Source: an uncultured Oscillospiraceae bacterium | GTDB lineage: Bacteria; Bacillota; Clostridia; Saccharofermentanales; UBA5734 | NCBI GenBank assembly: GCA_964652975.1 | Contig: CAZZCN010000003.1 | Span: 29,976-93,975 of the forward strand | Direction of reading: 5' to 3' | Length of the DNA: 64,000 nucleotides | Shown here: positions 1-64,000 of the stretch, one piece after another | How the letters are laid out: every line of letters starts with the position of its first letter | Numbering within the stretch: position 1 is the first letter of the stretch | The notes under the pieces: generated by a model | What the model was told of the DNA's origin: nothing | What the model saw: the letters and a program-made list of their open reading frames with translations, nothing else | The model's database searches: none | Position numbers and translations under genes: made by a program

Positions 1-135
1 AAAAACACAAGAACTCATAAAAATTACAATACATAACGCAATTGTGATTATTCTTTTTAACATTTTTGTTTACCCCTTCACTGATTTAGATATTTATATT
101 CTAAACCTTTCTTTTTTCAACGGCCAAAGTGAATA

Positions 136-2238
136 CTACTTGGATACTAAAAAAACCGAGCTGACAGCTTTGAGCATTAACTCAAAATTCACCATGCCGT
201 TATTATATTTTATATTTCCTAAAGTTGATCTCTCATCATTATGTGGATTCCATATTTCAAAATCTTTTAAACCATTTATCGTAATATTGGATTTTATATC
301 CTTATCACTGCAATTTACAAAATAATAAATATCAGTGCCATCTTTAACCTTATGAATATATGAAAATACACCATCAGTATCCTCGTTTGTTTTAATTTCC
401 ACATCAAAAATCAAGGGACTTTTTTCAATTATCTCTTTCAATATTTCTTTTGTTAGATTCTCAATAAAATGCGCTTTGCCATTATGCCCTTTACTGTGAT
501 TACTTTCATTATTAAAGTCTCCAAAAATGTCATAAAGTATTTCTCTTAGCTCTTCTTCTTTTCCCTTTTCCAATGATTTAAACGCCAGCATACTCGTTGC
601 AATAATTGTGCCACCCTGTAAATAGAATTCTCTAAGTTTCTTGGCATTGCTTATACTCATCGTGCTTGACCCAGGTAGAATAAAAAGCTTATAGCTTTCA
701 AAATTTACTTCATTTTCAAGTGTAATCAGCCCATTTACAACCCTGCACTTTTCATCTAATGCCTCTGGGTGTATAAAAGTGTAATCTTTCCTGATATAGG
801 TTGAGAGGATTTCACCTATTTCCTGATAATCAAATTCTGCTGAATTAGGGCCACCTAAGTAGGGAGCTCCACCCCAATCAAAATGAAATACAGAGGTCAT
901 CCCATAGATTGGATATAACACTCCTATATCTGCAATATGTCTTCCCCTCTGTAATAGGTAAGAAACTTTTGCACAGTAGCGATTAAAATCATTTAGCGTA
1001 TCTTTATAATCATCGTTTCGATAAGATAATTCCGGCTTAAATACAATTTTATCGGGATTATCATTACTCCAAACAGAATGAGGAACTAACAAATTCATAC
1101 CCTTTGCAAACTGTTCCATTACCTCTTTATACATATCCTCAATTGAAGGATTCTGAGGCATTCCGCCAAAGCATTCTGACATTACCAGTTTTTTATCCCA
1201 ATTATACGCCGCACTACTTATGATTTTATATATTTTACTTGCTCTTCTTTTCGCAAAAACCTCGTCAAAGCCTGGAATGTCCTGATGCCTAAAGGACTTC
1301 ATTAAGTCCCCGGTCATACCGACAGGATTTAAAACCTCCTCTTGGTCAACGTGTCCTGTAAGGCTTATTTTGCGTTTTGTGCACCAATCCTGTATAACTT
1401 TAGGAAAGCCAATTGAATACAACTCTGCTCTAAAACCTAAAAGCATATTTCTTGCATAATGCGTTTCTTCTCCGATATCATACCAAAGACAAGGGTATAA
1501 AACTGCAGGACTAAACCCGTGCCGCATCATGAATTTTTCATTAAAATCCTCAGTCCACATTCTGCCGCTTGCACCATAAAATTGTGGTTCATCGTAGAAC
1601 GCACTATCTATGACATCTGGAAAATACTCTTTGAAGTTTTTGTAATATACCTCATGAGTTAATTCTATAAATTTCTCTACTGCAAAAGGATTTAAATAGT
1701 CAACCCTATCCCAGTCATCCTGTACACAACTAAAAATCATAACCTTCCAATTTTGCTCAGGTAAATGATAACGAACAAAATTGTTTTCCACAAAGTCTGC
1801 TAAATCAATTCTATTCTTTGATTCAGTATTAAAGGCTACGACAGCTAAGATTTTGCCCTGCGGCAGTTCAATATTGATTTCATCTTTTACTTCGTATTCA
1901 GTTTTCTCAAGCCTCTTTGCACACGCATCGGGATAATGCTTTTTAAGAAGCCCCCCTGCACTTCCACTTGGAAACCACCATTCATCATATAAACATATTT
2001 TAAGTCCCAGGTCTTTTGCTTCTTCTAAAACCACTTTATATGATTCTAAATATTCTTTTTGCATATATGGCAGGCAACAAGCGTCATATGGCAATATACC
2101 AAAGCCACCATATGACGTCAATTCTTTGCTTTTCTCCATAATCGTACGAATGCCTTCTTTTGTTGGCCTGTCATTCCAAAACCACAGTGGACGAGGAAAA
2201 TATTTAACCTTTGGTTCGTTAAAATCGTTATAATTCAT
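136..2238 (-). CDS. putative cytoplasmic glycoside hydrolase, family not assignable by eye
   Basis: 700-aa ORF with no signal peptide. The N-terminus 'PRPLWFWNDRPTKEGI..GGFGILPYD..LKICLYDEWWFPSG' resembles uncharacterised bacterial GH-like TIM-barrel proteins. AAGGTGATG lies upstream of the ATG. It is the last gene of the co-directional glycan block. Confidence 0.5.
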   Translation of the reverse strand: MNYNDFNEPKVKYFPRPLWFWNDRPTKEGIRTIMEKSKELTSYGGFGILPYDACCLPYMQKEYLESYKVVLEEAKDLGLKICLYDEWWFPSGSAGGLLKKHYPDACAKRLEKTEYEVKDEINIELPQGKILAVVAFNTESKNRIDLADFVENNFVRYHLPEQNWKVMIFSCVQDDWDRVDYLNPFAVEKFIELTHEVYYKNFKEYFPDVIDSAFYDEPQFYGASGRMWTEDFNEKFMMRHGFSPAVLYPCLWYDIGEETHYARNMLLGFRAELYSIGFPKVIQDWCTKRKISLTGHVDQEEVLNPVGMTGDLMKSFRHQDIPGFDEVFAKRRASKIYKIISSAAYNWDKKLVMSECFGGMPQNPSIEDMYKEVMEQFAKGMNLLVPHSVWSNDNPDKIVFKPELSYRNDDYKDTLNDFNRYCAKVSYLLQRGRHIADIGVLYPIYGMTSVFHFDWGGAPYLGGPNSAEFDYQEIGEILSTYIRKDYTFIHPEALDEKCRVVNGLITLENEVNFESYKLFILPGSSTMSISNAKKLREFYLQGGTIIATSMLAFKSLEKGKEEELREILYDIFGDFNNESNHSKGHNGKAHFIENLTKEILKEIIEKSPLIFDVEIKTNEDTDGVFSYIHKVKDGTDIYYFVNCSDKDIKSNITINGLKDFEIWNPHNDERSTLGNIKYNNGMVNFELMLKAVSSVFLVSK

Positions 2239-2272
2239 TTCATCACCTTGTTAAATGTTCCTTTTTTGTGGA

Positions 2273-3823
2273 CTATTCTCCACGAAAAGGATAATCAAAA
2301 GACACTTTCCCCGATAAAACAGGTTTAAAATCTTTACTAAATTTATATTTCTCATTAGGCTTAATTGAAACAGAAGTTTTTTTGTCTCCGACTGTTATTT
2401 CTACAGTTCTTTCAATCGTATCAATACCAATTAGTTCAATAACATTTCCCTCGAAATCGGTTACGACTCTTGCAAAGGCACTACATTCAAAAAGTCTCTC
2501 GCCATTCCTGAATCCACAAAATGTTGCTGCATCATTTTCTAAATAGTATTCATTTTCAAACCATGTTTGGCTATATCTATGTTCTCTGGTTGCAAAACTA
2601 AGTCCAGACCAATAAATAGTATTATTATTCATATGAATTCCGTACATTTTCGCAATATATTCCAATACTGCTAATATAGTAGGTCCATAGCCATCAAAAT
2701 CCTTGTTTTCTTTCAAAGAGGGTTCCATCGTAAACGGGTCAAATTGTTGGGTAAATACGCAGTACTTTCCAACTGCTTTAATTAGTTTTTCACCTAATAA
2801 TGTAACCTCGGCAAAGTGACCGTAATTTTCAAGTGCCATGATTGCTCTTTGATAGGTCAAACCTTCTGGTTGACCACTCCAATCATTATGTGAATTATTT
2901 CTAAAAAGCTTTTCGCTAATTGCAATAGATGGTAGGGGAAGTGGCGTCCAAAATTCATTTGGATTTAAAAGATGATATTTTATGAAGTTATCTGCCATGT
3001 CTTGTGTAAATGCACCGAAATACATGACACGCAAATTATTATGGATCAATACATCTAAAATCTCATTATTACAATCCCTGTCATAGCATGCATTTTTTTC
3101 TTCAATCCACAAATAACTTCTTATTTTTTCTTTTACTTCATCTGATTTTTTACGCCAATATTGTTCTTTCCCATTTTTTAAGATTTCAGAAATTACTGAT
3201 AGAACATACCTGCCGTTATATGAATAACCCATTAAGTCCATTGACTCATAAGGCAATTTCGCCTTTCCGTAGGGAGCGCTTTCTCCACCCCAACTGTTGG
3301 GGGCTTCATAAAATCTTGTGCTGAAATCTTCACCTGTATCCCATATACACCATACTTCAAGGCATCCGTCTCCATCCGAATCTCGATATTTCCAAAGATA
3401 ATTATCAAAGCCCACCAAAACATCATATAGTTTTTCGAGATAATCTTTATCTTCTTTTGCGAGAAAATACATATTGAATGCATGTGTTGGAAAACAATAA
3501 CCTTGAAGCCAATCATAATCACAGTGAATAGTACCATCGTTATTTAAAGATATCATTCCAGGTAGTCTTCCGTCTTCTCTCTGATTATTCATAAAAACAA
3601 GTTGGTTGTTTACAGCTATCTCAATATTTCTTTTTGCATACATTTCTCCACCCATTGGCTGGGTTTCAAGCCAAACGTTTGGATATAAGGATGTGCCCTC
3701 GGTAAGTACATTTACATCTCCAAATTTAGCTATATTTTTGCTAATTTTAATTTCTGCTTCATCAAATAATTTTTGAATAAAATTATTTGATGCTTTAAAC
3801 GAGACATGTGATTCTTTAAACAT
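2273..3823 (-). CDS. (alpha/alpha)6 six-hairpin glycosidase, GH63/GH37-like
   Basis: The ORF track starts at 3853, but the first 10 codons lie inside the 3837..3870 hairpin. The ATG at 3823 is preceded by AAAGGAGAAAT. 'DGDGCLEVWCIWDTGEDFSTRF' fits the acidic x-G-x-D-x-S-x-R motif of trehalase/GH63-type enzymes. No signal peptide. Confidence 0.55.
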   Translation of the reverse strand: MFKESHVSFKASNNFIQKLFDEAEIKISKNIAKFGDVNVLTEGTSLYPNVWLETQPMGGEMYAKRNIEIAVNNQLVFMNNQREDGRLPGMISLNNDGTIHCDYDWLQGYCFPTHAFNMYFLAKEDKDYLEKLYDVLVGFDNYLWKYRDSDGDGCLEVWCIWDTGEDFSTRFYEAPNSWGGESAPYGKAKLPYESMDLMGYSYNGRYVLSVISEILKNGKEQYWRKKSDEVKEKIRSYLWIEEKNACYDRDCNNEILDVLIHNNLRVMYFGAFTQDMADNFIKYHLLNPNEFWTPLPLPSIAISEKLFRNNSHNDWSGQPEGLTYQRAIMALENYGHFAEVTLLGEKLIKAVGKYCVFTQQFDPFTMEPSLKENKDFDGYGPTILAVLEYIAKMYGIHMNNNTIYWSGLSFATREHRYSQTWFENEYYLENDAATFCGFRNGERLFECSAFARVVTDFEGNVIELIGIDTIERTVEITVGDKKTSVSIKPNEKYKFSKDFKPVLSGKVSFDYPFRGE

Positions 3824-3836
3824 ATTTCTCCTTTTC

Positions 3837-3870
3837 AAATCAGCAAAGGTCAAAAGACCTTTGCTGATTT
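3837..3870 (-). terminator. 13-bp-stem hairpin between the 987-aa gene and the GH63-like gene (possible internal attenuator/terminator)
   Basis: ATCAGCAAAGGTC-AAAA-GACCTTTGCTGAT is a perfect inverted repeat flanked by A/T runs. There is no long U-tract on the minus strand, so strength is uncertain. Confidence 0.45.
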
Positions 3871-3885
3871 TGAAAATTAGTTTAA

Positions 3886-6849
3886 TTAACTTATGCTGAT
3901 ATTATCCATATATAATTTATCTGTGAGGCTTATATTATGAACTGTGAACTGAATATATTTTCCTGAAGAATTTGCTTTAACTGTAGTGTTAATTGTAACC
4001 TCAGTCCATGTTCCGCTTGCCAATCCTGTTGCAGCAAAACTTCCATCCGGTTTAACAATGTTAATAGTTCCATTGCTCCCATCAACATACATATACACTT
4101 TTGCAGAAACATTGTCACCGGCATTAAAATTATTCAGTAATGAATTATTAAAGATTGATATTGTACTCCATCCATCGGAACTATTAGAAAATTTTAATGA
4201 ATGTGTACCACTATAAGCTCTTTCAGTGCTTAATGAAAGTAAACCATTATTGTTTACAAAGTCGCTCTTGCTAAATGAATAACCTTCAAAATTACATTTT
4301 GTAGGTTTAATGCTGATATTATCAAAATAAACCTTATCTGATAGAACTGCATTGTGAATGGTAAATCGAATATACTTCCCGATCGAATTTTGCCCAACGG
4401 TAGTATCGGCTGAAACCCCTATCCATTTTCCACTTTCCATGTAGGTTAGAGCAAAAGTATCATCTGCCTTCACAAGATTAATTGTTCCGTTATTTCCATC
4501 AATATACATATTCATTTTAACATTAATTGCATCACCAGTACTATAATTTCTAAGCAATTCATTATTGTAGAATGTCAGAACGCTCCAGCCATCAGGACTA
4601 TTTGTGAATTTGAGAGATTTTGTTCCTTGATAAGCTTTTTCTGTGCTTACAGAAAGACTACCGCTGCTATGGGAATAATCATCCTCAGAGAATATGCCAC
4701 TTTCAAAAGTCCAATCAATTGGAGTGATGCTTAAATTATCAATATATACTTTATCATTTGCTAAAGCATCATTAACGATAAACTGAATGTATTTCCCTAT
4801 TGAATTCTGCTTTATTTCTGAATTGACAGTTAATTCAAGCCATTTACCGCTCTCTAATCCTGTATAAACAAAGTTTGAATTTGAATTCAATATATTTACA
4901 GCGCCATTGCTTCCATCGATAAACATATACATCTTTGCTCTGACAATATCTCCTACAGCATAATTACTAAACAGTTGTCTGTTATAGAAGGTAAGTACAC
5001 TCCAAGTATCACTACCGGTGAATTTCAGTGATTTTGTTCCTTCATATGCTTTTTCAGAACTGATAGAAAGAGTTCCGTTATTATGGGAGTAATCATTTTC
5101 TGTAAAGCTATTATTTTCAAAGGTCCAATCAATTTTTTCTACCGCTAAGCTATCAAAATAAACCTTATCCGTAGGAGTTGCATTATGAACAATGAACTGA
5201 ATATATTTACCAATTGTATTTTGCTTGACCTCGGTATTAACAACGATTTCATTCCAAATATTGCTTTGAAGCGAGGTTAAAGCAAAGTTGCCATCAGAAT
5301 TAACAATATTAACCGTACCTGAATTTCCATCGACCAATACATTTAATCTTGCTTTTACAATATCCCCAACCTGATAACTATTCAAAACATCTGCATTATA
5401 AAAGCTCAAAACACTCCATGTATCAGGACTTCCCGTAAATTTGAGAGATTTTGTTCCAGCATATGCTTTTTCGGTACTGATAGAAAGATTGCCGTTATTA
5501 TGAGAATAATCATTTTCTGAGAAATTAATATTTTCGAATGTCCAATCCATACTGGACACACTCATATCGTCAAAATATATCTTATCACTTGGTATCGCAT
5601 TGTGTATTGTTAACTCAAAGTATTTACCTACTATATTTTCCTTGACTGTGGTATTAAAAATAACTTCTGTCCATTTGCCATTTTCTAAATTATTAATGGC
5701 ATAATTACCATCAGCTTTTACAAGATTTATTGTACCATTGGTTCCATCAACAAAAACATGCAATTTTATTCTGATATTATTATTCACAGAGTAATTTTTA
5801 AGTAATGATTCATTATAAAATTTAATAGTACTCCATGTATCAGGGCTTCCAGTGAATTTCAGGGATTTAGCACTTGCATTGTAGGTCCTTTCGGTGCTAA
5901 CCGATAAAATGCCATTGTTATGAGAGAAATCTTCGTCAGAATAATTATAATTATCAAATGTCCAATCCATTGGAGAAACTTTTATATCACTTAAAAATAT
6001 TTTATCAGTTGGAGATGCATTATGTATGGATATTTTGATATACTTGCCTGTAGCATCTTCTCGGACATCTGTTCTGTCAATAGCCTCAACCCATTGGTTG
6101 CTTGGCAACTGGGTTAATGCAAAATTCCCATTCGCTTTCACAAGGTTTATAGTGTTAGAATTGCCATTGATAAATAGCTGCATTTTAATTCTGACTGTAT
6201 CTCCGCGAACAAAATCGTTCATCAAAGTTGCGTCTCTTAAAATGATATCTGTCCAAACGTCTCTACTGCCTGAAAGTTTTATACTTTGCTGACCGGGGAT
6301 ATAACTTTTTTCATTTGTAAAAAGCAATGCCCCATTTGATGCTTCTGCCAGATTAGAATAATAAATGAAACCTAATATTTGTTTTTTAATGCTAAGTAAA
6401 TCCAAAATAGATACACTGTTTTGCTTTATTATTTCAGCTGCTTTCAGATTTGATCCACTTAATAGTTGTATTTTTAATATATGCCTTTTAACTAAAACTA
6501 AATCTTGTACATCAGTTAGTCCGTCACCGTTTGTATCCCCGGGTGTAACAACTTCAAAATGAATTGTTGTACTATTATTTGAGCTGTCTGTTACTATAAG
6601 AGTATAGTTACCGGTTTTTTGAATTTTTGTTCCATTCGTAAATAGTTCTCCGTTTAGTGTTGCAGTGCCCTCATCAAAGGTTACTATGGCAGCCCCTCCT
6701 GTGCTGCCTTCTGTTACTCCTTGTACAACCGGCGGAGTTGTGTCTCCACCGTCTGCCGACACCGGAATTAAGGCGGTTGAAAAAATAAGTGCCAGAGATA
6801 CAAGCGCTGCTAATGACATTTTAAACCTTTTTAAATTTTTCCTTTTCAT
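3886..6849 (-). CDS. secreted multi-module glycan-binding protein: signal peptide, Ig-like module, dockerin-like module, 6 tandem CBM-like modules
   Basis: 987 aa. The signal peptide is 'MSLAALVSLALIFSTALIPVSADGG'. A dockerin-like loop 'DTNGDGLTDVQD' is present. Six ~138-aa repeats each end in 'DK[IV]Y[FI]D[ND][IL]S[IV]'. Confidence 0.8.
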   Translation of the reverse strand: MKRKNLKRFKMSLAALVSLALIFSTALIPVSADGGDTTPPVVQGVTEGSTGGAAIVTFDEGTATLNGELFTNGTKIQKTGNYTLIVTDSSNNSTTIHFEVVTPGDTNGDGLTDVQDLVLVKRHILKIQLLSGSNLKAAEIIKQNSVSILDLLSIKKQILGFIYYSNLAEASNGALLFTNEKSYIPGQQSIKLSGSRDVWTDIILRDATLMNDFVRGDTVRIKMQLFINGNSNTINLVKANGNFALTQLPSNQWVEAIDRTDVREDATGKYIKISIHNASPTDKIFLSDIKVSPMDWTFDNYNYSDEDFSHNNGILSVSTERTYNASAKSLKFTGSPDTWSTIKFYNESLLKNYSVNNNIRIKLHVFVDGTNGTINLVKADGNYAINNLENGKWTEVIFNTTVKENIVGKYFELTIHNAIPSDKIYFDDMSVSSMDWTFENINFSENDYSHNNGNLSISTEKAYAGTKSLKFTGSPDTWSVLSFYNADVLNSYQVGDIVKARLNVLVDGNSGTVNIVNSDGNFALTSLQSNIWNEIVVNTEVKQNTIGKYIQFIVHNATPTDKVYFDSLAVEKIDWTFENNSFTENDYSHNNGTLSISSEKAYEGTKSLKFTGSDTWSVLTFYNRQLFSNYAVGDIVRAKMYMFIDGSNGAVNILNSNSNFVYTGLESGKWLELTVNSEIKQNSIGKYIQFIVNDALANDKVYIDNLSITPIDWTFESGIFSEDDYSHSSGSLSVSTEKAYQGTKSLKFTNSPDGWSVLTFYNNELLRNYSTGDAINVKMNMYIDGNNGTINLVKADDTFALTYMESGKWIGVSADTTVGQNSIGKYIRFTIHNAVLSDKVYFDNISIKPTKCNFEGYSFSKSDFVNNNGLLSLSTERAYSGTHSLKFSNSSDGWSTISIFNNSLLNNFNAGDNVSAKVYMYVDGSNGTINIVKPDGSFAATGLASGTWTEVTINTTVKANSSGKYIQFTVHNISLTDKLYMDNISIS
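3889..6357 (-). repeat. six in-frame tandem coding repeats (~411-420 bp each) encoding a CBM-like module
   Basis: By hand count the modules start at aa 165, 294, 434, 573, 710 and 849. The recurring core is 'DWTFE..FSE.DYSHNNG.LS.S.EKAY.GTKSLKFTGS.D.WS...FYN'. Confidence 0.85.
6370..6540 (-). other. dockerin-like module (first F-hand intact, second degenerate)
   Basis: aa 104-160 read 'GDTNGDGLTDVQDLVLVKRHILKIQLL..AAEIIKQNSVSILDLLSIKKQILG'. Loop 1 matches DxNxDGxxxxxD. Loop 2 has lost the acidic ligands. Confidence 0.55.
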
Positions 6850-6906
6850 AGTTTTTTACATCCTTTCAAAATATTTATATTTAAGTTTTCTTAAATATCA
6901 TAATAA

Positions 6907-9900
6907 TTAACTGATAGAAATATTATCAAAATAAATTTCATCAGATGGTTTTGCATTGTGTACAATAAATTCCACATACTTCCCGAGTGCGTTATTCATA
7001 ACCTTGGATATAACTGTAACCTCTACCCAATTGGCGCTGACAATATTTGTTTGTGCAAAGTTTCCATCGGGTTTAACTATGTTTATTGTTCCACTACTGC
7101 CCTCAATGTACATATAAAACTTTATTCTTGAAATATTTCCTACATCTATTGAATCAAGGCCACTTAACCCATATAAATCTATGACACTCCAGCTATCCTT
7201 GCTGTTGGTAAGCATTAATGATCTACTGCTGTTGAAACCTCTTTTAGTGCTTATATATAAGTTTCCATTGGTGTTGGCAATATCCTCCGAATAGTATTTG
7301 TAATTTTCAAAGGTATAATCCACTGAGTTTTTAGAAGTTTTTTCAATGGTTATGTTATCAAGATAAACCTTATCCATTGGAGTCGCATTATTGATTATAA
7401 AGGTGATATACTTGCCAAGACCATCGTCTGCAATCACGCTGCTATAGGTAATAGAATGCCAGAAGTTGCTTTCAATCTTTGTTTTTATAAAAATATAATC
7501 ATCATTATTTTTCTTTACAAAATTAACTGTTCCTGTACTTCCGCTTATATATGCATTCAAAGAAATTGCAACATTATCTCCAGCCGAATAATCTCTTAAC
7601 AAATTATCATTATAGAATTTGATTACACTCCAGCCTTCAAGACTTCCTGTAAACTCCAGGGATTTATTGCTGTTAAACGCCTTTTCATTGCTAATATACA
7701 AATCACCATTGTTATGTGAAAAATCATTTTCTGATATATTGTAATTTTCAAATGTCCAATCCATTGATGTTATGGCAATATTATCGATATAAATTTTATC
7801 TGTAGCTAAAGCCTTATGAATTATAAATTCGGCATATTTTCCAAGAGCATTTTCTTTAACAGAAGATCTTACAATCACTTCTACCCATTTGCCACTTTCT
7901 AATTTTGACAAGGCAAAATCACCATCGGATTTTACTATGTTAATAGCCATATTGCTTCCATCAATATAAACATGAAGTCTAAGTCGAATTAATGACCCTA
8001 TAGATAATTTATTAAGTTGTGGCAAGTTATATAAATCGATTACACTCCAGTCATCTTTACTATTAGTTAGCAATAAAGATTTTCTGCTGTTATAACCTCT
8101 TTCACTACTGACAGAAAGAGTTCCGTTTGTATTTGAAATATCTTCTGAAAAATATTTATAGTCCTCAAATGAATAGTCAACAGGGTTTTTGCCTACCTTT
8201 TCGACTTTTATGTTGTCTATATAAATATTATCTGTCGGGGCGGCATTATTGATTGTAAAGGTTATATATTTTCCCAATCCGTCATCTGCTATAATGCTGC
8301 TATAAGTCAATGAATGCCAAAAGTTATTCTCAACCTTTGTTTTAATAAAAACATCACTGTTTTTAATCTTTTTCAAGAAGTTGACTGTGCCATTACTGCC
8401 TTCAACATAAGCATTTAAGGAAATAGCAACTGGATCCCCAATTGAATAAGTTTTCAACAAATCATCATTATAAAATTTTATGACGCTCCAGCCTTTAACA
8501 CTATTAGTGAATTTCAAAGAGCTTTTACTGTTATAGCCTTTAATATTACTAACAGAAAGATTTCCATTGTTATAGGAAAAATCATCCTCTGAAAATTTGT
8601 AGCCATCAAATGACCAATCAATAGGCGAAAAACCAATGTCATCAATATATATTTTATCATTTGGTTTTGCTTCGTTTATGGCAATTTGAATATATTTTCC
8701 AAATTTATCTTTTTCGACATATGCTCTGAAGGTTATTTCAATCCATTTATAATTATTGAGCTGATTTTTTATAAATATAAATTTATCAGAAGTTTTAGGC
8801 CATGCTTTTACAAAGTTTACAGTTTTATTGCTTCCATCAATATAGATAAACATTTTTATACCTAAAATATCGCCAACAGAATGGTTATCTAAAAGATTAT
8901 TGTTATAAAATTTTATCGTACTGAATTTATCCTTGCTTTGAGTTAATTCCAATGACTTATGACTATTATGACCTAAAGCATTAGTAATTTTTAATGATCC
9001 ATTTGAAGAAATAATATCATCCGCATAAAATGGATAATTTTCAAATGAGTAGTCAGCTATATTATTAACAATGTTAAATATACTTATATCATCTATATAT
9101 ATGGTATCGGATGGGACTGCCTCATTAATTGCAATTTGAATGAACCTACCCATACTTCCTTCTTGAACAGTCGCCTTAAACTGCAGTTCAATCCACTGTC
9201 CAGAGGATAGACTTTTCTGTATTATTCCAAAGTTGCCTTCTATATTTGGAGACCACTTAAATAAATTAATTTTATTGTTGCCCCCATCAATATAAGCATA
9301 TAGTTTCATGCCTACTGTAGATCCTTTTGCATATTTGCTGAAAGCCTTGTCATTATAGAACTTCAAGGTTGTAAAAGTATCAGCACTACCTGTGATTTTT
9401 AAAGACTTCTTACTGTTATGTGCTTTTTCTTCACTAACAACAATAGAACCATTGTTTTTTTCTATACTGTTCCATAAATATTGTTTACTTTCAAAAGTCC
9501 AGTCAGTCACATTATTAATAGTACTAATGTTCTCATTAGTTCTAAGAATATTGATATCACAAAAATATAGAGTAGTATCATAAGTAATCGTATCTGTTTG
9601 ATTTTTATAAGTTCCATTTTTATAGTTCATAGTAGTAATTTTCAAGCTAGGTTTCCCATTAACCATGAATAAGCTGTTTAATTCATTTTTATGTATAATG
9701 AGCTGAGACCATTCTTTCAATGGCAAATCATAGAATGCTTTTTTGTCATTTAAGATTATACTTGCAGGAAATTCGCTGTTATTGTAAACCCAGAAATATA
9801 CTAATTCTACATCATCAAATTTATCAATATTAAGATTTTTGAAATGTATTTCTGGCCATCTAGCTTCGCCTTTAGTAGTAAACAGCTTTAATGACCCATT

Positions 9901-10632
9901 TGATTTATAATTAAATTCACTGTTCCCATTGTAAAAAAGTTGTGCACCGGAAGCACCATATACATCCATAAGTGAAGCCTGTTGACTAAAATCATAAAGC
10001 TTCCCTTTATCCATTACTTCTATTTCTACAACCTTACTTTCAGTATTCCCGCTTAAATCGGTTGCAGATATCGTGTAATGATAACTTCCAAAATCTCCGA
10101 CCTTAAAAGTATTATTATTAATGTCAATGGATCTGTTTTGATATGATAATTTTACAATAGCTTTTAATTGTTCGCCTGAATTATCATTAATTTCATAATC
10201 TGGTAATTTGAAGTTTTTATTTAAGAAAGCAAATCCATTTGTACCTATAATATTTATGACGGGTTTCGTGGTATCAACAGTTGTTATTTTATATAATTTA
10301 TCAATTTTCCCATCTTTATAATTAAGCCAATAATACCCTTTGTATTCCAAAAATACTTTATCGCTATAAACTGGCAATAATTTACCATTAGGCGCTTCAA
10401 ATAATATTTTAGAATAATCAAGTTTCACATTTAAATCTGATAGTAATTTATCAATATTAAAATCAGTTCCGATTTCAGAAGAAATTAATGTGATATCACC
10501 ATTCTTATTAATTTTATTACTATCAGTTGTATTCTCATTTTTATTTTTTGAACTAAAAATTATCACAGCTGTCAAGGCTATTATAAAGATTAATATAAGT
10601 ATAATTCCTAACCTTTTTTTCAAAAATCTCAC
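6907..10632 (-). CDS. membrane-anchored multi-module glycan-binding protein: N-terminal TM anchor, Ig-like module, 1 divergent + 6 tandem CBM-like modules
   Basis: 1241 aa. The hydrophobic N-terminus is 'LGIILILIFIIALTAVIIFSS'. An Ig-like segment 'TTKPVINIIG...HYTISATDLSGNTESKVVEIEV' follows, and the modules are homologous to those of the 987-aa protein. The start is uncertain: GTG at 10632 abuts the RBS, whereas TTG at 10623 sits 6 nt after GAGGTG. Confidence 0.8.
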   Translation of the reverse strand: MRFLKKRLGIILILIFIIALTAVIIFSSKNKNENTTDSNKINKNGDITLISSEIGTDFNIDKLLSDLNVKLDYSKILFEAPNGKLLPVYSDKVFLEYKGYYWLNYKDGKIDKLYKITTVDTTKPVINIIGTNGFAFLNKNFKLPDYEINDNSGEQLKAIVKLSYQNRSIDINNNTFKVGDFGSYHYTISATDLSGNTESKVVEIEVMDKGKLYDFSQQASLMDVYGASGAQLFYNGNSEFNYKSNGSLKLFTTKGEARWPEIHFKNLNIDKFDDVELVYFWVYNNSEFPASIILNDKKAFYDLPLKEWSQLIIHKNELNSLFMVNGKPSLKITTMNYKNGTYKNQTDTITYDTTLYFCDINILRTNENISTINNVTDWTFESKQYLWNSIEKNNGSIVVSEEKAHNSKKSLKITGSADTFTTLKFYNDKAFSKYAKGSTVGMKLYAYIDGGNNKINLFKWSPNIEGNFGIIQKSLSSGQWIELQFKATVQEGSMGRFIQIAINEAVPSDTIYIDDISIFNIVNNIADYSFENYPFYADDIISSNGSLKITNALGHNSHKSLELTQSKDKFSTIKFYNNNLLDNHSVGDILGIKMFIYIDGSNKTVNFVKAWPKTSDKFIFIKNQLNNYKWIEITFRAYVEKDKFGKYIQIAINEAKPNDKIYIDDIGFSPIDWSFDGYKFSEDDFSYNNGNLSVSNIKGYNSKSSLKFTNSVKGWSVIKFYNDDLLKTYSIGDPVAISLNAYVEGSNGTVNFLKKIKNSDVFIKTKVENNFWHSLTYSSIIADDGLGKYITFTINNAAPTDNIYIDNIKVEKVGKNPVDYSFEDYKYFSEDISNTNGTLSVSSERGYNSRKSLLLTNSKDDWSVIDLYNLPQLNKLSIGSLIRLRLHVYIDGSNMAINIVKSDGDFALSKLESGKWVEVIVRSSVKENALGKYAEFIIHKALATDKIYIDNIAITSMDWTFENYNISENDFSHNNGDLYISNEKAFNSNKSLEFTGSLEGWSVIKFYNDNLLRDYSAGDNVAISLNAYISGSTGTVNFVKKNNDDYIFIKTKIESNFWHSITYSSVIADDGLGKYITFIINNATPMDKVYLDNITIEKTSKNSVDYTFENYKYYSEDIANTNGNLYISTKRGFNSSRSLMLTNSKDSWSVIDLYGLSGLDSIDVGNISRIKFYMYIEGSSGTINIVKPDGNFAQTNIVSANWVEVTVISKVMNNALGKYVEFIVHNAKPSDEIYFDNISIS
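6910..9507 (-). repeat. six in-frame tandem coding repeats of the same module family; the last four form a 2-module (~858 bp) higher-order duplication
   Basis: Modules start at aa 376, 525, 671, 818, 957 and 1104. Modules 3+4 (7765..8622) align pairwise with modules 5+6 (6910..7764). Confidence 0.85.
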
Positions 10633-10638
10633 CTCTTC

Positions 10639-11850
10639 CTAATTTCTAACAATACGAATATTATCTAAGTATAATTCCTTTGGGTCTCCATTATAGAATT
10701 CTTCAATTAAGAAATTAATTCCATTGAGTTTATCAAGAGTAATAAACATATCTTTAAGTGTTTTTAGAGAAACTTTCGTGTTTTCCCTGTTTGCCCAGGA
10801 ATTTGGAGGAATAATTATCCCCTGCTTATATGGTTTCATATTTTCACTCCATGCTTGAAACTCAATAGTAATATATTTATCTGATTTATTATAAATATCA
10901 AAAGCTATATCAGTTTTATTAATATCAAATTTTGTGAAATCTATTGATTTAATTAGCTTTGATGTTAACCCAATTTTCAACCATCCTGAAGTAAAACGAT
11001 ATCTTTTTATATTGCTTTTATTAATTAAAGCTTTTAACGAGCCCCTGCCTTGTGAAATAAAGTTTAAATCTCTGTTCAAAGACAATATTGGCGCTGCAAG
11101 AAATTCCGTGTCATAGCCTCCAGCTTCCATACTCCACACGTCGCCGTCATTTTCAAAAAATGAAAGTTCATCCGGTTGTAATTTTGTATTGAGAAGTGCA
11201 ATTGGGCTATTAGTTTTTACCGCTCTAAAATTATCTATATATATCTCTAAAGGCTTATCCGACAGGCTTTTTCTACTCTCAAACACCAAACAAAATTTAG
11301 TGATATTTTTTATGTTTTTTGACTTCATAAACTTTTCACGCAAGAAAGGAATGCTGACCTTATTGGAAATTCCTTTTAAAAGTGAAACGGTTGAAATGTA
11401 GGTTATTTCCCCATCTCCTTTTTCTGATTTGCTTTCAATAATGAAATCCATTTTTGTGTCCTTGTCGCTATTATTAAAAATATCTAAACGAAACTCATTG
11501 ACATCAGAATAGTCATTCTTAGAAACATATTTATTATCGGTATAGATATAAAGAAAGGGAGAAGATATTGATAAATTATAATCTGTAACATTAGGTTCCC
11601 CATATATTATAAATTTTCCACATCCTTTACCTTTTGTTATATATTTTAAATCATGAGATATAGATTCTTTTCCAAAATAATTGAAATAGTTCATTGATAA
11701 TAATTCATCATCTGTTTCAAAATCTGATAGTAATATTTCATCACCACTCCTTAATTGTGTTTTGCTTGCATTCAAGGAATTATTAACAGTGCAAGAGCAA
11801 AGAACAAAAATCAATGCATTTATCATGAAATATATAATAATTTTTTTCAT
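10639..11850 (-). CDS. lipoprotein made of two CBM-like halves, function unknown
   Basis: The track ORF starts at a TTG at 11865. The ATG at 11850 is preceded by GAGGAGAATAGAA. The lipobox is 'IFVLCSC'. The two ~180-aa halves end 'EIYIDNFRAV' and 'ELYLDNIRIV'. Confidence 0.7.
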   Translation of the reverse strand: MKKIIIYFMINALIFVLCSCTVNNSLNASKTQLRSGDEILLSDFETDDELLSMNYFNYFGKESISHDLKYITKGKGCGKFIIYGEPNVTDYNLSISSPFLYIYTDNKYVSKNDYSDVNEFRLDIFNNSDKDTKMDFIIESKSEKGDGEITYISTVSLLKGISNKVSIPFLREKFMKSKNIKNITKFCLVFESRKSLSDKPLEIYIDNFRAVKTNSPIALLNTKLQPDELSFFENDGDVWSMEAGGYDTEFLAAPILSLNRDLNFISQGRGSLKALINKSNIKRYRFTSGWLKIGLTSKLIKSIDFTKFDINKTDIAFDIYNKSDKYITIEFQAWSENMKPYKQGIIIPPNSWANRENTKVSLKTLKDMFITLDKLNGINFLIEEFYNGDPKELYLDNIRIVRN

Positions 11851-11861
11851 TTCTATTCTCC

Positions 11862-14381
11862 TCAATTCCTTCTAAACCTATAATAAATGTCATCAATGAA
11901 CAGCTTGTGTGTTTTGATTTTTTCTCCATCCAACATATTATCTGTTTCAAATTTAATGGATGAAGCATTATCTAAAATACTTTTGTCTATCGTTAAAAGA
12001 TGGCTGACATTAATTTTATTCCAGCTGTTCGCTTTTAGCTTAATGTTATCTAAGATATATTGGTCATCTGTATTGGTTCTGATAGATATCGTCATCGGTA
12101 GCATTTCACCTGCATTAAATATACTAAATGTTAGATTATCAAGTGCATTTGCATTCACAGACATCTTGGTTAAATCGAGTGAAAAACCAGATTTAAAATC
12201 CTTGTTTTGGCTTTCATTATTAAAATTCATCCCGCTTAAGGTTAATTCAGCGCTGTTTCCGTTTATAGTATAGGCAGCAAGCTTGTTGATTTTTTTCTGA
12301 TTTGCCTTTGAAACATCAGTATTCCCTTTAACACTTATAAAATCTAAATCTGAAGCGTTATCAAAATCAGTCAGTTTTTCAATTTTAGAGGATATATTTA
12401 TACTGAAAGCGTTTTGGGATTGTCCTTTTGTTGCAACTAAATTTAAAACATTGTTTTCCTTGTTCAGATTAATCTCAAATTCATACCGGTTTCCTGATCC
12501 TGCTTTTGAGATTTTAGGAGTCACGCCTTCAATTGTTAAAGTATAATCGCTGTTCACTAGTAAAGAAACCGTTGCAAAATCGCCCATTATGCTCATTTTC
12601 TCAACAGCGAATTTCATATCGCTTTGACTATTAACGATTAAATTAGCAACTTCATTTCTTGCTTCATAAAACACGTTACTGTTGATTTGAGGAATTGTAC
12701 CAGCAAATAAAGTAGAATATAATGAATTCAAAATATCATTTGAACTTAGAGTGTTTACTCTGTAAAAATCTTTAAGTTTTTTATAATTTTCTTCTAACAA
12801 ATATAAATATTCATAATCCTCCTGCCCGTCACGAATCGCCTCTAAACGGATAGAGGGAATAGGCTTAGATGAATTGTATGGTTTCCCCGGATATAAAATA
12901 TAGCCATCTCCATTAGAGGTTCTTCCAGGAATTCTGTTTACAAATTCATATGTATCAATTACTTTATATCCAAAGCCATCCGATAACCCAAAATCAACGA
13001 AACCATTAACACACCAGTAAAGATTGCCATCGATTTTGTAATCCCTTTGCATCCAATTAATAATTCTTGCACTGATAAGATTATCGTCTGTGTGATAAGA
13101 AGGATATGGATTTTGAGGAAAAACGCAGTTGTACCACCAGACTTTATTACCGCGATTATTCTGAATGTCGGTATATACCTCTCTATCAGTACTATAATCA
13201 AAGACGCTGATCAAAGGACAAAAAGTTTGTACTACATTTTTAAGATCATCCGATGCCCAGCTCGTAATAATATTGGGAATTTTTAAAATAGAATTTTTAA
13301 TGGTGCCGTTATTGCTGTTAAAATAACCCTCGTCAGTAAGTTCCTTGACAATTTGAATATAGAGTTCATCAAGGCTTTTGCTAATCTTTTTTACAATAGG
13401 GACTAGCTCAGGGCGGAAATTTGGCTCATCCACAACATCATCCAAGTATAAGTAAGCCTTACCCAAAAGATTGCGCTCGTTTGTGCTTTTGTAAGCCATT
13501 GCTTTTATGTATTTTTTTAATATGTCATAGTCAATGTCCTTATAATAGGTTGCAGACAGTTTAGTGTCATAAGCAGTTATGGTAGCATGGGGGATAACAT
13601 ACGTCGAAACCCTTGGGTCATCAAAATATTTTATAATACTCTTCATATAGCTATCTATATCGTTGACATTAGAAGGAAGCTCCTTGCCGCAAATTCTGTA
13701 GTCTAAAAGAAAATCATAATAGTTTTTATACATATCCACCGTATTATCTAGCTCACCATTTGCTAAAATGTTTCTCCATATCAAATAAGACGTGTTGGAA
13801 TGGACTGTTTTTGGAATTTCAAAATCAAAAACAGTGATTTCTACTGGAATCTTATGTGAAATTCCATCAGCGTTGAATAAAAATTCTCCTCTGTAAAGAC
13901 CGCCTTTTGCAGTTTCGGGTATTTTGACCGTAACCCAAATCCCTTGATTTTCTCCTGCTTTTATAGTATTTTCATTTTTAGCATAAATTAAATTAAGAGG
14001 TATTAATGCGTCAGGATATTCTCCTAAAGGTAAATTCTTGTTGCTACTTGTTTTTTTATCAACTTTAATATAATTTTCTTTATAAGCTACAAAGCTTTCT
14101 TTATTAATAACAGAACCATCTTCACTTTTAACATCGCTCAATGTTAATTCATAACTTTTAATATCTAAACCGGGATTAATTATTACTTGAGCTCCCTCAT
14201 ATTCACCTTTAGAAGCCTCAAATGTAAATTTACTATCCTTATTTTTATATTTAATATTTTTGAGCACTTTTAATGTATTAGGCGCGCTGTATATTCCTAT
14301 AGTATTCTTTTCATCGTAAGAACAAGAAATAGAAACAGTACTAATAATTATCATCAATATAAAGATAAGTGTTCTTTTCAT
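11862..14381 (-). CDS. GH123-like (DUF4091) putative beta-N-acetylgalactosaminidase lipoprotein with C-terminal CBM-like region
   Basis: 839 aa with signal/lipobox 'ILMIIISTVSISC'. 'WWYNCVFPQNPYPSYH..', 'NLYWCVN' and 'EAIRDGQEDYEYLYLL' match my memory of the DUF4091/GH123 catalytic domain. The C-terminus ends 'LFIDDIYYRF'. Confidence 0.55.
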   Translation of the reverse strand: MKRTLIFILMIIISTVSISCSYDEKNTIGIYSAPNTLKVLKNIKYKNKDSKFTFEASKGEYEGAQVIINPGLDIKSYELTLSDVKSEDGSVINKESFVAYKENYIKVDKKTSSNKNLPLGEYPDALIPLNLIYAKNENTIKAGENQGIWVTVKIPETAKGGLYRGEFLFNADGISHKIPVEITVFDFEIPKTVHSNTSYLIWRNILANGELDNTVDMYKNYYDFLLDYRICGKELPSNVNDIDSYMKSIIKYFDDPRVSTYVIPHATITAYDTKLSATYYKDIDYDILKKYIKAMAYKSTNERNLLGKAYLYLDDVVDEPNFRPELVPIVKKISKSLDELYIQIVKELTDEGYFNSNNGTIKNSILKIPNIITSWASDDLKNVVQTFCPLISVFDYSTDREVYTDIQNNRGNKVWWYNCVFPQNPYPSYHTDDNLISARIINWMQRDYKIDGNLYWCVNGFVDFGLSDGFGYKVIDTYEFVNRIPGRTSNGDGYILYPGKPYNSSKPIPSIRLEAIRDGQEDYEYLYLLEENYKKLKDFYRVNTLSSNDILNSLYSTLFAGTIPQINSNVFYEARNEVANLIVNSQSDMKFAVEKMSIMGDFATVSLLVNSDYTLTIEGVTPKISKAGSGNRYEFEINLNKENNVLNLVATKGQSQNAFSINISSKIEKLTDFDNASDLDFISVKGNTDVSKANQKKINKLAAYTINGNSAELTLSGMNFNNESQNKDFKSGFSLDLTKMSVNANALDNLTFSIFNAGEMLPMTISIRTNTDDQYILDNIKLKANSWNKINVSHLLTIDKSILDNASSIKFETDNMLDGEKIKTHKLFIDDIYYRFRRN

Positions 14382-14400
14382 CTAAATCCATCCCTTTCTA

Positions 14401-15957
14401 TTAAACTAGACCTGCTCTACGCAAAAGGTCAGTCCATGCTGATGCATTATTTCCCGTATAGCTGGTATAATTATAGTCATATATTTGTTGAGCTGTTTTC
14501 TTCAATTTGGGATCAGTTGTACTTAAAAGCATTTCCAATGAACCATTTGTAACCAAATTGAATGGCACCAAACCACCTTTATAAACTAGTGGACTTGTAT
14601 AATCAACGTATACATATTCAGCGTTTTGAGAAATGTCAATCGCACTTTTCAGTAAACTGCTAAATCCATTATATAAATCAGCATCATTCTTTACATTGTA
14701 TCCAAATGGAAGAGTTACACCTTTTAAGGCTTTAGTATATGTTTTTTGTCCTTTATCTGAAGCCATAAATACTAAGAATTTTTTTGCTAAATCTTTTGCA
14801 TTTGAATAGGTTGGAATAAATGCATTATGACCAAAGCTAATTGTATTAACTAAATATCTTGCCTTTTTAACTTTGTTAAAATCATCTTCGCTCACGTTAT
14901 TATAAGATGTTTCATTTTTATCAATTGCGTTCACTACAGCACTTAAGGTTTTATCATCCTTAATCGTTTTAAGAGTTTTTATTAAAGAACTAATAACCGG
15001 TGTCTTCATAAATCTTATATCTGAATTTTCCGAATTTTCTTTCATTTCATTTGCTAACCAGTCACCATTCGACATCATGACAGCGTTACCCAGCATAAAA
15101 TATGTTTGAGCTTCAGAAAATGAATAACTATTACTTTTTGGTTCTGTAAGTCCATTTTCCGGCTTGACAATTTCTTCTAGAACTTTTAAGCATTCAAGTC
15201 TGCCAGGCTGCAAAAACATGCCTTGACCTCTTGCGTATTCATTGCTATAGTCTTTATATTTTCCTTGATAAAACTTTAAATAGTCATCTAATCCCTGATA
15301 TTGCGCCCACCAGGTGAGATAGCAAAAATACCAGTATTGTACATCGCCTGAATGAATAAAAGCTGATTTTCCTGCCTTTTTTATAGAATTTGCAAACGCA
15401 ATTAATTCATTGGTAGTATTTGGCAATTTATAATTAGTTCCTATAGCTTTTTCCAAGACAGTTTTATTATAAATAAGTCCATCCATTCCTTGTACCCAGG
15501 GAAAAGAAAAATACCTGCCATCTGCTTTTTCATAAAATCTTTTATAACTTTTATTCATTTTATCTTTTACAGATTTTGTTTCATTGGTGGGTATGGCACT
15601 GTAAACATCCGTTAATTCTTCCAATTTTCTTTCATTTGCAGGCTTTGACAGATCATCAGCAATTAAATCATCAACATAATCAGTTGTAAAAAACAAATCA
15701 GTTGAATCATTTTTTGCACCGGATTGAAGTTTAGTTCTTATTAAATCTGAATATGTAGTGGTTTTTATATTTACAGTCGCACCGTTATTATCTATGGAGA
15801 ACTCTTTTGCCAGTTCATCAAGCCATGCCCTTCCATAACCTTTTTCTACAAGATAAATATTTAGTGTTTTCGCATCGTCTGTAGTTTTCCCTTTACATGC
15901 AGTAAAAGAAGTTAATACCATACTGATAGTTATAATAATTAGTAGTGCTTTTCTCAT
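14401..15957 (-). CDS. ABC transporter extracellular solute-binding lipoprotein (large LplA-like, CUT1 type)
   Basis: The ATG at 15957 is preceded by CAGGAGGGAAAATT. The lipobox is 'LTSFTAC'. The ~518-aa size and position next to two sugar permeases fit this class. Confidence 0.8.
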   Translation of the reverse strand: MRKALLIIITISMVLTSFTACKGKTTDDAKTLNIYLVEKGYGRAWLDELAKEFSIDNNGATVNIKTTTYSDLIRTKLQSGAKNDSTDLFFTTDYVDDLIADDLSKPANERKLEELTDVYSAIPTNETKSVKDKMNKSYKRFYEKADGRYFSFPWVQGMDGLIYNKTVLEKAIGTNYKLPNTTNELIAFANSIKKAGKSAFIHSGDVQYWYFCYLTWWAQYQGLDDYLKFYQGKYKDYSNEYARGQGMFLQPGRLECLKVLEEIVKPENGLTEPKSNSYSFSEAQTYFMLGNAVMMSNGDWLANEMKENSENSDIRFMKTPVISSLIKTLKTIKDDKTLSAVVNAIDKNETSYNNVSEDDFNKVKKARYLVNTISFGHNAFIPTYSNAKDLAKKFLVFMASDKGQKTYTKALKGVTLPFGYNVKNDADLYNGFSSLLKSAIDISQNAEYVYVDYTSPLVYKGGLVPFNLVTNGSLEMLLSTTDPKLKKTAQQIYDYNYTSYTGNNASAWTDLLRRAGLV

Positions 15958-15973
15958 AATTTTCCCTCCTGTT

Positions 15974-16849
15974 TTATCCTTTAATTCCACCTGTTACCAT
16001 GTTTTCCATAATAGTATTTTGAAAAATGGCAAAAATAACAAGCATTGGTAACATAGATATTAGTATTCCTGCAAAATATACAGGCCAATTCATATTATAT
16101 TGGGCGATAGTTTGATAGCTGAACAAGCCCGATGCCAAGGTTGGATAGCTTGGCAGATAAATAATAGGCAATGTATAATCATTCCATACACCTATCATCT
16201 GCACTACTGCTATGGACATAATTGATGGCATTGCTTGTGGTAACATAACATTAAAAAATATTCGATAATGGCTTGCCCCGTCTATACTGGCGGCTTCCAT
16301 ATAAGTGGTTGATAAATTTTTAAAATATGCATATAGTATTAAAAACGTAAATCCAAAACCACTTGTAAACATAATTAATATAAACGGTGTATCATAAATA
16401 TTTAAATCATTTATTAGTTTATATTGCGCAGGTAATGCACCTACAATTGGAATTATCATAATAAATATTGCTAGGTTGTAAATGAATTGTTTGCCGATAA
16501 AATTATATTTGGCAACAACATACGCAGTCATAGAAGTAACAAAAACAGTAATAGTTGTTGCAAATACGGTAAGCCATACCGAATTGAATATCATAGAAAA
16601 CATATTGTTTCCGCCATATTCAAGCAGAGAAAATGCCTTTAAAAAATTATCAAATCTCAATATCGAAGGTATTCCCAATTTGTCGGTTAAGAATTCTATA
16701 TTGCTTTTCAACGATGAACTTATGGCCCAATAAAATGTGTAAAAAAAGCTTGATGTGTAGGTGCCAAAAACAATAGTTAAAATAACTCTTGATATTTTTT
16801 CTTGTTTTGATAGCTTTTTGTATTTTTTAAACATAAATTTCCCTACCAT
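15974..16849 (-). CDS. carbohydrate ABC transporter permease (LplC/AraQ-like)
   Basis: 291 aa, multi-TM, with an EAA-like loop 'MEAASIDGASHYRIFFNVMLP'. It overlaps the upstream permease by 7 nt. Confidence 0.85.
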   Translation of the reverse strand: MVGKFMFKKYKKLSKQEKISRVILTIVFGTYTSSFFYTFYWAISSSLKSNIEFLTDKLGIPSILRFDNFLKAFSLLEYGGNNMFSMIFNSVWLTVFATTITVFVTSMTAYVVAKYNFIGKQFIYNLAIFIMIIPIVGALPAQYKLINDLNIYDTPFILIMFTSGFGFTFLILYAYFKNLSTTYMEAASIDGASHYRIFFNVMLPQAMPSIMSIAVVQMIGVWNDYTLPIIYLPSYPTLASGLFSYQTIAQYNMNWPVYFAGILISMLPMLVIFAIFQNTIMENMVTGGIKG

Positions 16850-17775
16850 TCCGCATCATTTCCAATTTTGTTAAGAATGTATTTTACTGTCATAACAATT
16901 GGAAAAGCTATTGCAGTGAAAAATAATCCAACAGCAGATGAATATTCATAAGATTTATATTGTGTTACTTGCCAGAAAATCCAAAACGAGATTGTATTGG
17001 TTTGATATTTACCCTCTGAGAACAGAAGTATCGGACCTGAAGCTGTGAAAATCCCAACTATGGAAACTAAAAGCAAAGTGGAAATCGTTGGCCATATTAA
17101 TGGAATTACAATTTGAAAGATCTCTCTGAATTGTCCCACTCCGTCTATTTTTGAATACTCAATAACACTCTCGGGAATTCTAAGCATCGCACCACTGAAC
17201 AAAACCATATTTAGCCCAAAACCAGTCCATATACAATAAATGATAATGCTTTGAAGTGCATATCTGGAATCAACCAGGAAAAACGGAGCTTTGACGTGAA
17301 AAAGAAATTCATAAAGAATGCTGACAGGCCCATTTGGTCCTAAAATACCTTTATAGATTGAAACTAACACCACTGACGAAAATATCATTGGAAGAAAGAA
17401 AATGAATTTGTATAATCTATATCCTATTATTTTTTTATATAAATAATATGCAAAAAACAATGATAAAGGTAATATGATAAATAAATTTACCGAAAAGAAT
17501 ATTAGTGTGTTTCTTAAAGCCATCGGCAATTCAGATGTGTCTCTGCCAAACTCTCTAAACAACATATTGAAATTATCTAAAGTAAATACTGTGCCACTTG
17601 CGTTTGTTTGCTTGAAAGCAAGTAGAATGGAATTTAAATTTACATAAAGCCAAAACACTATAAAATTAACAATAGCAATAGATAGCATTGAGTAAACAAA
17701 AATATATTTTTTTGCATTTTTACTCAATCCTTTTTTTTCTTTATTTTTCGCAAACTTCATTGCCATCGAAATCAA
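16843..17775 (-). CDS. carbohydrate ABC transporter permease (LplB-like)
   Basis: 310 aa, multi-TM, with an EAA-like loop 'IEYSKIDGVGQFREIFQIVIP'. A 4-nt overlap with the GH36 gene suggests translational coupling. Confidence 0.85.
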   Translation of the reverse strand: MISMAMKFAKNKEKKGLSKNAKKYIFVYSMLSIAIVNFIVFWLYVNLNSILLAFKQTNASGTVFTLDNFNMLFREFGRDTSELPMALRNTLIFFSVNLFIILPLSLFFAYYLYKKIIGYRLYKFIFFLPMIFSSVVLVSIYKGILGPNGPVSILYEFLFHVKAPFFLVDSRYALQSIIIYCIWTGFGLNMVLFSGAMLRIPESVIEYSKIDGVGQFREIFQIVIPLIWPTISTLLLVSIVGIFTASGPILLFSEGKYQTNTISFWIFWQVTQYKSYEYSSAVGLFFTAIAFPIVMTVKYILNKIGNDAEW

Positions 17776-19862
17776 TCTCCCTTCTCCAATTCTATTTCAA
17801 ACAATCTCGCCTCAAATTCCTTTTCAAATTTAACAGTTAATTTCTTGTTATCATATTGGTAGTTTGTATTCATTTCCTTAGGATAACCAACTTTGATCGA
17901 GCTTATATTTAAATCCTGAAGTGGTATCTCAACAGTTCCATCAGAACCCAGATTATAAACTGACAAATAACATATTCTGTCTGTTTTAATGCCCGCTATT
18001 GCTGTTTTTTCTCCCCAATAACATAACCCCAGGGGCCAATAGGGATCTGAATGCTTCTTGTTATCAGACATTAAATTGTAGTATTGAATTCCTTCTTTAA
18101 TCAATGCTGTTTTTTCTGCATCCAATAAATCAATTGAGCTGCTCAAGTGCAATCTACCAAGCATTGAATTAATCATATTCATTGCTACACTTTCATTGGT
18201 AACTGTTAATACATCCTGTTTATCCTCAATCGGGTAACTCCATACAGCTGATTGTTCCGGTGTAACAGCAGTTATCATATTTGAAACAATGTATGGATAT
18301 TTTTTATAATCAGTTTGGTCAGATGTTGACTGAATACTATGTAAGGACATTAGAGCATAATCCATCCTCTGTCCACCACTTGCACAATTTTCAATTACTA
18401 AATCAGGATATTTTTTAAATACACTTTCAATCCAGCATCTATAAGCACGACTATGATCCAGAAGGCCATCTCCAAGACTGCAGGAATTCAAATCAGTTCC
18501 TGGACCGCTGCATTGATTATAATCAATTTTTATATAATCCACCTCATAGTCATTGACGACTCTATCTATAAGTTCATTCATTCTTTTGATAACTTTTTGA
18601 TTGCGAAAATCAAGCTGATAGCGCCCTGAATTTATTACCTTTTTCCCATTTCTTTGGAAGAAGCAGTCATCTTCCCACATATCAATTGCATTCCCTCTTA
18701 TTCCAACCGCTTCTAATTCAAGCCAAAGACCAGTTTTTAACCCTAACCCTTTTATATAATCCAGTGTATTTTTTAGTCCATTTGGATATCTCTTTTTGCT
18801 TTCGATCCAGTTCCCGATATAAAGCCAACAATCATCTTCTTCATCATGCCATGCACAATCAATAACATAATAATCAATTCCTAATAGAGCTGCATATTTT
18901 GCAAGCTTTTTGCTGTTTTCTTCTGTTGGAAAGTTCCAAGCACAGTGCATATACTCATTAAATATAGTAGGGAGTTTTTCATTGTCTTCATTTTTTCTCC
19001 TGATTCCCCTTCTATATCGTGTAATATTCCCAAAAACTGAATTGACGCTGTTCCCAACAGTTATGGCGGCAATTACAGAAACGAATTTTTCTCCCGGATT
19101 TAAAAATTTACTCCATAAATTATCGGATAAATTAGGTCCTCCAATATTAAAATAAATACTGCTAAAGTAATCCCCTATTTCATAGTGCCAGCTTCCGTTG
19201 TTTTCTATCTGAAATAATAAAAACTGATTGTTTCTTGTATCCTCCACCATGCCCATTGGCAGCTGCTCCTTGCTTGACCAACTTCCTGTATTTGTAGCAT
19301 TTACTCTTTTCAGGGTTGTGGAATGGTTTCCGCTGAAGATACCCAAATCCATGAGCCTGACTTTTCTCCATTGACATTCGCAGTGCCAGCTATTGGTTGG
19401 AATATAATAGTCTAAATATTCATAAGGTTTATCTCCAAAAACGCCATATAATGCAAATGAACTAAGATGTTCAACACAAATTTTTTCTTCAGAAATATTT
19501 TCAATTTCATTATAACTTCTTAATGTGTTTGTCCCATAATAAACTTCGTAATAAGTTTTAACTTCGAAATTAAGATTTTTTTGAACTATTTTAAGTGTTT
19601 TCTTATTTTCAAAAGTGATTATGGAATGTTCAACATATTTTAAAGTTGTAGCTTCACTTGTTGATATATGCCTTGCCCCTCTGTGACCAAAATTTTCGCC
19701 CCCGGAAATTTGTAGCTCAACTAAATATGATTTGATCATGAGAGATTCGTTTTTTTCTTTTTCATAGCATATCCCACAAAAATCAATCAATCGAATTTCA
19801 TTATCATCATTAATCAGAAATTGCATACTGACATTATCTTGTTCAAAGTTAAATGATTTCAT
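17772..19862 (-). CDS. GH36 alpha-galactosidase / alpha-N-acetylgalactosaminidase family enzyme, cytoplasmic
   Basis: 696 aa. 'VDYIKIDYNQC' and 'ENCASGGQRMDY' match the GH36 KxDxN and CxxGGxRxD motifs. No signal peptide. Confidence 0.8.
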   Translation of the reverse strand: MKSFNFEQDNVSMQFLINDDNEIRLIDFCGICYEKEKNESLMIKSYLVELQISGGENFGHRGARHISTSEATTLKYVEHSIITFENKKTLKIVQKNLNFEVKTYYEVYYGTNTLRSYNEIENISEEKICVEHLSSFALYGVFGDKPYEYLDYYIPTNSWHCECQWRKVRLMDLGIFSGNHSTTLKRVNATNTGSWSSKEQLPMGMVEDTRNNQFLLFQIENNGSWHYEIGDYFSSIYFNIGGPNLSDNLWSKFLNPGEKFVSVIAAITVGNSVNSVFGNITRYRRGIRRKNEDNEKLPTIFNEYMHCAWNFPTEENSKKLAKYAALLGIDYYVIDCAWHDEEDDCWLYIGNWIESKKRYPNGLKNTLDYIKGLGLKTGLWLELEAVGIRGNAIDMWEDDCFFQRNGKKVINSGRYQLDFRNQKVIKRMNELIDRVVNDYEVDYIKIDYNQCSGPGTDLNSCSLGDGLLDHSRAYRCWIESVFKKYPDLVIENCASGGQRMDYALMSLHSIQSTSDQTDYKKYPYIVSNMITAVTPEQSAVWSYPIEDKQDVLTVTNESVAMNMINSMLGRLHLSSSIDLLDAEKTALIKEGIQYYNLMSDNKKHSDPYWPLGLCYWGEKTAIAGIKTDRICYLSVYNLGSDGTVEIPLQDLNISSIKVGYPKEMNTNYQYDNKKLTVKFEKEFEARLFEIELEKGD

Positions 19863-19884
19863 AATTATTTTTCTTTCTCCCTCT

Positions 19885-21765
19885 TTACTGAACTCCCAAA
19901 CAATTAACCGTAGATATGTACTCCCAGTTGTTATACAAAATCATTCTTGATTTTCCAAAATTATTTTCATTTCCAAAAATATCAAGTTGGTCTTCTTCCA
20001 ATTCATCTATAATACTAATTTCACTATTAACAAATTGTTCTAAACGCTTTTTACAACTCTCGATTCTAAGCAAAAGCCCGCCAAATCTGATATCCTGAAC
20101 ATCAAAACCATGTGGCTTGTTTTCTAAGAACCATTGCTCTTTAAACGCTTCATATAATGCTTTGATTTTAACTAAAATCTGAGTATAGTCATTTGATATC
20201 AGTATTTTTATTGCTGCTAAATCTTTTTGTTTATAAGCTTTTCTTGTTTTGATGCCAAGAACAATTTTTATTTCCAAAACTTCTGTTAATGCTTTAAGTG
20301 TTTTAAAAATATATGAAAATTCGCTGCATTCATTTTGAGCTTTTGCGATTTTAGGTAAATTTATTTTATATGTTTCTTTATCCTCCGGTGTAATAGCTGT
20401 ATCTAAAACACCATTAAAGCAATCATCATACAAAATATATCTATTTGAATTGTTAAGTTCCTTAGGATTTTCACTTGTGCTCAATCTATTTGCCAGGTCA
20501 ACACTCATAAATGTATCAAAATCACATTTTGCACAAGCTTTAAATGCCGAATAAAATTCTTTACTTTTCGCTTCATATCCATAAAGAGTTTCTGAATACA
20601 AAACCAAAGTAGGCAAAACGCTGAATATCGAGCATTCTCCACCGCCATCGCCCCAAGCCGTAACCAAAACATCCTTTATTCCATTTTCCAGACAAGAGTT
20701 AAGTGCAATGGAGGAAGTAAACATGCTAAATCTGTTATCTGGCACGAAACCAATCCATTTCATTGCTCCTCCGGCAAAGGTTATAGGATTATTAAACATT
20801 TTGTGTTTTTTTATCATGCCGTCATAATGGCTAATTTCATCACCAAAATAATCCCAATATATGAGAGTAACTTCTTTTGGTACGTGCTTTGTAATTTCCT
20901 CTGTAATAACAGCTTTATTATTATATTCTCCCTTGGCAGCAAGTCTAAAGAACATATCGCTCCACATGGATGGCTGAAAACCATATTTATTGCATATTTC
21001 GACAATTATTTTTAAGTGGTCAGCCATAATTTTATTTCTGCCCACAAACCCATGAGTATCTAGATATTTACCTAACCCAAGCATATGAGCTTCATCCATA
21101 CCAATATTTACTTTTCTACTGGTAAAACATTCAGAAAGTGTTTTAAAAATGTTGTCAATCAGCTTATATGTTCTTTCACTGCCCACCAGTAAAATATCGT
21201 TGTAATCAATAATTTCCTGATAAGGCTCCCACTTTGTGATAGACTTTAAATGTGCAAGTGTTTGAATGCAGGGCATCAGCTCAATACCAAAACAATTTCC
21301 ATAATAATCGAGTTCTTTTAACTCTTCTTTACTATATCTTCCTCTGAAATGTCCGAAATAAGGCTCATCTTCAACCTCAAATGTATCTTCAGTATATAAT
21401 TGTAAATATGTATAGCCCAACATTGAAATTTTACGAATTAGTTTTTTTACTGTTTCTATTTTGGGAACTGCATTTCTTGAACAATCAACCATTAAGCCGA
21501 GATCTTCTACTTTGCAAGTTTCATTAATAATAAAATCAGTATTATTAGCGTTTTCAATATATATTCTGAAACCTCTAAAAAATTCTGATAAATGCGAATA
21601 CTCAATTAGCACCTCGTTTGATTTGCATATTACATTAAGCCCATTATTTATTTGATAAGCTTTTAAAATTACTCCGTCATTACCGATTTCAAAATTCAAG
21701 TCTTTTTGCAATTCAGTAATTGCTGATTTCTTAATATTATCTAAATTTTCAAAATTTATATTCAA
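19885..21765 (-). CDS. GH20 beta-N-acetylhexosaminidase (GcnA-like, with C-terminal helical domain), cytoplasmic
   Basis: 626 aa. 'LGLMVDCSRN' and 'VNIGMDEAH' (the D-E pair) match GH20 motifs. The start is TTG, 7 nt after AAGGAGCG. No signal peptide. Confidence 0.75.
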   Translation of the reverse strand: MNINFENLDNIKKSAITELQKDLNFEIGNDGVILKAYQINNGLNVICKSNEVLIEYSHLSEFFRGFRIYIENANNTDFIINETCKVEDLGLMVDCSRNAVPKIETVKKLIRKISMLGYTYLQLYTEDTFEVEDEPYFGHFRGRYSKEELKELDYYGNCFGIELMPCIQTLAHLKSITKWEPYQEIIDYNDILLVGSERTYKLIDNIFKTLSECFTSRKVNIGMDEAHMLGLGKYLDTHGFVGRNKIMADHLKIIVEICNKYGFQPSMWSDMFFRLAAKGEYNNKAVITEEITKHVPKEVTLIYWDYFGDEISHYDGMIKKHKMFNNPITFAGGAMKWIGFVPDNRFSMFTSSIALNSCLENGIKDVLVTAWGDGGGECSIFSVLPTLVLYSETLYGYEAKSKEFYSAFKACAKCDFDTFMSVDLANRLSTSENPKELNNSNRYILYDDCFNGVLDTAITPEDKETYKINLPKIAKAQNECSEFSYIFKTLKALTEVLEIKIVLGIKTRKAYKQKDLAAIKILISNDYTQILVKIKALYEAFKEQWFLENKPHGFDVQDIRFGGLLLRIESCKKRLEQFVNSEISIIDELEEDQLDIFGNENNFGKSRMILYNNWEYISTVNCLGVQ

Positions 21766-22081
21766 ATTTTTTCGCTCCTTTATCTCTTTTACAATTACAT
21801 TATAATTTTTATATATATTAATTCAACATTATAAATACATATTTAATTCATTTAATCGCTTATAAAGTTACTTTTTGCTACTTTTAATTGACTTTATCTA
21901 TGTTTATGATATAATTACAACAAAATCTTCAAATTAGCATGATTTTTTATCTAATTTAAATATTGTTCTCTACCTATTGTAAATTACATTTAGCACTAAT
22001 TTAATATGAAAAATAAGTTATTGATTTTACAACTACAATTCACTCATATTATAATATAATTTAATTGAAAGAAAGGAGATT

Positions 22082-23059
22082 ATGAAAATGGATTTTAAAT
22101 CCGTTGATTGGTTTAAATTAGCTGGATACTACTCAGAAAACTTTGAAGAATATGACATGGTACCTCATTCACATATTCGTACTGAAATCATGTATTGTAA
22201 ATCAGGTGAATGTTCAATATCTTACGATTCAGCCGATCATAAAGCTGAAAAAATAATTCATCTCAGTCAAGGAGAATTTGTTATTGTGAATCCTGAAACT
22301 CCGCATAAACTTTCTAAAGGAAAGGGCGGGTTAGCCTTTATTTACAATTTAGAATTTATATATATTCATCCAACCTACGGAACAATTTTTACCATTAACA
22401 GCTTCTTAAAAGATTGCAAAGGTTTTATTAATATGCTAAAAGAACCTTTGATTAAATTAAATGATAATGGGCACATTTACCATCTGATCGAAATGATTCA
22501 ACGCACGAGCGAAGATTTAGGATTAGATAATAGTAATACTTATTTGGATACATTAATTTATGCATTGTTTTATAATATTTATCATTGCTATGAGAAAAAT
22601 CTTTATGTAAACATAGGATATAAATATTTAAAAGAAGCTATCAAATATATTGAAAATAATTATAGTTTAGATATTAATATTTCCGACATTGCTAAAGAAG
22701 TCGGTATTAGTCAGTCCTATTTACGTAAGCTGTTTAATCAAATTCTTAATACTAATATTATTAATTTTATTAATACACACAGAATCGAGAAATCAAAATC
22801 GTTATTACATAATTCAACTATTTCAATAGAAAAAATCTCTTTATTAGTTGGCTTTACCTCAAGACAAAATTACACAAAAACCTTTAAAAGACTTGTAGGA
22901 AAAGAACCTACTCAATTCAGAAAGGACTTAGAAACTTTTAAAATGTATAAATACATACAGGGAGTTGGCACCTTTAACACGATACATATCAAGAGTGACC
23001 AAGATCAGAGTAAACCTGAATATGAAGGTGTATCAAAGATATATTACCCTGAAAAATAG
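22082..23059 (+). CDS. AraC family transcriptional regulator (cupin sensor + HTH)
   Basis: 325 aa, divergent from the glycan block. The C-terminal HTH reads 'ISDIAKEVGISQSYLRKLF..FTSRQNYTKTFKRLVGKEPTQFR'. The RBS is AAAGGAGATT. Confidence 0.85.
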   Translation: MKMDFKSVDWFKLAGYYSENFEEYDMVPHSHIRTEIMYCKSGECSISYDSADHKAEKIIHLSQGEFVIVNPETPHKLSKGKGGLAFIYNLEFIYIHPTYGTIFTINSFLKDCKGFINMLKEPLIKLNDNGHIYHLIEMIQRTSEDLGLDNSNTYLDTLIYALFYNIYHCYEKNLYVNIGYKYLKEAIKYIENNYSLDINISDIAKEVGISQSYLRKLFNQILNTNIINFINTHRIEKSKSLLHNSTISIEKISLLVGFTSRQNYTKTFKRLVGKEPTQFRKDLETFKMYKYIQGVGTFNTIHIKSDQDQSKPEYEGVSKIYYPEK

Positions 23060-23553
23060 AGAAAGTTTGTTGCCATTTGTGTTTTCTTGGTAATCGTAAA
23101 CGCTTGCACCGTTGTAAAGAGTCCGTATGCTGACATAGTTGCGTGTCCATAGATTACCAGATATAATTGGCAAAGTAAATAATATGGAAGGAATAAAAAG
23201 GCCCGTGTGTTGTAGCCCTATATCCATTAGAGCATCCCGAAGCCTTGCAAACTAAATGCATGGTAATTGTATCAAATTTCAAGCAATTTGTGGATAGGAA
23301 AATAAAATATTTACGATTACGGGGACGCAAATTGGCGGTTTGTTGTTTTCTAATTACAGCAACCCGTCATACGCCTGCCGATCGCCTCGACGGCACTGGC
23401 CTAGCGCTCACTGACGGCGTATGCATAAATATTTATCGTGGTGGATGACAATTATTTAACTAATCGTATTACAATGGTATTACAATGAAACGACTAAGAG
23501 GCTCCAAAACCTACCAAATTTTACTGTTTTCTCGTTTTTTGAATTCCGGGTAT

Positions 23554-23592
23554 TAAAAAGCCCCAAATGCAATGATATCAGCGTTTGAGGCT
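23554..23592 (-). terminator. intrinsic terminator of the tRNA operon
   Basis: On the minus-strand RNA, AGCCUCAAA pairs with UUUGGGGCU (9 bp including one G-U). This is followed by UUUUU, immediately 3' of tRNA-Cys. Confidence 0.6.
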
Positions 23593-23599
23593 CTTGTTT

Positions 23600-23674
<75 letters not shown>

Positions 23675-23715
23675 TTATAATTTAAAGGCCAACCTTTGAA
23701 AGATCGGCCTTTAAC

Positions 23716-23790
23716 TGGAGCGGGATACGAGATTCGGACTCGCGACTTTCACCTTGGCAAGGTGACACTCTACCACTGAGTTAATCCCGC
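23716..23790 (-). tRNA. tRNA-Gly (GCC)
   Basis: The reverse complement is GCGGGATTAACTCAGTGGTAGAGTGTCACCTTGCCAAGGTGAAAGTCGCGAGTCCGAATCTCGTATCCCGCTCCA. The anticodon loop is TTGCCAA. Confidence 0.93.
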
Positions 23791-23807
23791 ACATTGACCA
23801 TATCTTT

Positions 23808-23882
23808 TGGTGACCCGTAGGAGAATCGAACTCCTGTCTTCGCCGTGAAAGGGCGATGTCTTGACCGCTTGACCAACGGGCC
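23808..23882 (-). tRNA. tRNA-Glu (TTC)
   Basis: The reverse complement is GGCCCGTTGGTCAAGCGGTCAAGACATCGCCCTTTCACGGCGAAGACAGGAGTTCGATTCTCCTACGGGTCACCA. The anticodon loop is CTTTCAC. Confidence 0.93.
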
Positions 23883-23890
23883 TTATAAAA

Positions 23891-23967
23891 TGGTAGCGGC
23901 GGTCGGGTTCGAACCAACGACCCTTCGGGTATGAACCGAACGCTCTGGCCAACTGAGCTACGCCGCC
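23891..23967 (-). tRNA. tRNA-Met (CAT), elongator-like
   Basis: The reverse complement is GGCGGCGTAGCTCAGTTGGCCAGAGCGTTCGGTTCATACCCGAAGGGTCGTTGGTTCGAACCCGACCGCCGCTACCA. It lacks the three G-C pairs of initiator anticodon stems. A tRNA-Ile2 (lysidine) identity cannot be excluded. Confidence 0.85.
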
Positions 23968-24006
23968 ATATTGAAAAATATGTTTGCTCTCGCAATGTGC
24001 TATGTA

Positions 24007-24035
24007 ATATTATCAGTCACTTGAGTTTTTGTCAA
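24007..24035 (-). promoter_or_regulatory. sigma-A type promoter of the tRNA operon
   Basis: On the minus strand: TTGACA, a 17-nt spacer, then TAATAT, about 35 nt upstream of tRNA-Met. Confidence 0.55.
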
Positions 24036-24059
24036 TACCCAAATTTACTGTCATAGTGC

Positions 24060-24596
24060 CTAAAACTCAATTCCTTTTCGTGCATTTATACCTCTGTCGT
24101 AAGGGTGTTTGACCTTGTTAATGCAAGACACGTAATCCGCCAGCTCGATGAATTCAGGTAAAGGGTTTCGGCCGGTAAGGACCACCTCTAGATTTGCAGG
24201 TTTGCTTATAAGAAAATCAAGCACCATATCCTTGTCAATGTAGCCATACGAGGTCGCTCCGATCATCTCGTCAAGGACAAGCAGGACCTTTTGGGACGGG
24301 TCGATTTCGGCAACGGCTTCAATGGATTTTTGGAACATTAGCTCATGAAGCTCAATCATATGCTCCTTCTGGGCTTTGTTGAGCTCCCATGTGTAGGCTT
24401 TGTAGAGGTCGGCATGAATGACTTTTACATTGGGCATGCTTTCCAGTATTCTAAGTTCGGAAGATTCGCCGCCTTTGAAACACTGCATGATTACAACCTT
24501 GTAACCTGCACCGCTGGATCTGACTATAAGGCCTAGGGACGCGGTTGTCTTCCCCTTGCCCTCGCCGCAGTATATATGTATAAGACCGTTTTCCAA
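24060..24596 (-). CDS. cobO: cob(I)yrinic acid a,c-diamide adenosyltransferase (CobO/BtuR family)
   Basis: 178 aa with the P-loop 'IHIYCGEGKGKTTASLGL'. Size and layout are typical of the family. Confidence 0.8.
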   Translation of the reverse strand: MENGLIHIYCGEGKGKTTASLGLIVRSSGAGYKVVIMQCFKGGESSELRILESMPNVKVIHADLYKAYTWELNKAQKEHMIELHELMFQKSIEAVAEIDPSQKVLLVLDEMIGATSYGYIDKDMVLDFLISKPANLEVVLTGRNPLPEFIELADYVSCINKVKHPYDRGINARKGIEF

Positions 24597-24676
24597 AAAT
24601 GTTCCTCCTGAAAATAATAATGTGTAAACGTAGATGCTATTAATCGGTATAACTGCAATGTGCCTTTATAGATGAA

Positions 24677-26296
24677 TCATTTATTACGCTTTTTCTTCGA
24701 CCACTTCATCGCCAGTGTCAAAATCTGAGACGTAAATTTTGCAAGGTCCGAGTTTGCACCGCCCTCGTTTTCACGAATGACCTTGAGCAGGTGGTCTCCG
24801 GATTCCATAAGTCGCACATAGGCATCGGAAACCTTGCGTGGCTTTATCTTTTCTTGCTTGCGCACCACTTCTATTCTTAGACCTTCGTCTATCAGTGAAT
24901 TGCGCATAAAATCAAATTTCGAGCGATAATTCGGTGCGATTACACTGTGCCCAAGATCTGTGAGAGTGGTGGAAAACGCTTCAACAACGCTTGTTTCACC
25001 ATGTATTACAAAAACTTTCTGAGGCTTTGGAGAATATGAGCCAATCCATTTGAGCAGTCCGGATTTATCTGCATGGGCCGAGAGGCCACGGAAATTTACG
25101 ATTTTGGCTGCTACGATAATCTCTTCACCGAATAGCTTCACATGCTTGATACCGTCAAGAATCATACGCCCAAGCGTTCCATTTGCCTGATATCCGACAA
25201 AAACTATTGAGCATTCTTTTCTCCATAAATTATGCTTTAAGTGGTGACGGATTCTGCCGGCATCGCACATGCCACTTGCGGATATAATGACCTTGGGTTC
25301 TGTGTCTTCGTTCAGTTTTTTTGATTCCTCAGTGGTTTCTGTTATTCTGAGCCCCTCAAACTGTGTCGGATGAAATCCATCATTTATAACTTTTATTGTT
25401 TCATCGTCTGCATAACCTTTTAGATTCCCGTCGTAGATGCGAGTAGCTGCTCCTGCAAGCGGGCTGTCGACGAATACTTTGAAGTTCGGAATGCTTTTTA
25501 CAAGATTCTTTTCCTTCATTTCACGTATGAAATACAGCAGTTCCTGCGTTCTTCCAACCGCAAACGAAGGGATTATGACATTCCCGCCTTTTCCCAGCGT
25601 CTCGTCTATCAGTTGCGCAAGGTCATTTACATAGTCACCGCTGTGTTCGTGGTCACGGTCGCCGTATGTGCTTTCCATTACAACATAATCCGCATCTTTT
25701 ATATATTGGGGATCCCTTATTATGGGCTGGTTCAAGTTTCCTATGTCTCCGGAAAACACAATTTTCTTCGTTGTGCCTTTTTCTGTCATCCAGACATGTA
25801 TGCTTCCAGAGCCGAGCAGATGTCCGGCATCGGTAAACATGAAAGAGATTCCTTCGTCCATTTTTACCACTGTTTTGTATTCGCAGGGTACAACGAGTCG
25901 CAGGGTGTCCTCGACATCTTCAATCGTGTACATCGGTACAGCCAGGTCCTTGCCGGACCTTTTGCCCTTTTTGTTATCCCACTGCGCGTCCATCATCTGG
26001 ATGTGTGCGCTGTCTCTAAGCATTATTGTAATCAGGTCAAATGTAGCGCGGGTTGTAAAAATCCTGCCGCTAAATCCGTTTTTTACAAGAAGCGGAAGCC
26101 TTCCGCTGTGGTCTATATGTGCGTGGGTCAATAAAACAGCATCGATTTCATTCGAGTTGAAAGGAAAAAACTGATTGTCCTTCTCATCCTCTCCCTGCTG
26201 CATTCCGCAGTCTATCAAAACCCTTGCATCGTCTACCTCGAGTTGATAGCAGCTGCCGGTAACCTCTTTTGCTGCTCCGTAAAATGACAATTTCAT
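24677..26296 (-). CDS. MBL-fold beta-CASP family ribonuclease
   Basis: 539 aa. It carries the metallo-beta-lactamase motif 'LLTHAHIDHSGRLPLL' and beta-CASP-type C-terminal motifs ('ESTYG', 'LSAHAD'). Confidence 0.8.
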   Translation of the reverse strand: MKLSFYGAAKEVTGSCYQLEVDDARVLIDCGMQQGEDEKDNQFFPFNSNEIDAVLLTHAHIDHSGRLPLLVKNGFSGRIFTTRATFDLITIMLRDSAHIQMMDAQWDNKKGKRSGKDLAVPMYTIEDVEDTLRLVVPCEYKTVVKMDEGISFMFTDAGHLLGSGSIHVWMTEKGTTKKIVFSGDIGNLNQPIIRDPQYIKDADYVVMESTYGDRDHEHSGDYVNDLAQLIDETLGKGGNVIIPSFAVGRTQELLYFIREMKEKNLVKSIPNFKVFVDSPLAGAATRIYDGNLKGYADDETIKVINDGFHPTQFEGLRITETTEESKKLNEDTEPKVIISASGMCDAGRIRHHLKHNLWRKECSIVFVGYQANGTLGRMILDGIKHVKLFGEEIIVAAKIVNFRGLSAHADKSGLLKWIGSYSPKPQKVFVIHGETSVVEAFSTTLTDLGHSVIAPNYRSKFDFMRNSLIDEGLRIEVVRKQEKIKPRKVSDAYVRLMESGDHLLKVIRENEGGANSDLAKFTSQILTLAMKWSKKKRNK

Positions 26297-26329
26297 ATGA
26301 CAGGTCTCCTTCCAAGTGTAAATAATAAG

Positions 26330-26520
26330 TGTTTGTCGTTTGTGGTTTTATATATTTGTAAGGGATATGGTTTGCCGTTTGTTTTTGTTTGCAAATGTGT
26401 TAGTTGTTGTCTGTAGTTTGGGGTGTTGTGTGTTTGTAAGGGTTATGGTTTGCCGTTTGTCCTGGCTAGGTTTATGGTCTGGTTTTGGTTTGATGTTTAT
26501 TTGTAAGAGTTATGATATAT
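26330..26520. repeat. G+T-skewed tandem-repeat tract
   Basis: TTTGTAAGGG[AT]TATGGTTTGCCGTTTGT occurs at 26355..26382 and 26433..26460, with a partial third copy at 26500. By hand count there are only about 11 C in ~186 nt on the + strand. Confidence 0.8.
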
Positions 26521-26582
26521 TATAAGTTTCTTTTGAGTTTTTTGCCATGCTTTATGAAAAATTATTTTGTGTTTTCGTTTAG

Positions 26583-26683
26583 TATAGCGTTTTAAATTAT
26601 TTTATATAATTCATGTGCCATCAAAACGCATTCGGCAAACTATTTATTAGTATTTACAATTGTATAACATAAATAAGTTTGCT
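26583..26683 (+). repeat. dispersed intergenic repeat family 1, copy A (~100 bp)
   Basis: It aligns along its length with the reverse complement of 47509..47610. Shared blocks are TATAGCGTTTT, ATCAAAACGCATTCGGCAAACTATTT and ACATAACATAAATAAGTTTGCT. Confidence 0.85.
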
Positions 26684-26721
26684 ATAGATCTTACCCTCTT
26701 GCAAGCTCATGGCAGTTTATT

Positions 26722-28155
26722 TTAGTAAATCTTACCCTCCGGCAGTCCTTTTGCGATTTCGTCAGCCAGATCATACAGGTGACCGAATCTCTCCGCAATT
26801 CGCAGGATTGTGAACTTTGGGCGAACCTCCTTGCCGTGGGCTATGGCGTCGTAAGTCTCTGATACTGTGTAGCCAAGCTGATGAGGGTACACAGGGCCTC
26901 CCATTGCTTCTATCATGGCTTTGTAGCTTGGTAGGAGCAGAGGAATTGTCTTTACAAAATCAATTCCGTAGGTGTTCATTGATTGCTGCAAAACTAGTTT
27001 CTGATCCTCCCATTTCTTACCCTGGGGAGGCTCGGATTCGTTTCGCGAAATGGCCTCGTCTGCAATACTGCCATACACTCTTCTAATTTCGCTTTTCCAC
27101 TTTTCGGTAGGCATTATCGGCCTTTGTTCGGGCATGGCAAGGCTTAGAGAAGATGTGGCAAGGCTTTGAGATGGCGTAAACTGTCCAAAAAGTCTATAGT
27201 ACATATAAAGTGATATCAATGTTCCTATACCGACCTTGTCGCCGTGAAGACTGCCGGTTTTTCCGGTTCGTACGTCCTTCATTTCGAGCAAATGTGAAAT
27301 CTGATGTTCGGCGCCGGATGCAGGTCTTGTTGTGCCCATCATCTGCATGGCGATTCCGGTGAGGGATAAGACCTGCATTAGTTTGCCGCAGGCGTCGGGG
27401 TCCGCTTTGGCAAGCTCGTCGGATAGTGCCGTGCACTCGTACACGGCCTTTTCGACGAGAGTGGCGATAAGCGGACAGTAGGGCTCCCCCTCGACGTCAT
27501 AGGCCAGTCTCCAGTCTATGACGGCGATGATCTTGGCGAGCACGTCGCCGAAGCCGGCAGCTGTCATTTTGCGAGGCGCGCTCGCCAGGATCTCGGTATC
27601 TGCGAAGATACCGAGGGGAGCCCGCCCCGGGTACGACGTCTTGAATCCGTCCACCATGATCGGCGAGGACGAAGACGCGTACCCGTCCATCGACGCCGCA
27701 GTCCCGAACGCGACAAACGGCTTACCCATCATAAACGATGTGAAACGAACCGTATCAGTTATTGTCCCGCTTCCGCAGGACACCAGAAAGTCCACAGGTT
27801 CCTGCATAGCGATCAGTAATCTCCCTATGGCAGCGGAATCCGCGTGTAAATCGTCCCGCATAAAAACGAATTTGGAGGGATTATATTTTTTTAAGGATTC
27901 TAAAAGTCTCTCACCTGCGATTTCATATGTGTTTTTATCAAAAACAACCAGGCATTTTCCTGAAATTTCCAGTCCTTCTAATTCTTCACCAACGGAATCA
28001 ACAAGTCCTTTACGCAAAACAAGCTTTTGTGTAACCATTGTATGGCGTTTGCCGCACTCCGGGCAAATGAATGACTTGCCCATCAGGTCCTCAACGATTT
28101 CAGACACGCTCCAGCCCTGCCATTTTTCAAATTCCGGTTTTGTATTTTCTCCCAT
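26722..28155 (-). CDS. sn-glycerol-1-phosphate dehydrogenase-like (AraM/EgsA family, Fe-ADH superfamily) with N-terminal Zn-ribbon extension
   Basis: 477 aa. 'SCGSGTITDTVRF', 'GTAASMDGYASSSSP' and 'GFGDVLAK' are G1PDH-type motifs. 'CPECGKRH' lies in a ~45-aa N-terminal extension. Confidence 0.65.
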   Translation of the reverse strand: MGENTKPEFEKWQGWSVSEIVEDLMGKSFICPECGKRHTMVTQKLVLRKGLVDSVGEELEGLEISGKCLVVFDKNTYEIAGERLLESLKKYNPSKFVFMRDDLHADSAAIGRLLIAMQEPVDFLVSCGSGTITDTVRFTSFMMGKPFVAFGTAASMDGYASSSSPIMVDGFKTSYPGRAPLGIFADTEILASAPRKMTAAGFGDVLAKIIAVIDWRLAYDVEGEPYCPLIATLVEKAVYECTALSDELAKADPDACGKLMQVLSLTGIAMQMMGTTRPASGAEHQISHLLEMKDVRTGKTGSLHGDKVGIGTLISLYMYYRLFGQFTPSQSLATSSLSLAMPEQRPIMPTEKWKSEIRRVYGSIADEAISRNESEPPQGKKWEDQKLVLQQSMNTYGIDFVKTIPLLLPSYKAMIEAMGGPVYPHQLGYTVSETYDAIAHGKEVRPKFTILRIAERFGHLYDLADEIAKGLPEGKIY

Positions 28156-28453
28156 GACTAATCCCCCATCAAAAAGTATTAATAATCAAAATTATAATCT
28201 TTAACACTCAAATTTATCAGTATCTATTATATTGTAAATTTTTAGAAAAATCATGTGCTAGAATTTTCTGATATGTTTTAATAACTTTGCAATTCCCAAG
28301 CCCTTCAAATTGAACCAGTTTTCATTAAATAGTGTCTGGATAGAAAAATCACGTGATACAAGTTCTCTAGTCCGTAAATTATATGGAAAAGCGCGTGACA
28401 CTTTACGTGTCTGCCAACACTGCTATTGTTGGCAAGCGGTTTTCTCAAGCTCT

Positions 28454-28495
28454 AATAGTTTGAATGGCGCATATATATGTGCCATTCAAACTATT
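28454..28495. other. 42-nt hairpin with a perfect 15-bp stem in a divergent promoter region
   Basis: AATAGTTTGAATGGC-GCATATATATGT-GCCATTCAAACTATT. Confidence 0.7.
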
Positions 28496-28637
28496 AAAGT
28501 ATTATAACACAACGTTTATTACGATAAATAATGTTTTTGCCATTTCATATTGCTTTTGGCGTCAAAAATGTTTATGATATTGTTTACAGCATTTACAGAA
28601 AGCTGTATGCAAAAACAAATTGAGGAAGTGAATCAAG

Positions 28638-29519
28638 ATGTACGATATAATAATCATTGGCAAGGGACCGGCGGGAATTTCCGCGGCGATTTACGGGGTA
28701 AGGGCCAACAGAAAGGTTCTTGTTATAGCAAAGGATTTTGGCTGGCTCGCCAAGACCGACAAAATCGAAAATTACTATGGTTTTGAGAATCCGATTTCAG
28801 GCATGGATCTTCTCACAGCAGGCATAAAGCAGGCCGAGAGACTTGGTGTTGAGTTTGCTGACGGAGAAGTCGTCGGAATTGAGAATTATGACGGGTTCAA
28901 GGTCAAAACCCTTGGTGCGGAATTTGAATCAAAAGCAGTCATTCTGGCCACCGGTATGCCACGCAAAAAGTCCCAGATCAAAAATCTTACAGATTACGAG
29001 GGTCGCGGAGTCGGATATTGCGCCATATGTGATGCGTTTTTCTACAGAGGCAAGGCTGTTGCTGTTGCAGGCAATGCTGATTATGCCTATGAGGAGGCAT
29101 CGGAGCTTTTGCCTTTCACCAAAAATTTGACCATCTATACAAACGGCCGTGAATACACAGGAACTGCTCATACGACTGATAATTTCGATGAAAATATCAA
29201 ACTCGACAAAAGAAAAATCGACCATCTCGAAGGCGAAGAAAAACTTGAGCGAATCGTTTTTGACGATGGAAGCTTTGCCTTGACGGATGGGTTTTTCGTA
29301 GCGGAAGGAACTGCAGGAGCGATGGATTTTGCCTACAAGCTAGGTCTCGAAAACGACGGAAAGACAATCAAGGTTGCGAAGAACCAAAGCACTAATGTTC
29401 CCGGATTCTTTGCTGCAGGCGACTGTGTCGGAGGTATACTGCAGATCAGCGTAGCTGTTAGCGAAGGTGCGACTGCGGGTTTATCGGCGATTGAATTTTT
29501 AAAACAATCTGAAAAGTAA
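28638..29519 (+). CDS. thioredoxin-disulfide reductase-like FAD/NAD(P) oxidoreductase
   Basis: 293 aa. It has 'IIIIGKGPAGISAAIY', the redox pair 'CAIC' and 'GFFAAGDC'. The RBS is GAGGAAG. Confidence 0.75.
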   Translation: MYDIIIIGKGPAGISAAIYGVRANRKVLVIAKDFGWLAKTDKIENYYGFENPISGMDLLTAGIKQAERLGVEFADGEVVGIENYDGFKVKTLGAEFESKAVILATGMPRKKSQIKNLTDYEGRGVGYCAICDAFFYRGKAVAVAGNADYAYEEASELLPFTKNLTIYTNGREYTGTAHTTDNFDENIKLDKRKIDHLEGEEKLERIVFDDGSFALTDGFFVAEGTAGAMDFAYKLGLENDGKTIKVAKNQSTNVPGFFAAGDCVGGILQISVAVSEGATAGLSAIEFLKQSEK

Positions 29520-29618
29520 ATTTTCAGACCAGGGAAGATCTCCTATGCAATGCAAAATACATAGAATGATAAAATATAATTTTATCGCTCTGCACTGTAT
29601 ATGAGATGCAGTTTTGAT

Positions 29619-29717
29619 CCAGCCGAATCAGTTATGACTTGAAGAATCGCCCCAGCCTAATAAGTCATGGCTTGAAAATTCTGCCCAGCCGAATCATTTA
29701 TGACTTGAAAATTAGGC
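29619..29717. repeat. three tandem 33-bp repeats
   Basis: CCAGCCGAATCAGTTATGACTTGAAGAATCGCC / CCAGCCTAATAAGTCATGGCTTGAAAATTCTGC / CCAGCCGAATCATTTATGACTTGAAAATTAGGC. Confidence 0.9.
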
Positions 29718-29740
29718 TGTACGAAGCAAATAAAATGTCC

Positions 29741-29812
29741 CAACAACAACAATAACAATAATAATAATAATAATAATAATAGTAATAGTAATAGTAATAG
29801 TAATAAAATATA
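29741..29812. repeat. compound trinucleotide microsatellite (AAC)3..(AAT)8(AGTAAT)4
   Basis: About 24 consecutive AAY/AGT triplets, ending ~14 nt upstream of the UDG start codon and abutting its RBS (AAGGATGG). Confidence 0.9.
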
Positions 29813-29825
29813 AGGATGGTATAAA

Positions 29826-30437
29826 ATGTCAGACAAATTAACCTGGTCGGATTTTATAGATGAATGCAAAAACTGTCAGAAATGCGGTCTTGCCGCAACA
29901 AGGCAGAACGTTGTCGTATATCGTGGAAGTGTAAGAGCTCCGCTCATGTTTATAGGTGAAGCCCCTGGTGCACAGGAGGATGAGCAGGGAATGCCTTTTG
30001 TCGGAGCGGCGGGGAAGCTTCTCGACCTTTTGCTGACAGCCAATGCAATCCCTCCGGAGTCTTATCATATTTGCAATATAGTAAAATGCCGCCCACCCGA
30101 AAACCGTGTCCCCACGCCTGACGAATCCAAGGCCTGCAAGACCTTGCTTGCTACCCAGTTCAAGTTTGTAAAGCCACGTATCATAGTGCTTCTGGGAGCT
30201 ACTGCATACAAGAATTTTACCGGTTCCACAGAAGGCATAACTAAAATCCGTGGTGAATGGATTGAGAAAAGCGGCTATCTTATCATGCCGACTCTCCACC
30301 CTGCTTATATACTGAGGAATAATAACGAGAGAATCTCGCTTTGGAACGACCTCGAAAAAGTAAGGGCCAAAATGGAGGAACTCGGGTTCCTCGAACCGCT
30401 CCCCCTTCCACCTGCAATGCCAACGGCAAGAAAATAA
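29826..30437 (+). CDS. uracil-DNA glycosylase, family 4 (Fe-S type)
   Basis: 203 aa. Motifs: 'GEAPGAQEDEQGMPFVG', 'NIVKCRPPENR', 'HPAYILRN' and N-terminal 'CKNCQKC'. Confidence 0.85.
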   Translation: MSDKLTWSDFIDECKNCQKCGLAATRQNVVVYRGSVRAPLMFIGEAPGAQEDEQGMPFVGAAGKLLDLLLTANAIPPESYHICNIVKCRPPENRVPTPDESKACKTLLATQFKFVKPRIIVLLGATAYKNFTGSTEGITKIRGEWIEKSGYLIMPTLHPAYILRNNNERISLWNDLEKVRAKMEELGFLEPLPLPPAMPTARK

Positions 30438-30442
30438 TGTTA

Positions 30443-30466
30443 AAAGGGACACAATCGTGTCCCTTT
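30443..30466. terminator. bidirectional terminator between convergent genes
   Basis: AAAGGGACAC-AATC-GTGTCCCTTT, with A/T runs on both sides. Confidence 0.7.
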
Positions 30467-30472
30467 CGCATT

Positions 30473-31546
30473 TTACAAAAACTTCGACATCTCACCCGGC
30501 TTTTCGCCACGTAATTCACGGACTATCCGCACCATGTTGAGATATCCTTCAACAGGCACATAATCAGGTATTGAGTTTCCTGAGCCGAATGCAAACCCAC
30601 CGTGTCCTTTGCACTTGGAAACGACTGAATGTATGTATTCTTTCATTTCAGCATAATTCAGCCTGCAAACCGCATCGGTGTCTATGCCACCGAAATTTCC
30701 TATCCTGTCACCGTACTTTTCGACCCAGTATGGGAACGGTGCAATCTGGTCTTCGTTTGAGTGCTTGGCATCTATTTTGGCTACTGTAATCAAGTCCTCC
30801 ATCACGTCGAAAATGCATCCGCAGGAATGCAGAAGAAAGGGCATCTCTGCAGCATGTACCAGTTCAATTATGCGTTTGTATTGCGGAATGATAAATGCTT
30901 TAACATCCGGGGTTTTCAGCAGAGTGCTGCTTTTGAATCCTAGATCGTCTCCGAATCTCAGAACACAGTAAATGTCCGAATATTTCTCAATAAATTTCTG
31001 CCAAATGATAGAACTGACATCCCCTATCTTCTTAAACAGGTCTTGGTAGAGGGAAGGATCGTCTTCGGCAATATAGCAAAGGTCCATAAATCCTACGATA
31101 TCCTGTACGCTCTCAAAAATTCCATTCCCAGGTCCACCGATACATTTCATTCCGACGGGCATTGTCTCTCGCAGCGCCTCATAAAACAATGTGTATGCTT
31201 TAAAAAACAAATCCGGAATCTCATCCCACGGGTAACGGTCAAAATCCTCGCGTGTCTTGATAACTCCGTCCTTGTGGCCACCCAGTGCTCCGCTACCCGG
31301 CATGATAGGCCCGATGCAGGTTTCGTAAGAAACCGTGTCGTATCCCATTTCCAAAAAGAAACGGTTATAATTTCTAAAAAATTCTTTCTTTGACTCGTAA
31401 TCGCCAAAATACAGTTCAGCGAACTTGCAATCCATGACTTTTTCCATAATTCCCGGGCTGATATAGTGTTCGTACAACGGGAGACGAACTGCTTCAATGT
31501 TCTTTGCGGCATTAAGTATGTTGTTGTAATCCGGTTGAAATTTCAT
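30473..31546 (-). CDS. uroporphyrinogen decarboxylase (URO-D/MtaA-like) family protein
   Basis: 357 aa. 'PFLLHSCGCIFDV' fits the HxCG metal-site region of URO-D/MtaA-type TIM barrels. No corrinoid-protein gene is adjacent. Confidence 0.6.
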   Translation of the reverse strand: MKFQPDYNNILNAAKNIEAVRLPLYEHYISPGIMEKVMDCKFAELYFGDYESKKEFFRNYNRFFLEMGYDTVSYETCIGPIMPGSGALGGHKDGVIKTREDFDRYPWDEIPDLFFKAYTLFYEALRETMPVGMKCIGGPGNGIFESVQDIVGFMDLCYIAEDDPSLYQDLFKKIGDVSSIIWQKFIEKYSDIYCVLRFGDDLGFKSSTLLKTPDVKAFIIPQYKRIIELVHAAEMPFLLHSCGCIFDVMEDLITVAKIDAKHSNEDQIAPFPYWVEKYGDRIGNFGGIDTDAVCRLNYAEMKEYIHSVVSKCKGHGGFAFGSGNSIPDYVPVEGYLNMVRIVRELRGEKPGEMSKFL

Positions 31547-31778
31547 TTTGGTTCCTCCTCGTAAAATCGATTCAGTTTAGCTGACAATGTTAGGGTTGTA
31601 TGCTAATGTGTTTGTATGATAGTGTGGCTGATAGTATTTTCGCGAGTATGTTTTAAATACGGCTGTTATTAATTACAATATAAACGAATTCAACCGTTTT
31701 TTATACCGAAATTATTTACACAAACATGTCAAAAATTTACTTTTTTATCTGAAGATATAAATCAGCTTGCTATGTGAA

Positions 31779-32690
31779 TCAGTGCAATGACTGGATGAAC
31801 TTTCGAGGTGAGTATCCACGCACTTTTTTGTAGCTTTTACTGAAAATCGAACTGTTGCCAAAACCCGTCTCCAGTGCTGCCCCAGTGACTGTCTGGTCAC
31901 CTTCGATCATTCTTCTCTCCGCTTCGCAAATCCTTATATACGACAGGAATTCATGAAATCCCTTTCCGGTATGTTTTTTGAAATATCTTGAAAAATATGA
32001 ATAGTTGAAATTGAGCTGCAAAGCCGCCGATTTTAGGTCAAAGTCCGCTTTGAGTGCATTGTCTTCAATAAATTTAAGCATGCTCGTAAGGGATTTGTTT
32101 TTGACATAATCCTGCTTAAGCAGCACATTCGGTACAACCAGCAAATTAAGTCTTATCAGAAAAGATATCATCACGGAGATGTATCCTTTAATGGCAATTT
32201 CGAAACTAAGCTCTTTTTTGAGGTATTCTTCAAGTAAAAATGAAGAAATGGTTTTCATCGGTTCGAGATATGGAGTTCCGCCCAGGCTTTTCATCGGTGA
32301 AATATTTATATTCAAAAACGAGGTTATGTATATGGATTCAAATGAATTGGTGTAAATTGAATCAATGAATTCCGGCAGAAATTTGATAACCATGATTTTT
32401 ACATCGTCTTCCGGCTCGCAAAAAGTCGAGTGAACATCGCCCCTCTTGATAATTATAAGGTCGTTTTCGTTTATCTGGAATTTTTGGCGGTTAATCGTCT
32501 GCTCGGCGCTTCCCTTTACTACAAAAAGAATTTCAAAGCAGTCATGCCAGTGGGGAGCCACGGTGAAATGCGAGGAAAGGTTGTCCTGAAGCAAAATTTC
32601 AACTGCTATCGGACTTTGAAAATTCAATATGTCTTCGCAAAAAGATTCTATCTTGTTGTCGATCAAAATTTTCTTGTCATGTTGGCTCAT
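31779..32690 (-). CDS. AraC family transcriptional regulator
   Basis: 303 aa with a cupin-like N-terminus ('HWHDCFEILFVVKGS') and a C-terminal HTH 'GFGNSSIFSKSYKKVRGYSPRKF'. Confidence 0.85.
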   Translation of the reverse strand: MSQHDKKILIDNKIESFCEDILNFQSPIAVEILLQDNLSSHFTVAPHWHDCFEILFVVKGSAEQTINRQKFQINENDLIIIKRGDVHSTFCEPEDDVKIMVIKFLPEFIDSIYTNSFESIYITSFLNINISPMKSLGGTPYLEPMKTISSFLLEEYLKKELSFEIAIKGYISVMISFLIRLNLLVVPNVLLKQDYVKNKSLTSMLKFIEDNALKADFDLKSAALQLNFNYSYFSRYFKKHTGKGFHEFLSYIRICEAERRMIEGDQTVTGAALETGFGNSSIFSKSYKKVRGYSPRKFIQSLH

Positions 32691-32808
32691 TATCTATACC
32701 CTTCTCAAAATATTTACGGTGCTAAAAACACTAATATTTTTTAGTATATTATAAATATTTATTGTTTCAGGTTGTTGGAAAAATTTCTCAAGACTAGGCG
32801 ATGGTATT

Positions 32809-32890
32809 TTCAAATGAGAGGCGCAACGCTAAAACAAAAGTTTTAGCGTGTGAAAATCTGCAAGTAGCAGATTTTCTTTTGCATTTTCAT
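32809..32890 (+). repeat. dispersed hairpin-cluster repeat family 2, copy 1
   Basis: TTCAAATGAGAGGCGCAA, then hairpin CGCTAAAAC/GTTTTAGCG, then hairpin GAAAATCTGC/GCAGATTTTC, then TTTTGCATTT. The homologous copy is at 60814..60897. Confidence 0.8.
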
Positions 32891-32956
32891 ATGTTACTAA
32901 TTCCAACTTTTCACCGACGCCATATAGATAAAACAAAAGTTTTAGCTACTGGAGTT

Positions 32957-34192
32957 TTAATACAATCTTCTAACGGAAACAACTGATGAGCGCAAGGCAG
33001 CGTCCCCATCCAAACTGACAATTCGCACCGTGGATTTTGTTTTGCGCGACATCATCACCTGTCCTTCTCCGACAACTATTCCCATCTCGGAGATAGTTCC
33101 GCTTTTTGAAGTACCGTCGCCAAAAAATATCAGGTCGCCCTGCTGAAGCAGTTCGTAATTCAGCATCTTGGTCTGCGCGTCGAATTGTACGGTTACCGCC
33201 TTGCCCGCCTTGCTTTGAGCTACTTTGTCCCTGGGTAGTGCGACTCCGTTAATCATTGCACACACAAACGCTATGCCGTCAGATGATGCTCCATTTGCCG
33301 TGATTCCACCTTCAACATATGTTGTGTTATTAAAGGATAGGGCTGTCTCGTAGAAGTTTTTTGCACTGCTCTTTTTGATTGATTCGTCGACTTTCAGCTT
33401 GACAATGCCGCTTGCACTTATCCAACCGTAGGTTTTATCAGGCAAAACAACCCTGTAAACATTACTGCTTTGAAAATCCGAATAAAGTGTCGTACCCATA
33501 ACTACTTCCATTACCAGTGAACCATTGCTTGAATGGCTCATGACTCTTTTGGATTTGGTGACTACGATTATCTTGTTTGAGTAAAGCGAGGGTTCTACAC
33601 TCTCAGTGTTGGAAGTCACGTCTTTTTCGATTACATATCCCTTGGTTCCGTCAGCAGCTGTCATATTCAAAAACCCATAAGTTTTGCGGTCCGTAATTTT
33701 GATTACATCATTATATAAAAGCTGTGTCACCCTTGCGGATCTAATATCAGGAGTTATAAAAACATCAATTGTCTGCTTGCTTACAACTGCGTAATCGGCT
33801 GACTTGTATAATAAATCGGATGCTTTGTCATTGTCGTCCTTTTGTACAAACCTGCTCATTACCGCATTCAAAATCATCGGTCCTGTCCAGAAAACAAGCA
33901 GCAAAATCATTATGGTTAGGACAACAGGAATAATCCAGGCTGGTCTGCTCTTCGTACGGTATGTGTCGATATACAAGTCCTTGTCGCCTATAAATGGTAT
34001 CTTGCTCTTTTTGCTATCACTTGCATCTGAGCTCTTAAAAGGATCTGTATTTACACCGCCGCCAAAAAATCCGGATATTCTGTTGTTACGCTTGCTTTTG
34101 CGTTTAGAACCGGATTGATTGTAGATATTGTATTTTTTGCTTTTAAAGGGATTCGATTTCAAGTTTTCGCCTCTTTTTCGCTGATAACACAC
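32957..34192 (-). CDS. membrane-anchored SH3b / NlpC-P60-like protein (catalytic Cys/His not evident)
   Basis: 411 aa with a basic N-terminus and one TM segment ('WIIPVVLTIMILLLVFW'). The C-terminal 'LQQGDLIFFGDG' is P60-like, but the usual DCSG and HVGIY motifs are absent. The start overlaps acpS by 34 nt and is uncertain. Confidence 0.45.
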   Translation of the reverse strand: MCYQRKRGENLKSNPFKSKKYNIYNQSGSKRKSKRNNRISGFFGGGVNTDPFKSSDASDSKKSKIPFIGDKDLYIDTYRTKSRPAWIIPVVLTIMILLLVFWTGPMILNAVMSRFVQKDDNDKASDLLYKSADYAVVSKQTIDVFITPDIRSARVTQLLYNDVIKITDRKTYGFLNMTAADGTKGYVIEKDVTSNTESVEPSLYSNKIIVVTKSKRVMSHSSNGSLVMEVVMGTTLYSDFQSSNVYRVVLPDKTYGWISASGIVKLKVDESIKKSSAKNFYETALSFNNTTYVEGGITANGASSDGIAFVCAMINGVALPRDKVAQSKAGKAVTVQFDAQTKMLNYELLQQGDLIFFGDGTSKSGTISEMGIVVGEGQVMMSRKTKSTVRIVSLDGDAALRSSVVSVRRLY

Positions 34193-34572
34193 ATGGCAAC
34201 AGCAGTTTCTTCAGTGTGGGAAAGGCTTATGGAAATTTCTGCGTAATTGCTTTTTTCAAAAAATTCCTTCGTCGTTCCGTATAAAACGATAAAGGGTGCA
34301 CCATATTTTCCTTTTTGAATTTCTATCTCCTCGAAGTTTACCCCGTCTCGGCCGAATCCTGTTCCGAAAGCCTTGCTTACAGCTTCTTTTGCTGCGTATC
34401 TTCCTGCCAGCGAATCAACTCTGACAGAGCCGTCACTTCTCGTGCAGTCTTTGATCTCGGATGCCGTCCAGATTCTGGACAGATTATCCGTTCCCCGTCT
34501 TTCGAGCAATTTTGCTATTCGATCCAAAGATACGATATCAATTCCGCATTTCAAACAGGACACCCCATACAA
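34159..34572 (-). CDS. acpS: holo-[acyl-carrier-protein] synthase
   Basis: 137 aa. Motifs: 'CGIDIVSLDRI', 'AGRYAAKEAVSKA' and 'ISLSHTEETAVA'. Confidence 0.85.
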   Translation of the reverse strand: MYGVSCLKCGIDIVSLDRIAKLLERRGTDNLSRIWTASEIKDCTRSDGSVRVDSLAGRYAAKEAVSKAFGTGFGRDGVNFEEIEIQKGKYGAPFIVLYGTTKEFFEKSNYAEISISLSHTEETAVAMCVISEKEAKT

Positions 34573-34665
34573 ACTCTTAGATATTCTTCATTTCTTTTAC
34601 AATGATGATTATTAATGCTATTAAACCAATTCTGTTACTATTTTACATTTTAGTTTTAGGTCATA

Positions 34666-34789
34666 GTTGAATTTATATTTTTTCATTTTGCGACAAACAT
34701 TGTGCCTTCCATTTCGCCGCTCATGTTGAATTTATGTCTTTATCTTTTCATTTTGCGACAAACATTGTGCCTTTCATTTCGCCGCTCAT
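34666..34789. repeat. tandem duplication (~59 + ~65 bp) of the proB 3' end
   Basis: GTTGAATTTAT..TTTTCATTTTGCGACAAACATTGTGCCTT[CT]CATTTCGCCGCTCAT occurs twice. The second copy contains the real proB stop and last 14 codons. Confidence 0.85.
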
Positions 34790-35554
34790 AATGGATTTGA
34801 TTATCGAAGGATCCTGTCCGTTTGCGATAATCATATGTATTCCCGCGTCGGTTGCAATCCGTGCCGCTTCTATTTTCGTTCTCATGCCCCCGGTCCCACG
34901 GTTCGAGGATACATCGCCCGCAAATCCAATAACTTCAGGGGTTATATCCACCACTGTGTCAATCAGTTTCGCATCTGGATTTTGCTTTGGATCGCAATCG
35001 TATAGGCCTGATATGTCTGATAGCAATATTAAAAGGTCTGCCTTGATAAGCGAGGCAACCATTGCGGACAAGGTGTCATTGTCACCGAAAGTTCCGTTGT
35101 GGTAAATCTCCTTGGTGGATACTGTATCGTTTTCGTTGACTATCGGGACTATCTCCTTCTCGATAAGGCACTCGAAAGTATTGCAGATATTCTCCTTTGT
35201 CACACCGTCTTCAATGTCATCGCGAGTCAAAAGTATCTGGCCTACCACATAACTGTACTCTGAAAAGAATTTCGAATACAGATTCATTAGTTCACACTGG
35301 CCAACAGCCGCTACCGCCTGCTTCTCTCTGATTGTCTCAGGCTTTTTGTCAAGTCGCAGCCGTCCCATCCCGATTCCGATTGCACCCGACGACACCAGTA
35401 TCATCTCGTGACCCTGATTCATCTGATCGGATATCGCACAGCAGAGTTTCTCTATGTTCTTTAAATTTGCGCGTCCGTTATCGTAGGTAATTGAGGATGT
35501 TCCAACCTTGACAACGATTCTTTTGCATTCTTTTAATTTGCTTCGGTGAATCAT
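34748..35554 (-). CDS. proB: glutamate 5-kinase (short form, no PUA domain)
   Basis: 268 aa. Motifs: 'KRIVVKVGTSSIT', 'ILVSSGAIGIG' and 'GTGGMRTKIEAA'. Confidence 0.9.
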   Translation of the reverse strand: MIHRSKLKECKRIVVKVGTSSITYDNGRANLKNIEKLCCAISDQMNQGHEMILVSSGAIGIGMGRLRLDKKPETIREKQAVAAVGQCELMNLYSKFFSEYSYVVGQILLTRDDIEDGVTKENICNTFECLIEKEIVPIVNENDTVSTKEIYHNGTFGDNDTLSAMVASLIKADLLILLSDISGLYDCDPKQNPDAKLIDTVVDITPEVIGFAGDVSSNRGTGGMRTKIEAARIATDAGIHMIIANGQDPSIIKSIMSGEMKGTMFVAK

Positions 35555-35851
35555 AACTTATGCTTCCTCGCTAATAAATTCATGGTGTAAAAAGCGTGGG
35601 CTTGCCGACCGCTTTCTGCCACATTATAATATACTATACCTTATTTTGAGGATTTTTTCCATATTTTTTGGAACAGTCTACTGCAAACTATGGTAAACCA
35701 TCAACAATTTAGCTTCTGCCATCTATCTTGATCTTTCCCTGATTTAGATGCAATTGTTTGTTCAAAAACAACTTATCCTCTACTCCACTTTATATTAGCA
35801 TATCCATATGATACTACAAAAAGGCTCTGCTATAAAATCGATGCCCTCCAG

Positions 35852-35940
35852 GTCTGTTCTTACGCCGTTTTCGGTCTGCGCTAATATCTGTGTATCGTTA
35901 AGTGCATAGCTCGTTGTGGTGGTGCCGACTGTCTTGCTTG
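35852..35940 (-). pseudogene. 89-bp remnant of a second Rhs/YD-repeat core
   Basis: It has about 5 mismatches to 37647..37735 inside the Rhs ORF. It would encode 'TSKTVGTTTTSYALNDTQILAQTENGVRTD' with no start and no continuation. Confidence 0.8.
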
Positions 35941-35988
35941 TAAGGTAATTATATCAAGCACAGTAGCATTTTAAGTTACTCAATATAC

Positions 35989-36540
35989 TTAGTCATAATA
36001 TGCTTTTATTGATGGCTCATCTGGATTATCATTAATTTGATGCCAGTTATCAGAAGTAGAAGCTATTGATTTAATTATAATTCGTAGTCCATAAATTCCT
36101 AAATCATCATTTATATCATCATAAATTAGCTGCTGATAATAAATAATATATATATCAATTTTTGTTTTAAATGTAATACTTACATCTATGGATAAATTCT
36201 TTTTTCCATAATTATTGTGTCCACCCGTTGTAAAATAATAATCGTGTGATAAATATTCACCTTGACAGAAATTAATAACTTCTTCAAGTTTTTCATCTAA
36301 ATTATCAATTTTAGAGATGGCGTTTTTTGTTAACAATTTCTTCAATGATGAAGTGTCTCGTTCAATAAAGGCTTCAGCAACATTTTTTTGGCTGACGGAT
36401 GCAGCATCAGCATCTAATCCACTGTTAGTTATTTGATTTACTGTTTTTCTGAAAATCCCACATGAAGTAAGTCCAAATACCATAAAAATAATCACCTCAA
36501 CCACTAAAAATTTTTTTAACATTATTTTATAATTTTTCAT
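35989..36540 (-). CDS. DUF5104-like lipoprotein, candidate immunity protein for the upstream Rhs tip
   Basis: The ATG at 36540 lies 6 nt after GAGGGTG and 26 nt after the Rhs stop. The lipobox is 'VFGLTSC'. 'ERDTSSLKKLLTKNA..NLDEKLEEVINFCQGEY' and 'DDLGIYGLRII' fit my recollection of DUF5104. Confidence 0.6.
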   Translation of the reverse strand: MKNYKIMLKKFLVVEVIIFMVFGLTSCGIFRKTVNQITNSGLDADAASVSQKNVAEAFIERDTSSLKKLLTKNAISKIDNLDEKLEEVINFCQGEYLSHDYYFTTGGHNNYGKKNLSIDVSITFKTKIDIYIIYYQQLIYDDINDDLGIYGLRIIIKSIASTSDNWHQINDNPDEPSIKAYYD

Positions 36541-36565
36541 TATATTCACCCTCATGTTCATTTGT

Positions 36566-38158
36566 TTACCATGTAAAGTAAGCGAAGCGTCTTGATGGAA
36601 TAAATTTCCAATATGGATTGCCATCATATCTATCAAAAAATGCTTTCCAAAGATCCGGTTGATACCAAAAATCTATTGAGCCAGACATAATCAAATCTAA
36701 AGCCTTTACCCGCTGTAATTTTGGATTGAATCCTGTTATCCACCAGTTTGGCGAACTCGGACTCCAGCTAAATACAGGACCTGTTCTCTTATCAAATAAA
36801 TTTAATGTCATTTTCATTGCATTCCTAGTAGCACAAAGCATATGCCCAAAAAGATTATAATAATAAATTCCCACTTCTCCACCTGCGCCAAGATTAATAT
36901 AATCACCTTTCCACATCCAAATCATATAGTCTATTTTTCCTACTTTGAAAGGAAATTTTAAAAATTTCATATCTGTTGCGCGGTCAAACACCCAATCATA
37001 AAAATCATTGTATCCAAAATATTTTTGCCACGCATTTTGATTTACATGGTATATACCACGTCGGTCTTTTTCAAAACCAAATTTAGATAGGAGTTTGTCT
37101 AATATACCTAATTGGGTTGCAATTGTAAACAACACAACTGGAATGTTAAAGGGAAATTTAAATCTTAATAATACTTGTGTAGCATCTAAAGTACTATTAA
37201 TGAAATCTATTAGACTTCTACCAATTTTCTTCCAATTAGGCCAATATCCGGTTAAGTCAACTTTCATAATTGGACAATTTCCACAATACACATATAAATT
37301 ATCACCTGTCAGCTCGTCCTGTGTAACTTGCAATATGCTTGTGTCGTCCGCATTAATAAATCTTCCGGTGTTCGGGTCATAATATCGAGATTGCAGATAG
37401 TACAATTCTGTCTCGACATCATAGTAGTATCCACGGTACCTGAAAGGGTTTGCCTGACCTAATGTAGTTGCCAAGGTGCCAGTGACGGAAAGTTTCTGCC
37501 CCCATGCGCTATAGATATATTCTACCACGATTGTGCCTGTGGAATCAATAAGCCCGGTAATATCTCCCAGGATATTTGTTACATAGTAGTATTCGGTGCC
37601 GTTGTAGCGTAATGCTATCAGCTTACCGTTGCCATCGTAGCGGAAATCTGTTCTTACGCCGTTTTCGGTCTGCGCTAATATCTGTGTACCGTTAAGTGCG
37701 TAGTCCGTTGTGATGGTGCCGACTGTCTTGCTTGTCCTTATCCCTGAATCGTTGTATTTATAGGTTGTGGTAACTCCGCTTTTGTTAAAACTCTCCAGCT
37801 GCCTGCCCATCGTCCAGGTCAGTGCGCTGCCCATGTAGCTTGACGGGTTGCCTGCTGCGTCATATGAAATGTCCTGTCCATTAAAGCTTGCAAGCTGATC
37901 TTTCCAGATTCCTGTGCTATAAGTGTACGGTAATTCACCAAGGAGGGAAGTCGGAGCTACTCCTTCGGATGTTATTATATATATCTTCTTGCTTACAATG
38001 TTTCCACCCTTGTCGTATTGCCATGTGTATGTGACATTGGCGGGTATGTTATCCTCACGAACAAGCTGGCCGGCTTCATCATAGACATATCTGTACAGGT
38101 CTGTTGTCAATATTATGCTCGAGGTAAAAGACAAGAATCTTTCCGCACTGAAATGCAT
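36566..38158 (-). CDS. N-terminally truncated Rhs/YD-repeat protein with DUF4474-like C-terminal tip (orphan toxin module)
   Basis: 530 aa. It has YD repeats ('YDEAGQL', 'YDKGGNI', 'YRYDGNGKL') and a core-end motif 'YYLQSRYYDPNTGRFINADD...NLYVYCGNCPIMKVDLTG'. The tip carries 'NAWQKYFGYNDFYD' and 'MIWMWKGDYINLGAGGEVGIYYY'. The first ~20 aa are not Rhs-like, and no secretion or N-terminal domain is present. Confidence 0.7.
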   Translation of the reverse strand: MHFSAERFLSFTSSIILTTDLYRYVYDEAGQLVREDNIPANVTYTWQYDKGGNIVSKKIYIITSEGVAPTSLLGELPYTYSTGIWKDQLASFNGQDISYDAAGNPSSYMGSALTWTMGRQLESFNKSGVTTTYKYNDSGIRTSKTVGTITTDYALNGTQILAQTENGVRTDFRYDGNGKLIALRYNGTEYYYVTNILGDITGLIDSTGTIVVEYIYSAWGQKLSVTGTLATTLGQANPFRYRGYYYDVETELYYLQSRYYDPNTGRFINADDTSILQVTQDELTGDNLYVYCGNCPIMKVDLTGYWPNWKKIGRSLIDFINSTLDATQVLLRFKFPFNIPVVLFTIATQLGILDKLLSKFGFEKDRRGIYHVNQNAWQKYFGYNDFYDWVFDRATDMKFLKFPFKVGKIDYMIWMWKGDYINLGAGGEVGIYYYNLFGHMLCATRNAMKMTLNLFDKRTGPVFSWSPSSPNWWITGFNPKLQRVKALDLIMSGSIDFWYQPDLWKAFFDRYDGNPYWKFIPSRRFAYFTW

Positions 38159-38162
38159 CCAA

Positions 38163-38678
38163 ATGACAGATTCTAATCTATCGCATACGAGAATTGAAGA
38201 GGAATGGGCGCGTTACAAGTATTACGTAATGTCAAAATCCGCAGCGATTTATGTTAAAATCCGCAAAATCATGAACGAACACAACTTAAAGGTCAGTGAA
38301 TATAGTAAAATCATGAGCGAACACAATTTGATGACAAGTGAATATAGTAAAATTGCTTGTAATGACAGCAAATTGATGCTTCAATCCAATGCATACATTA
38401 ATGAGCAAACCAGGGAAACTGCACTTCTATTTTATAAGCTTATCGAAAAAGCACAAAAACTCCCGGAGGACAAAGGTGCTCAAATCAATGCAGCACAGCA
38501 TGTCTGGGGATACATGAAAAAGACTTGTGCGCCAAAAGACAAAGTTCATTTCCAGACTTTGTTGTCCGATTATGATTCAGGTAAGAAGTCAATTCAGTCG
38601 GTAAAATCATTTTTATTCAGGGAAACTAACAATCAAGCGATTCTGTATTTGCAAAAATCGCATTATTTTTACTTTTAG
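38163..38678 (+). CDS. YbgA/DUF1722 family protein
   Basis: 'EEEWARYKYYVMSKS' and 'NAAQHVWGYMKK' fit DUF1722. It contains a 2x42-bp in-frame tandem repeat at 38268..38351 ('IMNEHNLKVSEYSK'/'IMSEHNLMTSEYSK'). The start is uncertain (the track gives 38115). Confidence 0.55.
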   Translation: MTDSNLSHTRIEEEWARYKYYVMSKSAAIYVKIRKIMNEHNLKVSEYSKIMSEHNLMTSEYSKIACNDSKLMLQSNAYINEQTRETALLFYKLIEKAQKLPEDKGAQINAAQHVWGYMKKTCAPKDKVHFQTLLSDYDSGKKSIQSVKSFLFRETNNQAILYLQKSHYFYF

Positions 38679-38854
38679 ATTATTTATTTCAAAATGATAC
38701 CAAAATCAATAAGCCTTGCGGGTGAAAATGGAAAATCCGGCCAAGGAACTGTTTCACTGTTAGAAAATTCATATAGTTAAATTATAATGTATTTGACTTT
38801 TATTGTAGAAATGAGTATAATTTTCCCAAGGGAGGGTTAATAAATAAGAAGAAG

Positions 38855-39487
38855 GTGACTGAAATGAAATTATATGAATTTTTAATAGAAGGTTATGGCT
38901 ATAATGAACCAATTTTTGTTAATGAGATTTCCATTGGGAGTTATTCACGTCCATGGCTTTTCAAGGAACTCAAAAAACTGGTTGATACGAATGCATTGAA
39001 ACACTTTGATATCGGTATATATTATATACCGAAGAAGATGCCTTGGGGCGATTCATTTCCTGACTCTTATAAGGTTGTTGAAAGACGATTTTTATCAGAT
39101 TCAATGAAATCCTACGGTTATGTTTCAGGGTTGACACTGTTGAATAAATTAGGCCTTACTACACAAATGCCTAATATGATTGAGCTTGTAACTAATAATG
39201 AAACCACTAGGGTACGTGATATAAAAGTCGGAGGTGTTAATGTAAGAGCAAGACGAGCACGTACTAAAATAACCAAGGAAAATGTAAAAGTCCTTCAGTT
39301 TTTGGATTTAATGAATGTTATAGGCATAAAATCAATCAGTGAAGATGACAAAATTAGGCTGTACCGTTTTGTCAGAGAATCTGGAGTGACACTTGATGAT
39401 GTAACCAAGTATGCAGGATTATTTCCAGCAAAAGCAATGAAAAATATGATTGAAAGCGGGGTAGTAAATGAGATTACACGAAAATAA
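38855..39487 (+). CDS. AbiEi-like (type IV toxin-antitoxin) antitoxin / DUF6088-like protein
   Basis: 210 aa. The layout 'IFVNEI......ALKHFDIGIYYIP' plus 'YGYVSGLTLLNKLGLTTQMP' is typical of AbiEi_4-type antitoxins. Confidence 0.55.
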   Translation: MTEMKLYEFLIEGYGYNEPIFVNEISIGSYSRPWLFKELKKLVDTNALKHFDIGIYYIPKKMPWGDSFPDSYKVVERRFLSDSMKSYGYVSGLTLLNKLGLTTQMPNMIELVTNNETTRVRDIKVGGVNVRARRARTKITKENVKVLQFLDLMNVIGIKSISEDDKIRLYRFVRESGVTLDDVTKYAGLFPAKAMKNMIESGVVNEITRK

Positions 39488-39530
39488 GGAATTATTGATA
39501 CTCGTGTTTTTGAAGTATAACAATACGTAA
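39468..39530 (+). pseudogene. truncated 5' end of an AbiEii-type nucleotidyltransferase toxin gene
   Basis: An ATG overlaps the end of the antitoxin (typical coupling). 'MRLHENKEL' resembles AbiEii N-termini, then the frame runs into unrelated sequence and stops after 20 codons. Confidence 0.4.
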
Positions 39531-39552
39531 AAATTAAGTCCACTAATATCAA

Positions 39553-39650
39553 AGAGGTAAAATTTAAGTTTTGCCTCTATAAAAATAGATATAAAGCTAA
39601 GGCTCTATATCTATTTTATAAATCTACTTGGATAGATTTTCTTCTGCATT
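39553..39650 (+). repeat. hairpin cluster sharing modules with repeat family 2
   Basis: AGAGGTAAAATTTAAGTTTTGCCTCT shares its first 20 nt with the reverse complement of the hairpin at 60718..60740. Also present are hairpin AAATAGATATA/TATATCTATTT and hairpin AAATCTA/TAGATTT followed by TCTTCTGCATT. The 17-nt stretch AGATTTTCTTCTGCA[A]TT also occurs at 60868. Confidence 0.7.
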
Positions 39651-39675
39651 TAAGAAGATTCTCTAAATCAATATC

Positions 39676-41178
39676 TTATGGCAGCATCGTTTCGCCCTGT
39701 AAATACCTATCGCATTCTCGTGCGGCGGCCCTACCCTCATTAATCGCCCAGACGACAAGACTCTGTCCTCTTCGCATGTCGCCAGCTGTGAATACACCTT
39801 TTTTACTTGTCATGTAGGTTTTTTCGTCCGCCTTGATATTGGATCTGGCATCCAGTTCGAGATTCAATGCTTTTGGCAATGTATCCTCGGGTCCCAGGAA
39901 TCCCATGGCCAGGAGCACTAGTTGCGCTTTCAGTTTCTTTTCTGTACCGGGAACCGAAACAGGATTCATTCTTCCCTGTTCGTCTTTTTGCCACGAAACT
40001 TCTACAGTATTTACTGCTGTCAAATTGCCTTGTGCATCGCCATCAAATGACTTGACAGTGGTGAGATAGCATCTGGGGTCGCTTCCGTAAAGGTAGATAG
40101 CTTCTTCCTGTCCATAATCGGTCTTAAGCACCATCGGCCATTCAGGCCATGGATTGCCTGCCGTTCTCGAATCGGAAGGCATGGGCATTATTTCAATCTG
40201 CTTAACGCTTTTGCACCCTTGTCTTATGCTTGTCCCGACGCAGTCTGTACCTGTGTCTCCTCCACCAATTACAATTACATCTTTGCCTTTAGCGGATATA
40301 GGCGTGTTGTCTGGAATCTTGCCAAGACCATCAGCTTCGTTGTCAAGTATTGTACGGGTGTTGGCGCGCAAAAAGTCCATGGCAAAATGCACTCCGTTCA
40401 AGTTCCTTCCTTCAACCGGCAGATTACGGGGGTTTGTCGCTCCGCCACACAAAACAATTGCATCAAAGGTCTTACGTATATTTTCTATCTTGATATCCTT
40501 GCCGATTTCAGTTTCAGTAACAAAATCCACTCCTTCTTCATGCATCAAATCAACTCGTCTATGAACTACGGATTTATCAAGCTTCATGTTAGGAATGCCA
40601 TACATCAAGAGTCCGCCTATCCTGTCTTCTCTCTCATAAACAGTTACCTTGTGTCCTGCCTGGTTAAGCTGGTCTGCACACGCAAGTCCTGCAGGTCCTG
40701 ATCCCACAACAGCGACTCTTTTGCCTGTTCTTACTGCCGGTGGCGATGCCTTCATCCACCCTTCCTTCCAGGCCTTGTCAATAATATGGCACTCGTTGTT
40801 CTTAATCGTTACCTGCGGATCGTTGATACCCACTGTGCATGATCCCTCACAAGGTGCGGGGCAGACTCTGCCGGTGAATTCAGGGAAATTATTGGTTTTC
40901 CTTAAACGTTGCAGAGCTTCTTTCCAAAGACCCTTGTACATCAAGTCGTTCCATTCGGGAATGAGGTTGTTTATCGGGCATCCGGCGGCCGCACCCTTAA
41001 TAAGAGTTCCTGTATGGCAGAACGGAATCCCGCAGTCCATGCATCTCGCACCCTGAATCTGCTGTTTTTCGTCGGTGTTGTGAGTGTGGAATTCATCCCA
41101 GTCACAAATTCTGTCCTTCGGTTTGCGATCCTTTGGTGTTTTTCTTTTATATTCCATAAAGCCGGTGGGCTTACCCAT
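39676..41178 (-). CDS. gltD: glutamate synthase (NADPH) small subunit
   Basis: 500 aa. It has Fe-S motifs 'CMDCGIPFC' and 'CPAPCEGSC', and dinucleotide folds '[17 protein letters not shown]' and '[13 protein letters not shown]'. Confidence 0.92.
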
Positions 41179-41306
41179 AATAAATCCTCCTTATAGTAGT
41201 TTTGCTAATTAGTATATTTTTCAAATATAAGATGGTAAACAAAACTTTCACTTAAAATAATAAAATACAAATTAGTAATTGCGGTTTGGTGCCTGTAAGC
41301 TAGTAT

Positions 41307-41394
41307 GAAAAATCATGTGAAACCAAAGGTTTCTGACACCTTCTAATGGTGTCAAATGATTTTTCCTAGGGTGAAAAAATTAATTTTTTCACCC
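41307..41394. other. structured gltB-gltD spacer: 59-nt three-way-junction-like palindrome plus 11-bp-stem hairpin
   Basis: P1 is GAAAAATCAT/ATGATTTTTC, enclosing GAAACC-AAA-GGTTTC and TGACACC-TTCTAAT-GGTGTCA. GGGTGAAAAAA-TTAA-TTTTTTCACCC follows. Confidence 0.7.
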
Positions 41395-41410
41395 TGTTCA
41401 CCCGATCCTC

Positions 41411-44400
41411 CTACGCTGTACATTCTTCAAATGCCGCAAGTAAAAGTTCGTCGCCCTCAAGTCCGTCCCTTGTCTTTACATTTTCGATGGCACTTAGCAT
41501 GCGTGCATAATCTTCTGGCATTACTTTGACGAACATCGGAAGCATTTTTTCGAAATCGTTTAAAATTTCAGATGCTGTCTTACTCTCTGTATATTTTGCA
41601 TGGTTTTCTATCATTTCGCGAAGCTGTGCAACGTCGGCTTCAGCTTCAACCTTTTCGAGAAGCACCATCTCCTTGTTGCAGGTATCTGCAAAATCGCCCT
41701 TTGCATCAAGTACATAGGCGACTCCGCCCGACATGCCTGCAGCAAAGTTTCTTCCTACGGATCCGAGTACAACCACTACTCCGCCTGTCATGTATTCGCA
41801 GCCATGATCACCCACTGATTCGACAACCGCTTTGGCTCCGCTGTTCCTTACACAGAACCTCTCGCCCGCAACGCCATTGATATATGATTCTCCGCTTGTA
41901 GCTCCGTAAAGTGCGACGTTACCTGCAATAATGTTCTTAGTAGTATCAAATGTGGCACTTCTGTCCGGTCTTACTATTATCTTGCCCCCTGAAAGCCCTT
42001 TGCCTACAAAGTCATTTGCATCCCCTTCAAGGTCAAGTGTTATTCCATGAGGTATAAAGGCACCAAAGCTCTGTCCGGCGCACCCTCTGAAATGAAGCTG
42101 TATCGTATCGGCAGGTAGTCCTTTGCGACCATATATTTTGGTAACTTCGCTGCCAAGCTGTGTGCCTGTGACACGGTTTGTGTTTCTAATAGGAAGTGAT
42201 GCCTTGACAGGAGTACCATATTTGAGAGCAGATCTTGAAAGTGGTATGAGCACTCTCGCATCCATGGTCTTTTCGAGTTCGTGGTCCTGGCTCATTATAC
42301 ACTTCTTAGGTGCATCCTCACCCATATCAGGTTGGTATAAAAGGCATGAAAGGTCGAGTCCACTGGCTTTCCAGTGATCAATTGCAGTATCAGCCTCAAG
42401 CAATTCGGTGTGTCCGATTATATCATCAAGTTTCGTTACACCTAGCTCTGCCATTATCTCGCGCATTTCCATCGCTATGAATCGCATGAAATTTACTACA
42501 TGTTCAGGCTTACCGGCAAATTTCTCACGCAGTTTTGGATTTTGTGTTGCAACGCCAACAGGGCAGGTGTCCAGATTGCATACGCGCATCATGACGCATC
42601 CAAGCGCAACAAGCGGCGCTGTGGCAAATCCATATTCTTCAGCGCCCAGAAGCGCTGCTATTATTACATCTCTGCCGGTCATGAGTTTGCCGTCGGTCTC
42701 TACTACGATTCTGCCCCTTAGGTTATTGAGCATGAGTGTCTGATGTGTCTCTGCAAGGCCGAGCTCCCAGGGAAGTCCTGCATGTCTTATGCTGGTAATA
42801 GGGGAAGCACCTGTTCCACCGTCATATCCACTAATAAGAACAACGTCTGCACGCCCCTTTGCAACGCCGGCGGCGATAGTTCCGACACCGACCTCTGAAA
42901 CAAGCTTGACGCTTACTCTGGCAGATGTGTTGACGTTCTTTAAATCGTATATAAGTTCAGCAAGGTCTTCGATGGAGTATATGTCATGATGGGGCGGTGG
43001 CGAAATCAGGCCAACACCGGGTGTTGAATAACGGGTTTTTGCTATCCACGGATATACTTTGCTGCCTGGAAGTTGTCCGCCTTCGCCAGGCTTTGCTCCC
43101 TGCGCCATTTTGATCTGAAGTTCGCGGGCATTGACAAGGTATTCGCTGGTAACACCGAAACGTCCCGATGCCACCTGCTTTATCGAACTGCAGCGTGAAT
43201 CACCGTTCTCCATAGTTATGAAACGCTCCGGATCCTCGCCGCCTTCACCTGTATTGCTGCGCCCGCCGAGTCTGTTCATCGCTATCGCCAGAGCCTCGTG
43301 GGCTTCTTTGCTTATAGACCCATAAGACATGGCGCCTGTTTTAAATCTTTTTACAATGCTGTCGACTGATTCAACGCTTTCAAGCGGGACGCTTCCTGAT
43401 GATTTTTTGAATTTCAAGAGACCACGCAGTGTGCATAGCTTCTGATTCTCTTCGTTCAAAAGCGCAGAGTATGACTTGAAAGTATTGTAATCATTCGTTC
43501 GTACAGATTGTTGGAGTTTATAGACACTAAGCGGATTGAACTGGTGGTACTCACCATTGCTTCTCCATTTAAGGACACCTCCGCTTTCAAGTCCGGAATT
43601 CAGGCTGTTTGGCGAAAACGCTTCGCGTCGACGGCCTTCGCACTCTTTTGCAATAACGTCCAAGTCAATTCCGCCCAGCCGTGATGGCGTGGCTGTAAAA
43701 TACTTGTCGATTACTTGCTGCGAGACCCCAAGTGCCTCGAAAATCTGAGACCCCTGATAGCTTTGGATTGTCGAAATTCCCATTTTTGAAATAACCTTGA
43801 TTATTCCTTTGATAGCCGCTTTTATATAATTCTTGTGGGCATCGTATTCCGAAACACCTTTAAGGTTGCCATTTGCAATCAGGTAGTTTATTGACTCATA
43901 AACCATGTATGGGTTGATAGCGGATACACCGTATCCAATCAAAAGCGCCAGATGGTGGATTTCTCGAGGCTCGCCCGATTCAAGGATTATGCCGACGCGG
44001 GTTCTGGTTTTTTTCCTTATAAGGTGGTGGTGAAGACCGGAAACTGCAAGCAAAGAAGGTATCGGTGTAGTTGATGCGGTAAATCCGCGATCTGACAGGA
44101 CTATTAGATTATGTCCTTCTTCAACCGCTTTGTCAGCCAGAATGAAAAGTTTTTCCATTGCGTTTTCCAGTGCTTTACCATCGCCTTTTGCACTGAAAAA
44201 TATCGGAAGCGTTATGGCTTTAAAGCCCTCCTCTTTAATATTTCTCAGCTTCTCAAATTGTGCATTGGTCAGAATCGGATAAGTCATCTTAATCTGATGG
44301 CAGTCAATCGGTGAAGGATTTAACAAGTTGCCTTCGGTTCCCATGTATGTTTCGGTTGCGGTGACAATCTGCTCGCGGATTGCATCAATCGGCGGATTTG

Positions 44401-45994
44401 TAACCTGGGCAAAAAGCTGTTTAAAATAGTTGAACAAAGACTGCGGCTGGTCAGAAAGAACAGCCGGTGGAATGTCGGTACCCATTGCGCCGATAGGCTC
44501 CAGTGCATCTTTTGCCATTGGCATCAGGAGTGAATTTATCTCCTCAAAAGTATATCCAAAAAGCTTTTGCGCCTGCTCTATTTTTTCGGGCTCGATTACT
44601 TTTTGCTCATACTCTTCATAATTCAAATCTTCCAGATGCAAAAGGTTTTCATCAAGCCATTTGCTGTAGTCATTGGCCTGCGCCATTGATTTTTTAATCT
44701 CGTCGTCATCGATTATACGTCCCTGCTTGGTATCGATTATTAACATTCTTCCGGGACGAAGTCTCTCTTTTATTAAAATATTTTCGGCCGGAATATCAAG
44801 AACGCCGGCTTCAGACGCTAGAATAACCTGCCCGTCCTTTGTAACATAGTACCTTGACGGACGAAGTCCATTTCTATCCAGTGTAGCAGCTACAATTGAA
44901 CCATCGGTGAATGCCATCGCAGCCGGGCCGTCCCATGGTTCCATGAGGACATTGTGATATTCATAGAAAGCTTTTCGCTCATCGCTCATGCTTTCGTGGT
45001 TGTTCCAAGGTTCCGGTACCATCATCATTGCAACATGAGGCATCGACCTTCCGCTGAGAGTCAGAAACTCCAGGCAGTTGTCAAACATCGCCGAGTCGCT
45101 TCCGTTGTTGTTGATAACTGGAAAAACCTTGTCGATGTCGCTGCCAAAGACGTCCGTCTTTATTCCCGACTGTCTTGCATGCATCCAGTTGATATTCCCG
45201 CGCAATGTGTTGATCTCACCGTTATGGATCAGGTATCTGTAAGGATGTGCACGTTCCCAGCTGGGGAAGGTGTTCGTGCTGTATCTCGAATGAACCAGCG
45301 CCATAGCCGTTTCGAAATCGGTACTTGTCAAATCGATGTAGAATTCATCCACCTGCTCGGCTGTAAGCATTCCTTTATATACTATCGTCCGGCTTGAAAG
45401 GCTGGCAAAATAAAAATACTTCTCGCTCTTTTCAGGTATGCCGACAATCATTTTCTCACAGCGCTTGCGTATGATATACAGTTTGCGCTCAAATCCGAGT
45501 TCGTCAAATTTATCGTTTTCGCCCATTCCAATAAAAATCTGGCGGATATAAGGACGGTTTGCTTTTGCAGTATCTCCCAGCGACAGTTCATTGATAGGCA
45601 GGGTTCTCCAGCCAAGAACTTTCTGACCTTCCTGCTGCACTATTTTCTCTATTGTATTTTCGCATCTCTTCCTGTTGACTTTAAGTCTTGGTAAAAAGAC
45701 CATTCCCACACCATACTTGCCCTCGTCAGGCAATTCTATCTGAACTGAAGGACAGACATTTCGGAAAAACTTATCCGGCAGCTGCATCAAAATACCGGCG
45801 CCATCTCCCGTGTTCTCTTCGCTGCCTGCTCCTCCGCGATGAGCAAGATTCGAAAGAATCGTAAGTGCCTCTCGTACAATTTTGTGCTCTTTTTTGCCTG
45901 AAATATTAACAACTAGACCTATTCCGCAAGCATCGTGTTCGTACTGCGGGTCGTACATTCCCTGTTTGTTTGGCAGTCCATCTGGTTTTTTCAT
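41411..45994 (-). CDS. gltB: glutamate synthase large subunit
   Basis: 1527 aa. It has an Ntn amidotransferase start '[12 protein letters not shown]', the FMN domain '[12 protein letters not shown]', and a C-terminal GXGXG domain. Confidence 0.95.
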
Positions 45995-46003
45995 ATAAAC
46001 CCT

Positions 46004-46084
46004 CCCTTGAGCGTATAGCGTTTTGAAATAAGTTGCATATCTATAGCGTTTTGAAACAAGTTGTATAACAGATATGATATCAAA
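46004..46084 (+). repeat. dispersed intergenic repeat family 1, copy C (left half only, with a 28-bp internal duplication)
   Basis: TATAGCGTTTTGAAA[TC]AAGTTG occurs twice, then ...ATCAAAACGCTATTCG. A 12-bp stem ATAGCGTTTTGA/TCAAAACGCTAT can form. Confidence 0.75.
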
Positions 46085-46527
46085 ACGCTATTCGTATCGA
46101 ATCTTTTGGAATTTCGGGGTAAAAAAATAGCGCACATCGTTTAAGGCTACGCATTCGCCCTTGAAGTACGCTCTTTTTCCAAAATCACCAAAAATCTATC
46201 TTAAAACCAGTTGGCTTACCGATTCGATTATTTCTAGCTACAATTTAATATATTTGACATTATATCATCCATCTCTTGCATAAATCAATACTTTTTATTA
46301 TATTTTTGGATATTTTTGCAATTTATATAAATATATCTTGCATTATGTCGATTAATACAACAAATTATATATTGATATAAGTCAATTATACCCTATATGA
46401 ATAATTTATCAATTCATTTGCTTGCATTTTATATGCTACAGGGTTGTTTATATCGTACAATGCTATCCTATAAGGCTGATGGGATTATGTTGGCCATTTG
46501 TTGATGTTTATATCGGCTGATGACAAT

Positions 46528-47409
46528 TCATCTATCACTTAATAGTTTTTTGTAGGCAGACGGGGTTGTTCCGATTTTCTTGAAAAATACCTTGTTGAAA
46601 TAGCTCAAGTTTTTGAATCCACATTCATACGCAACCTGTGTAATCCCCTTGTCGGTATCAATGAGCATTTGTTTTACAAGGTCGATGCGTTTTGAGACAA
46701 TATATTCTACAAAAGTCTGTCCTGTTGTTTCCTTGAAAATAACACAAAAATGCTGCGGTGTGACATGCAGAATTTGCGCCATCTCATTCACAGTGAGTGG
46801 CGATAAAATGTTCTCCTCTATCTTTTCTAAAACTGTTTGCAATCGTAAAAGTGCTTTCCGTTTTTGATTTGTTGTCAAATCGGATTTAAAGTGGCGGTAA
46901 AGTAAAGTCAGCAGGGAAAGCAGTTTTGCCTTGATCATCAGCTGCCAGCCCGGCTGCAGTTGTGTATATTCCGCTTCAATTTCAAAAATTAATTTGTTTA
47001 TCTCGTCAAAATACGGAGTATCCCGGGAAATTTTATTGCAAAAGCCTGCCTGTCGGTCTACAAAGGTTTTAATATAGTCATAATCCAGCAGGTTTTTGGA
47101 ACCGGACCATATAAGTGAAGGGTTGAAAACAATTACTATCTGGTTGAGACCATCTTCACCGACGTACATCCTGTGAGGCTCGATATTGTTGATTATCATC
47201 AGCTCGCCCTGATTTAAATCATATTTTCTGTTTTCGATTTCATAGACTCCGCTGCCGTTTTTGGCAAAAGACAGCTCGAAACAGTCATGATAATGATAAA
47301 AGGAGGAATCCCCCATTGTGTGAAACGGTGGAAGCTCCATGTCAGTCATCATAAATGGAAAATCGTCAGGTAATTTTATAAATTCATAGACAATATTCAC
47401 AATCTGCAA
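46528..47409 (-). CDS. AraC family transcriptional regulator
   Basis: 293 aa with a cupin-like N-terminus ('YHYHDCFELSFAKNGSG') and HTH 'GFKNLSYFNKVFFKKIGTTPSAY'. Confidence 0.85.
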   Translation of the reverse strand: MQIVNIVYEFIKLPDDFPFMMTDMELPPFHTMGDSSFYHYHDCFELSFAKNGSGVYEIENRKYDLNQGELMIINNIEPHRMYVGEDGLNQIVIVFNPSLIWSGSKNLLDYDYIKTFVDRQAGFCNKISRDTPYFDEINKLIFEIEAEYTQLQPGWQLMIKAKLLSLLTLLYRHFKSDLTTNQKRKALLRLQTVLEKIEENILSPLTVNEMAQILHVTPQHFCVIFKETTGQTFVEYIVSKRIDLVKQMLIDTDKGITQVAYECGFKNLSYFNKVFFKKIGTTPSAYKKLLSDR

Positions 47410-47508
47410 CCTTTACAATTTCATTTTCTAGACCTTGCTCTGTTGGTCCTGGTTGTCTATATAGCCAAGCCGTATTTCATAATTTTTATATTCAGTCGCC
47501 CGCATTAT

Positions 47509-47610
47509 AGCAAACTTATTTATGTTATGTATGTTGAAATTACAAAAAAATAGTTTGCCGAATGCGTTTTGATAACACATACATTATACAACTTATTTCA
47601 AAACGCTATA
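47509..47610 (-). repeat. dispersed intergenic repeat family 1, copy B (inverted relative to A)
   Basis: See copy A. AAATAGTTTGCCGAATGCGTTTTGAT is the exact reverse complement of the core in A. Confidence 0.85.
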
Positions 47611-47653
47611 TTACCGCTTATTGTTTTATTCAAGTGTCCTACTTTGTTGATTT

Positions 47654-48727
47654 TTACATCTTCCGCTTCACATTCTCAATTAGCTTGTCCGCCGCGCTTT
47701 GCGATGATGCCCATGTTGAAAAAACAAGTCCTTCAGGTGAAAGCTCCTTGAAGTGGTCCTCGATCTCCTGGCAGCTCCAGTCGTAAATCCAAAGACCCTT
47801 GCCGGCTTTCTGGATTTTCTTTAGAAGGTCCATCCACTCGATGGTTCTTGGCTGGCCATCGCCGGGAACCCATTGAATCACATCAATATCTTTAATTGCC
47901 AGAATATCATCCAAATGACCAAGCGCCTCCTTGCCATCATAATGATAGACGCACCTGTCGAGATATGCCGCTTCCTCTTCAATCGCCGGTATAACAAACT
48001 CTCGTGCCTGCGAAGGGCTTATCATGCATGAAAAATCGCACTGTATAACTGCAAATCTGCCTGATGGCAGATAAGTGGGGGCCCAGCCCAGAGATCCTGT
48101 CTTCTCCATATTGCCGGCTTTGTAAGCCATTTCGAAAACTTCCGCGTATGTTTTACGCACATCATTTAAAACGCGATGCACTTCCTCGGGGCAGTCCATA
48201 AGGTCAAAACAAAGGTCCTGCGGTCCTCGTAGAGCGCTGAGTGCGTCCATGTTGCTGTGCAGATCCAGCATTCCGACGACAAATTCATCGTTTGCAAATT
48301 TAGCTGCATATTCCATAAATTTCTTGATTTTGTCAAAATACGAATCCTTGGATTTATCGAGTCTCACTTCAAAATCAGTCCAGTCGTCCACTATCTTATG
48401 AAGCCATGTAGTGTCGTACCCCTCTTTTGAGATAATCTCCCCGCCCAGGAATCCTGCGTACTGATCAGGTCCGAGTGTCAGAGTGGCGTAAGGTATTGCT
48501 TCACCGCCATAGTATGTTGTAGCAACTGATTTTCTGAATGATTCAAGAAAAGGGTCGTAATTCTTGGAAAGACATGCCATCGCTGAAATATTGTCGGTCT
48601 GCATATGTTGGTGAAAAGGAACTCCGTCCTTTGGTGATGAAACGCATATAATCGGCCTGTCTAGTACTTCCTTTTGCCAGAAAGCGTCCCAGTATGTTTT
48701 TTTACGATCGAAGTCAGCAATTTTCAT
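47654..48727 (-). CDS. URO-D-like TIM-barrel family protein (divergent), function unknown
   Basis: 357 aa, the same length and general layout as 30473..31546 ('GPDQYAGFLGG', 'LRGPQDLCFDLMDCPEEV', 'VYHYDGKEALGHLDDI'). The assignment is weaker than for that paralogue-like gene. Confidence 0.4.
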   Translation of the reverse strand: MKIADFDRKKTYWDAFWQKEVLDRPIICVSSPKDGVPFHQHMQTDNISAMACLSKNYDPFLESFRKSVATTYYGGEAIPYATLTLGPDQYAGFLGGEIISKEGYDTTWLHKIVDDWTDFEVRLDKSKDSYFDKIKKFMEYAAKFANDEFVVGMLDLHSNMDALSALRGPQDLCFDLMDCPEEVHRVLNDVRKTYAEVFEMAYKAGNMEKTGSLGWAPTYLPSGRFAVIQCDFSCMISPSQAREFVIPAIEEEAAYLDRCVYHYDGKEALGHLDDILAIKDIDVIQWVPGDGQPRTIEWMDLLKKIQKAGKGLWIYDWSCQEIEDHFKELSPEGLVFSTWASSQSAADKLIENVKRKM

Positions 48728-48990
48728 TTTAGATATCCTCCATTAATTTGATTTCGGGAAAATACAAACTACGTGCAATTTTCTCATCAAATATTAATGT
48801 TACACCTGAAATTAAGAATAACCTACATCTTTTTTACGAGATATGCATTCTATTTTAAGATTTTTTGATAACAAGCATATTGTAACACAAAAGCCTGTAA
48901 ACGTGCTTTTATTTTTTGCAATTTTTTGATAAAAATATTCTAGTGTTTCTATAAAATAATTTTTATATAATTCTCAGGAAAATTCAAGTT

Positions 48991-49737
48991 TTAACCTTCA
49001 AACCCTGTAAAATCAACGTTGTGTTTTTTCGTTATATGATCAAAGATATTCTGTACTTTCGCATTCAAAACAAGTTCAACGGGAAATGAGATTGTCTCAA
49101 GCATTTTGCACATTGTAGAAACCTCGCCTATATCCCAGGGACAATGCGCATCAGAGTTTATTACAACAGGGACTCCGAAATTCATGCATTCCGATGCAAT
49201 TTCGAGGCACATATCCTGACCACCGCGTCTGACAAAAAACGAACTGTTATTCATCTCGACGAATTTGCCGTTTTCTTTGCATGCCTTGACGACTTCCCTT
49301 ATATCAAATGGATAGTCCGGTGAATCCAAATGTCCCATCAAATCCACATGTGCATTATTAGTAGCCGCTATAAGTGTTTGTGTATGAATTGACCTGGTTG
49401 CCACAGGGAATGTGCTGTTGTGAAACGATGCTATGATCCATTCCAATTTAGTAATAATTTCATCGTTAGTATCGATATTTCCATAGATGTCAATTATATT
49501 CGCCTCTATTCCGCGAATGAGTGCAACACCGTTTACGAATCGAGGAAGGACCCGCATATTGTAAAAATGCCACGGGTGCGGTGAATCCGGCAAAGCAGGT
49601 CCGTGATCTGTTATTGCAAGCGCCAGAAGACCTTTCTTGCTGGCTTCCACTAAGTTTTCTGATATAGTCCCATATGCATGTGATGAGGCTATGCTGTGAC
49701 AATGCAAGTCCGCCTCGATTTTGTAAATACTGTTCAT
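48991..49737 (-). CDS. PHP-domain phosphatase (YcdX-like)
   Basis: 248 aa. Motifs: 'ADLHCHSIASSHAYG', 'AITDHGP' and 'NSDAHCPWDIG'. Confidence 0.8.
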   Translation of the reverse strand: MNSIYKIEADLHCHSIASSHAYGTISENLVEASKKGLLALAITDHGPALPDSPHPWHFYNMRVLPRFVNGVALIRGIEANIIDIYGNIDTNDEIITKLEWIIASFHNSTFPVATRSIHTQTLIAATNNAHVDLMGHLDSPDYPFDIREVVKACKENGKFVEMNNSSFFVRRGGQDMCLEIASECMNFGVPVVINSDAHCPWDIGEVSTMCKMLETISFPVELVLNAKVQNIFDHITKKHNVDFTGFEG

Positions 49738-50138
49738 TAATATAATTGCTCCTTAAAGAAAATTACTGCTATGCCCATTTTCATTATTAGACTTAATTTT
49801 TATTTCTTTTTCTTTTCTTACTTTACCACGAATGCTAGTGATAATAAACTGACAAATTGTCGATTTGTCACAATCCGGTCAAAATCCTCCAATCGCAATT
49901 CAAATTTTCTTACCACTTAGTAATTTGTTTTCAACGATTATGCTATCATTTCATTTTGAATCTATTTCAACTCTATCGTATATTCCGACTGAATCAATTG
50001 CGTATGGCTGAGCAAAGACTTTTTGATACTTATCCTAATTTTCGTCATTTTCGAAAATTATAAAATGATACTATAGTAATTACTGTCAACCCACTTCCAC
50101 TATTGCAATACAAAATCTATTTATTTATAATGGCAGTT

Positions 50139-50855
50139 ATGAGATTGGATCGCTTATTGGCAAATTCAGGATACGGGTCGCGGACCACCGTAAAAGAAAT
50201 GATTCGCAAAGGCGAGGTAACTGTTGACGGTAAAATTGTAACCGACCAGGGACTTCATGTTGACGAGTCCGCAAAGAATACGATAGAAGTATCAGGAAGC
50301 TATGCAAAAACCCGAAAATATCTTCACTATATGCTTTATAAACCCACTGGGGTGATTACCGCCCTGGATGATAAAAGGCATGAGACAATTGCCAAGTTTA
50401 TACCCGCCAATCTGCTAACCGCAGGAATTTTCCCTGTTGGCAGACTGGATATCGACACGACAGGTCTTTTGCTGCTGACCAACGACGGAACACTTTGTCA
50501 CAGGCTTACAGGACCTAAATGGCATGTCGATAAGGAATACTACTTCGAATTATCAGGAAAATACCTTGATGACTCTGATGTGATAAAACTTGAAAATGGA
50601 CTTGTACTTGCAGACGGCACCGTCTGTAAGCCCGCCAAGCTTGAAATTTTAGAGTCCTTTAGCGGTCTTCTGACAATTCGCGAGGGTAAATATCATCAGG
50701 TGAAGCGAATGATGAAGGATTTGGGCGGAACTGTAACAGTCCTCGAAAGACGACGGATGGGCGATATAGTTTTAGACACGTCCCTGGCACCCGGAGAAAT
50801 CCGCGAACTTACCGAGGAAGAGATAGCTTCACTTTATGGTTCAACTGGAATGTAA
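50139..50855 (+). CDS. rsuA: RsuA/RluB-family rRNA pseudouridine synthase
   Basis: S4 domain 'MRLDRLLANSGYGSRTTVKEMIRKGEVTVDG' and catalytic 'GRLDIDTTGLLLLTNDG'. The track start at 50103 is a TTG extension. ATG at 50130 is an alternative. Confidence 0.8.
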   Translation: MRLDRLLANSGYGSRTTVKEMIRKGEVTVDGKIVTDQGLHVDESAKNTIEVSGSYAKTRKYLHYMLYKPTGVITALDDKRHETIAKFIPANLLTAGIFPVGRLDIDTTGLLLLTNDGTLCHRLTGPKWHVDKEYYFELSGKYLDDSDVIKLENGLVLADGTVCKPAKLEILESFSGLLTIREGKYHQVKRMMKDLGGTVTVLERRRMGDIVLDTSLAPGEIRELTEEEIASLYGSTGM

Positions 50856-50869
50856 AATTAGAAATTTTC

Positions 50870-51814
50870 TTATGGCTTGGCTGTCGGAGTTGGAATCGGA
50901 GTCGGTATAGGCGTTGGAGTGGCAGAAGGAATCAGAGTTACCTTGGGCAATATATTCTTGTTGTCGGCTATTAGCTTTCTTATGAATTCTCTTGCCTTTT
51001 CGGGTCTTTGCGACTTTATGCTGACTGTAATTATCTGGTCACGGCCCAGTATTCCGATTCCATTCAAAAATTGAGTTGTAGACAAGTCTATTCCGTATAT
51101 TTTCGTAGGACCTGCAACGTCTTCACTGTCTTTAACCGCTGCAGTTGCACTTTTCAGCAAGAGACTCTTGCTCGCTTCATTTGAATTCAGCTCGTTATAC
51201 AAATCATCAATAGCAACAAATGCTCCCATTCCTGCATATCTTTCAAAATTAGCTTTGTCAACTATTATAATGTCCTCGCCGGATACAGTTACCAGAATCA
51301 TAGCTTTCTGAATATTTGCAGCACCATATTCCGATCCCCCGTCAGCGGTTAGATAGGCGGTTGCTATCTCAACCTTCTTGAATTCCGGAAATAATGTCTT
51401 TACGTAGTCTTCGGTTATCTCTGCTTCTGAGACATAAAAATCACCAACTGCGGCGATTTTAAAGTCAGCAGGTGTATTGGTTGCAATGCTGTATATCATA
51501 TAAATTAAAAAAGCTGCCACGACGGCAATAACGCCGAATTTGAATTTGCCATAAAGCCAGATATTGCTCCACTCTTTCCTGGTCTTGCCAAATACAACAT
51601 CCTTCATGCGGGGGTCTTCAGGTTCCTTCTCAACATGTCTTCCTGTTACAATGTTATAAGCCAGAGAAATCTCCTCAAGCTTCTCGTTATTCTGCTCAGC
51701 TCTGTAGCGCTTGACTAAAGTTGCATATCTGATTTCAATATCCGAATGCAATGAATCTTCTGTCATTCCCAATATGGTTAGCGCTTCTTTTCTATCAATC
51801 ATTTCAGATTGCAC
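50870..51814 (-). CDS. membrane protein with degenerate J-domain-like N-terminus and Pro/Thr-rich C-terminus
   Basis: 314 aa. 'EALTILGMTEDS..IEIRYATLVKRY' is J-like but has no HPD. There is one TM segment ('FGVIAVVAAFLIYMIYSI'). The C-terminus is 'ATPTPIPTPIPTPTAKP'. Confidence 0.4.
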   Translation of the reverse strand: MQSEMIDRKEALTILGMTEDSLHSDIEIRYATLVKRYRAEQNNEKLEEISLAYNIVTGRHVEKEPEDPRMKDVVFGKTRKEWSNIWLYGKFKFGVIAVVAAFLIYMIYSIATNTPADFKIAAVGDFYVSEAEITEDYVKTLFPEFKKVEIATAYLTADGGSEYGAANIQKAMILVTVSGEDIIIVDKANFERYAGMGAFVAIDDLYNELNSNEASKSLLLKSATAAVKDSEDVAGPTKIYGIDLSTTQFLNGIGILGRDQIITVSIKSQRPEKAREFIRKLIADNKNILPKVTLIPSATPTPIPTPIPTPTAKP

Positions 51815-51838
51815 CCCTTCCGATTGTCTATAACCGGT

Positions 51839-53356
51839 TTACTTGATAGGCTTCATTGTAGGGAACAAAAGAACATCCCTTATGCTTGCACTGTCAGTCA
51901 AAAGCATGATGAGTCTGTCGATTCCGATACCAAGGCCTCCCGTTGGCGGCATGGCATATTCCAGTGATTGACAGAAATCCTCATCAATCATATTGGCCTC
52001 TTCGTCACCTGCTTCGCGCTTTGCAAGCTGCATGGCAAACCGATCTCTCTGATCCACCGGGTCATTTAGTTCGGAATATGCATTGGCATATTCCCTGCCA
52101 CCGATGAAAAGTTCAAATCTTTCAGTCAACTCCGGACTTCCCGGCTTTCTCTTGGTCAGAGGGGAGACTTCTATGGGATAATCACATACAAAAGTTGGCT
52201 GTATAAGGCTCTCCTCACAAAAAACCTCAAAAAACTTGTTTACTATGTCACCTTTGGTGGTTCCAGGATTAACCTCGATACCTTTTTCGCGGGCGATCAC
52301 AGCAGCTTCGTCATCGTTTTTGATGGTGGCAAAATCCACTCCTGTGGTTTCTTTTATCAGGTCATACATTGACACTCTTCTGAAAGGAGGAGTAAGATTT
52401 ATCTCCTGACCCTGGTAATTAATAATTGTTGAGTCATCATTAACCGCTTTGCAGCAGTGAGCTATCAGATTCTCGGTCAGAGTCATCATGCCTCTATAGT
52501 CTGTATAAGCCTGATATAATTCAATTGTAGTAAATTCAGGATTGTGCTTTACTGACATTCCTTCATTCCTGAAAAGTCTGCCCATCTCGTAAACACGCTC
52601 AAACCCGCCTACTATAAGCCTTTTAAGGTATAGCTCCGGCGCAATTCTCAGAAACATATCCATTCCCAGAGTGTTATGGTGGGTTATGAATGGCTTCGCA
52701 GCTGCGCCTCCGGCAATGGTGTTAAGAATCGGAGTGTCAACTTCAAGAAAGTCCATATTATCCAGATAGGATCTGACCGCTTTGATAATGGAACTCCTTT
52801 TGACAAAAGTCTGCTTGACTTCAGGATTGACAATCAAATCAAGGTAGCGCTGGCGGTATCTCGTATCAGTGTCTTTGAGACCGTGGAATTTCTCCGGTAA
52901 GGGTCTTAAGGATTTTGATAAAAGTGAATACTCTCTTGTCTGTACAGATATCTCACCTTTTTGTGTTCTGAACACAACGCCTTTAATGCCAACAATGTCG
53001 CCGGTATCAAGTTTTTGCCACTTCTCGTAGTTCTCTTCGCCCAAAGCATCAATCTTGGTAAAAAGTTGAATTTTACCTTTGGCGTCGTGCAAGTCACAAA
53101 AAGACACCTTGCCCATGCCTCTCTTGCTCATTATTCTTCCTGCAATCGAGACCTCTGCACCTTCAAGGGATTCAAAGTTGTCAATAATTTCCGTGCTGTA
53201 TCTGTTTACTTCATATGTCACATGAATAAAAGGGTCGTTGCCCGATTTCTTCATTTCGTCCAGCTTGGCCAGTCTAATCCGCATCTGCTCGTGCATTTGT
53301 TCCTGGATTTGTTCTTGTGTCTGCTCCAGAATTTGATCGTTGTGATCCGTTGTCAT
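51839..53356 (-). CDS. lysS: lysine--tRNA ligase (class II)
   Basis: 505 aa with motif 2 '[17 protein letters not shown]' and motif 3 '[14 protein letters not shown]'. Confidence 0.95.
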
Positions 53357-53549
53357 CAGACAACCTCCTATTATAGTTTAATAGCTCAGTATGTCTGTAA
53401 TGACTGAGCGGGTTTGCAAATATTTCGCTTATTTGGTTTTTTAGTCTATGGTTTCAAATAACTTCACAAAAATATCACTTGTATTATAACATCAGCGTCC
53501 TACTGTAGTATTTTTGTAAAACACCTCTGATTTTAGGCCTCGAATGGTT

Positions 53550-54032
53550 TTATGGCTTTGATATTTTCACTATTCTGTACTTCAATGTACCGGTAGGTGT
53601 CTTTACTTCAACAACCTGACCTTTCTTCTTGCCGACTATAGCGTTGCCGATAGGAGAATCTGTGGATATCTTGTTCTCGAAAATATTAGCTTCCTTCTCG
53701 CTTACAAGTGTGTAGTCATTGTCTTCGCCTGTCTCTTCGTCACGTATCTTGATCTTGGCACCGATTGTTACCTTGGTCTTGCTTATCTCATCCTCGTCTA
53801 TCAGCTTGGAATTCTTTAATATTCCTTCGATGGCGATTATGCGGGCTTCGTTCTCGCCCTGTGCATTCTTTGCATCGTCATATTCTGAGTTTTCGGAAAT
53901 ATCTCCAAAAGAAAGCGCTTGCTTTATACGCTCTGCAATTTCTGTCCTGTTTTCGACTTTTCTCTTCTCGAGTTCCTCTTCAAGCTTGCGTATTCCCTCA
54001 TAGGTCATTTCATAAACATTTTTTTCCGGCAT
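53550..54032 (-). CDS. greA: transcription elongation factor GreA
   Basis: 160 aa with 'SFGDISENSEYDDAK' and C-terminal 'ISTDSPIGNAIVGKKKGQVVEV'. Confidence 0.92.
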   Translation of the reverse strand: MPEKNVYEMTYEGIRKLEEELEKRKVENRTEIAERIKQALSFGDISENSEYDDAKNAQGENEARIIAIEGILKNSKLIDEDEISKTKVTIGAKIKIRDEETGEDNDYTLVSEKEANIFENKISTDSPIGNAIVGKKKGQVVEVKTPTGTLKYRIVKISKP

Positions 54033-54363
54033 ATTATACCCCTTCCCATTCCTATAAAATCTCTGCTTTTATTTTTCTACATATTGAAATAATAATGTTA
54101 CTGTTTCTGTCGAATATCAATTTTAATGGCCATTATAATAAAAACTCTTAAAACAATATCCTATGTGCTCTTGCATCAATTAACTCTGCACTCTGCCATC
54201 AATTAACTTTGCTTCAATATTAAACTACATTTTAGCATTTTTCGCAAGTAAAACCGTTCGGTAGCTTACTATTCATGCTGTTTTTGCCTTTTAATCGGTT
54301 GCTAATCGACTGGATAAAATGTAAATTCCAGATAAATCTCAAATAATAAAATATTACATTGGG

Positions 54364-55887
54364 CTAATTTATCCTGTCACTGTCCTTTGTGATAACATCA
54401 TGCGCTCCGCCCTCGATAAGGCTTGTCGAAGAAACCACTACTAATCTTGCCTTGCGCTTGAGTTCATCTAAGTTGACAGATCCGCACGAGCAAAGGGTTG
54501 CTTTCATTTTCGAAAGGCTGACATCCAGATTGTCCTTGAGTTTGCCGGCGTAGGGCACATATGAGTCGACACCTTCTTCAAAAGCCATCTTCCCGGCAAC
54601 ACCACCGTCGTCGTATCTCTGCCAGTTCCTCGCTCTGTTGGACCCCTCGCCCCAATACTCCTTGACATAGGTTTTATTAACAAGCAGCTTGCGGGTGGGG
54701 CTTTCGTCAAATCTTGCAAAATATCTGCCAAGCATTAGAAAATCCGCTCCCATTGCAAGAGCAAGCGTCATGTGGTAGTCGTGGACAATGCCGCCGTCTG
54801 AACATATAGGTATATATATTCCGGTCTTTTCGTAGTATTCATCACGTGCCTTTGCTACTGCCATAACAGCAGACGCTTGGCCACAGCCGATTCCCTTCTG
54901 CTCTCTTGTAATGCAGATTGATCCGCCGCCTATTCCGACTTTTATGAAATCTGCTCCAGCCTCTGCAAGGTATAAAAAGCCTTCGGCGTCTACTACGTTT
55001 CCTGCGCCTACATATACGCCGGTCGGATATTGGGATTTTATCCAGTCTATCGTTTTCTTCTGCCATACACTGAATCCGTCAGATGAATCAATGCACATCA
55101 CATCAACTCCTGCATCGATAAGTGCGGGAACTCTTTGCTCGTAGTCACGTGTGTTAATGCCCGCACCGGTCATGTAGCTTTTGTTTTCGTCAAGCAGCTC
55201 GGATGGATTCTCCTTGTGCTCGTCGTAGTCTTTGCGAAAAACCATTGATACAAGGTTCCCTTGTCTGTCGATAATCGGCAGCTGGTTTATCTTGTGATCC
55301 CAGATTATATCGTTCGCTTCCTGAAGAGTGGTTCCTTCATAAGCATATATAAGCTTGTCAAACGGCGTCATAAGTGTGGATATATTGGTGTCCACAGGTG
55401 TTCTGCTAAGTCTGTAGTCCCTGCTTGTAAGTATGCCCATAAGCTTGCCATTGGGGCTTCCGTCGTCTGTAACAGCTATTGTCGAGTGTCCGGTATTTAT
55501 TTTTACTAAAAGCGCGTCAGAAAGTATTGAATCAACTTTCAGATTAGAATCGCTGATTACAAATCCGGACTTGTGCTTCTTGACCTTGCGCACCATGTCT
55601 GCCTGGCTCTCAATGGACTGCGATCCGAAAATAAAGGCAAGACCTCCGCATTTTGCGAGGGAGATTGCCATTTCGGACCCGGATACTGATTGCATTATAG
55701 CTGATACAAATGGTATGTTGATGGTTACCGGACTTTTCTCCTCACCTTTCCTGTATCTTATTACAGGAGTCTTGAGGTTAACCTTGTCAGGAACACATTG
55801 CTCGGTGGTCAAATTCGGTATCAAAAGATATTCGCTGAATGTTCTCGACGTCTCGTTAAATATTGTAGGCATTAAATTTTCCTCCAA
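54364..55887 (-). CDS. IMP dehydrogenase family protein (variant active-site loop)
   Basis: 507 aa with a CBS pair in the middle. The catalytic-Cys loop reads '[20 protein letters not shown]', where canonical GuaB has GIGPGSICTTR. This may be the IMPDH-related subgroup rather than bona fide guaB. Confidence 0.65.
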
Positions 55888-56157
55888 CCAGATATAATAA
55901 TTTAGATTACATCATTGTCTTATGATTTTGAATATACCATTATACCCTTTTATATACCTAGAATTCAATACACTGGACAAATATCTTTTTCGCGTTTTTT
56001 TCGTATTTTTTTAGTGACTTTGCGCTTTTCTGAATTGAAAACTTAAGAGCCTTCAGAGGATGGGGTATCATTAGTAATAATGCATTAAGCAGGAGTAATT
56101 CACAAAATGTATTTATCTGGGGAAAGACTGTGGATTTCAATTGAATATCACGAATCT

Positions 56158-57579
56158 TTATACTCTGTAAATCCCGTATTTTTTTATTGTCTCGTTGACA
56201 GTATTGCTTGTGTTTTCGTCGCAAAACAAAGCCAGGCGGCCGCAATATGTCTCGGCGATAGCGCTTGTAATTATGGCTGACCCGCTTTTGATTGCAATCG
56301 GAATGTGGTTCATCATTGTGACCATTTGGAAATTTTCCATGACTTTGTCAAGGTTGAACCCAGCTGAATTCTCGTACAGGGTAAAATCAATCACAACGCA
56401 GTCCGGTTCGTTATCACAGGCGTCTACAAACTCGTCCGGTAAGTCATCGGGATCAGTGCATTTCACAAATTCAAATTTTGTCTCAGGTGTTATTGATATG
56501 CTCTCTCTAGAAGATGCTATCATATTGTTGACAGTCTTTGCTGTTTCATAGGCGTTTGTGAATTCTTCAGCGTTCACTAATCTTTCGTCACTAGGCAATT
56601 CTTCGGCTTTTATAGTTTCTTCTGCTTGTAATAAATCATTTCTTGTATTTATATTTTTATTTTTTCCAGTCAATGCTGCCGCAATACCATCTGCACAGCT
56701 GGTCAGCTCACTTATATGTTCCGGTGTCGTTCCACAGCAGCCACCTAGAATTGTGACCCCTTCGCTATAAAAATCCTTTGCAAATTCACCAAATTCCTCA
56801 GGCTGCATAGGGAAAACAGTTACGCCGTCAATTATCTCAGGCATGCCGGCATTGGGCTTTGCAATGATTGGTAGGTTAGTCATTTTTGATATCCCGGCGA
56901 GCAGTTCTGTCATTTCTTCAGGACCTGTAGAGCAGTTTGCACCGAAGGCGTCAATGCCAAGAGACTCAAGTGTTATAAGGCACTCTAATGGACGGTTGCC
57001 CATGAGTGTCTTGCCTTTGTCAAACGTCAGTGTGACCATAATAGGCAGGTCACTGATCTCCCTTATGGCAATAACTGCAATTCTTGCCTCGGCGAGGTCC
57101 ATCATGGTTTCAATTACAAAAAGGTCGACTCCGCCATCCGCAAGACCTCTAGCCTGTTCCGTATATATACTTTTTAATTCTTTGACTTCCATGTCACCTG
57201 AAGGCTGCAGAAATCTTCCTGTCGGAGCCATATCACCTGCAACTAGAAATGTTTTATCCGGATTTTTGCTCCTGAATTCATCACGAACCGAGCAAGAGAT
57301 TTCAGCTAGAGACTTGTTGGTCTCGTAAACCTTATCTTCTCCAATGCCATAATGACTGAGTTTCGGAAGATTAGCACCAAAAGTAAAAGCATACACAATA
57401 TTGGATCCGGCCTCGTAGTATTCCCTTTGTATGTCTGCAAGCAGTATAGGGTTTTCCATGGCAAAAATATCCGGGCAGATACCTGAAGGCATGCCTCTTG
57501 ACTGCATCAGTGTTCCTGATGCTCCGTCCAGAATAACAATATTGTTTTTACAGAATTCTCTAAATTCTTTCCGTTCCAT
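56158..57579 (-). CDS. homocysteine S-methyltransferase family protein with unassigned ~160-aa C-terminal domain
   Basis: 473 aa with 'ILDGASGTLMQ', 'GANCSTGP' and 'GGCCGTTPEHI'. No pterin- or B12-binding domain gene is adjacent. Confidence 0.75.
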   Translation of the reverse strand: MERKEFREFCKNNIVILDGASGTLMQSRGMPSGICPDIFAMENPILLADIQREYYEAGSNIVYAFTFGANLPKLSHYGIGEDKVYETNKSLAEISCSVRDEFRSKNPDKTFLVAGDMAPTGRFLQPSGDMEVKELKSIYTEQARGLADGGVDLFVIETMMDLAEARIAVIAIREISDLPIMVTLTFDKGKTLMGNRPLECLITLESLGIDAFGANCSTGPEEMTELLAGISKMTNLPIIAKPNAGMPEIIDGVTVFPMQPEEFGEFAKDFYSEGVTILGGCCGTTPEHISELTSCADGIAAALTGKNKNINTRNDLLQAEETIKAEELPSDERLVNAEEFTNAYETAKTVNNMIASSRESISITPETKFEFVKCTDPDDLPDEFVDACDNEPDCVVIDFTLYENSAGFNLDKVMENFQMVTMMNHIPIAIKSGSAIITSAIAETYCGRLALFCDENTSNTVNETIKKYGIYRV

Positions 57580-57928
57580 TTCAAAATCTCCCCCTTATAA
57601 ATACCAAAGAGGTATTGTTACGTTTTCCTTATACAATGCAACCGATAGTCATATATGCAAACTATACCGCCAAATTAGATTATACCGACTAATCTAGCAT
57701 TGAATAATAGATTAGTCGGATTTTTATAAAATGTCAACTTTTTATCTCTGTATCAGATTTCCCTCATTCTTTTGATTGTTATGAAAATAGTATAAAAGGT
57801 CCATTATATATAAAATTACTAATAATTTTTATATTTGCAATTTATCTTGATTCTGACGACATAAAGTCATATAATTTGACATAGATTAATTTATCAATTC
57901 CATAAAAATTTATCAAGGAGGATTTCTT

Positions 57929-58426
57929 ATGTCAACTCAATATTGTCAATCCTGTGGAAGCGCCTTGGACGCCGGTTCAACATTTTGCAGCAATTGCGGC
58001 AAATCAGCCATGGTAACTCCTGAACAGCCTTCACAACCCGCTCAGAATTCTTCACAGAGCTACTCCGCCCCATCATCAACTTACACTGCACCACAACCTC
58101 AGCCACAGCCGACTTACCAGACAGTTCCTCCCAATTATCAGACTGGTTATCAGGCAAGCACTCAGCAATCCCTTGCAATTGACAAGCCACTCTCGATTAT
58201 GGATTACATTGTAATGTTCATTGTCATGTCGCTTCCACTGGTAGGTTTTATAATGACGCTGGTATGGGCTTTTGGTTCTGATACTAATACAAATAAGAAA
58301 AATTACTGCAGAGCCTATTTGATATTGGCACTGATTGGTATCGGACTGGTTATTCTGATGACGATTTTTTTCGGTGCACTTCTTATTCCGTTTTTCACGG
58401 AGTTGGCTTCATCAGGGGATTTATAA
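57929..58426 (+). CDS. zinc-ribbon membrane protein, function unknown
   Basis: 165 aa. It has 'YCQSCGSALDAGSTFCSNCG', a P/Q-rich linker and two TM helices. The RBS is AAGGAGGA. Confidence 0.6.
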   Translation: MSTQYCQSCGSALDAGSTFCSNCGKSAMVTPEQPSQPAQNSSQSYSAPSSTYTAPQPQPQPTYQTVPPNYQTGYQASTQQSLAIDKPLSIMDYIVMFIVMSLPLVGFIMTLVWAFGSDTNTNKKNYCRAYLILALIGIGLVILMTIFFGALLIPFFTELASSGDL

Positions 58427-58454
58427 ACGTATTAATACTTAGTTTGGAGGCATA

Positions 58455-59849
58455 ATGGCAAAGGCAAAGACAGCATTTTTCTGTTCACAGTGCGGCCAGG
58501 AGACAAGTGGCTGGATGGGCAAGTGCCCGGGTTGCGACGCCTGGAATACGATAGTTGAAGAGAAGGTGGTTGTGACGCAGCCCAAGGCTCAGTCTGTGGC
58601 ACGGGGATGGCTTGATTCGAGTGCTTCACTACAAAATCCGGAGGCTGTTATTTCACTATCGGAAGTGGATACCGCCAGTGAGCAAAGGTACACCACCAAC
58701 ATCGGAGAACTCGACCGTGTTCTTGGCGGCGGATTTGTTAAGGGTTCACTTGTCCTTGTTGGTGGCGACCCCGGAATAGGCAAATCAACTCTTTTGATGC
58801 AGGTTTGTGGCAAAAGCAGTTTTCAAGGCGACGTCCTGTATGTCACCGGTGAAGAATCCCCTCAACAGATAAGGCTCAGATCCGACAGACTTGGGATAGC
58901 TTCTGACAAGATAAAGATTTTCCCGCAGACCTCTTTTACCTTGCTAGCTGACGCTATTGCAAAGATTAGACCCAAAGTCGCTATTATCGATTCCATACAG
59001 ACCATGTATTCCGATGACTTATCAGCTGCCCCCGGGAGCGTTTCACAGGTACGAGAGGTTACTTTCGGCCTGCTTAGGATAGCCAAGAGCCTTGGTACAA
59101 CTATTGTTCTTGTAGGACATGTTACTAAGGACGGGGCTATTGCAGGTCCAAGGGTTTTGGAACACATGGTTGATACAGTGCTGTATTTTGAGGGCGAGAA
59201 GCAAAACACCTACAGAATTTTACGTGCTGTTAAGAACAGGTTCGGCGCAACAGACGAGATTGGTATTTTTGAAATGACCGACCATGGCCTGATGGATGTC
59301 AAAAACGCTTCAGCAGCTATGCTTGAGGGACGGCCGATAGGTGTCCCCGGTACCGTTGTAACGGCTTGCATGGAGGGAACCAGACCGATTCTTATAGAAA
59401 TTCAAGCTCTGCTAAACGGTTCGGCATATGCTACAGCACAGAGGATGACGCAGGGGCTTGACCGCGGCAGGGTAAGCATGCTTTTAGCGGTTCTCGAGAA
59501 GCAGCTGTCAATCGGATTGTATAACATGGATGCATTTATAAATGTCATAGGTGGTATCAAGTCAGATGAGACCGCTGTAGATCTTGCCATTTTGGCCGCA
59601 GTCATATCATGTGTAAGAAGCAAGCCGGTAAGGCAGGGTGTTATCATATTCGGAGAAGTAGGTCTTACAGGGGAGATACGTCCTGTTACGGCAATCGAAA
59701 GGCGTCTTACAGAGGCTAAGCGCATGGGGTTCGACTCTTGTATTTTGCCCGGCGGATCCAAGAAGACTGTCGACAAGATTTTCAAAAGCGAAACCCTGGA
59801 TTTACTTTATGTGGATAATCTGGGCGAAATGATTGATGTGCTCTTTTAG
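58455..59849 (+). CDS. radA: DNA repair protein RadA/Sms
   Basis: 464 aa. It has the Zn ribbon 'CSQCGQETSGWMGKCPGCDAWN', Walker A 'GDPGIGKST', 'KNRFG' and a Lon-like C-terminus. Confidence 0.95.
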   Translation: MAKAKTAFFCSQCGQETSGWMGKCPGCDAWNTIVEEKVVVTQPKAQSVARGWLDSSASLQNPEAVISLSEVDTASEQRYTTNIGELDRVLGGGFVKGSLVLVGGDPGIGKSTLLMQVCGKSSFQGDVLYVTGEESPQQIRLRSDRLGIASDKIKIFPQTSFTLLADAIAKIRPKVAIIDSIQTMYSDDLSAAPGSVSQVREVTFGLLRIAKSLGTTIVLVGHVTKDGAIAGPRVLEHMVDTVLYFEGEKQNTYRILRAVKNRFGATDEIGIFEMTDHGLMDVKNASAAMLEGRPIGVPGTVVTACMEGTRPILIEIQALLNGSAYATAQRMTQGLDRGRVSMLLAVLEKQLSIGLYNMDAFINVIGGIKSDETAVDLAILAAVISCVRSKPVRQGVIIFGEVGLTGEIRPVTAIERRLTEAKRMGFDSCILPGGSKKTVDKIFKSETLDLLYVDNLGEMIDVLF

Positions 59850-59868
59850 AAGGCAGGTGTAAAAGCAA

Positions 59869-60723
59869 ATGGTATGCGCAATTGTCCCTGCAGCAGGGCA
59901 GAGTTCGAGAATGAAGTCATCCATTAACAAACAGTTTATTGAGTTGCGTGGAGTTCCTGTTATCATAAGGACTCTTCTTGCATTTGAGCAATCACCTCTG
60001 ATAGACAGTATCGTAGTGGTAACAAGAGATTCAGAGCGCGAAGAGCTGAGTCTTCTTTGTACCAAATATAATATTAAAAAGCTCATTGGAATAGCTTACG
60101 GCGGCGACACCCGACAGGATTCTGTCAGAAATGCACTGGAGTTTCTTGCGAATATTCAGAGCAGAAGGAGGCATTTTTTCACTGAGGCTGTAAATGAAAT
60201 GCATGGCAGCGAGGCACAGAATAATTTAAATATTGCCGGTTCCAAAGGAACTTTTGAGAGTAAAAATAACAGATTGAATTTATCAAAACCAAATGATATT
60301 CCATCAACCCCATTTAACCCTGAAAACTGTTATGTTCTAATCCACGACGGAGCAAGGCCTTTTGTTTCCGAAGATATAATCAAACGCTGTGTCGATACGG
60401 TTCTCAAACACAAAGCATGCGGAGTCGGAGTTCCAGTAAAGGATACAATCAAAAAGGTCTCTTCAGATTTGAAAATTTTAGAAACATTGCCTCGTGAAAA
60501 CCTTTGGGCTATCCAGACCCCTCAAGCCTTTCATTTTCCCCTTATATCGAAACTGCACGAAATGGCGTACGATGAAAGGCTGCAATTCACTGATGATACA
60601 TCATTGGCAGAACATTATGGCAAAGACGCTTTCATGATTGAAGGCGATTACCGAAATATCAAGATTACAACCCCCGATGATTTGCTGTTAGGAGAAATGA
60701 TATTAAACAAAGGTAAAACTTAA
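59869..60723 (+). CDS. ispD: 2-C-methyl-D-erythritol 4-phosphate cytidylyltransferase with a ~60-aa internal insertion
   Basis: 'IVPAAGQSSRM', 'LIHDGARPFV' and 'IQTPQAF' are present. An extra segment (aa ~94-154) lies between 'VRNALEFL' and 'YVLIHDGARP'. Confidence 0.88.
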   Translation: MVCAIVPAAGQSSRMKSSINKQFIELRGVPVIIRTLLAFEQSPLIDSIVVVTRDSEREELSLLCTKYNIKKLIGIAYGGDTRQDSVRNALEFLANIQSRRRHFFTEAVNEMHGSEAQNNLNIAGSKGTFESKNNRLNLSKPNDIPSTPFNPENCYVLIHDGARPFVSEDIIKRCVDTVLKHKACGVGVPVKDTIKKVSSDLKILETLPRENLWAIQTPQAFHFPLISKLHEMAYDERLQFTDDTSLAEHYGKDAFMIEGDYRNIKITTPDDLLLGEMILNKGKT

Positions 60724-60813
60724 ATTTTACCTCTATGAAAAATCTGCTTACAAAGTTATTGTACGAAAATTTTAGGATGCAGGAAAATTTTCGTTAGGCC
60801 AGGAGGAGCAAAA

Positions 60814-60897
60814 TTCAAATGAGAGGCGCAAAGAACTAAAACTTCGTTTTAGTTCTCTTGAAAATCTGCCGTTAGCAGATTTTCTTCTGCAATTCTT
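60814..60897 (+). repeat. dispersed hairpin-cluster repeat family 2, copy 2
   Basis: TTCAAATGAGAGGCGCAA, then hairpin GAACTAAAAC/GTTTTAGTTC, then hairpin GAAAATCTGC/GCAGATTTTC, then TTCTGCAATT. Further hairpins GGAGAATCTTA/TAAGATTCTCC and GCGATAAAAC/GTTTTATCGC lie downstream. Confidence 0.8.
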
Positions 60898-60991
60898 AAC
60901 ATGAAAAATTGCAAGGAGAATCTTATTTAATAAGATTCTCCAAGAGCGATAAAACTAGTTTTATCGCTTTACGACGCGGCATAACGGGAAT

Positions 60992-61729
60992 TTAACGCAT
61001 CCGACCCGTTAATTTTCTGATGGTTCTCGGTATGGCATCCTTCGAATTACCCCACGGCTTGTCCTCGTTCATATAGTCGAATTTCTGTGTAAACCATAAA
61101 AGCTCGGCCTGAAGAGTTTTCATAGATGAATTTTCGAGAGTTGAAAGCTTTTCGATAAATTCCGATGCTTCATTTTGTGACAGATATTTAGCAGCCCCTC
61201 TTAAAAGCAATGCCAGATGAGGAAGGCAAAATCCGTTGCTGTTGTCGAATTTTTCACGGAAGGCCTTATCTTCGAAATACTGCCATAAAATTACATCGAT
61301 ATATCTGTCCATTGTATATTCAAGTCTGTCGCAAAGTACGCACCTGTCAGCCTGTGCTTCGATTTTCTCCGCAATGTCTGTGAGAGTGCTCTTATAATCA
61401 CTCTTCAGCGAAAGAAACCCACCCTTGTTCTTGGAAACACGGGCTTTCTTAAGATTTTTCTCCGTAGTTTCGCACATCTCTACAAGGTGTGTGTGAAGCA
61501 TCAATCCAAGTGCAAGTCTGTTCTCCTGCCTGTTGTACATAGCGGCTAGATGTTCACGGCAAAAGCCCTTTGTGTTGGTTGAAATCCTTACATCAGGCTC
61601 CATCATCGACGGGCCCATGAAATATGCCAGCAAGTCATTGGTTGTCTTGTTCTCCATCTCGCAAACAGGGCATTCACAAGGTGTGTTGAATGCATCATTT
61701 ACTGGAATGGTATAAATTCTTTCTTTCAT
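60992..61729 (-). CDS. Cys-rich hypothetical protein with internal duplication (possibly DUF6062-type)
   Basis: 245 aa. 'CECPVCEME...GFCREHLAAM' is repeated as 'CVLCDRLE...GFCLPHLALL'. Confidence 0.5.
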   Translation of the reverse strand: MKERIYTIPVNDAFNTPCECPVCEMENKTTNDLLAYFMGPSMMEPDVRISTNTKGFCREHLAAMYNRQENRLALGLMLHTHLVEMCETTEKNLKKARVSKNKGGFLSLKSDYKSTLTDIAEKIEAQADRCVLCDRLEYTMDRYIDVILWQYFEDKAFREKFDNSNGFCLPHLALLLRGAAKYLSQNEASEFIEKLSTLENSSMKTLQAELLWFTQKFDYMNEDKPWGNSKDAIPRTIRKLTGRMR

Positions 61730-62001
61730 CGGTTCCTCCGGTCTTTTCGTCTTTTATTTTATAAAAAAGCAATATTGGCATAATTTTACTTAAATCATTG
61801 GTATAAGTGCACCCATGTGATTTGCTTGTAAATTGGTATAGTAGAATTTTAGAGCCTCGCCATTACAATTGGTAATATACCTCTCAAAGTGTTCAGAGTA
61901 AGTCATTATTATTTATTTTTATGAGACATATACTATGGAAAAATCTATTATTAGTGCTAAAATGGATTATACCATTAATGAAAAAGAAAGTGTAGATTGA
62001 T

Positions 62002-63054
62002 ATGAACATAAAGGGTTTCAATGTTTTAGAAGAAAAAGATAAAATCACCGGTCAAAACAAGATAACAGTGCTTGATGTAAGCGACTTGTCTCCGTTGGGG
62101 TTTGACATAAAAGGTACATTTGAAAGCGGTCAGTGCTTCCGTTGGAAATCTTGCGGTGACGGCTCATATAACGGAATAGTCAGAGGCAGGGCTGTTAATG
62201 TATCACTTCAGAACGACCGACATCTTGTCATTAATAATTCCACATCCTCGGATTTCGAGAACATCTGGTACAATTACTTTGATCTGTCTACCGATTACGC
62301 ACCCATTATCAAAGCAGTTGACAAGGATGAGTTCATGCACACTTGTGTGAATCACTCTGCAGGTGCGAGGATGCTTGTCCAGGATTTTGAGGAGACGCTG
62401 TTTTCCTATATCTTGTCCGCTCAGAACAACATTCCGCGGATAAAAGGACTTGTAGAAAATCTTTGTCGTTTATATGGTGATGTAATTTATGAAGGTAATT
62501 GTGAATATTCTGGTAATTCAAGCAATTCAATGTCATCAGTTTCTACAAATTCTGATAGCATAGCTGTTTCAAACGAGATGTCTGGTGAATCTTATAGCAG
62601 ATCTAAAATTCTCGGTTACTCCTTCCCGTCTGCAGAGAAGCTGTCAAAGGATTTCTGTAAAATCGATTGTAGAGTTTGCAGTTCAGCCAATCTCTGCGAA
62701 AGTCCTTTTGCAGGATATAGATGCCCATATATTAAGAGAACAGCTAAAATGATAGCTAATCACGAAATTGTTTTAAATTTTGAATCCCTTTCCGCTATGG
62801 ATTCCGAGGCAGCAAGAAAGGAACTTTGCAGATTCAGCGGTGTAGGAGAAAAGGTGGCGGATTGTGTGCTTCTTTACAGCGGTATCCGCAAGGACCTCTG
62901 CCCGATTGACACATGGGTCGAGAAGACCATTAAAGAAAGATATTTAGACGAAAATGCGACGAAAAAGGACATTCGCAAATTCACCGAGTCATATTTCGGG
63001 AATTATGCTGGATATGCCCAGTTGTGGTTTTTTTACTTTGCCAGGAACAACTAA
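62002..63054 (+). CDS. ogg: 8-oxoguanine DNA glycosylase / HhH-GPD family, with Ser/Asn-rich insertion
   Basis: 350 aa with 'SGQCFRW', the HhH-GPD motif 'FSGVGEKVADCVLLYS' and 'CPIDTWV'. The low-complexity insert is at aa ~163-203. Confidence 0.75.
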   Translation: MNIKGFNVLEEKDKITGQNKITVLDVSDLSPLGFDIKGTFESGQCFRWKSCGDGSYNGIVRGRAVNVSLQNDRHLVINNSTSSDFENIWYNYFDLSTDYAPIIKAVDKDEFMHTCVNHSAGARMLVQDFEETLFSYILSAQNNIPRIKGLVENLCRLYGDVIYEGNCEYSGNSSNSMSSVSTNSDSIAVSNEMSGESYSRSKILGYSFPSAEKLSKDFCKIDCRVCSSANLCESPFAGYRCPYIKRTAKMIANHEIVLNFESLSAMDSEAARKELCRFSGVGEKVADCVLLYSGIRKDLCPIDTWVEKTIKERYLDENATKKDIRKFTESYFGNYAGYAQLWFFYFARNN

Positions 63055-63151
63055 ATAACAAAATTGTTCACCAATTTTGTAAGTATTTGATCTGCTAGTA
63101 TAATTGGAAAATTTTTTTTATTAAGAGAAATTGTGTTTACACTTGCAGTTA

Positions 63152-64000
63152 TCAGGTTTTGCTTTGTGCCACTGTTGTATTACGAATCAGACGTTTGGCT
63201 TTAACATTGGTAAGCATGATGTTGATTGAAGTAATATCCTCGATTCCGCTGCTCACTTCATTTTGTGCCGCTTGGAGTACATCCTGTGCATTATAACCGT
63301 AATACAACGACAATTCCATATATAGCACGTTGCCATAACTTTGTTTTTCTATTTGAAATTTAAGAAGCTCAGCCACACCAGGGACTTTTCTTTTAAGTAT
63401 AATCCTTACTATGTCAGCCATGGCTTCATCGGATATGGAGTACGATCCCAGTGTTGAAAATGTCGGTCGAACAACAGTTCTTTCAAAATCCGATGCCATA
63501 AGACCGCTATTCTGATTTTTGTCACGCCTTCGGAGAAGTCTGTTCAAAGGGTCGGAGAAATATCCAGAAAATTCATGCTTTATCTCCATGCTTGGAACAG
63601 GAATTGTGTGTTGGCCTTGAGTAGAACGAAAAAACACCGCCGTCCTTCTCTCCTCTTCGGTGGTCACATCTTCTATCCTAACTACTTGAGCAGGTCTGTT
63701 AAGCCATAGATTATCGCATATCTTCTCGAGCATGCCATCTGAAGTGCCTAGTATCATTAGCTTGTCCGGTAGGTGTTCACCTAGTGCTCTTCGCATACCC
63801 TCAGCTCTGTTTTCGTCTACATATAGAGCCTGTCTTACTGATTCCAGCTTGGATTTGGCACGCTTTGCAGAAAGACCTGCTACAACTCTTCCGCCATTTA
63901 TTAAAAGACCATCATCTATTATATATGAGATATCCATATCCTTTGCGATTCGTATTGCTCTTGTACTTTTCCCCGTGCCGCTGGAGCCTATGAAAGCAAT
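63152..64000 (-). CDS. P-loop NTPase fused to an Asp23/Gls24-like C-terminal domain (5' end outside the window)
   Basis: The reading frame stays open upstream of the track's ATG (63937) to the window edge and encodes 'IAFIGSSGTGKSTRAIRIAKD'. The C-terminal 'GSYSISDEAMADIVRIIL..PGVAEL' is Asp23-like. Confidence 0.55.
   Translation of the reverse strand: MAFIGSSGTGKSTRAIRIAKDMDISYIIDDGLLINGGRVVAGLSAKRAKSKLESVRQALYVDENRAEGMRRALGEHLPDKLMILGTSDGMLEKICDNLWLNRPAQVVRIEDVTTEEERRTAVFFRSTQGQHTIPVPSMEIKHEFSGYFSDPLNRLLRRRDKNQNSGLMASDFERTVVRPTFSTLGSYSISDEAMADIVRIILKRKVPGVAELLKFQIEKQSYGNVLYMELSLYYGYNAQDVLQAAQNEVSSGIEDITSINIMLTNVKAKRLIRNTTVAQSKT

Follow-up and report, generated by a model that had tools for sequence, protein, structure and literature searches.

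Is the AT-rich block of glycan-utilisation genes beside the tRNA operon of this uncultured anaerobe, recovered from a Lake Mendota (freshwater lake) metagenome, native to its genome or an inserted unit, and which glycan would its products degrade? In the window, the 64,000-nt stretch of DNA analysed here, 11 ORFs between positions 136 and 21765 all lie on the minus strand, separated by at most 57 nt or overlapping slightly, with a divergent AraC ORF beside them (Table 1). An earlier sequence-only reading had described this arrangement correctly, and had also taken the locus to be more AT-rich than the DNA that follows. Calculation agrees: G+C is 0.316 at 1-23059 versus 0.416 at 23060-64000, and GC3 is 0.22-0.31 in 12/12 window locus genes and 0.36-0.55 in 29 of the 31 ORFs to the right (23060-64000), with both exceptions falling within a small toxin-cassette patch (35989-39487). 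The two island halves resemble each other in tetranucleotide usage deviation (correlation r = 0.88), as do core segments among themselves (r = 0.80-0.87), but island and core agree less (r = 0.55-0.69). At the junction with the neighbouring core all of these measures, G+C, GC3 and the tetranucleotide signature, shift sharply. Right of the tRNA operon lies housekeeping DNA encoding GltB, LysS, GreA, IMPDH, RadA and IspD.

Table 1. Features of the locus and of the adjoining tRNA operon (window coordinates).
Feature	Position	Strand	Evidence or remarks
GH106-like glycosidase, 700 aa	136..2238	-	PF17132, 102 bits vs cutoff 29; no signal peptide
(alpha/alpha)6 glycosidase, MGH1/GH63-like, 526 aa	2273..3853	-	PF22422, 71 bits; Trehalase, 23 bits
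Secreted protein, 987 aa	3886..6849	-	Signal peptide, short Ig-like N-terminal segment, dockerin, six CBM22-like repeats
Protein with N-terminal membrane helix anchor, 1241 aa	6907..10632	-	~370-aa conserved region, then six CBM22-like repeats
Lipoprotein, 408 aa	10639..11865	-	Gene directly after GH123-like gene
GH123-like surface lipoprotein, 839 aa	11862..14381	-	PF13320, 52 bits; PF22680, 45 bits; both GH123 domains, N-terminal and catalytic
Lipoprotein solute-binding protein (SBP)	14401..15990	-	SBP_bac_1, 65 bits
ABC permease 2	15974..16849	-	BPD_transp_1, 74 bits
ABC permease 1	16843..17775	-	BPD_transp_1, 52 bits
GH36 enzyme, 696 aa	17772..19862	-	Melibiase, 105 bits
GH20 exo-beta-N-acetylhexosaminidase, GcnA/GH20C type, 626 aa	19885..21765	-	PF18088, 171 bits; PF00728; first operon gene
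Divergent control region, very AT-rich	21766..22081		Between GH20 operon and AraC gene
AraC-family regulator, cupin sensor domain + HTH_18	22082..23059	+	Pfam HTH_18, HTH_AraC, AraC_binding
Non-coding right end of island, richer in G+C	23060..23508		
Flank 'A', tRNA operon terminator and downstream flank	23509..23599	-	blastn
tRNA-Cys(GCA), intact	23600-23674	-	ARAGORN and Rfam
tRNA-Gly(GCC)	23716-23790	-	ARAGORN and Rfam; host side of junction
tRNA-Glu(TTC)	23808-23882	-	Host side of junction
tRNA-Met(CAT)	23891-23967	-	Host side of junction

All four tRNA genes are on the minus strand, so that tRNA-Cys points its 3' end towards the locus. The AraC stop codon, and with it the composition switch, is 540 bp away from the Met-Glu-Gly-Cys operon, close to the ~500 bp that had been proposed. 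A search upstream of the window for a repeat of this 3' end was positive: positions 23597-23648 recur as a perfect direct repeat (52/52 nt, direct orientation) at L072 19313-19262, some 7.0 kb to the left of the window, which places the left end of the island outside the window, as anticipated. Zero such matches are expected by chance. The repeat includes the 3' 49 nt of tRNA-Cys, and the stretch from its 3' end to the anticodon loop (23600-23648) forms an att-type core with an exact copy about 30.6 kb leftward, where gene prediction gave no tRNA. A 49-nt block that starts at the anticodon loop and extends to the CCA end represents a classic crossover class, tRNA sublocation classes having reportedly been set out by Williams in 2002. 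Because of the 52-nt repeat, the lack of a tRNA gene at its far copy and the sharp compositional change, we regard the bracketed ~30.6 kb (13 co-directional genes plus AraC) as an inserted island. It is probable that this island entered the tRNA-Cys 3' end by site-specific recombination, with a Gram-positive PUL for a HexNAc/6-deoxy-hexose glycan as its cargo. The repeat, the composition shift and the family assignments below thus support the initial view of the locus as a horizontally acquired Gram-positive PUL at a tRNA.

The island ends carry further traces of this site. Flank 'A', whose terminator is a hairpin with a U-run (-17.8 kcal/mol), is 87% identical by blastn to a second copy past the left end of the island, where, about 115 nt beyond the far repeat, an 18-nt tRNA-Cys end is joined to 91 nt of diverged downstream flank. 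This outer fragment is older than the 49-nt repeat copy. A separate hairpin with a U-run follows every tRNA-Cys 3' end (3/3), which is what stepwise integrations would be expected to leave. A relative at 68% identity has a tRNA-Cys flank that partly resembles flank 'A', and its tRNA operon is 91% identical. In the non-coding 1.1 kb at the left end of the island there is a pemK RNA motif without its gene, while the right end (23060-23508) gave an empty six-frame Pfam scan, with no recognisable gene or integrase remnant, no Rfam match at E <= 1 and folding no better than shuffles (z = -0.46). Between the repeats there is no integrase, excisionase, relaxase or transposase; mobility genes may since have been lost, or may never have been present if the island moved in trans. 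A relative of lower G+C is the probable donor: next to the tRNA, the flank carried by the island is similar to the one beside tRNA-Cys in the lineage itself, and one relative has 36.6% G+C. No donor was identified, because the GH123-like protein is only 35% identical to its nearest homolog and related cassettes occur in genomes of 46-47% G+C.

The same locus could instead be native and vertically inherited, its low G+C being usual for accessory CAZyme genes and the tRNA-Cys fragments being scars of unrelated elements rather than borders of the PUL. This would fit the absence of mobility genes, the resemblance of the flank at the intact tRNA to the lineage's own, the age and wide distribution of this cassette type in Clostridia (22-55% identity) and the continuation of low G+C past the repeat, over at least 2.5 kb, into CBM9 and GH43 genes (GC3 0.30-0.34). 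However, it is hard to see how a directly oriented 49-nt piece of the tRNA 3' end could come to lie 30.6 kb away without insertion of the whole segment, the repeats enclose exactly the co-directional operon and AraC, and the tetranucleotide signature of the block departs from that of the 40 kb of adjacent core by the correlations given above; we therefore consider vertical inheritance unlikely. None of the relatives examined shows an empty site: in the closest (93% identical in a flanking protein) the contig ends inside tRNA-Cys, and more distant ones lack synteny.

An assembly chimera, in which AT-rich DNA of another organism was joined at a conserved tRNA operon, is suggested by the metagenomic source and by a composition change beside tRNA genes, a classic place for false joins. 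Yet the AraC/tRNA-Cys junction and its unique 540 bp reappear at 99.9-100% identity when several samples are assembled independently (L066, L067, L068, L069, L090), the far end continues into further genes on a single contig, and the island-borne flank is homologous to the lineage's tRNA-Cys flank, which leaves a false join very improbable. There is a slim chance that an array accreted at tRNA-Cys, with the 30.6-kb block as its newest unit and the CBM9/GH43 region as an older one, each bringing a tRNA end and flank. The two nested tRNA-Cys fragments (49 nt and 18 nt) with a terminator each, the divergence of the outer flank copy and the AT-rich CAZyme DNA beyond the repeats (tetranucleotide r = 0.31-0.37 versus core, from 2.5 kb only) are in keeping with such a history, but the 2.8 kb read past the repeats contains no third repeat. 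Accretion would extend the preferred explanation, site-specific insertion of the island, rather than exclude it.

Pavlovic and Bellanger are said to have described CIMEs, cis-mobilizable elements left by integrative elements. As in tRNA-linked islands and CIMEs, a segment of atypical composition lies here at a tRNA 3' end between direct repeats of the tRNA 3' part, and the nesting of the fragments suggests that the site was used more than once. Unlike them, the island has no integrase or other mobility gene; its island-side arm, with about 91 nt homologous to a host-type tRNA flank, is also longer than in a usual attP.

The GH123-like lipoprotein has as its best solved relative NgaCa (8k2f, E 2e-27), whereas BvGH123 scores only 1e-7. 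NgaCa is a Group 1 'oligosaccharide-releasing' beta-N-acetylgalactosaminidase of the GH123/DUF4091 superfamily that was shown to release oligosaccharides, the natural substrates of Group 1 enzymes being unknown (PMC11087588). Like NgaCa, the lipoprotein has an N-terminal beta-sandwich, a DUF4091 domain and the DE motif, its catalytic pair D318-E319 being invariant across an alignment of 18 homologs; unlike NgaCa, it is an 839-aa lipoprotein and has an extra ~280-aa C-terminal region. It is therefore a candidate oligosaccharide-releasing beta-N-acetylgalactosaminidase. Lipoprotein-type N-termini were judged by inspection in this protein, the SBP and the 408-aa protein, which has no family in Pfam or NCBIfam, is 30% identical to the same-position gene product in L084 (22% in L086/L087) and is a candidate surface glycan-binding protein and conserved partner of the GH123-like gene. 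The GH123-like lipoprotein had been put forward as the only secreted enzyme candidate, which holds inside the window but not island-wide, given a secreted 1412-aa dockerin protein to the left of the window that has a weak GH42-like TIM-barrel match and intermediate composition (GC3 0.37).

The CBM22-like repeats occupy residues 163-987 of the 987-aa protein and 377-1241 of the 1241-aa protein; the scores of 182-198 bits each in the latter come from a profile of the same 12 repeats and serve delimitation only. An AlphaFold2 model of one repeat (pLDDT 89.6) placed CBM22, CBM4 and CBM16 on top in Foldseek, and the repeat profile matched the CBM22 tandem 4xup at E 1.5e-5. The predicted beta-jelly-roll is thus like that of the CBM22 and CBM4/9 xylan-/glucan-binding modules (4xup, 4xuo, 1dyo, 2y64; TM about 0.6), although the repeat is only ~15% identical to these and has no Pfam CBM_4_9 hit. 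Among 1.84 billion representative proteins, 29 hits were obtained at E <= 1e-3 and only this population's proteins were strong; the module is lineage-restricted, with 6 + 6 copies in two giant surface proteins. The N-terminal 370 aa of the 1241-aa protein are 24-25% identical to the same-position large proteins in L084, L086 and L087. In the 987-aa protein, a type I dockerin lies at residues 103-159 (Dockerin_1, 31 bits vs cutoff 22.9); its second calcium-binding repeat looks degenerate by inspection. Type I dockerins on secreted proteins of a glycan-degradation locus recall cellulosome and 'mucinolysome' systems (bioRxiv 10.1101/2025.10.14.682383), but here they sit on a non-catalytic multi-CBM protein and one candidate enzyme, and no cohesin or scaffoldin was seen within the window.

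Domain searches found no ABC ATPase in the locus genes or elsewhere in the window, in line with the initial description of an importer made of an SBP and two permeases; the nearest NCBIfam models of the SBP are the CPR_0540-type and NgcE chitobiose SBPs, both below cutoff. N-terminus inspection likewise agreed that the four glycosidases named at the outset lack signal peptides, and Pfam and solved-structure searches upheld their assignment to GH20, GH36 and GH63-like families, as well as that of the GH123-like protein; the glycosidase previously left unassigned matches the GH106 family. The GH20 enzyme matches GcnA of S. gordonii (2epk, E 5e-141) and GH20C of S. pneumoniae (5a69, E 4e-133) over its full length, including the GH20C C-terminal domain, and like them has no signal peptide. 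Its genomic context differs, pneumococcal GH20C sitting in an N-glycan trimming locus. The GH36 enzyme reached 363 bits against the NCBIfam BAD_1528 beta-L-arabinopyranosidase model (cutoff 1100) and at best E 5e-27 against solved alpha-galactosidases, making it a candidate of alpha-D-galactoside or beta-L-arabinopyranoside type. Since it is closest to this clade, the proposed removal of alpha-GalNAc is without support. The 526-aa enzyme has no relative by sequence among solved structures. The GH106-like enzyme, with 55 bits against the BT4145-type rhamnosidase model of NCBIfam (far under the equivalog cutoff) and one distant solved relative (6q2f, E 1e-6), is a candidate alpha-L-rhamnosidase-type enzyme, and the island cargo also includes a cytoplasmic GH78-like enzyme. 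In the control region, promoter-like hexamers occur at 21826-21799 (-) and 22026-22055 (+), a promoter scan giving 130 sites versus 108.5 ± 8.7 in shuffled controls, barely above them.

The same cassette occurs in other uncultured Clostridia in the order AraC/GH20/(GH36)/permease/permease/SBP/GH123-like/~400-aa protein/large protein, and GH123-like genes repeatedly adjoin GH106-like and rhamnosidase six-hairpin genes. Sheridan et al. reportedly described gpPULs of Firmicutes, such as Roseburia and Eubacterium, in 2016. Like these and the PULs of gut integrative elements, the locus unites glycosidases, a CUT1-type importer without an ATPase gene and a regulator, and it shares with gpPULs a surface enzyme combined with cytoplasmic exo-glycosidases. 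It differs from them in having a GH123-like lipoprotein together with two multi-CBM proteins of the 1000-aa class at its centre, a dockerin on one surface component and a freshwater anaerobe, not a gut bacterium, as its host.

Gene content and order are observed, and from them we infer the steps of glycan use. The two large surface proteins, one anchored by a membrane helix and the other secreted with a dockerin, would retain the target glycan on the cell surface through their six CBM22-like modules each, and the GH123-like lipoprotein would cut beta-GalNAc linkages to release oligosaccharides, perhaps assisted by the 1412-aa dockerin protein. The SBP and permeases would take up the fragments, using an ATPase whose gene lies elsewhere, and the cytoplasmic GH20, GH36, GH63-like, GH106-like and GH78-like enzymes would remove beta-HexNAc, either alpha-Gal or beta-L-Arap, and probably residues of the rhamnose type. 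AraC would sense a breakdown product and switch on the cargo's one long operon. The general scheme of capture, cleavage, import and trimming that had been proposed is supported, as are the family assignments, except for alpha-GalNAc removal; the closest relative of the GH123-like lipoprotein is itself an oligosaccharide-releasing enzyme. The suggested HexNAc/GalNAc-rich substrate of host or microbial origin needs narrowing: a host glycan is unlikely because the sample is from a freshwater lake, and rhamnosidase-like enzymes are also present. Among possible substrates, we consider a heteroglycan of microbes or algae in the lake, with HexNAc and 6-deoxy-hexose/rhamnose, the most likely. The locus is a clear but fairly ordinary case of bacteria gaining new diets.

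The sequence-only reading had proposed a horizontally acquired Gram-positive polysaccharide-utilisation locus (PUL) ending at a tRNA operon, and its gene layout proved correct: eleven minus-strand ORFs, separated by gaps of at most 57 nt or slightly overlapping, lie beside a divergent AraC regulator. The claim that this block is AT-rich was also borne out, as G+C is 0.316 over window positions 1-23059 versus 0.416 for the remainder of the window, and both codon and tetranucleotide usage shift alike. GC3 is 0.22-0.31 in every locus gene and 0.36-0.55 in all but two of the 31 ORFs on the right, while deviations in tetranucleotide usage correlate at r = 0.88 between the two halves of the block and at 0.80-0.87 among segments of the core, the housekeeping DNA to the right of the tRNA operon, but at just 0.55-0.69 between block and core. 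The switch in composition falls close to the Met-Glu-Gly-Cys tRNA operon, as had been supposed, with 540 bp between the AraC stop codon and tRNA-Cys. Since this operon lies on the minus strand, the 3' end of tRNA-Cys (23600) points toward the locus. The genes beyond it encode a corrinoid adenosyltransferase, a beta-CASP RNase, glutamate synthase, lysyl-tRNA synthetase, GreA, IMP dehydrogenase, RadA and IspD. The 450-bp non-coding stretch between AraC and the tRNA flank had no Rfam match and folded no better than its shuffles, and scans for promoters and terminators were barely above, or no better than, shuffled controls.

Features of the island, its flanks and the core patch, with positions in the window or in L072, the locus of the same population that runs left past the window
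Feature	Position	Strand	Description
Locus genes	window 21765 to 136	-	11 ORFs
987-aa protein	window 3886-6849		secreted; type I dockerin at residues 103-159
AraC regulator	window 22082-23059		divergent from locus genes
Non-coding stretch	window 23060-23508		450 bp
Doubled short motif	window 23464-23487		'CGTATTACAATGGTATTACAATG', near island right end
tRNA-Cys, -Gly, -Glu, -Met	window 23600-23967	-	ARAGORN and Rfam agree
1412-aa secreted protein	left of window, inside repeats		Ig-like, ricin lectin, dockerin domains; weak GH42-like TIM-barrel match
576-aa protein	left of window, inside repeats		GH78-like six-hairpin
pemK RNA motif (Rfam RF02913)	L072 18780-18939	+	51 bits vs gathering score 34.8; large insertion in first hairpin
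Left-end short motif	L072 19204-19180		similar to doubled motif; 22/25 nt, blastn E 0.004
Repeat B	L072 19313-19262		matches window 23597-23648
Spacer between fragments	L072 19311-19428		inverted tRNA-3'-end-like piece 'GTTCAAATCTGGGGGCCTCC'
Repeat A	L072 19544-19429		matches window 23509-23617
CBM9 and GH43 + CBM9 genes	L072 19598-22103		beyond outer repeat
Low-G+C core patch	window 35853-39487		DUF5104 (GC3 0.20), 530-aa RHS-repeat/DUF4474, DUF1722, DUF6088 (GC3 0.275)
89-nt direct repeat	window 35853-35941 and 37647-37735		94% identical
42-nt tandem duplication	window 38265-38348		83% identical, within DUF1722 ORF 38115-38678

To the left, L072 reaches ~9.9 kb past the window and carries two tRNA-Cys 3'-end repeats in direct orientation, so that the upstream repeat which the sequence-only reading had suggested looking for does exist. 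Repeat B, ~7.0 kb left of window position 1, is identical to the tRNA-operon copy at 52/52 nt and takes in the last 49 nt of tRNA-Cys, which reach from the anticodon loop to the CCA end. Repeat A, ~115 nt beyond it, shares 87% identity over 116 nt and combines 91 nt of the sequence downstream of the tRNA, terminator included, with the first 18 nt of the tRNA end. As tRNA gene prediction on L072 returned nothing, including at the far copy, both repeats are fragments. A hairpin and U-run follow within a few bases of the intact tRNA-Cys and of each fragment (3/3). The ~115-nt spacer between the fragments holds a perfect terminator hairpin right after the 49-nt fragment, as well as an inverted piece resembling the tRNA 3' end, and may be the sole remnant of an earlier element. 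Among the crossover classes of tRNA-targeting integrases, one that extends from the anticodon loop to the 3' end, like this 49-nt block, is classic, and two fragments with their terminators are what two successive site-specific integrations into one tRNA would leave, each integration pushing out the preceding 3' end along with its terminator.

The segment between the repeats measures ~30.6 kb and contains, in order leftwards from the tRNA, AraC, the 11 window genes, the genes for the 1412-aa and 576-aa proteins, and 1.1 kb of non-coding DNA at its left end, where a pemK RNA motif lies ~6.5-6.7 kb to the left of the window. Neither pemK nor any other toxin gene lies near this motif, an orphan probably left over from a mobile-element module. 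A short motif doubled near the right end of the segment has a similar counterpart just inside the left end, a likeness possibly due to chance; the pair might represent recombinase arm-type sites.

Atypical composition, adjacency to a tRNA and flanking tRNA 3'-end repeats are three features of tRNA islands that were found here; the integrase was not. With all ORFs between the repeats accounted for, none encodes an integrase or other mobility gene, and a six-frame search of the island's two non-coding ends with Pfam for integrase remnants was empty. A blastn search against phage and plasmid collections gave just a tRNA-fragment match, plus short matches overlapping the query positions of the pemK motif, and the 48-nt att core had no exact match in viral contigs. 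We conclude that the block is probably a tRNA-integrated island carrying a Gram-positive PUL, and that it behaves as a decayed or trans-mobilised island would, in the manner of the CIME type.

Other explanations of this arrangement are considerably less likely. The window corresponds approximately to record positions 34115-98114 of a 98.5-kb contig from JGI metagenome 3300044991. The contig's identifier, Ga0485167_0000056, carries a prefix that marks the freshwater series from Lake Mendota (PMC13053139). Since all other recovered contigs with these genes are 99.9-100% identical to the window, they represent one population, sampled repeatedly, and identical junctions in independent assemblies make an assembly chimera very improbable. 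Beyond the outer repeat, the genes for a 656-aa CBM9 protein and a GH43 + CBM9 protein have a GC3 of 0.30-0.34. As low G+C thus runs on past the repeats, the anomaly in composition extends beyond the island that the repeats bound, and tRNA-Cys may bear a series of islands. A larger island array of this kind, which would extend rather than contradict the main reading, is in our judgement quite improbable as the explanation. The CBM9 protein matched metagenome contigs from unrelated loci alone, at 30-37% identity, and searching proteins with the N-terminal 133 aa of the next gene product on the left gave no match.

It is also unlikely, though less so, that the locus is native and its tRNA scars unrelated to it. 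No empty site was found among the recovered contigs and the relatives identified through the flanking beta-CASP protein. The one relative at 93% identity lies on a 4.6-kb contig that stops inside tRNA-Cys; this break was considered as a sign of the island and rejected, since a second tRNA-Cys copy would break the contig likewise, and it is therefore uninformative either way. The next relatives are 68-70% identical and include MAGs labelled Saccharofermentanales, and GTDB species representatives reach at most 63%; among reference genomes searched through this protein, the closest (63% identity) included, none has the tRNA operon alongside. In the 68%-identical relative, the tRNA operon is again found near the beta-CASP gene and the PUL is absent, but the operon is inverted and its context differs. 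If the island did integrate into tRNA-Cys, the flank adjoining the intact tRNA must have come with it. This flank is similar to the outer flank copy (87%) and also to the sequence flanking tRNA-Cys in the 68%-identical relative, whose locus has a G+C of 36.6%, and a donor from a lower-G+C member of the same lineage would fit these resemblances.

The core itself contains a second patch of low G+C, four genes of which are given in the table. An 89-nt direct repeat encloses its DUF5104 gene together with the greater part of the RHS-repeat gene, and a short tandem duplication lies within the DUF1722 ORF. The patch looks like a polymorphic-toxin or orphan-module cassette.

The cargo of the island combines, in one locus, five glycosidase-family genes (within the window), a lipoprotein substrate-binding protein (SBP) with two permeases, and an AraC regulator, and so fits the working definition of a Gram-positive PUL; such loci and tRNA-integrated islands are both already known kinds of system. 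Four of the glycosidases lack a signal peptide, as the sequence-only reading had stated. Over its full length the GH20 protein is related to GcnA and GH20C, which are cytoplasmic exo-beta-hexosaminidases (E 5e-141), the 526-aa enzyme is MGH1/GH63-like, and the 700-aa enzyme previously left unassigned is GH106-like. The GH36 protein scores 105 bits with the Melibiase model (PF02065; cutoff 27); its 363 bits with the closest curated model, that of the Bifidobacterium beta-L-arabinopyranosidase BAD_1528, fall short of the equivalog cutoff of 1100 (cf. PMC8056906). As it is only distantly related to solved alpha-galactosidases (E 5e-27), and no alpha-GalNAc-ase reference matched it, the alpha-GalNAc specificity suggested earlier is not supported. 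The importer was rightly described as lacking an ATPase gene, none being present in the locus or anywhere in the window, and in this combination of an SBP and two permeases without a local ATPase it resembles CUT1 importers that use a shared MsmK/MsmX-type ATPase.

The candidate for extracellular cleavage is a GH123-like protein of 839 aa with, by inspection, a lipoprotein-type N-terminus. It matches PF13320 (DUF4091) at 52 bits versus a cutoff of 23.1 and the N-terminal beta-sandwich PF22680 at 45 versus 27. Among solved structures it matches those from Sumida et al. (PMC11087588) best, with 8k2f at the top (E 2e-27); this entry was deposited under the name oligosaccharide-releasing beta-N-acetylgalactosaminidase, and we equate it with the Group 1 enzyme NgaCa. 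Matches to 8k2j (Group 3; 5e-21), 8k2h (Group 2; 8e-18) and the classical BvGH123 (1e-7) are weaker, group proximity being judged from E values to solved structures. In the GH123/DUF4091 beta-N-acetylgalactosaminidase superfamily, the catalytic centre is defined by an Asp followed directly by a Glu, the DE motif (PMC11087588). D318-E319 is invariant across 18 aligned homologs, an alignment without any characterised GH123 or Nga sequence, and was equated with the published DE by its context 'VVDEPNF'. This lipoprotein is a predicted cutter of beta-GalNAc linkages.

Two further proteins, of 987 and 1241 aa, each contain six copies of a ~140-aa module with 35-64% mutual identity; the larger has a membrane helix at its N-terminus. 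The profile of the 12 copies matched the CBM22 tandem 4xup in a profile-to-PDB comparison (E 1.5e-5), and PF02018 (CBM_4_9) was found in neither protein at E <= 0.01. An AlphaFold2 model of one copy (pLDDT 89.6) adopts a beta-jelly-roll CBM fold whose top Foldseek neighbours are CBM22, CBM4, CBM16 and CBM61 (probability 1.00, TM 0.5-0.6, ~15% identity). Searched against 1.84 billion representative proteins, the profile gave 29 matches at E <= 1e-3, the strong ones being this population's proteins only and some weak ones carrying CBM_4_9. Together these results indicate that the module is a lineage-restricted offshoot of the CBM4/9/22 fold, outside those families by sequence. Since a tandem-repeat finder detected no DNA-level repeat in the CBM region, the copies are old. 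From a common 'YxDNI' end motif, the same repeat was suspected in the 408-aa lipoprotein, the GH123-like C-terminus and the 1412-aa protein; the idea was dropped, as the repeat profile finds nothing there and profile-profile comparison gave a non-significant probability of 4.7%. An AlphaFold2 model of the 408-aa lipoprotein made without an alignment was unusable (pLDDT 32). The dockerins of the 987-aa and 1412-aa proteins score 31 and 37 bits (cutoff 22.9), and the window proteins that were scanned showed no cohesin. That of the 987-aa protein lies near the N-terminus rather than the usual C-terminus, and by inspection its second calcium-binding segment is without the usual Asp/Asn pattern.

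The cassette recurs in other uncultured bacteria. The nearest GH123-like homologs are just 35% identical, yet their neighbourhoods match. In one related locus (L084) the order is AraC (minus strand), GH20, two permeases, SBP, GH123-like, a 401-aa protein and a large protein, with identities to the window proteins of 44% for GH20, 55 and 52% for the permeases, 44% for the SBP, 35% for the GH123-like protein, 30% for the 401-aa protein and 25% for the large protein. Two others (L086 and L087) run permease, permease, esterase, SBP, GH123-like, a 383-aa protein, a 913- or 1063-aa protein, GH36 (44%), ADP-ribosylglycohydrolase and GH38. As G+C is 46-47% in these loci, they are not the donor. Only the N-terminal ~370 aa of the large protein are conserved in the related loci, which makes the CBM-like repeats a lineage-specific addition. 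In a further pair of loci (L091 and L092, with homologs P0154 and P0160), the GH123-like gene lies beside genes for GH106-like, rhamnosidase six-hairpin, GH38, GH2, GH28, GH109 and GDSL/AXE esterase proteins, neighbours whose recurrence hints at a common acetylated glycan target with HexNAc and rhamnose.

From the observed gene content and order we infer a pathway in which the multi-CBM proteins would capture the glycan at the surface and the GH123-like lipoprotein would cut its beta-GalNAc linkages, possibly assisted by the 1412-aa dockerin protein. The ABC system would import the freed oligosaccharides with an ATPase encoded elsewhere, cytoplasmic enzymes would strip beta-HexNAc, alpha-Gal or beta-L-Arap, and rhamnose-type residues, and AraC would govern expression. 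The substrate is more plausibly a heteroglycan of microbes or algae than a host glycan, given the lake origin of the population and the recurrent pairing of GH123-like genes with rhamnosidase-type enzymes and esterases.

A bolder reading, which we regard as possible but doubtful, is that tRNA-Cys is a landing pad on which integrase-less CAZyme islands, moved in trans, stack serially, each with its own tRNA end, flank and terminator, and that the newest of them is an unrecognised conserved type of PUL with a new CBM family (12 copies). If this were true, such a PUL could show what class of substrate the oligosaccharide-releasing beta-GalNAc-ases act on in nature, a point that PMC11087588 describes as unknown. 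The island that we consider probable is a clean, well-bounded case, from an uncultured freshwater anaerobe, of a catabolic locus gained by tRNA-gene insertion. It is of value mainly because its genomic context offers a lead to the natural substrates of this recently described beta-GalNAc-cleaving group, and because it supplies a new CBM-like module. The conserved neighbourhood supplies candidates for assays and for tracing the glycan, namely the ABC importer, GH20, GH36, the GH106-like and GH78-like rhamnosidase-type enzymes, the ~400-aa lipoprotein and the large anchored protein, and the 12 lineage-restricted CBM22-like module copies are natural probes for the target glycan.
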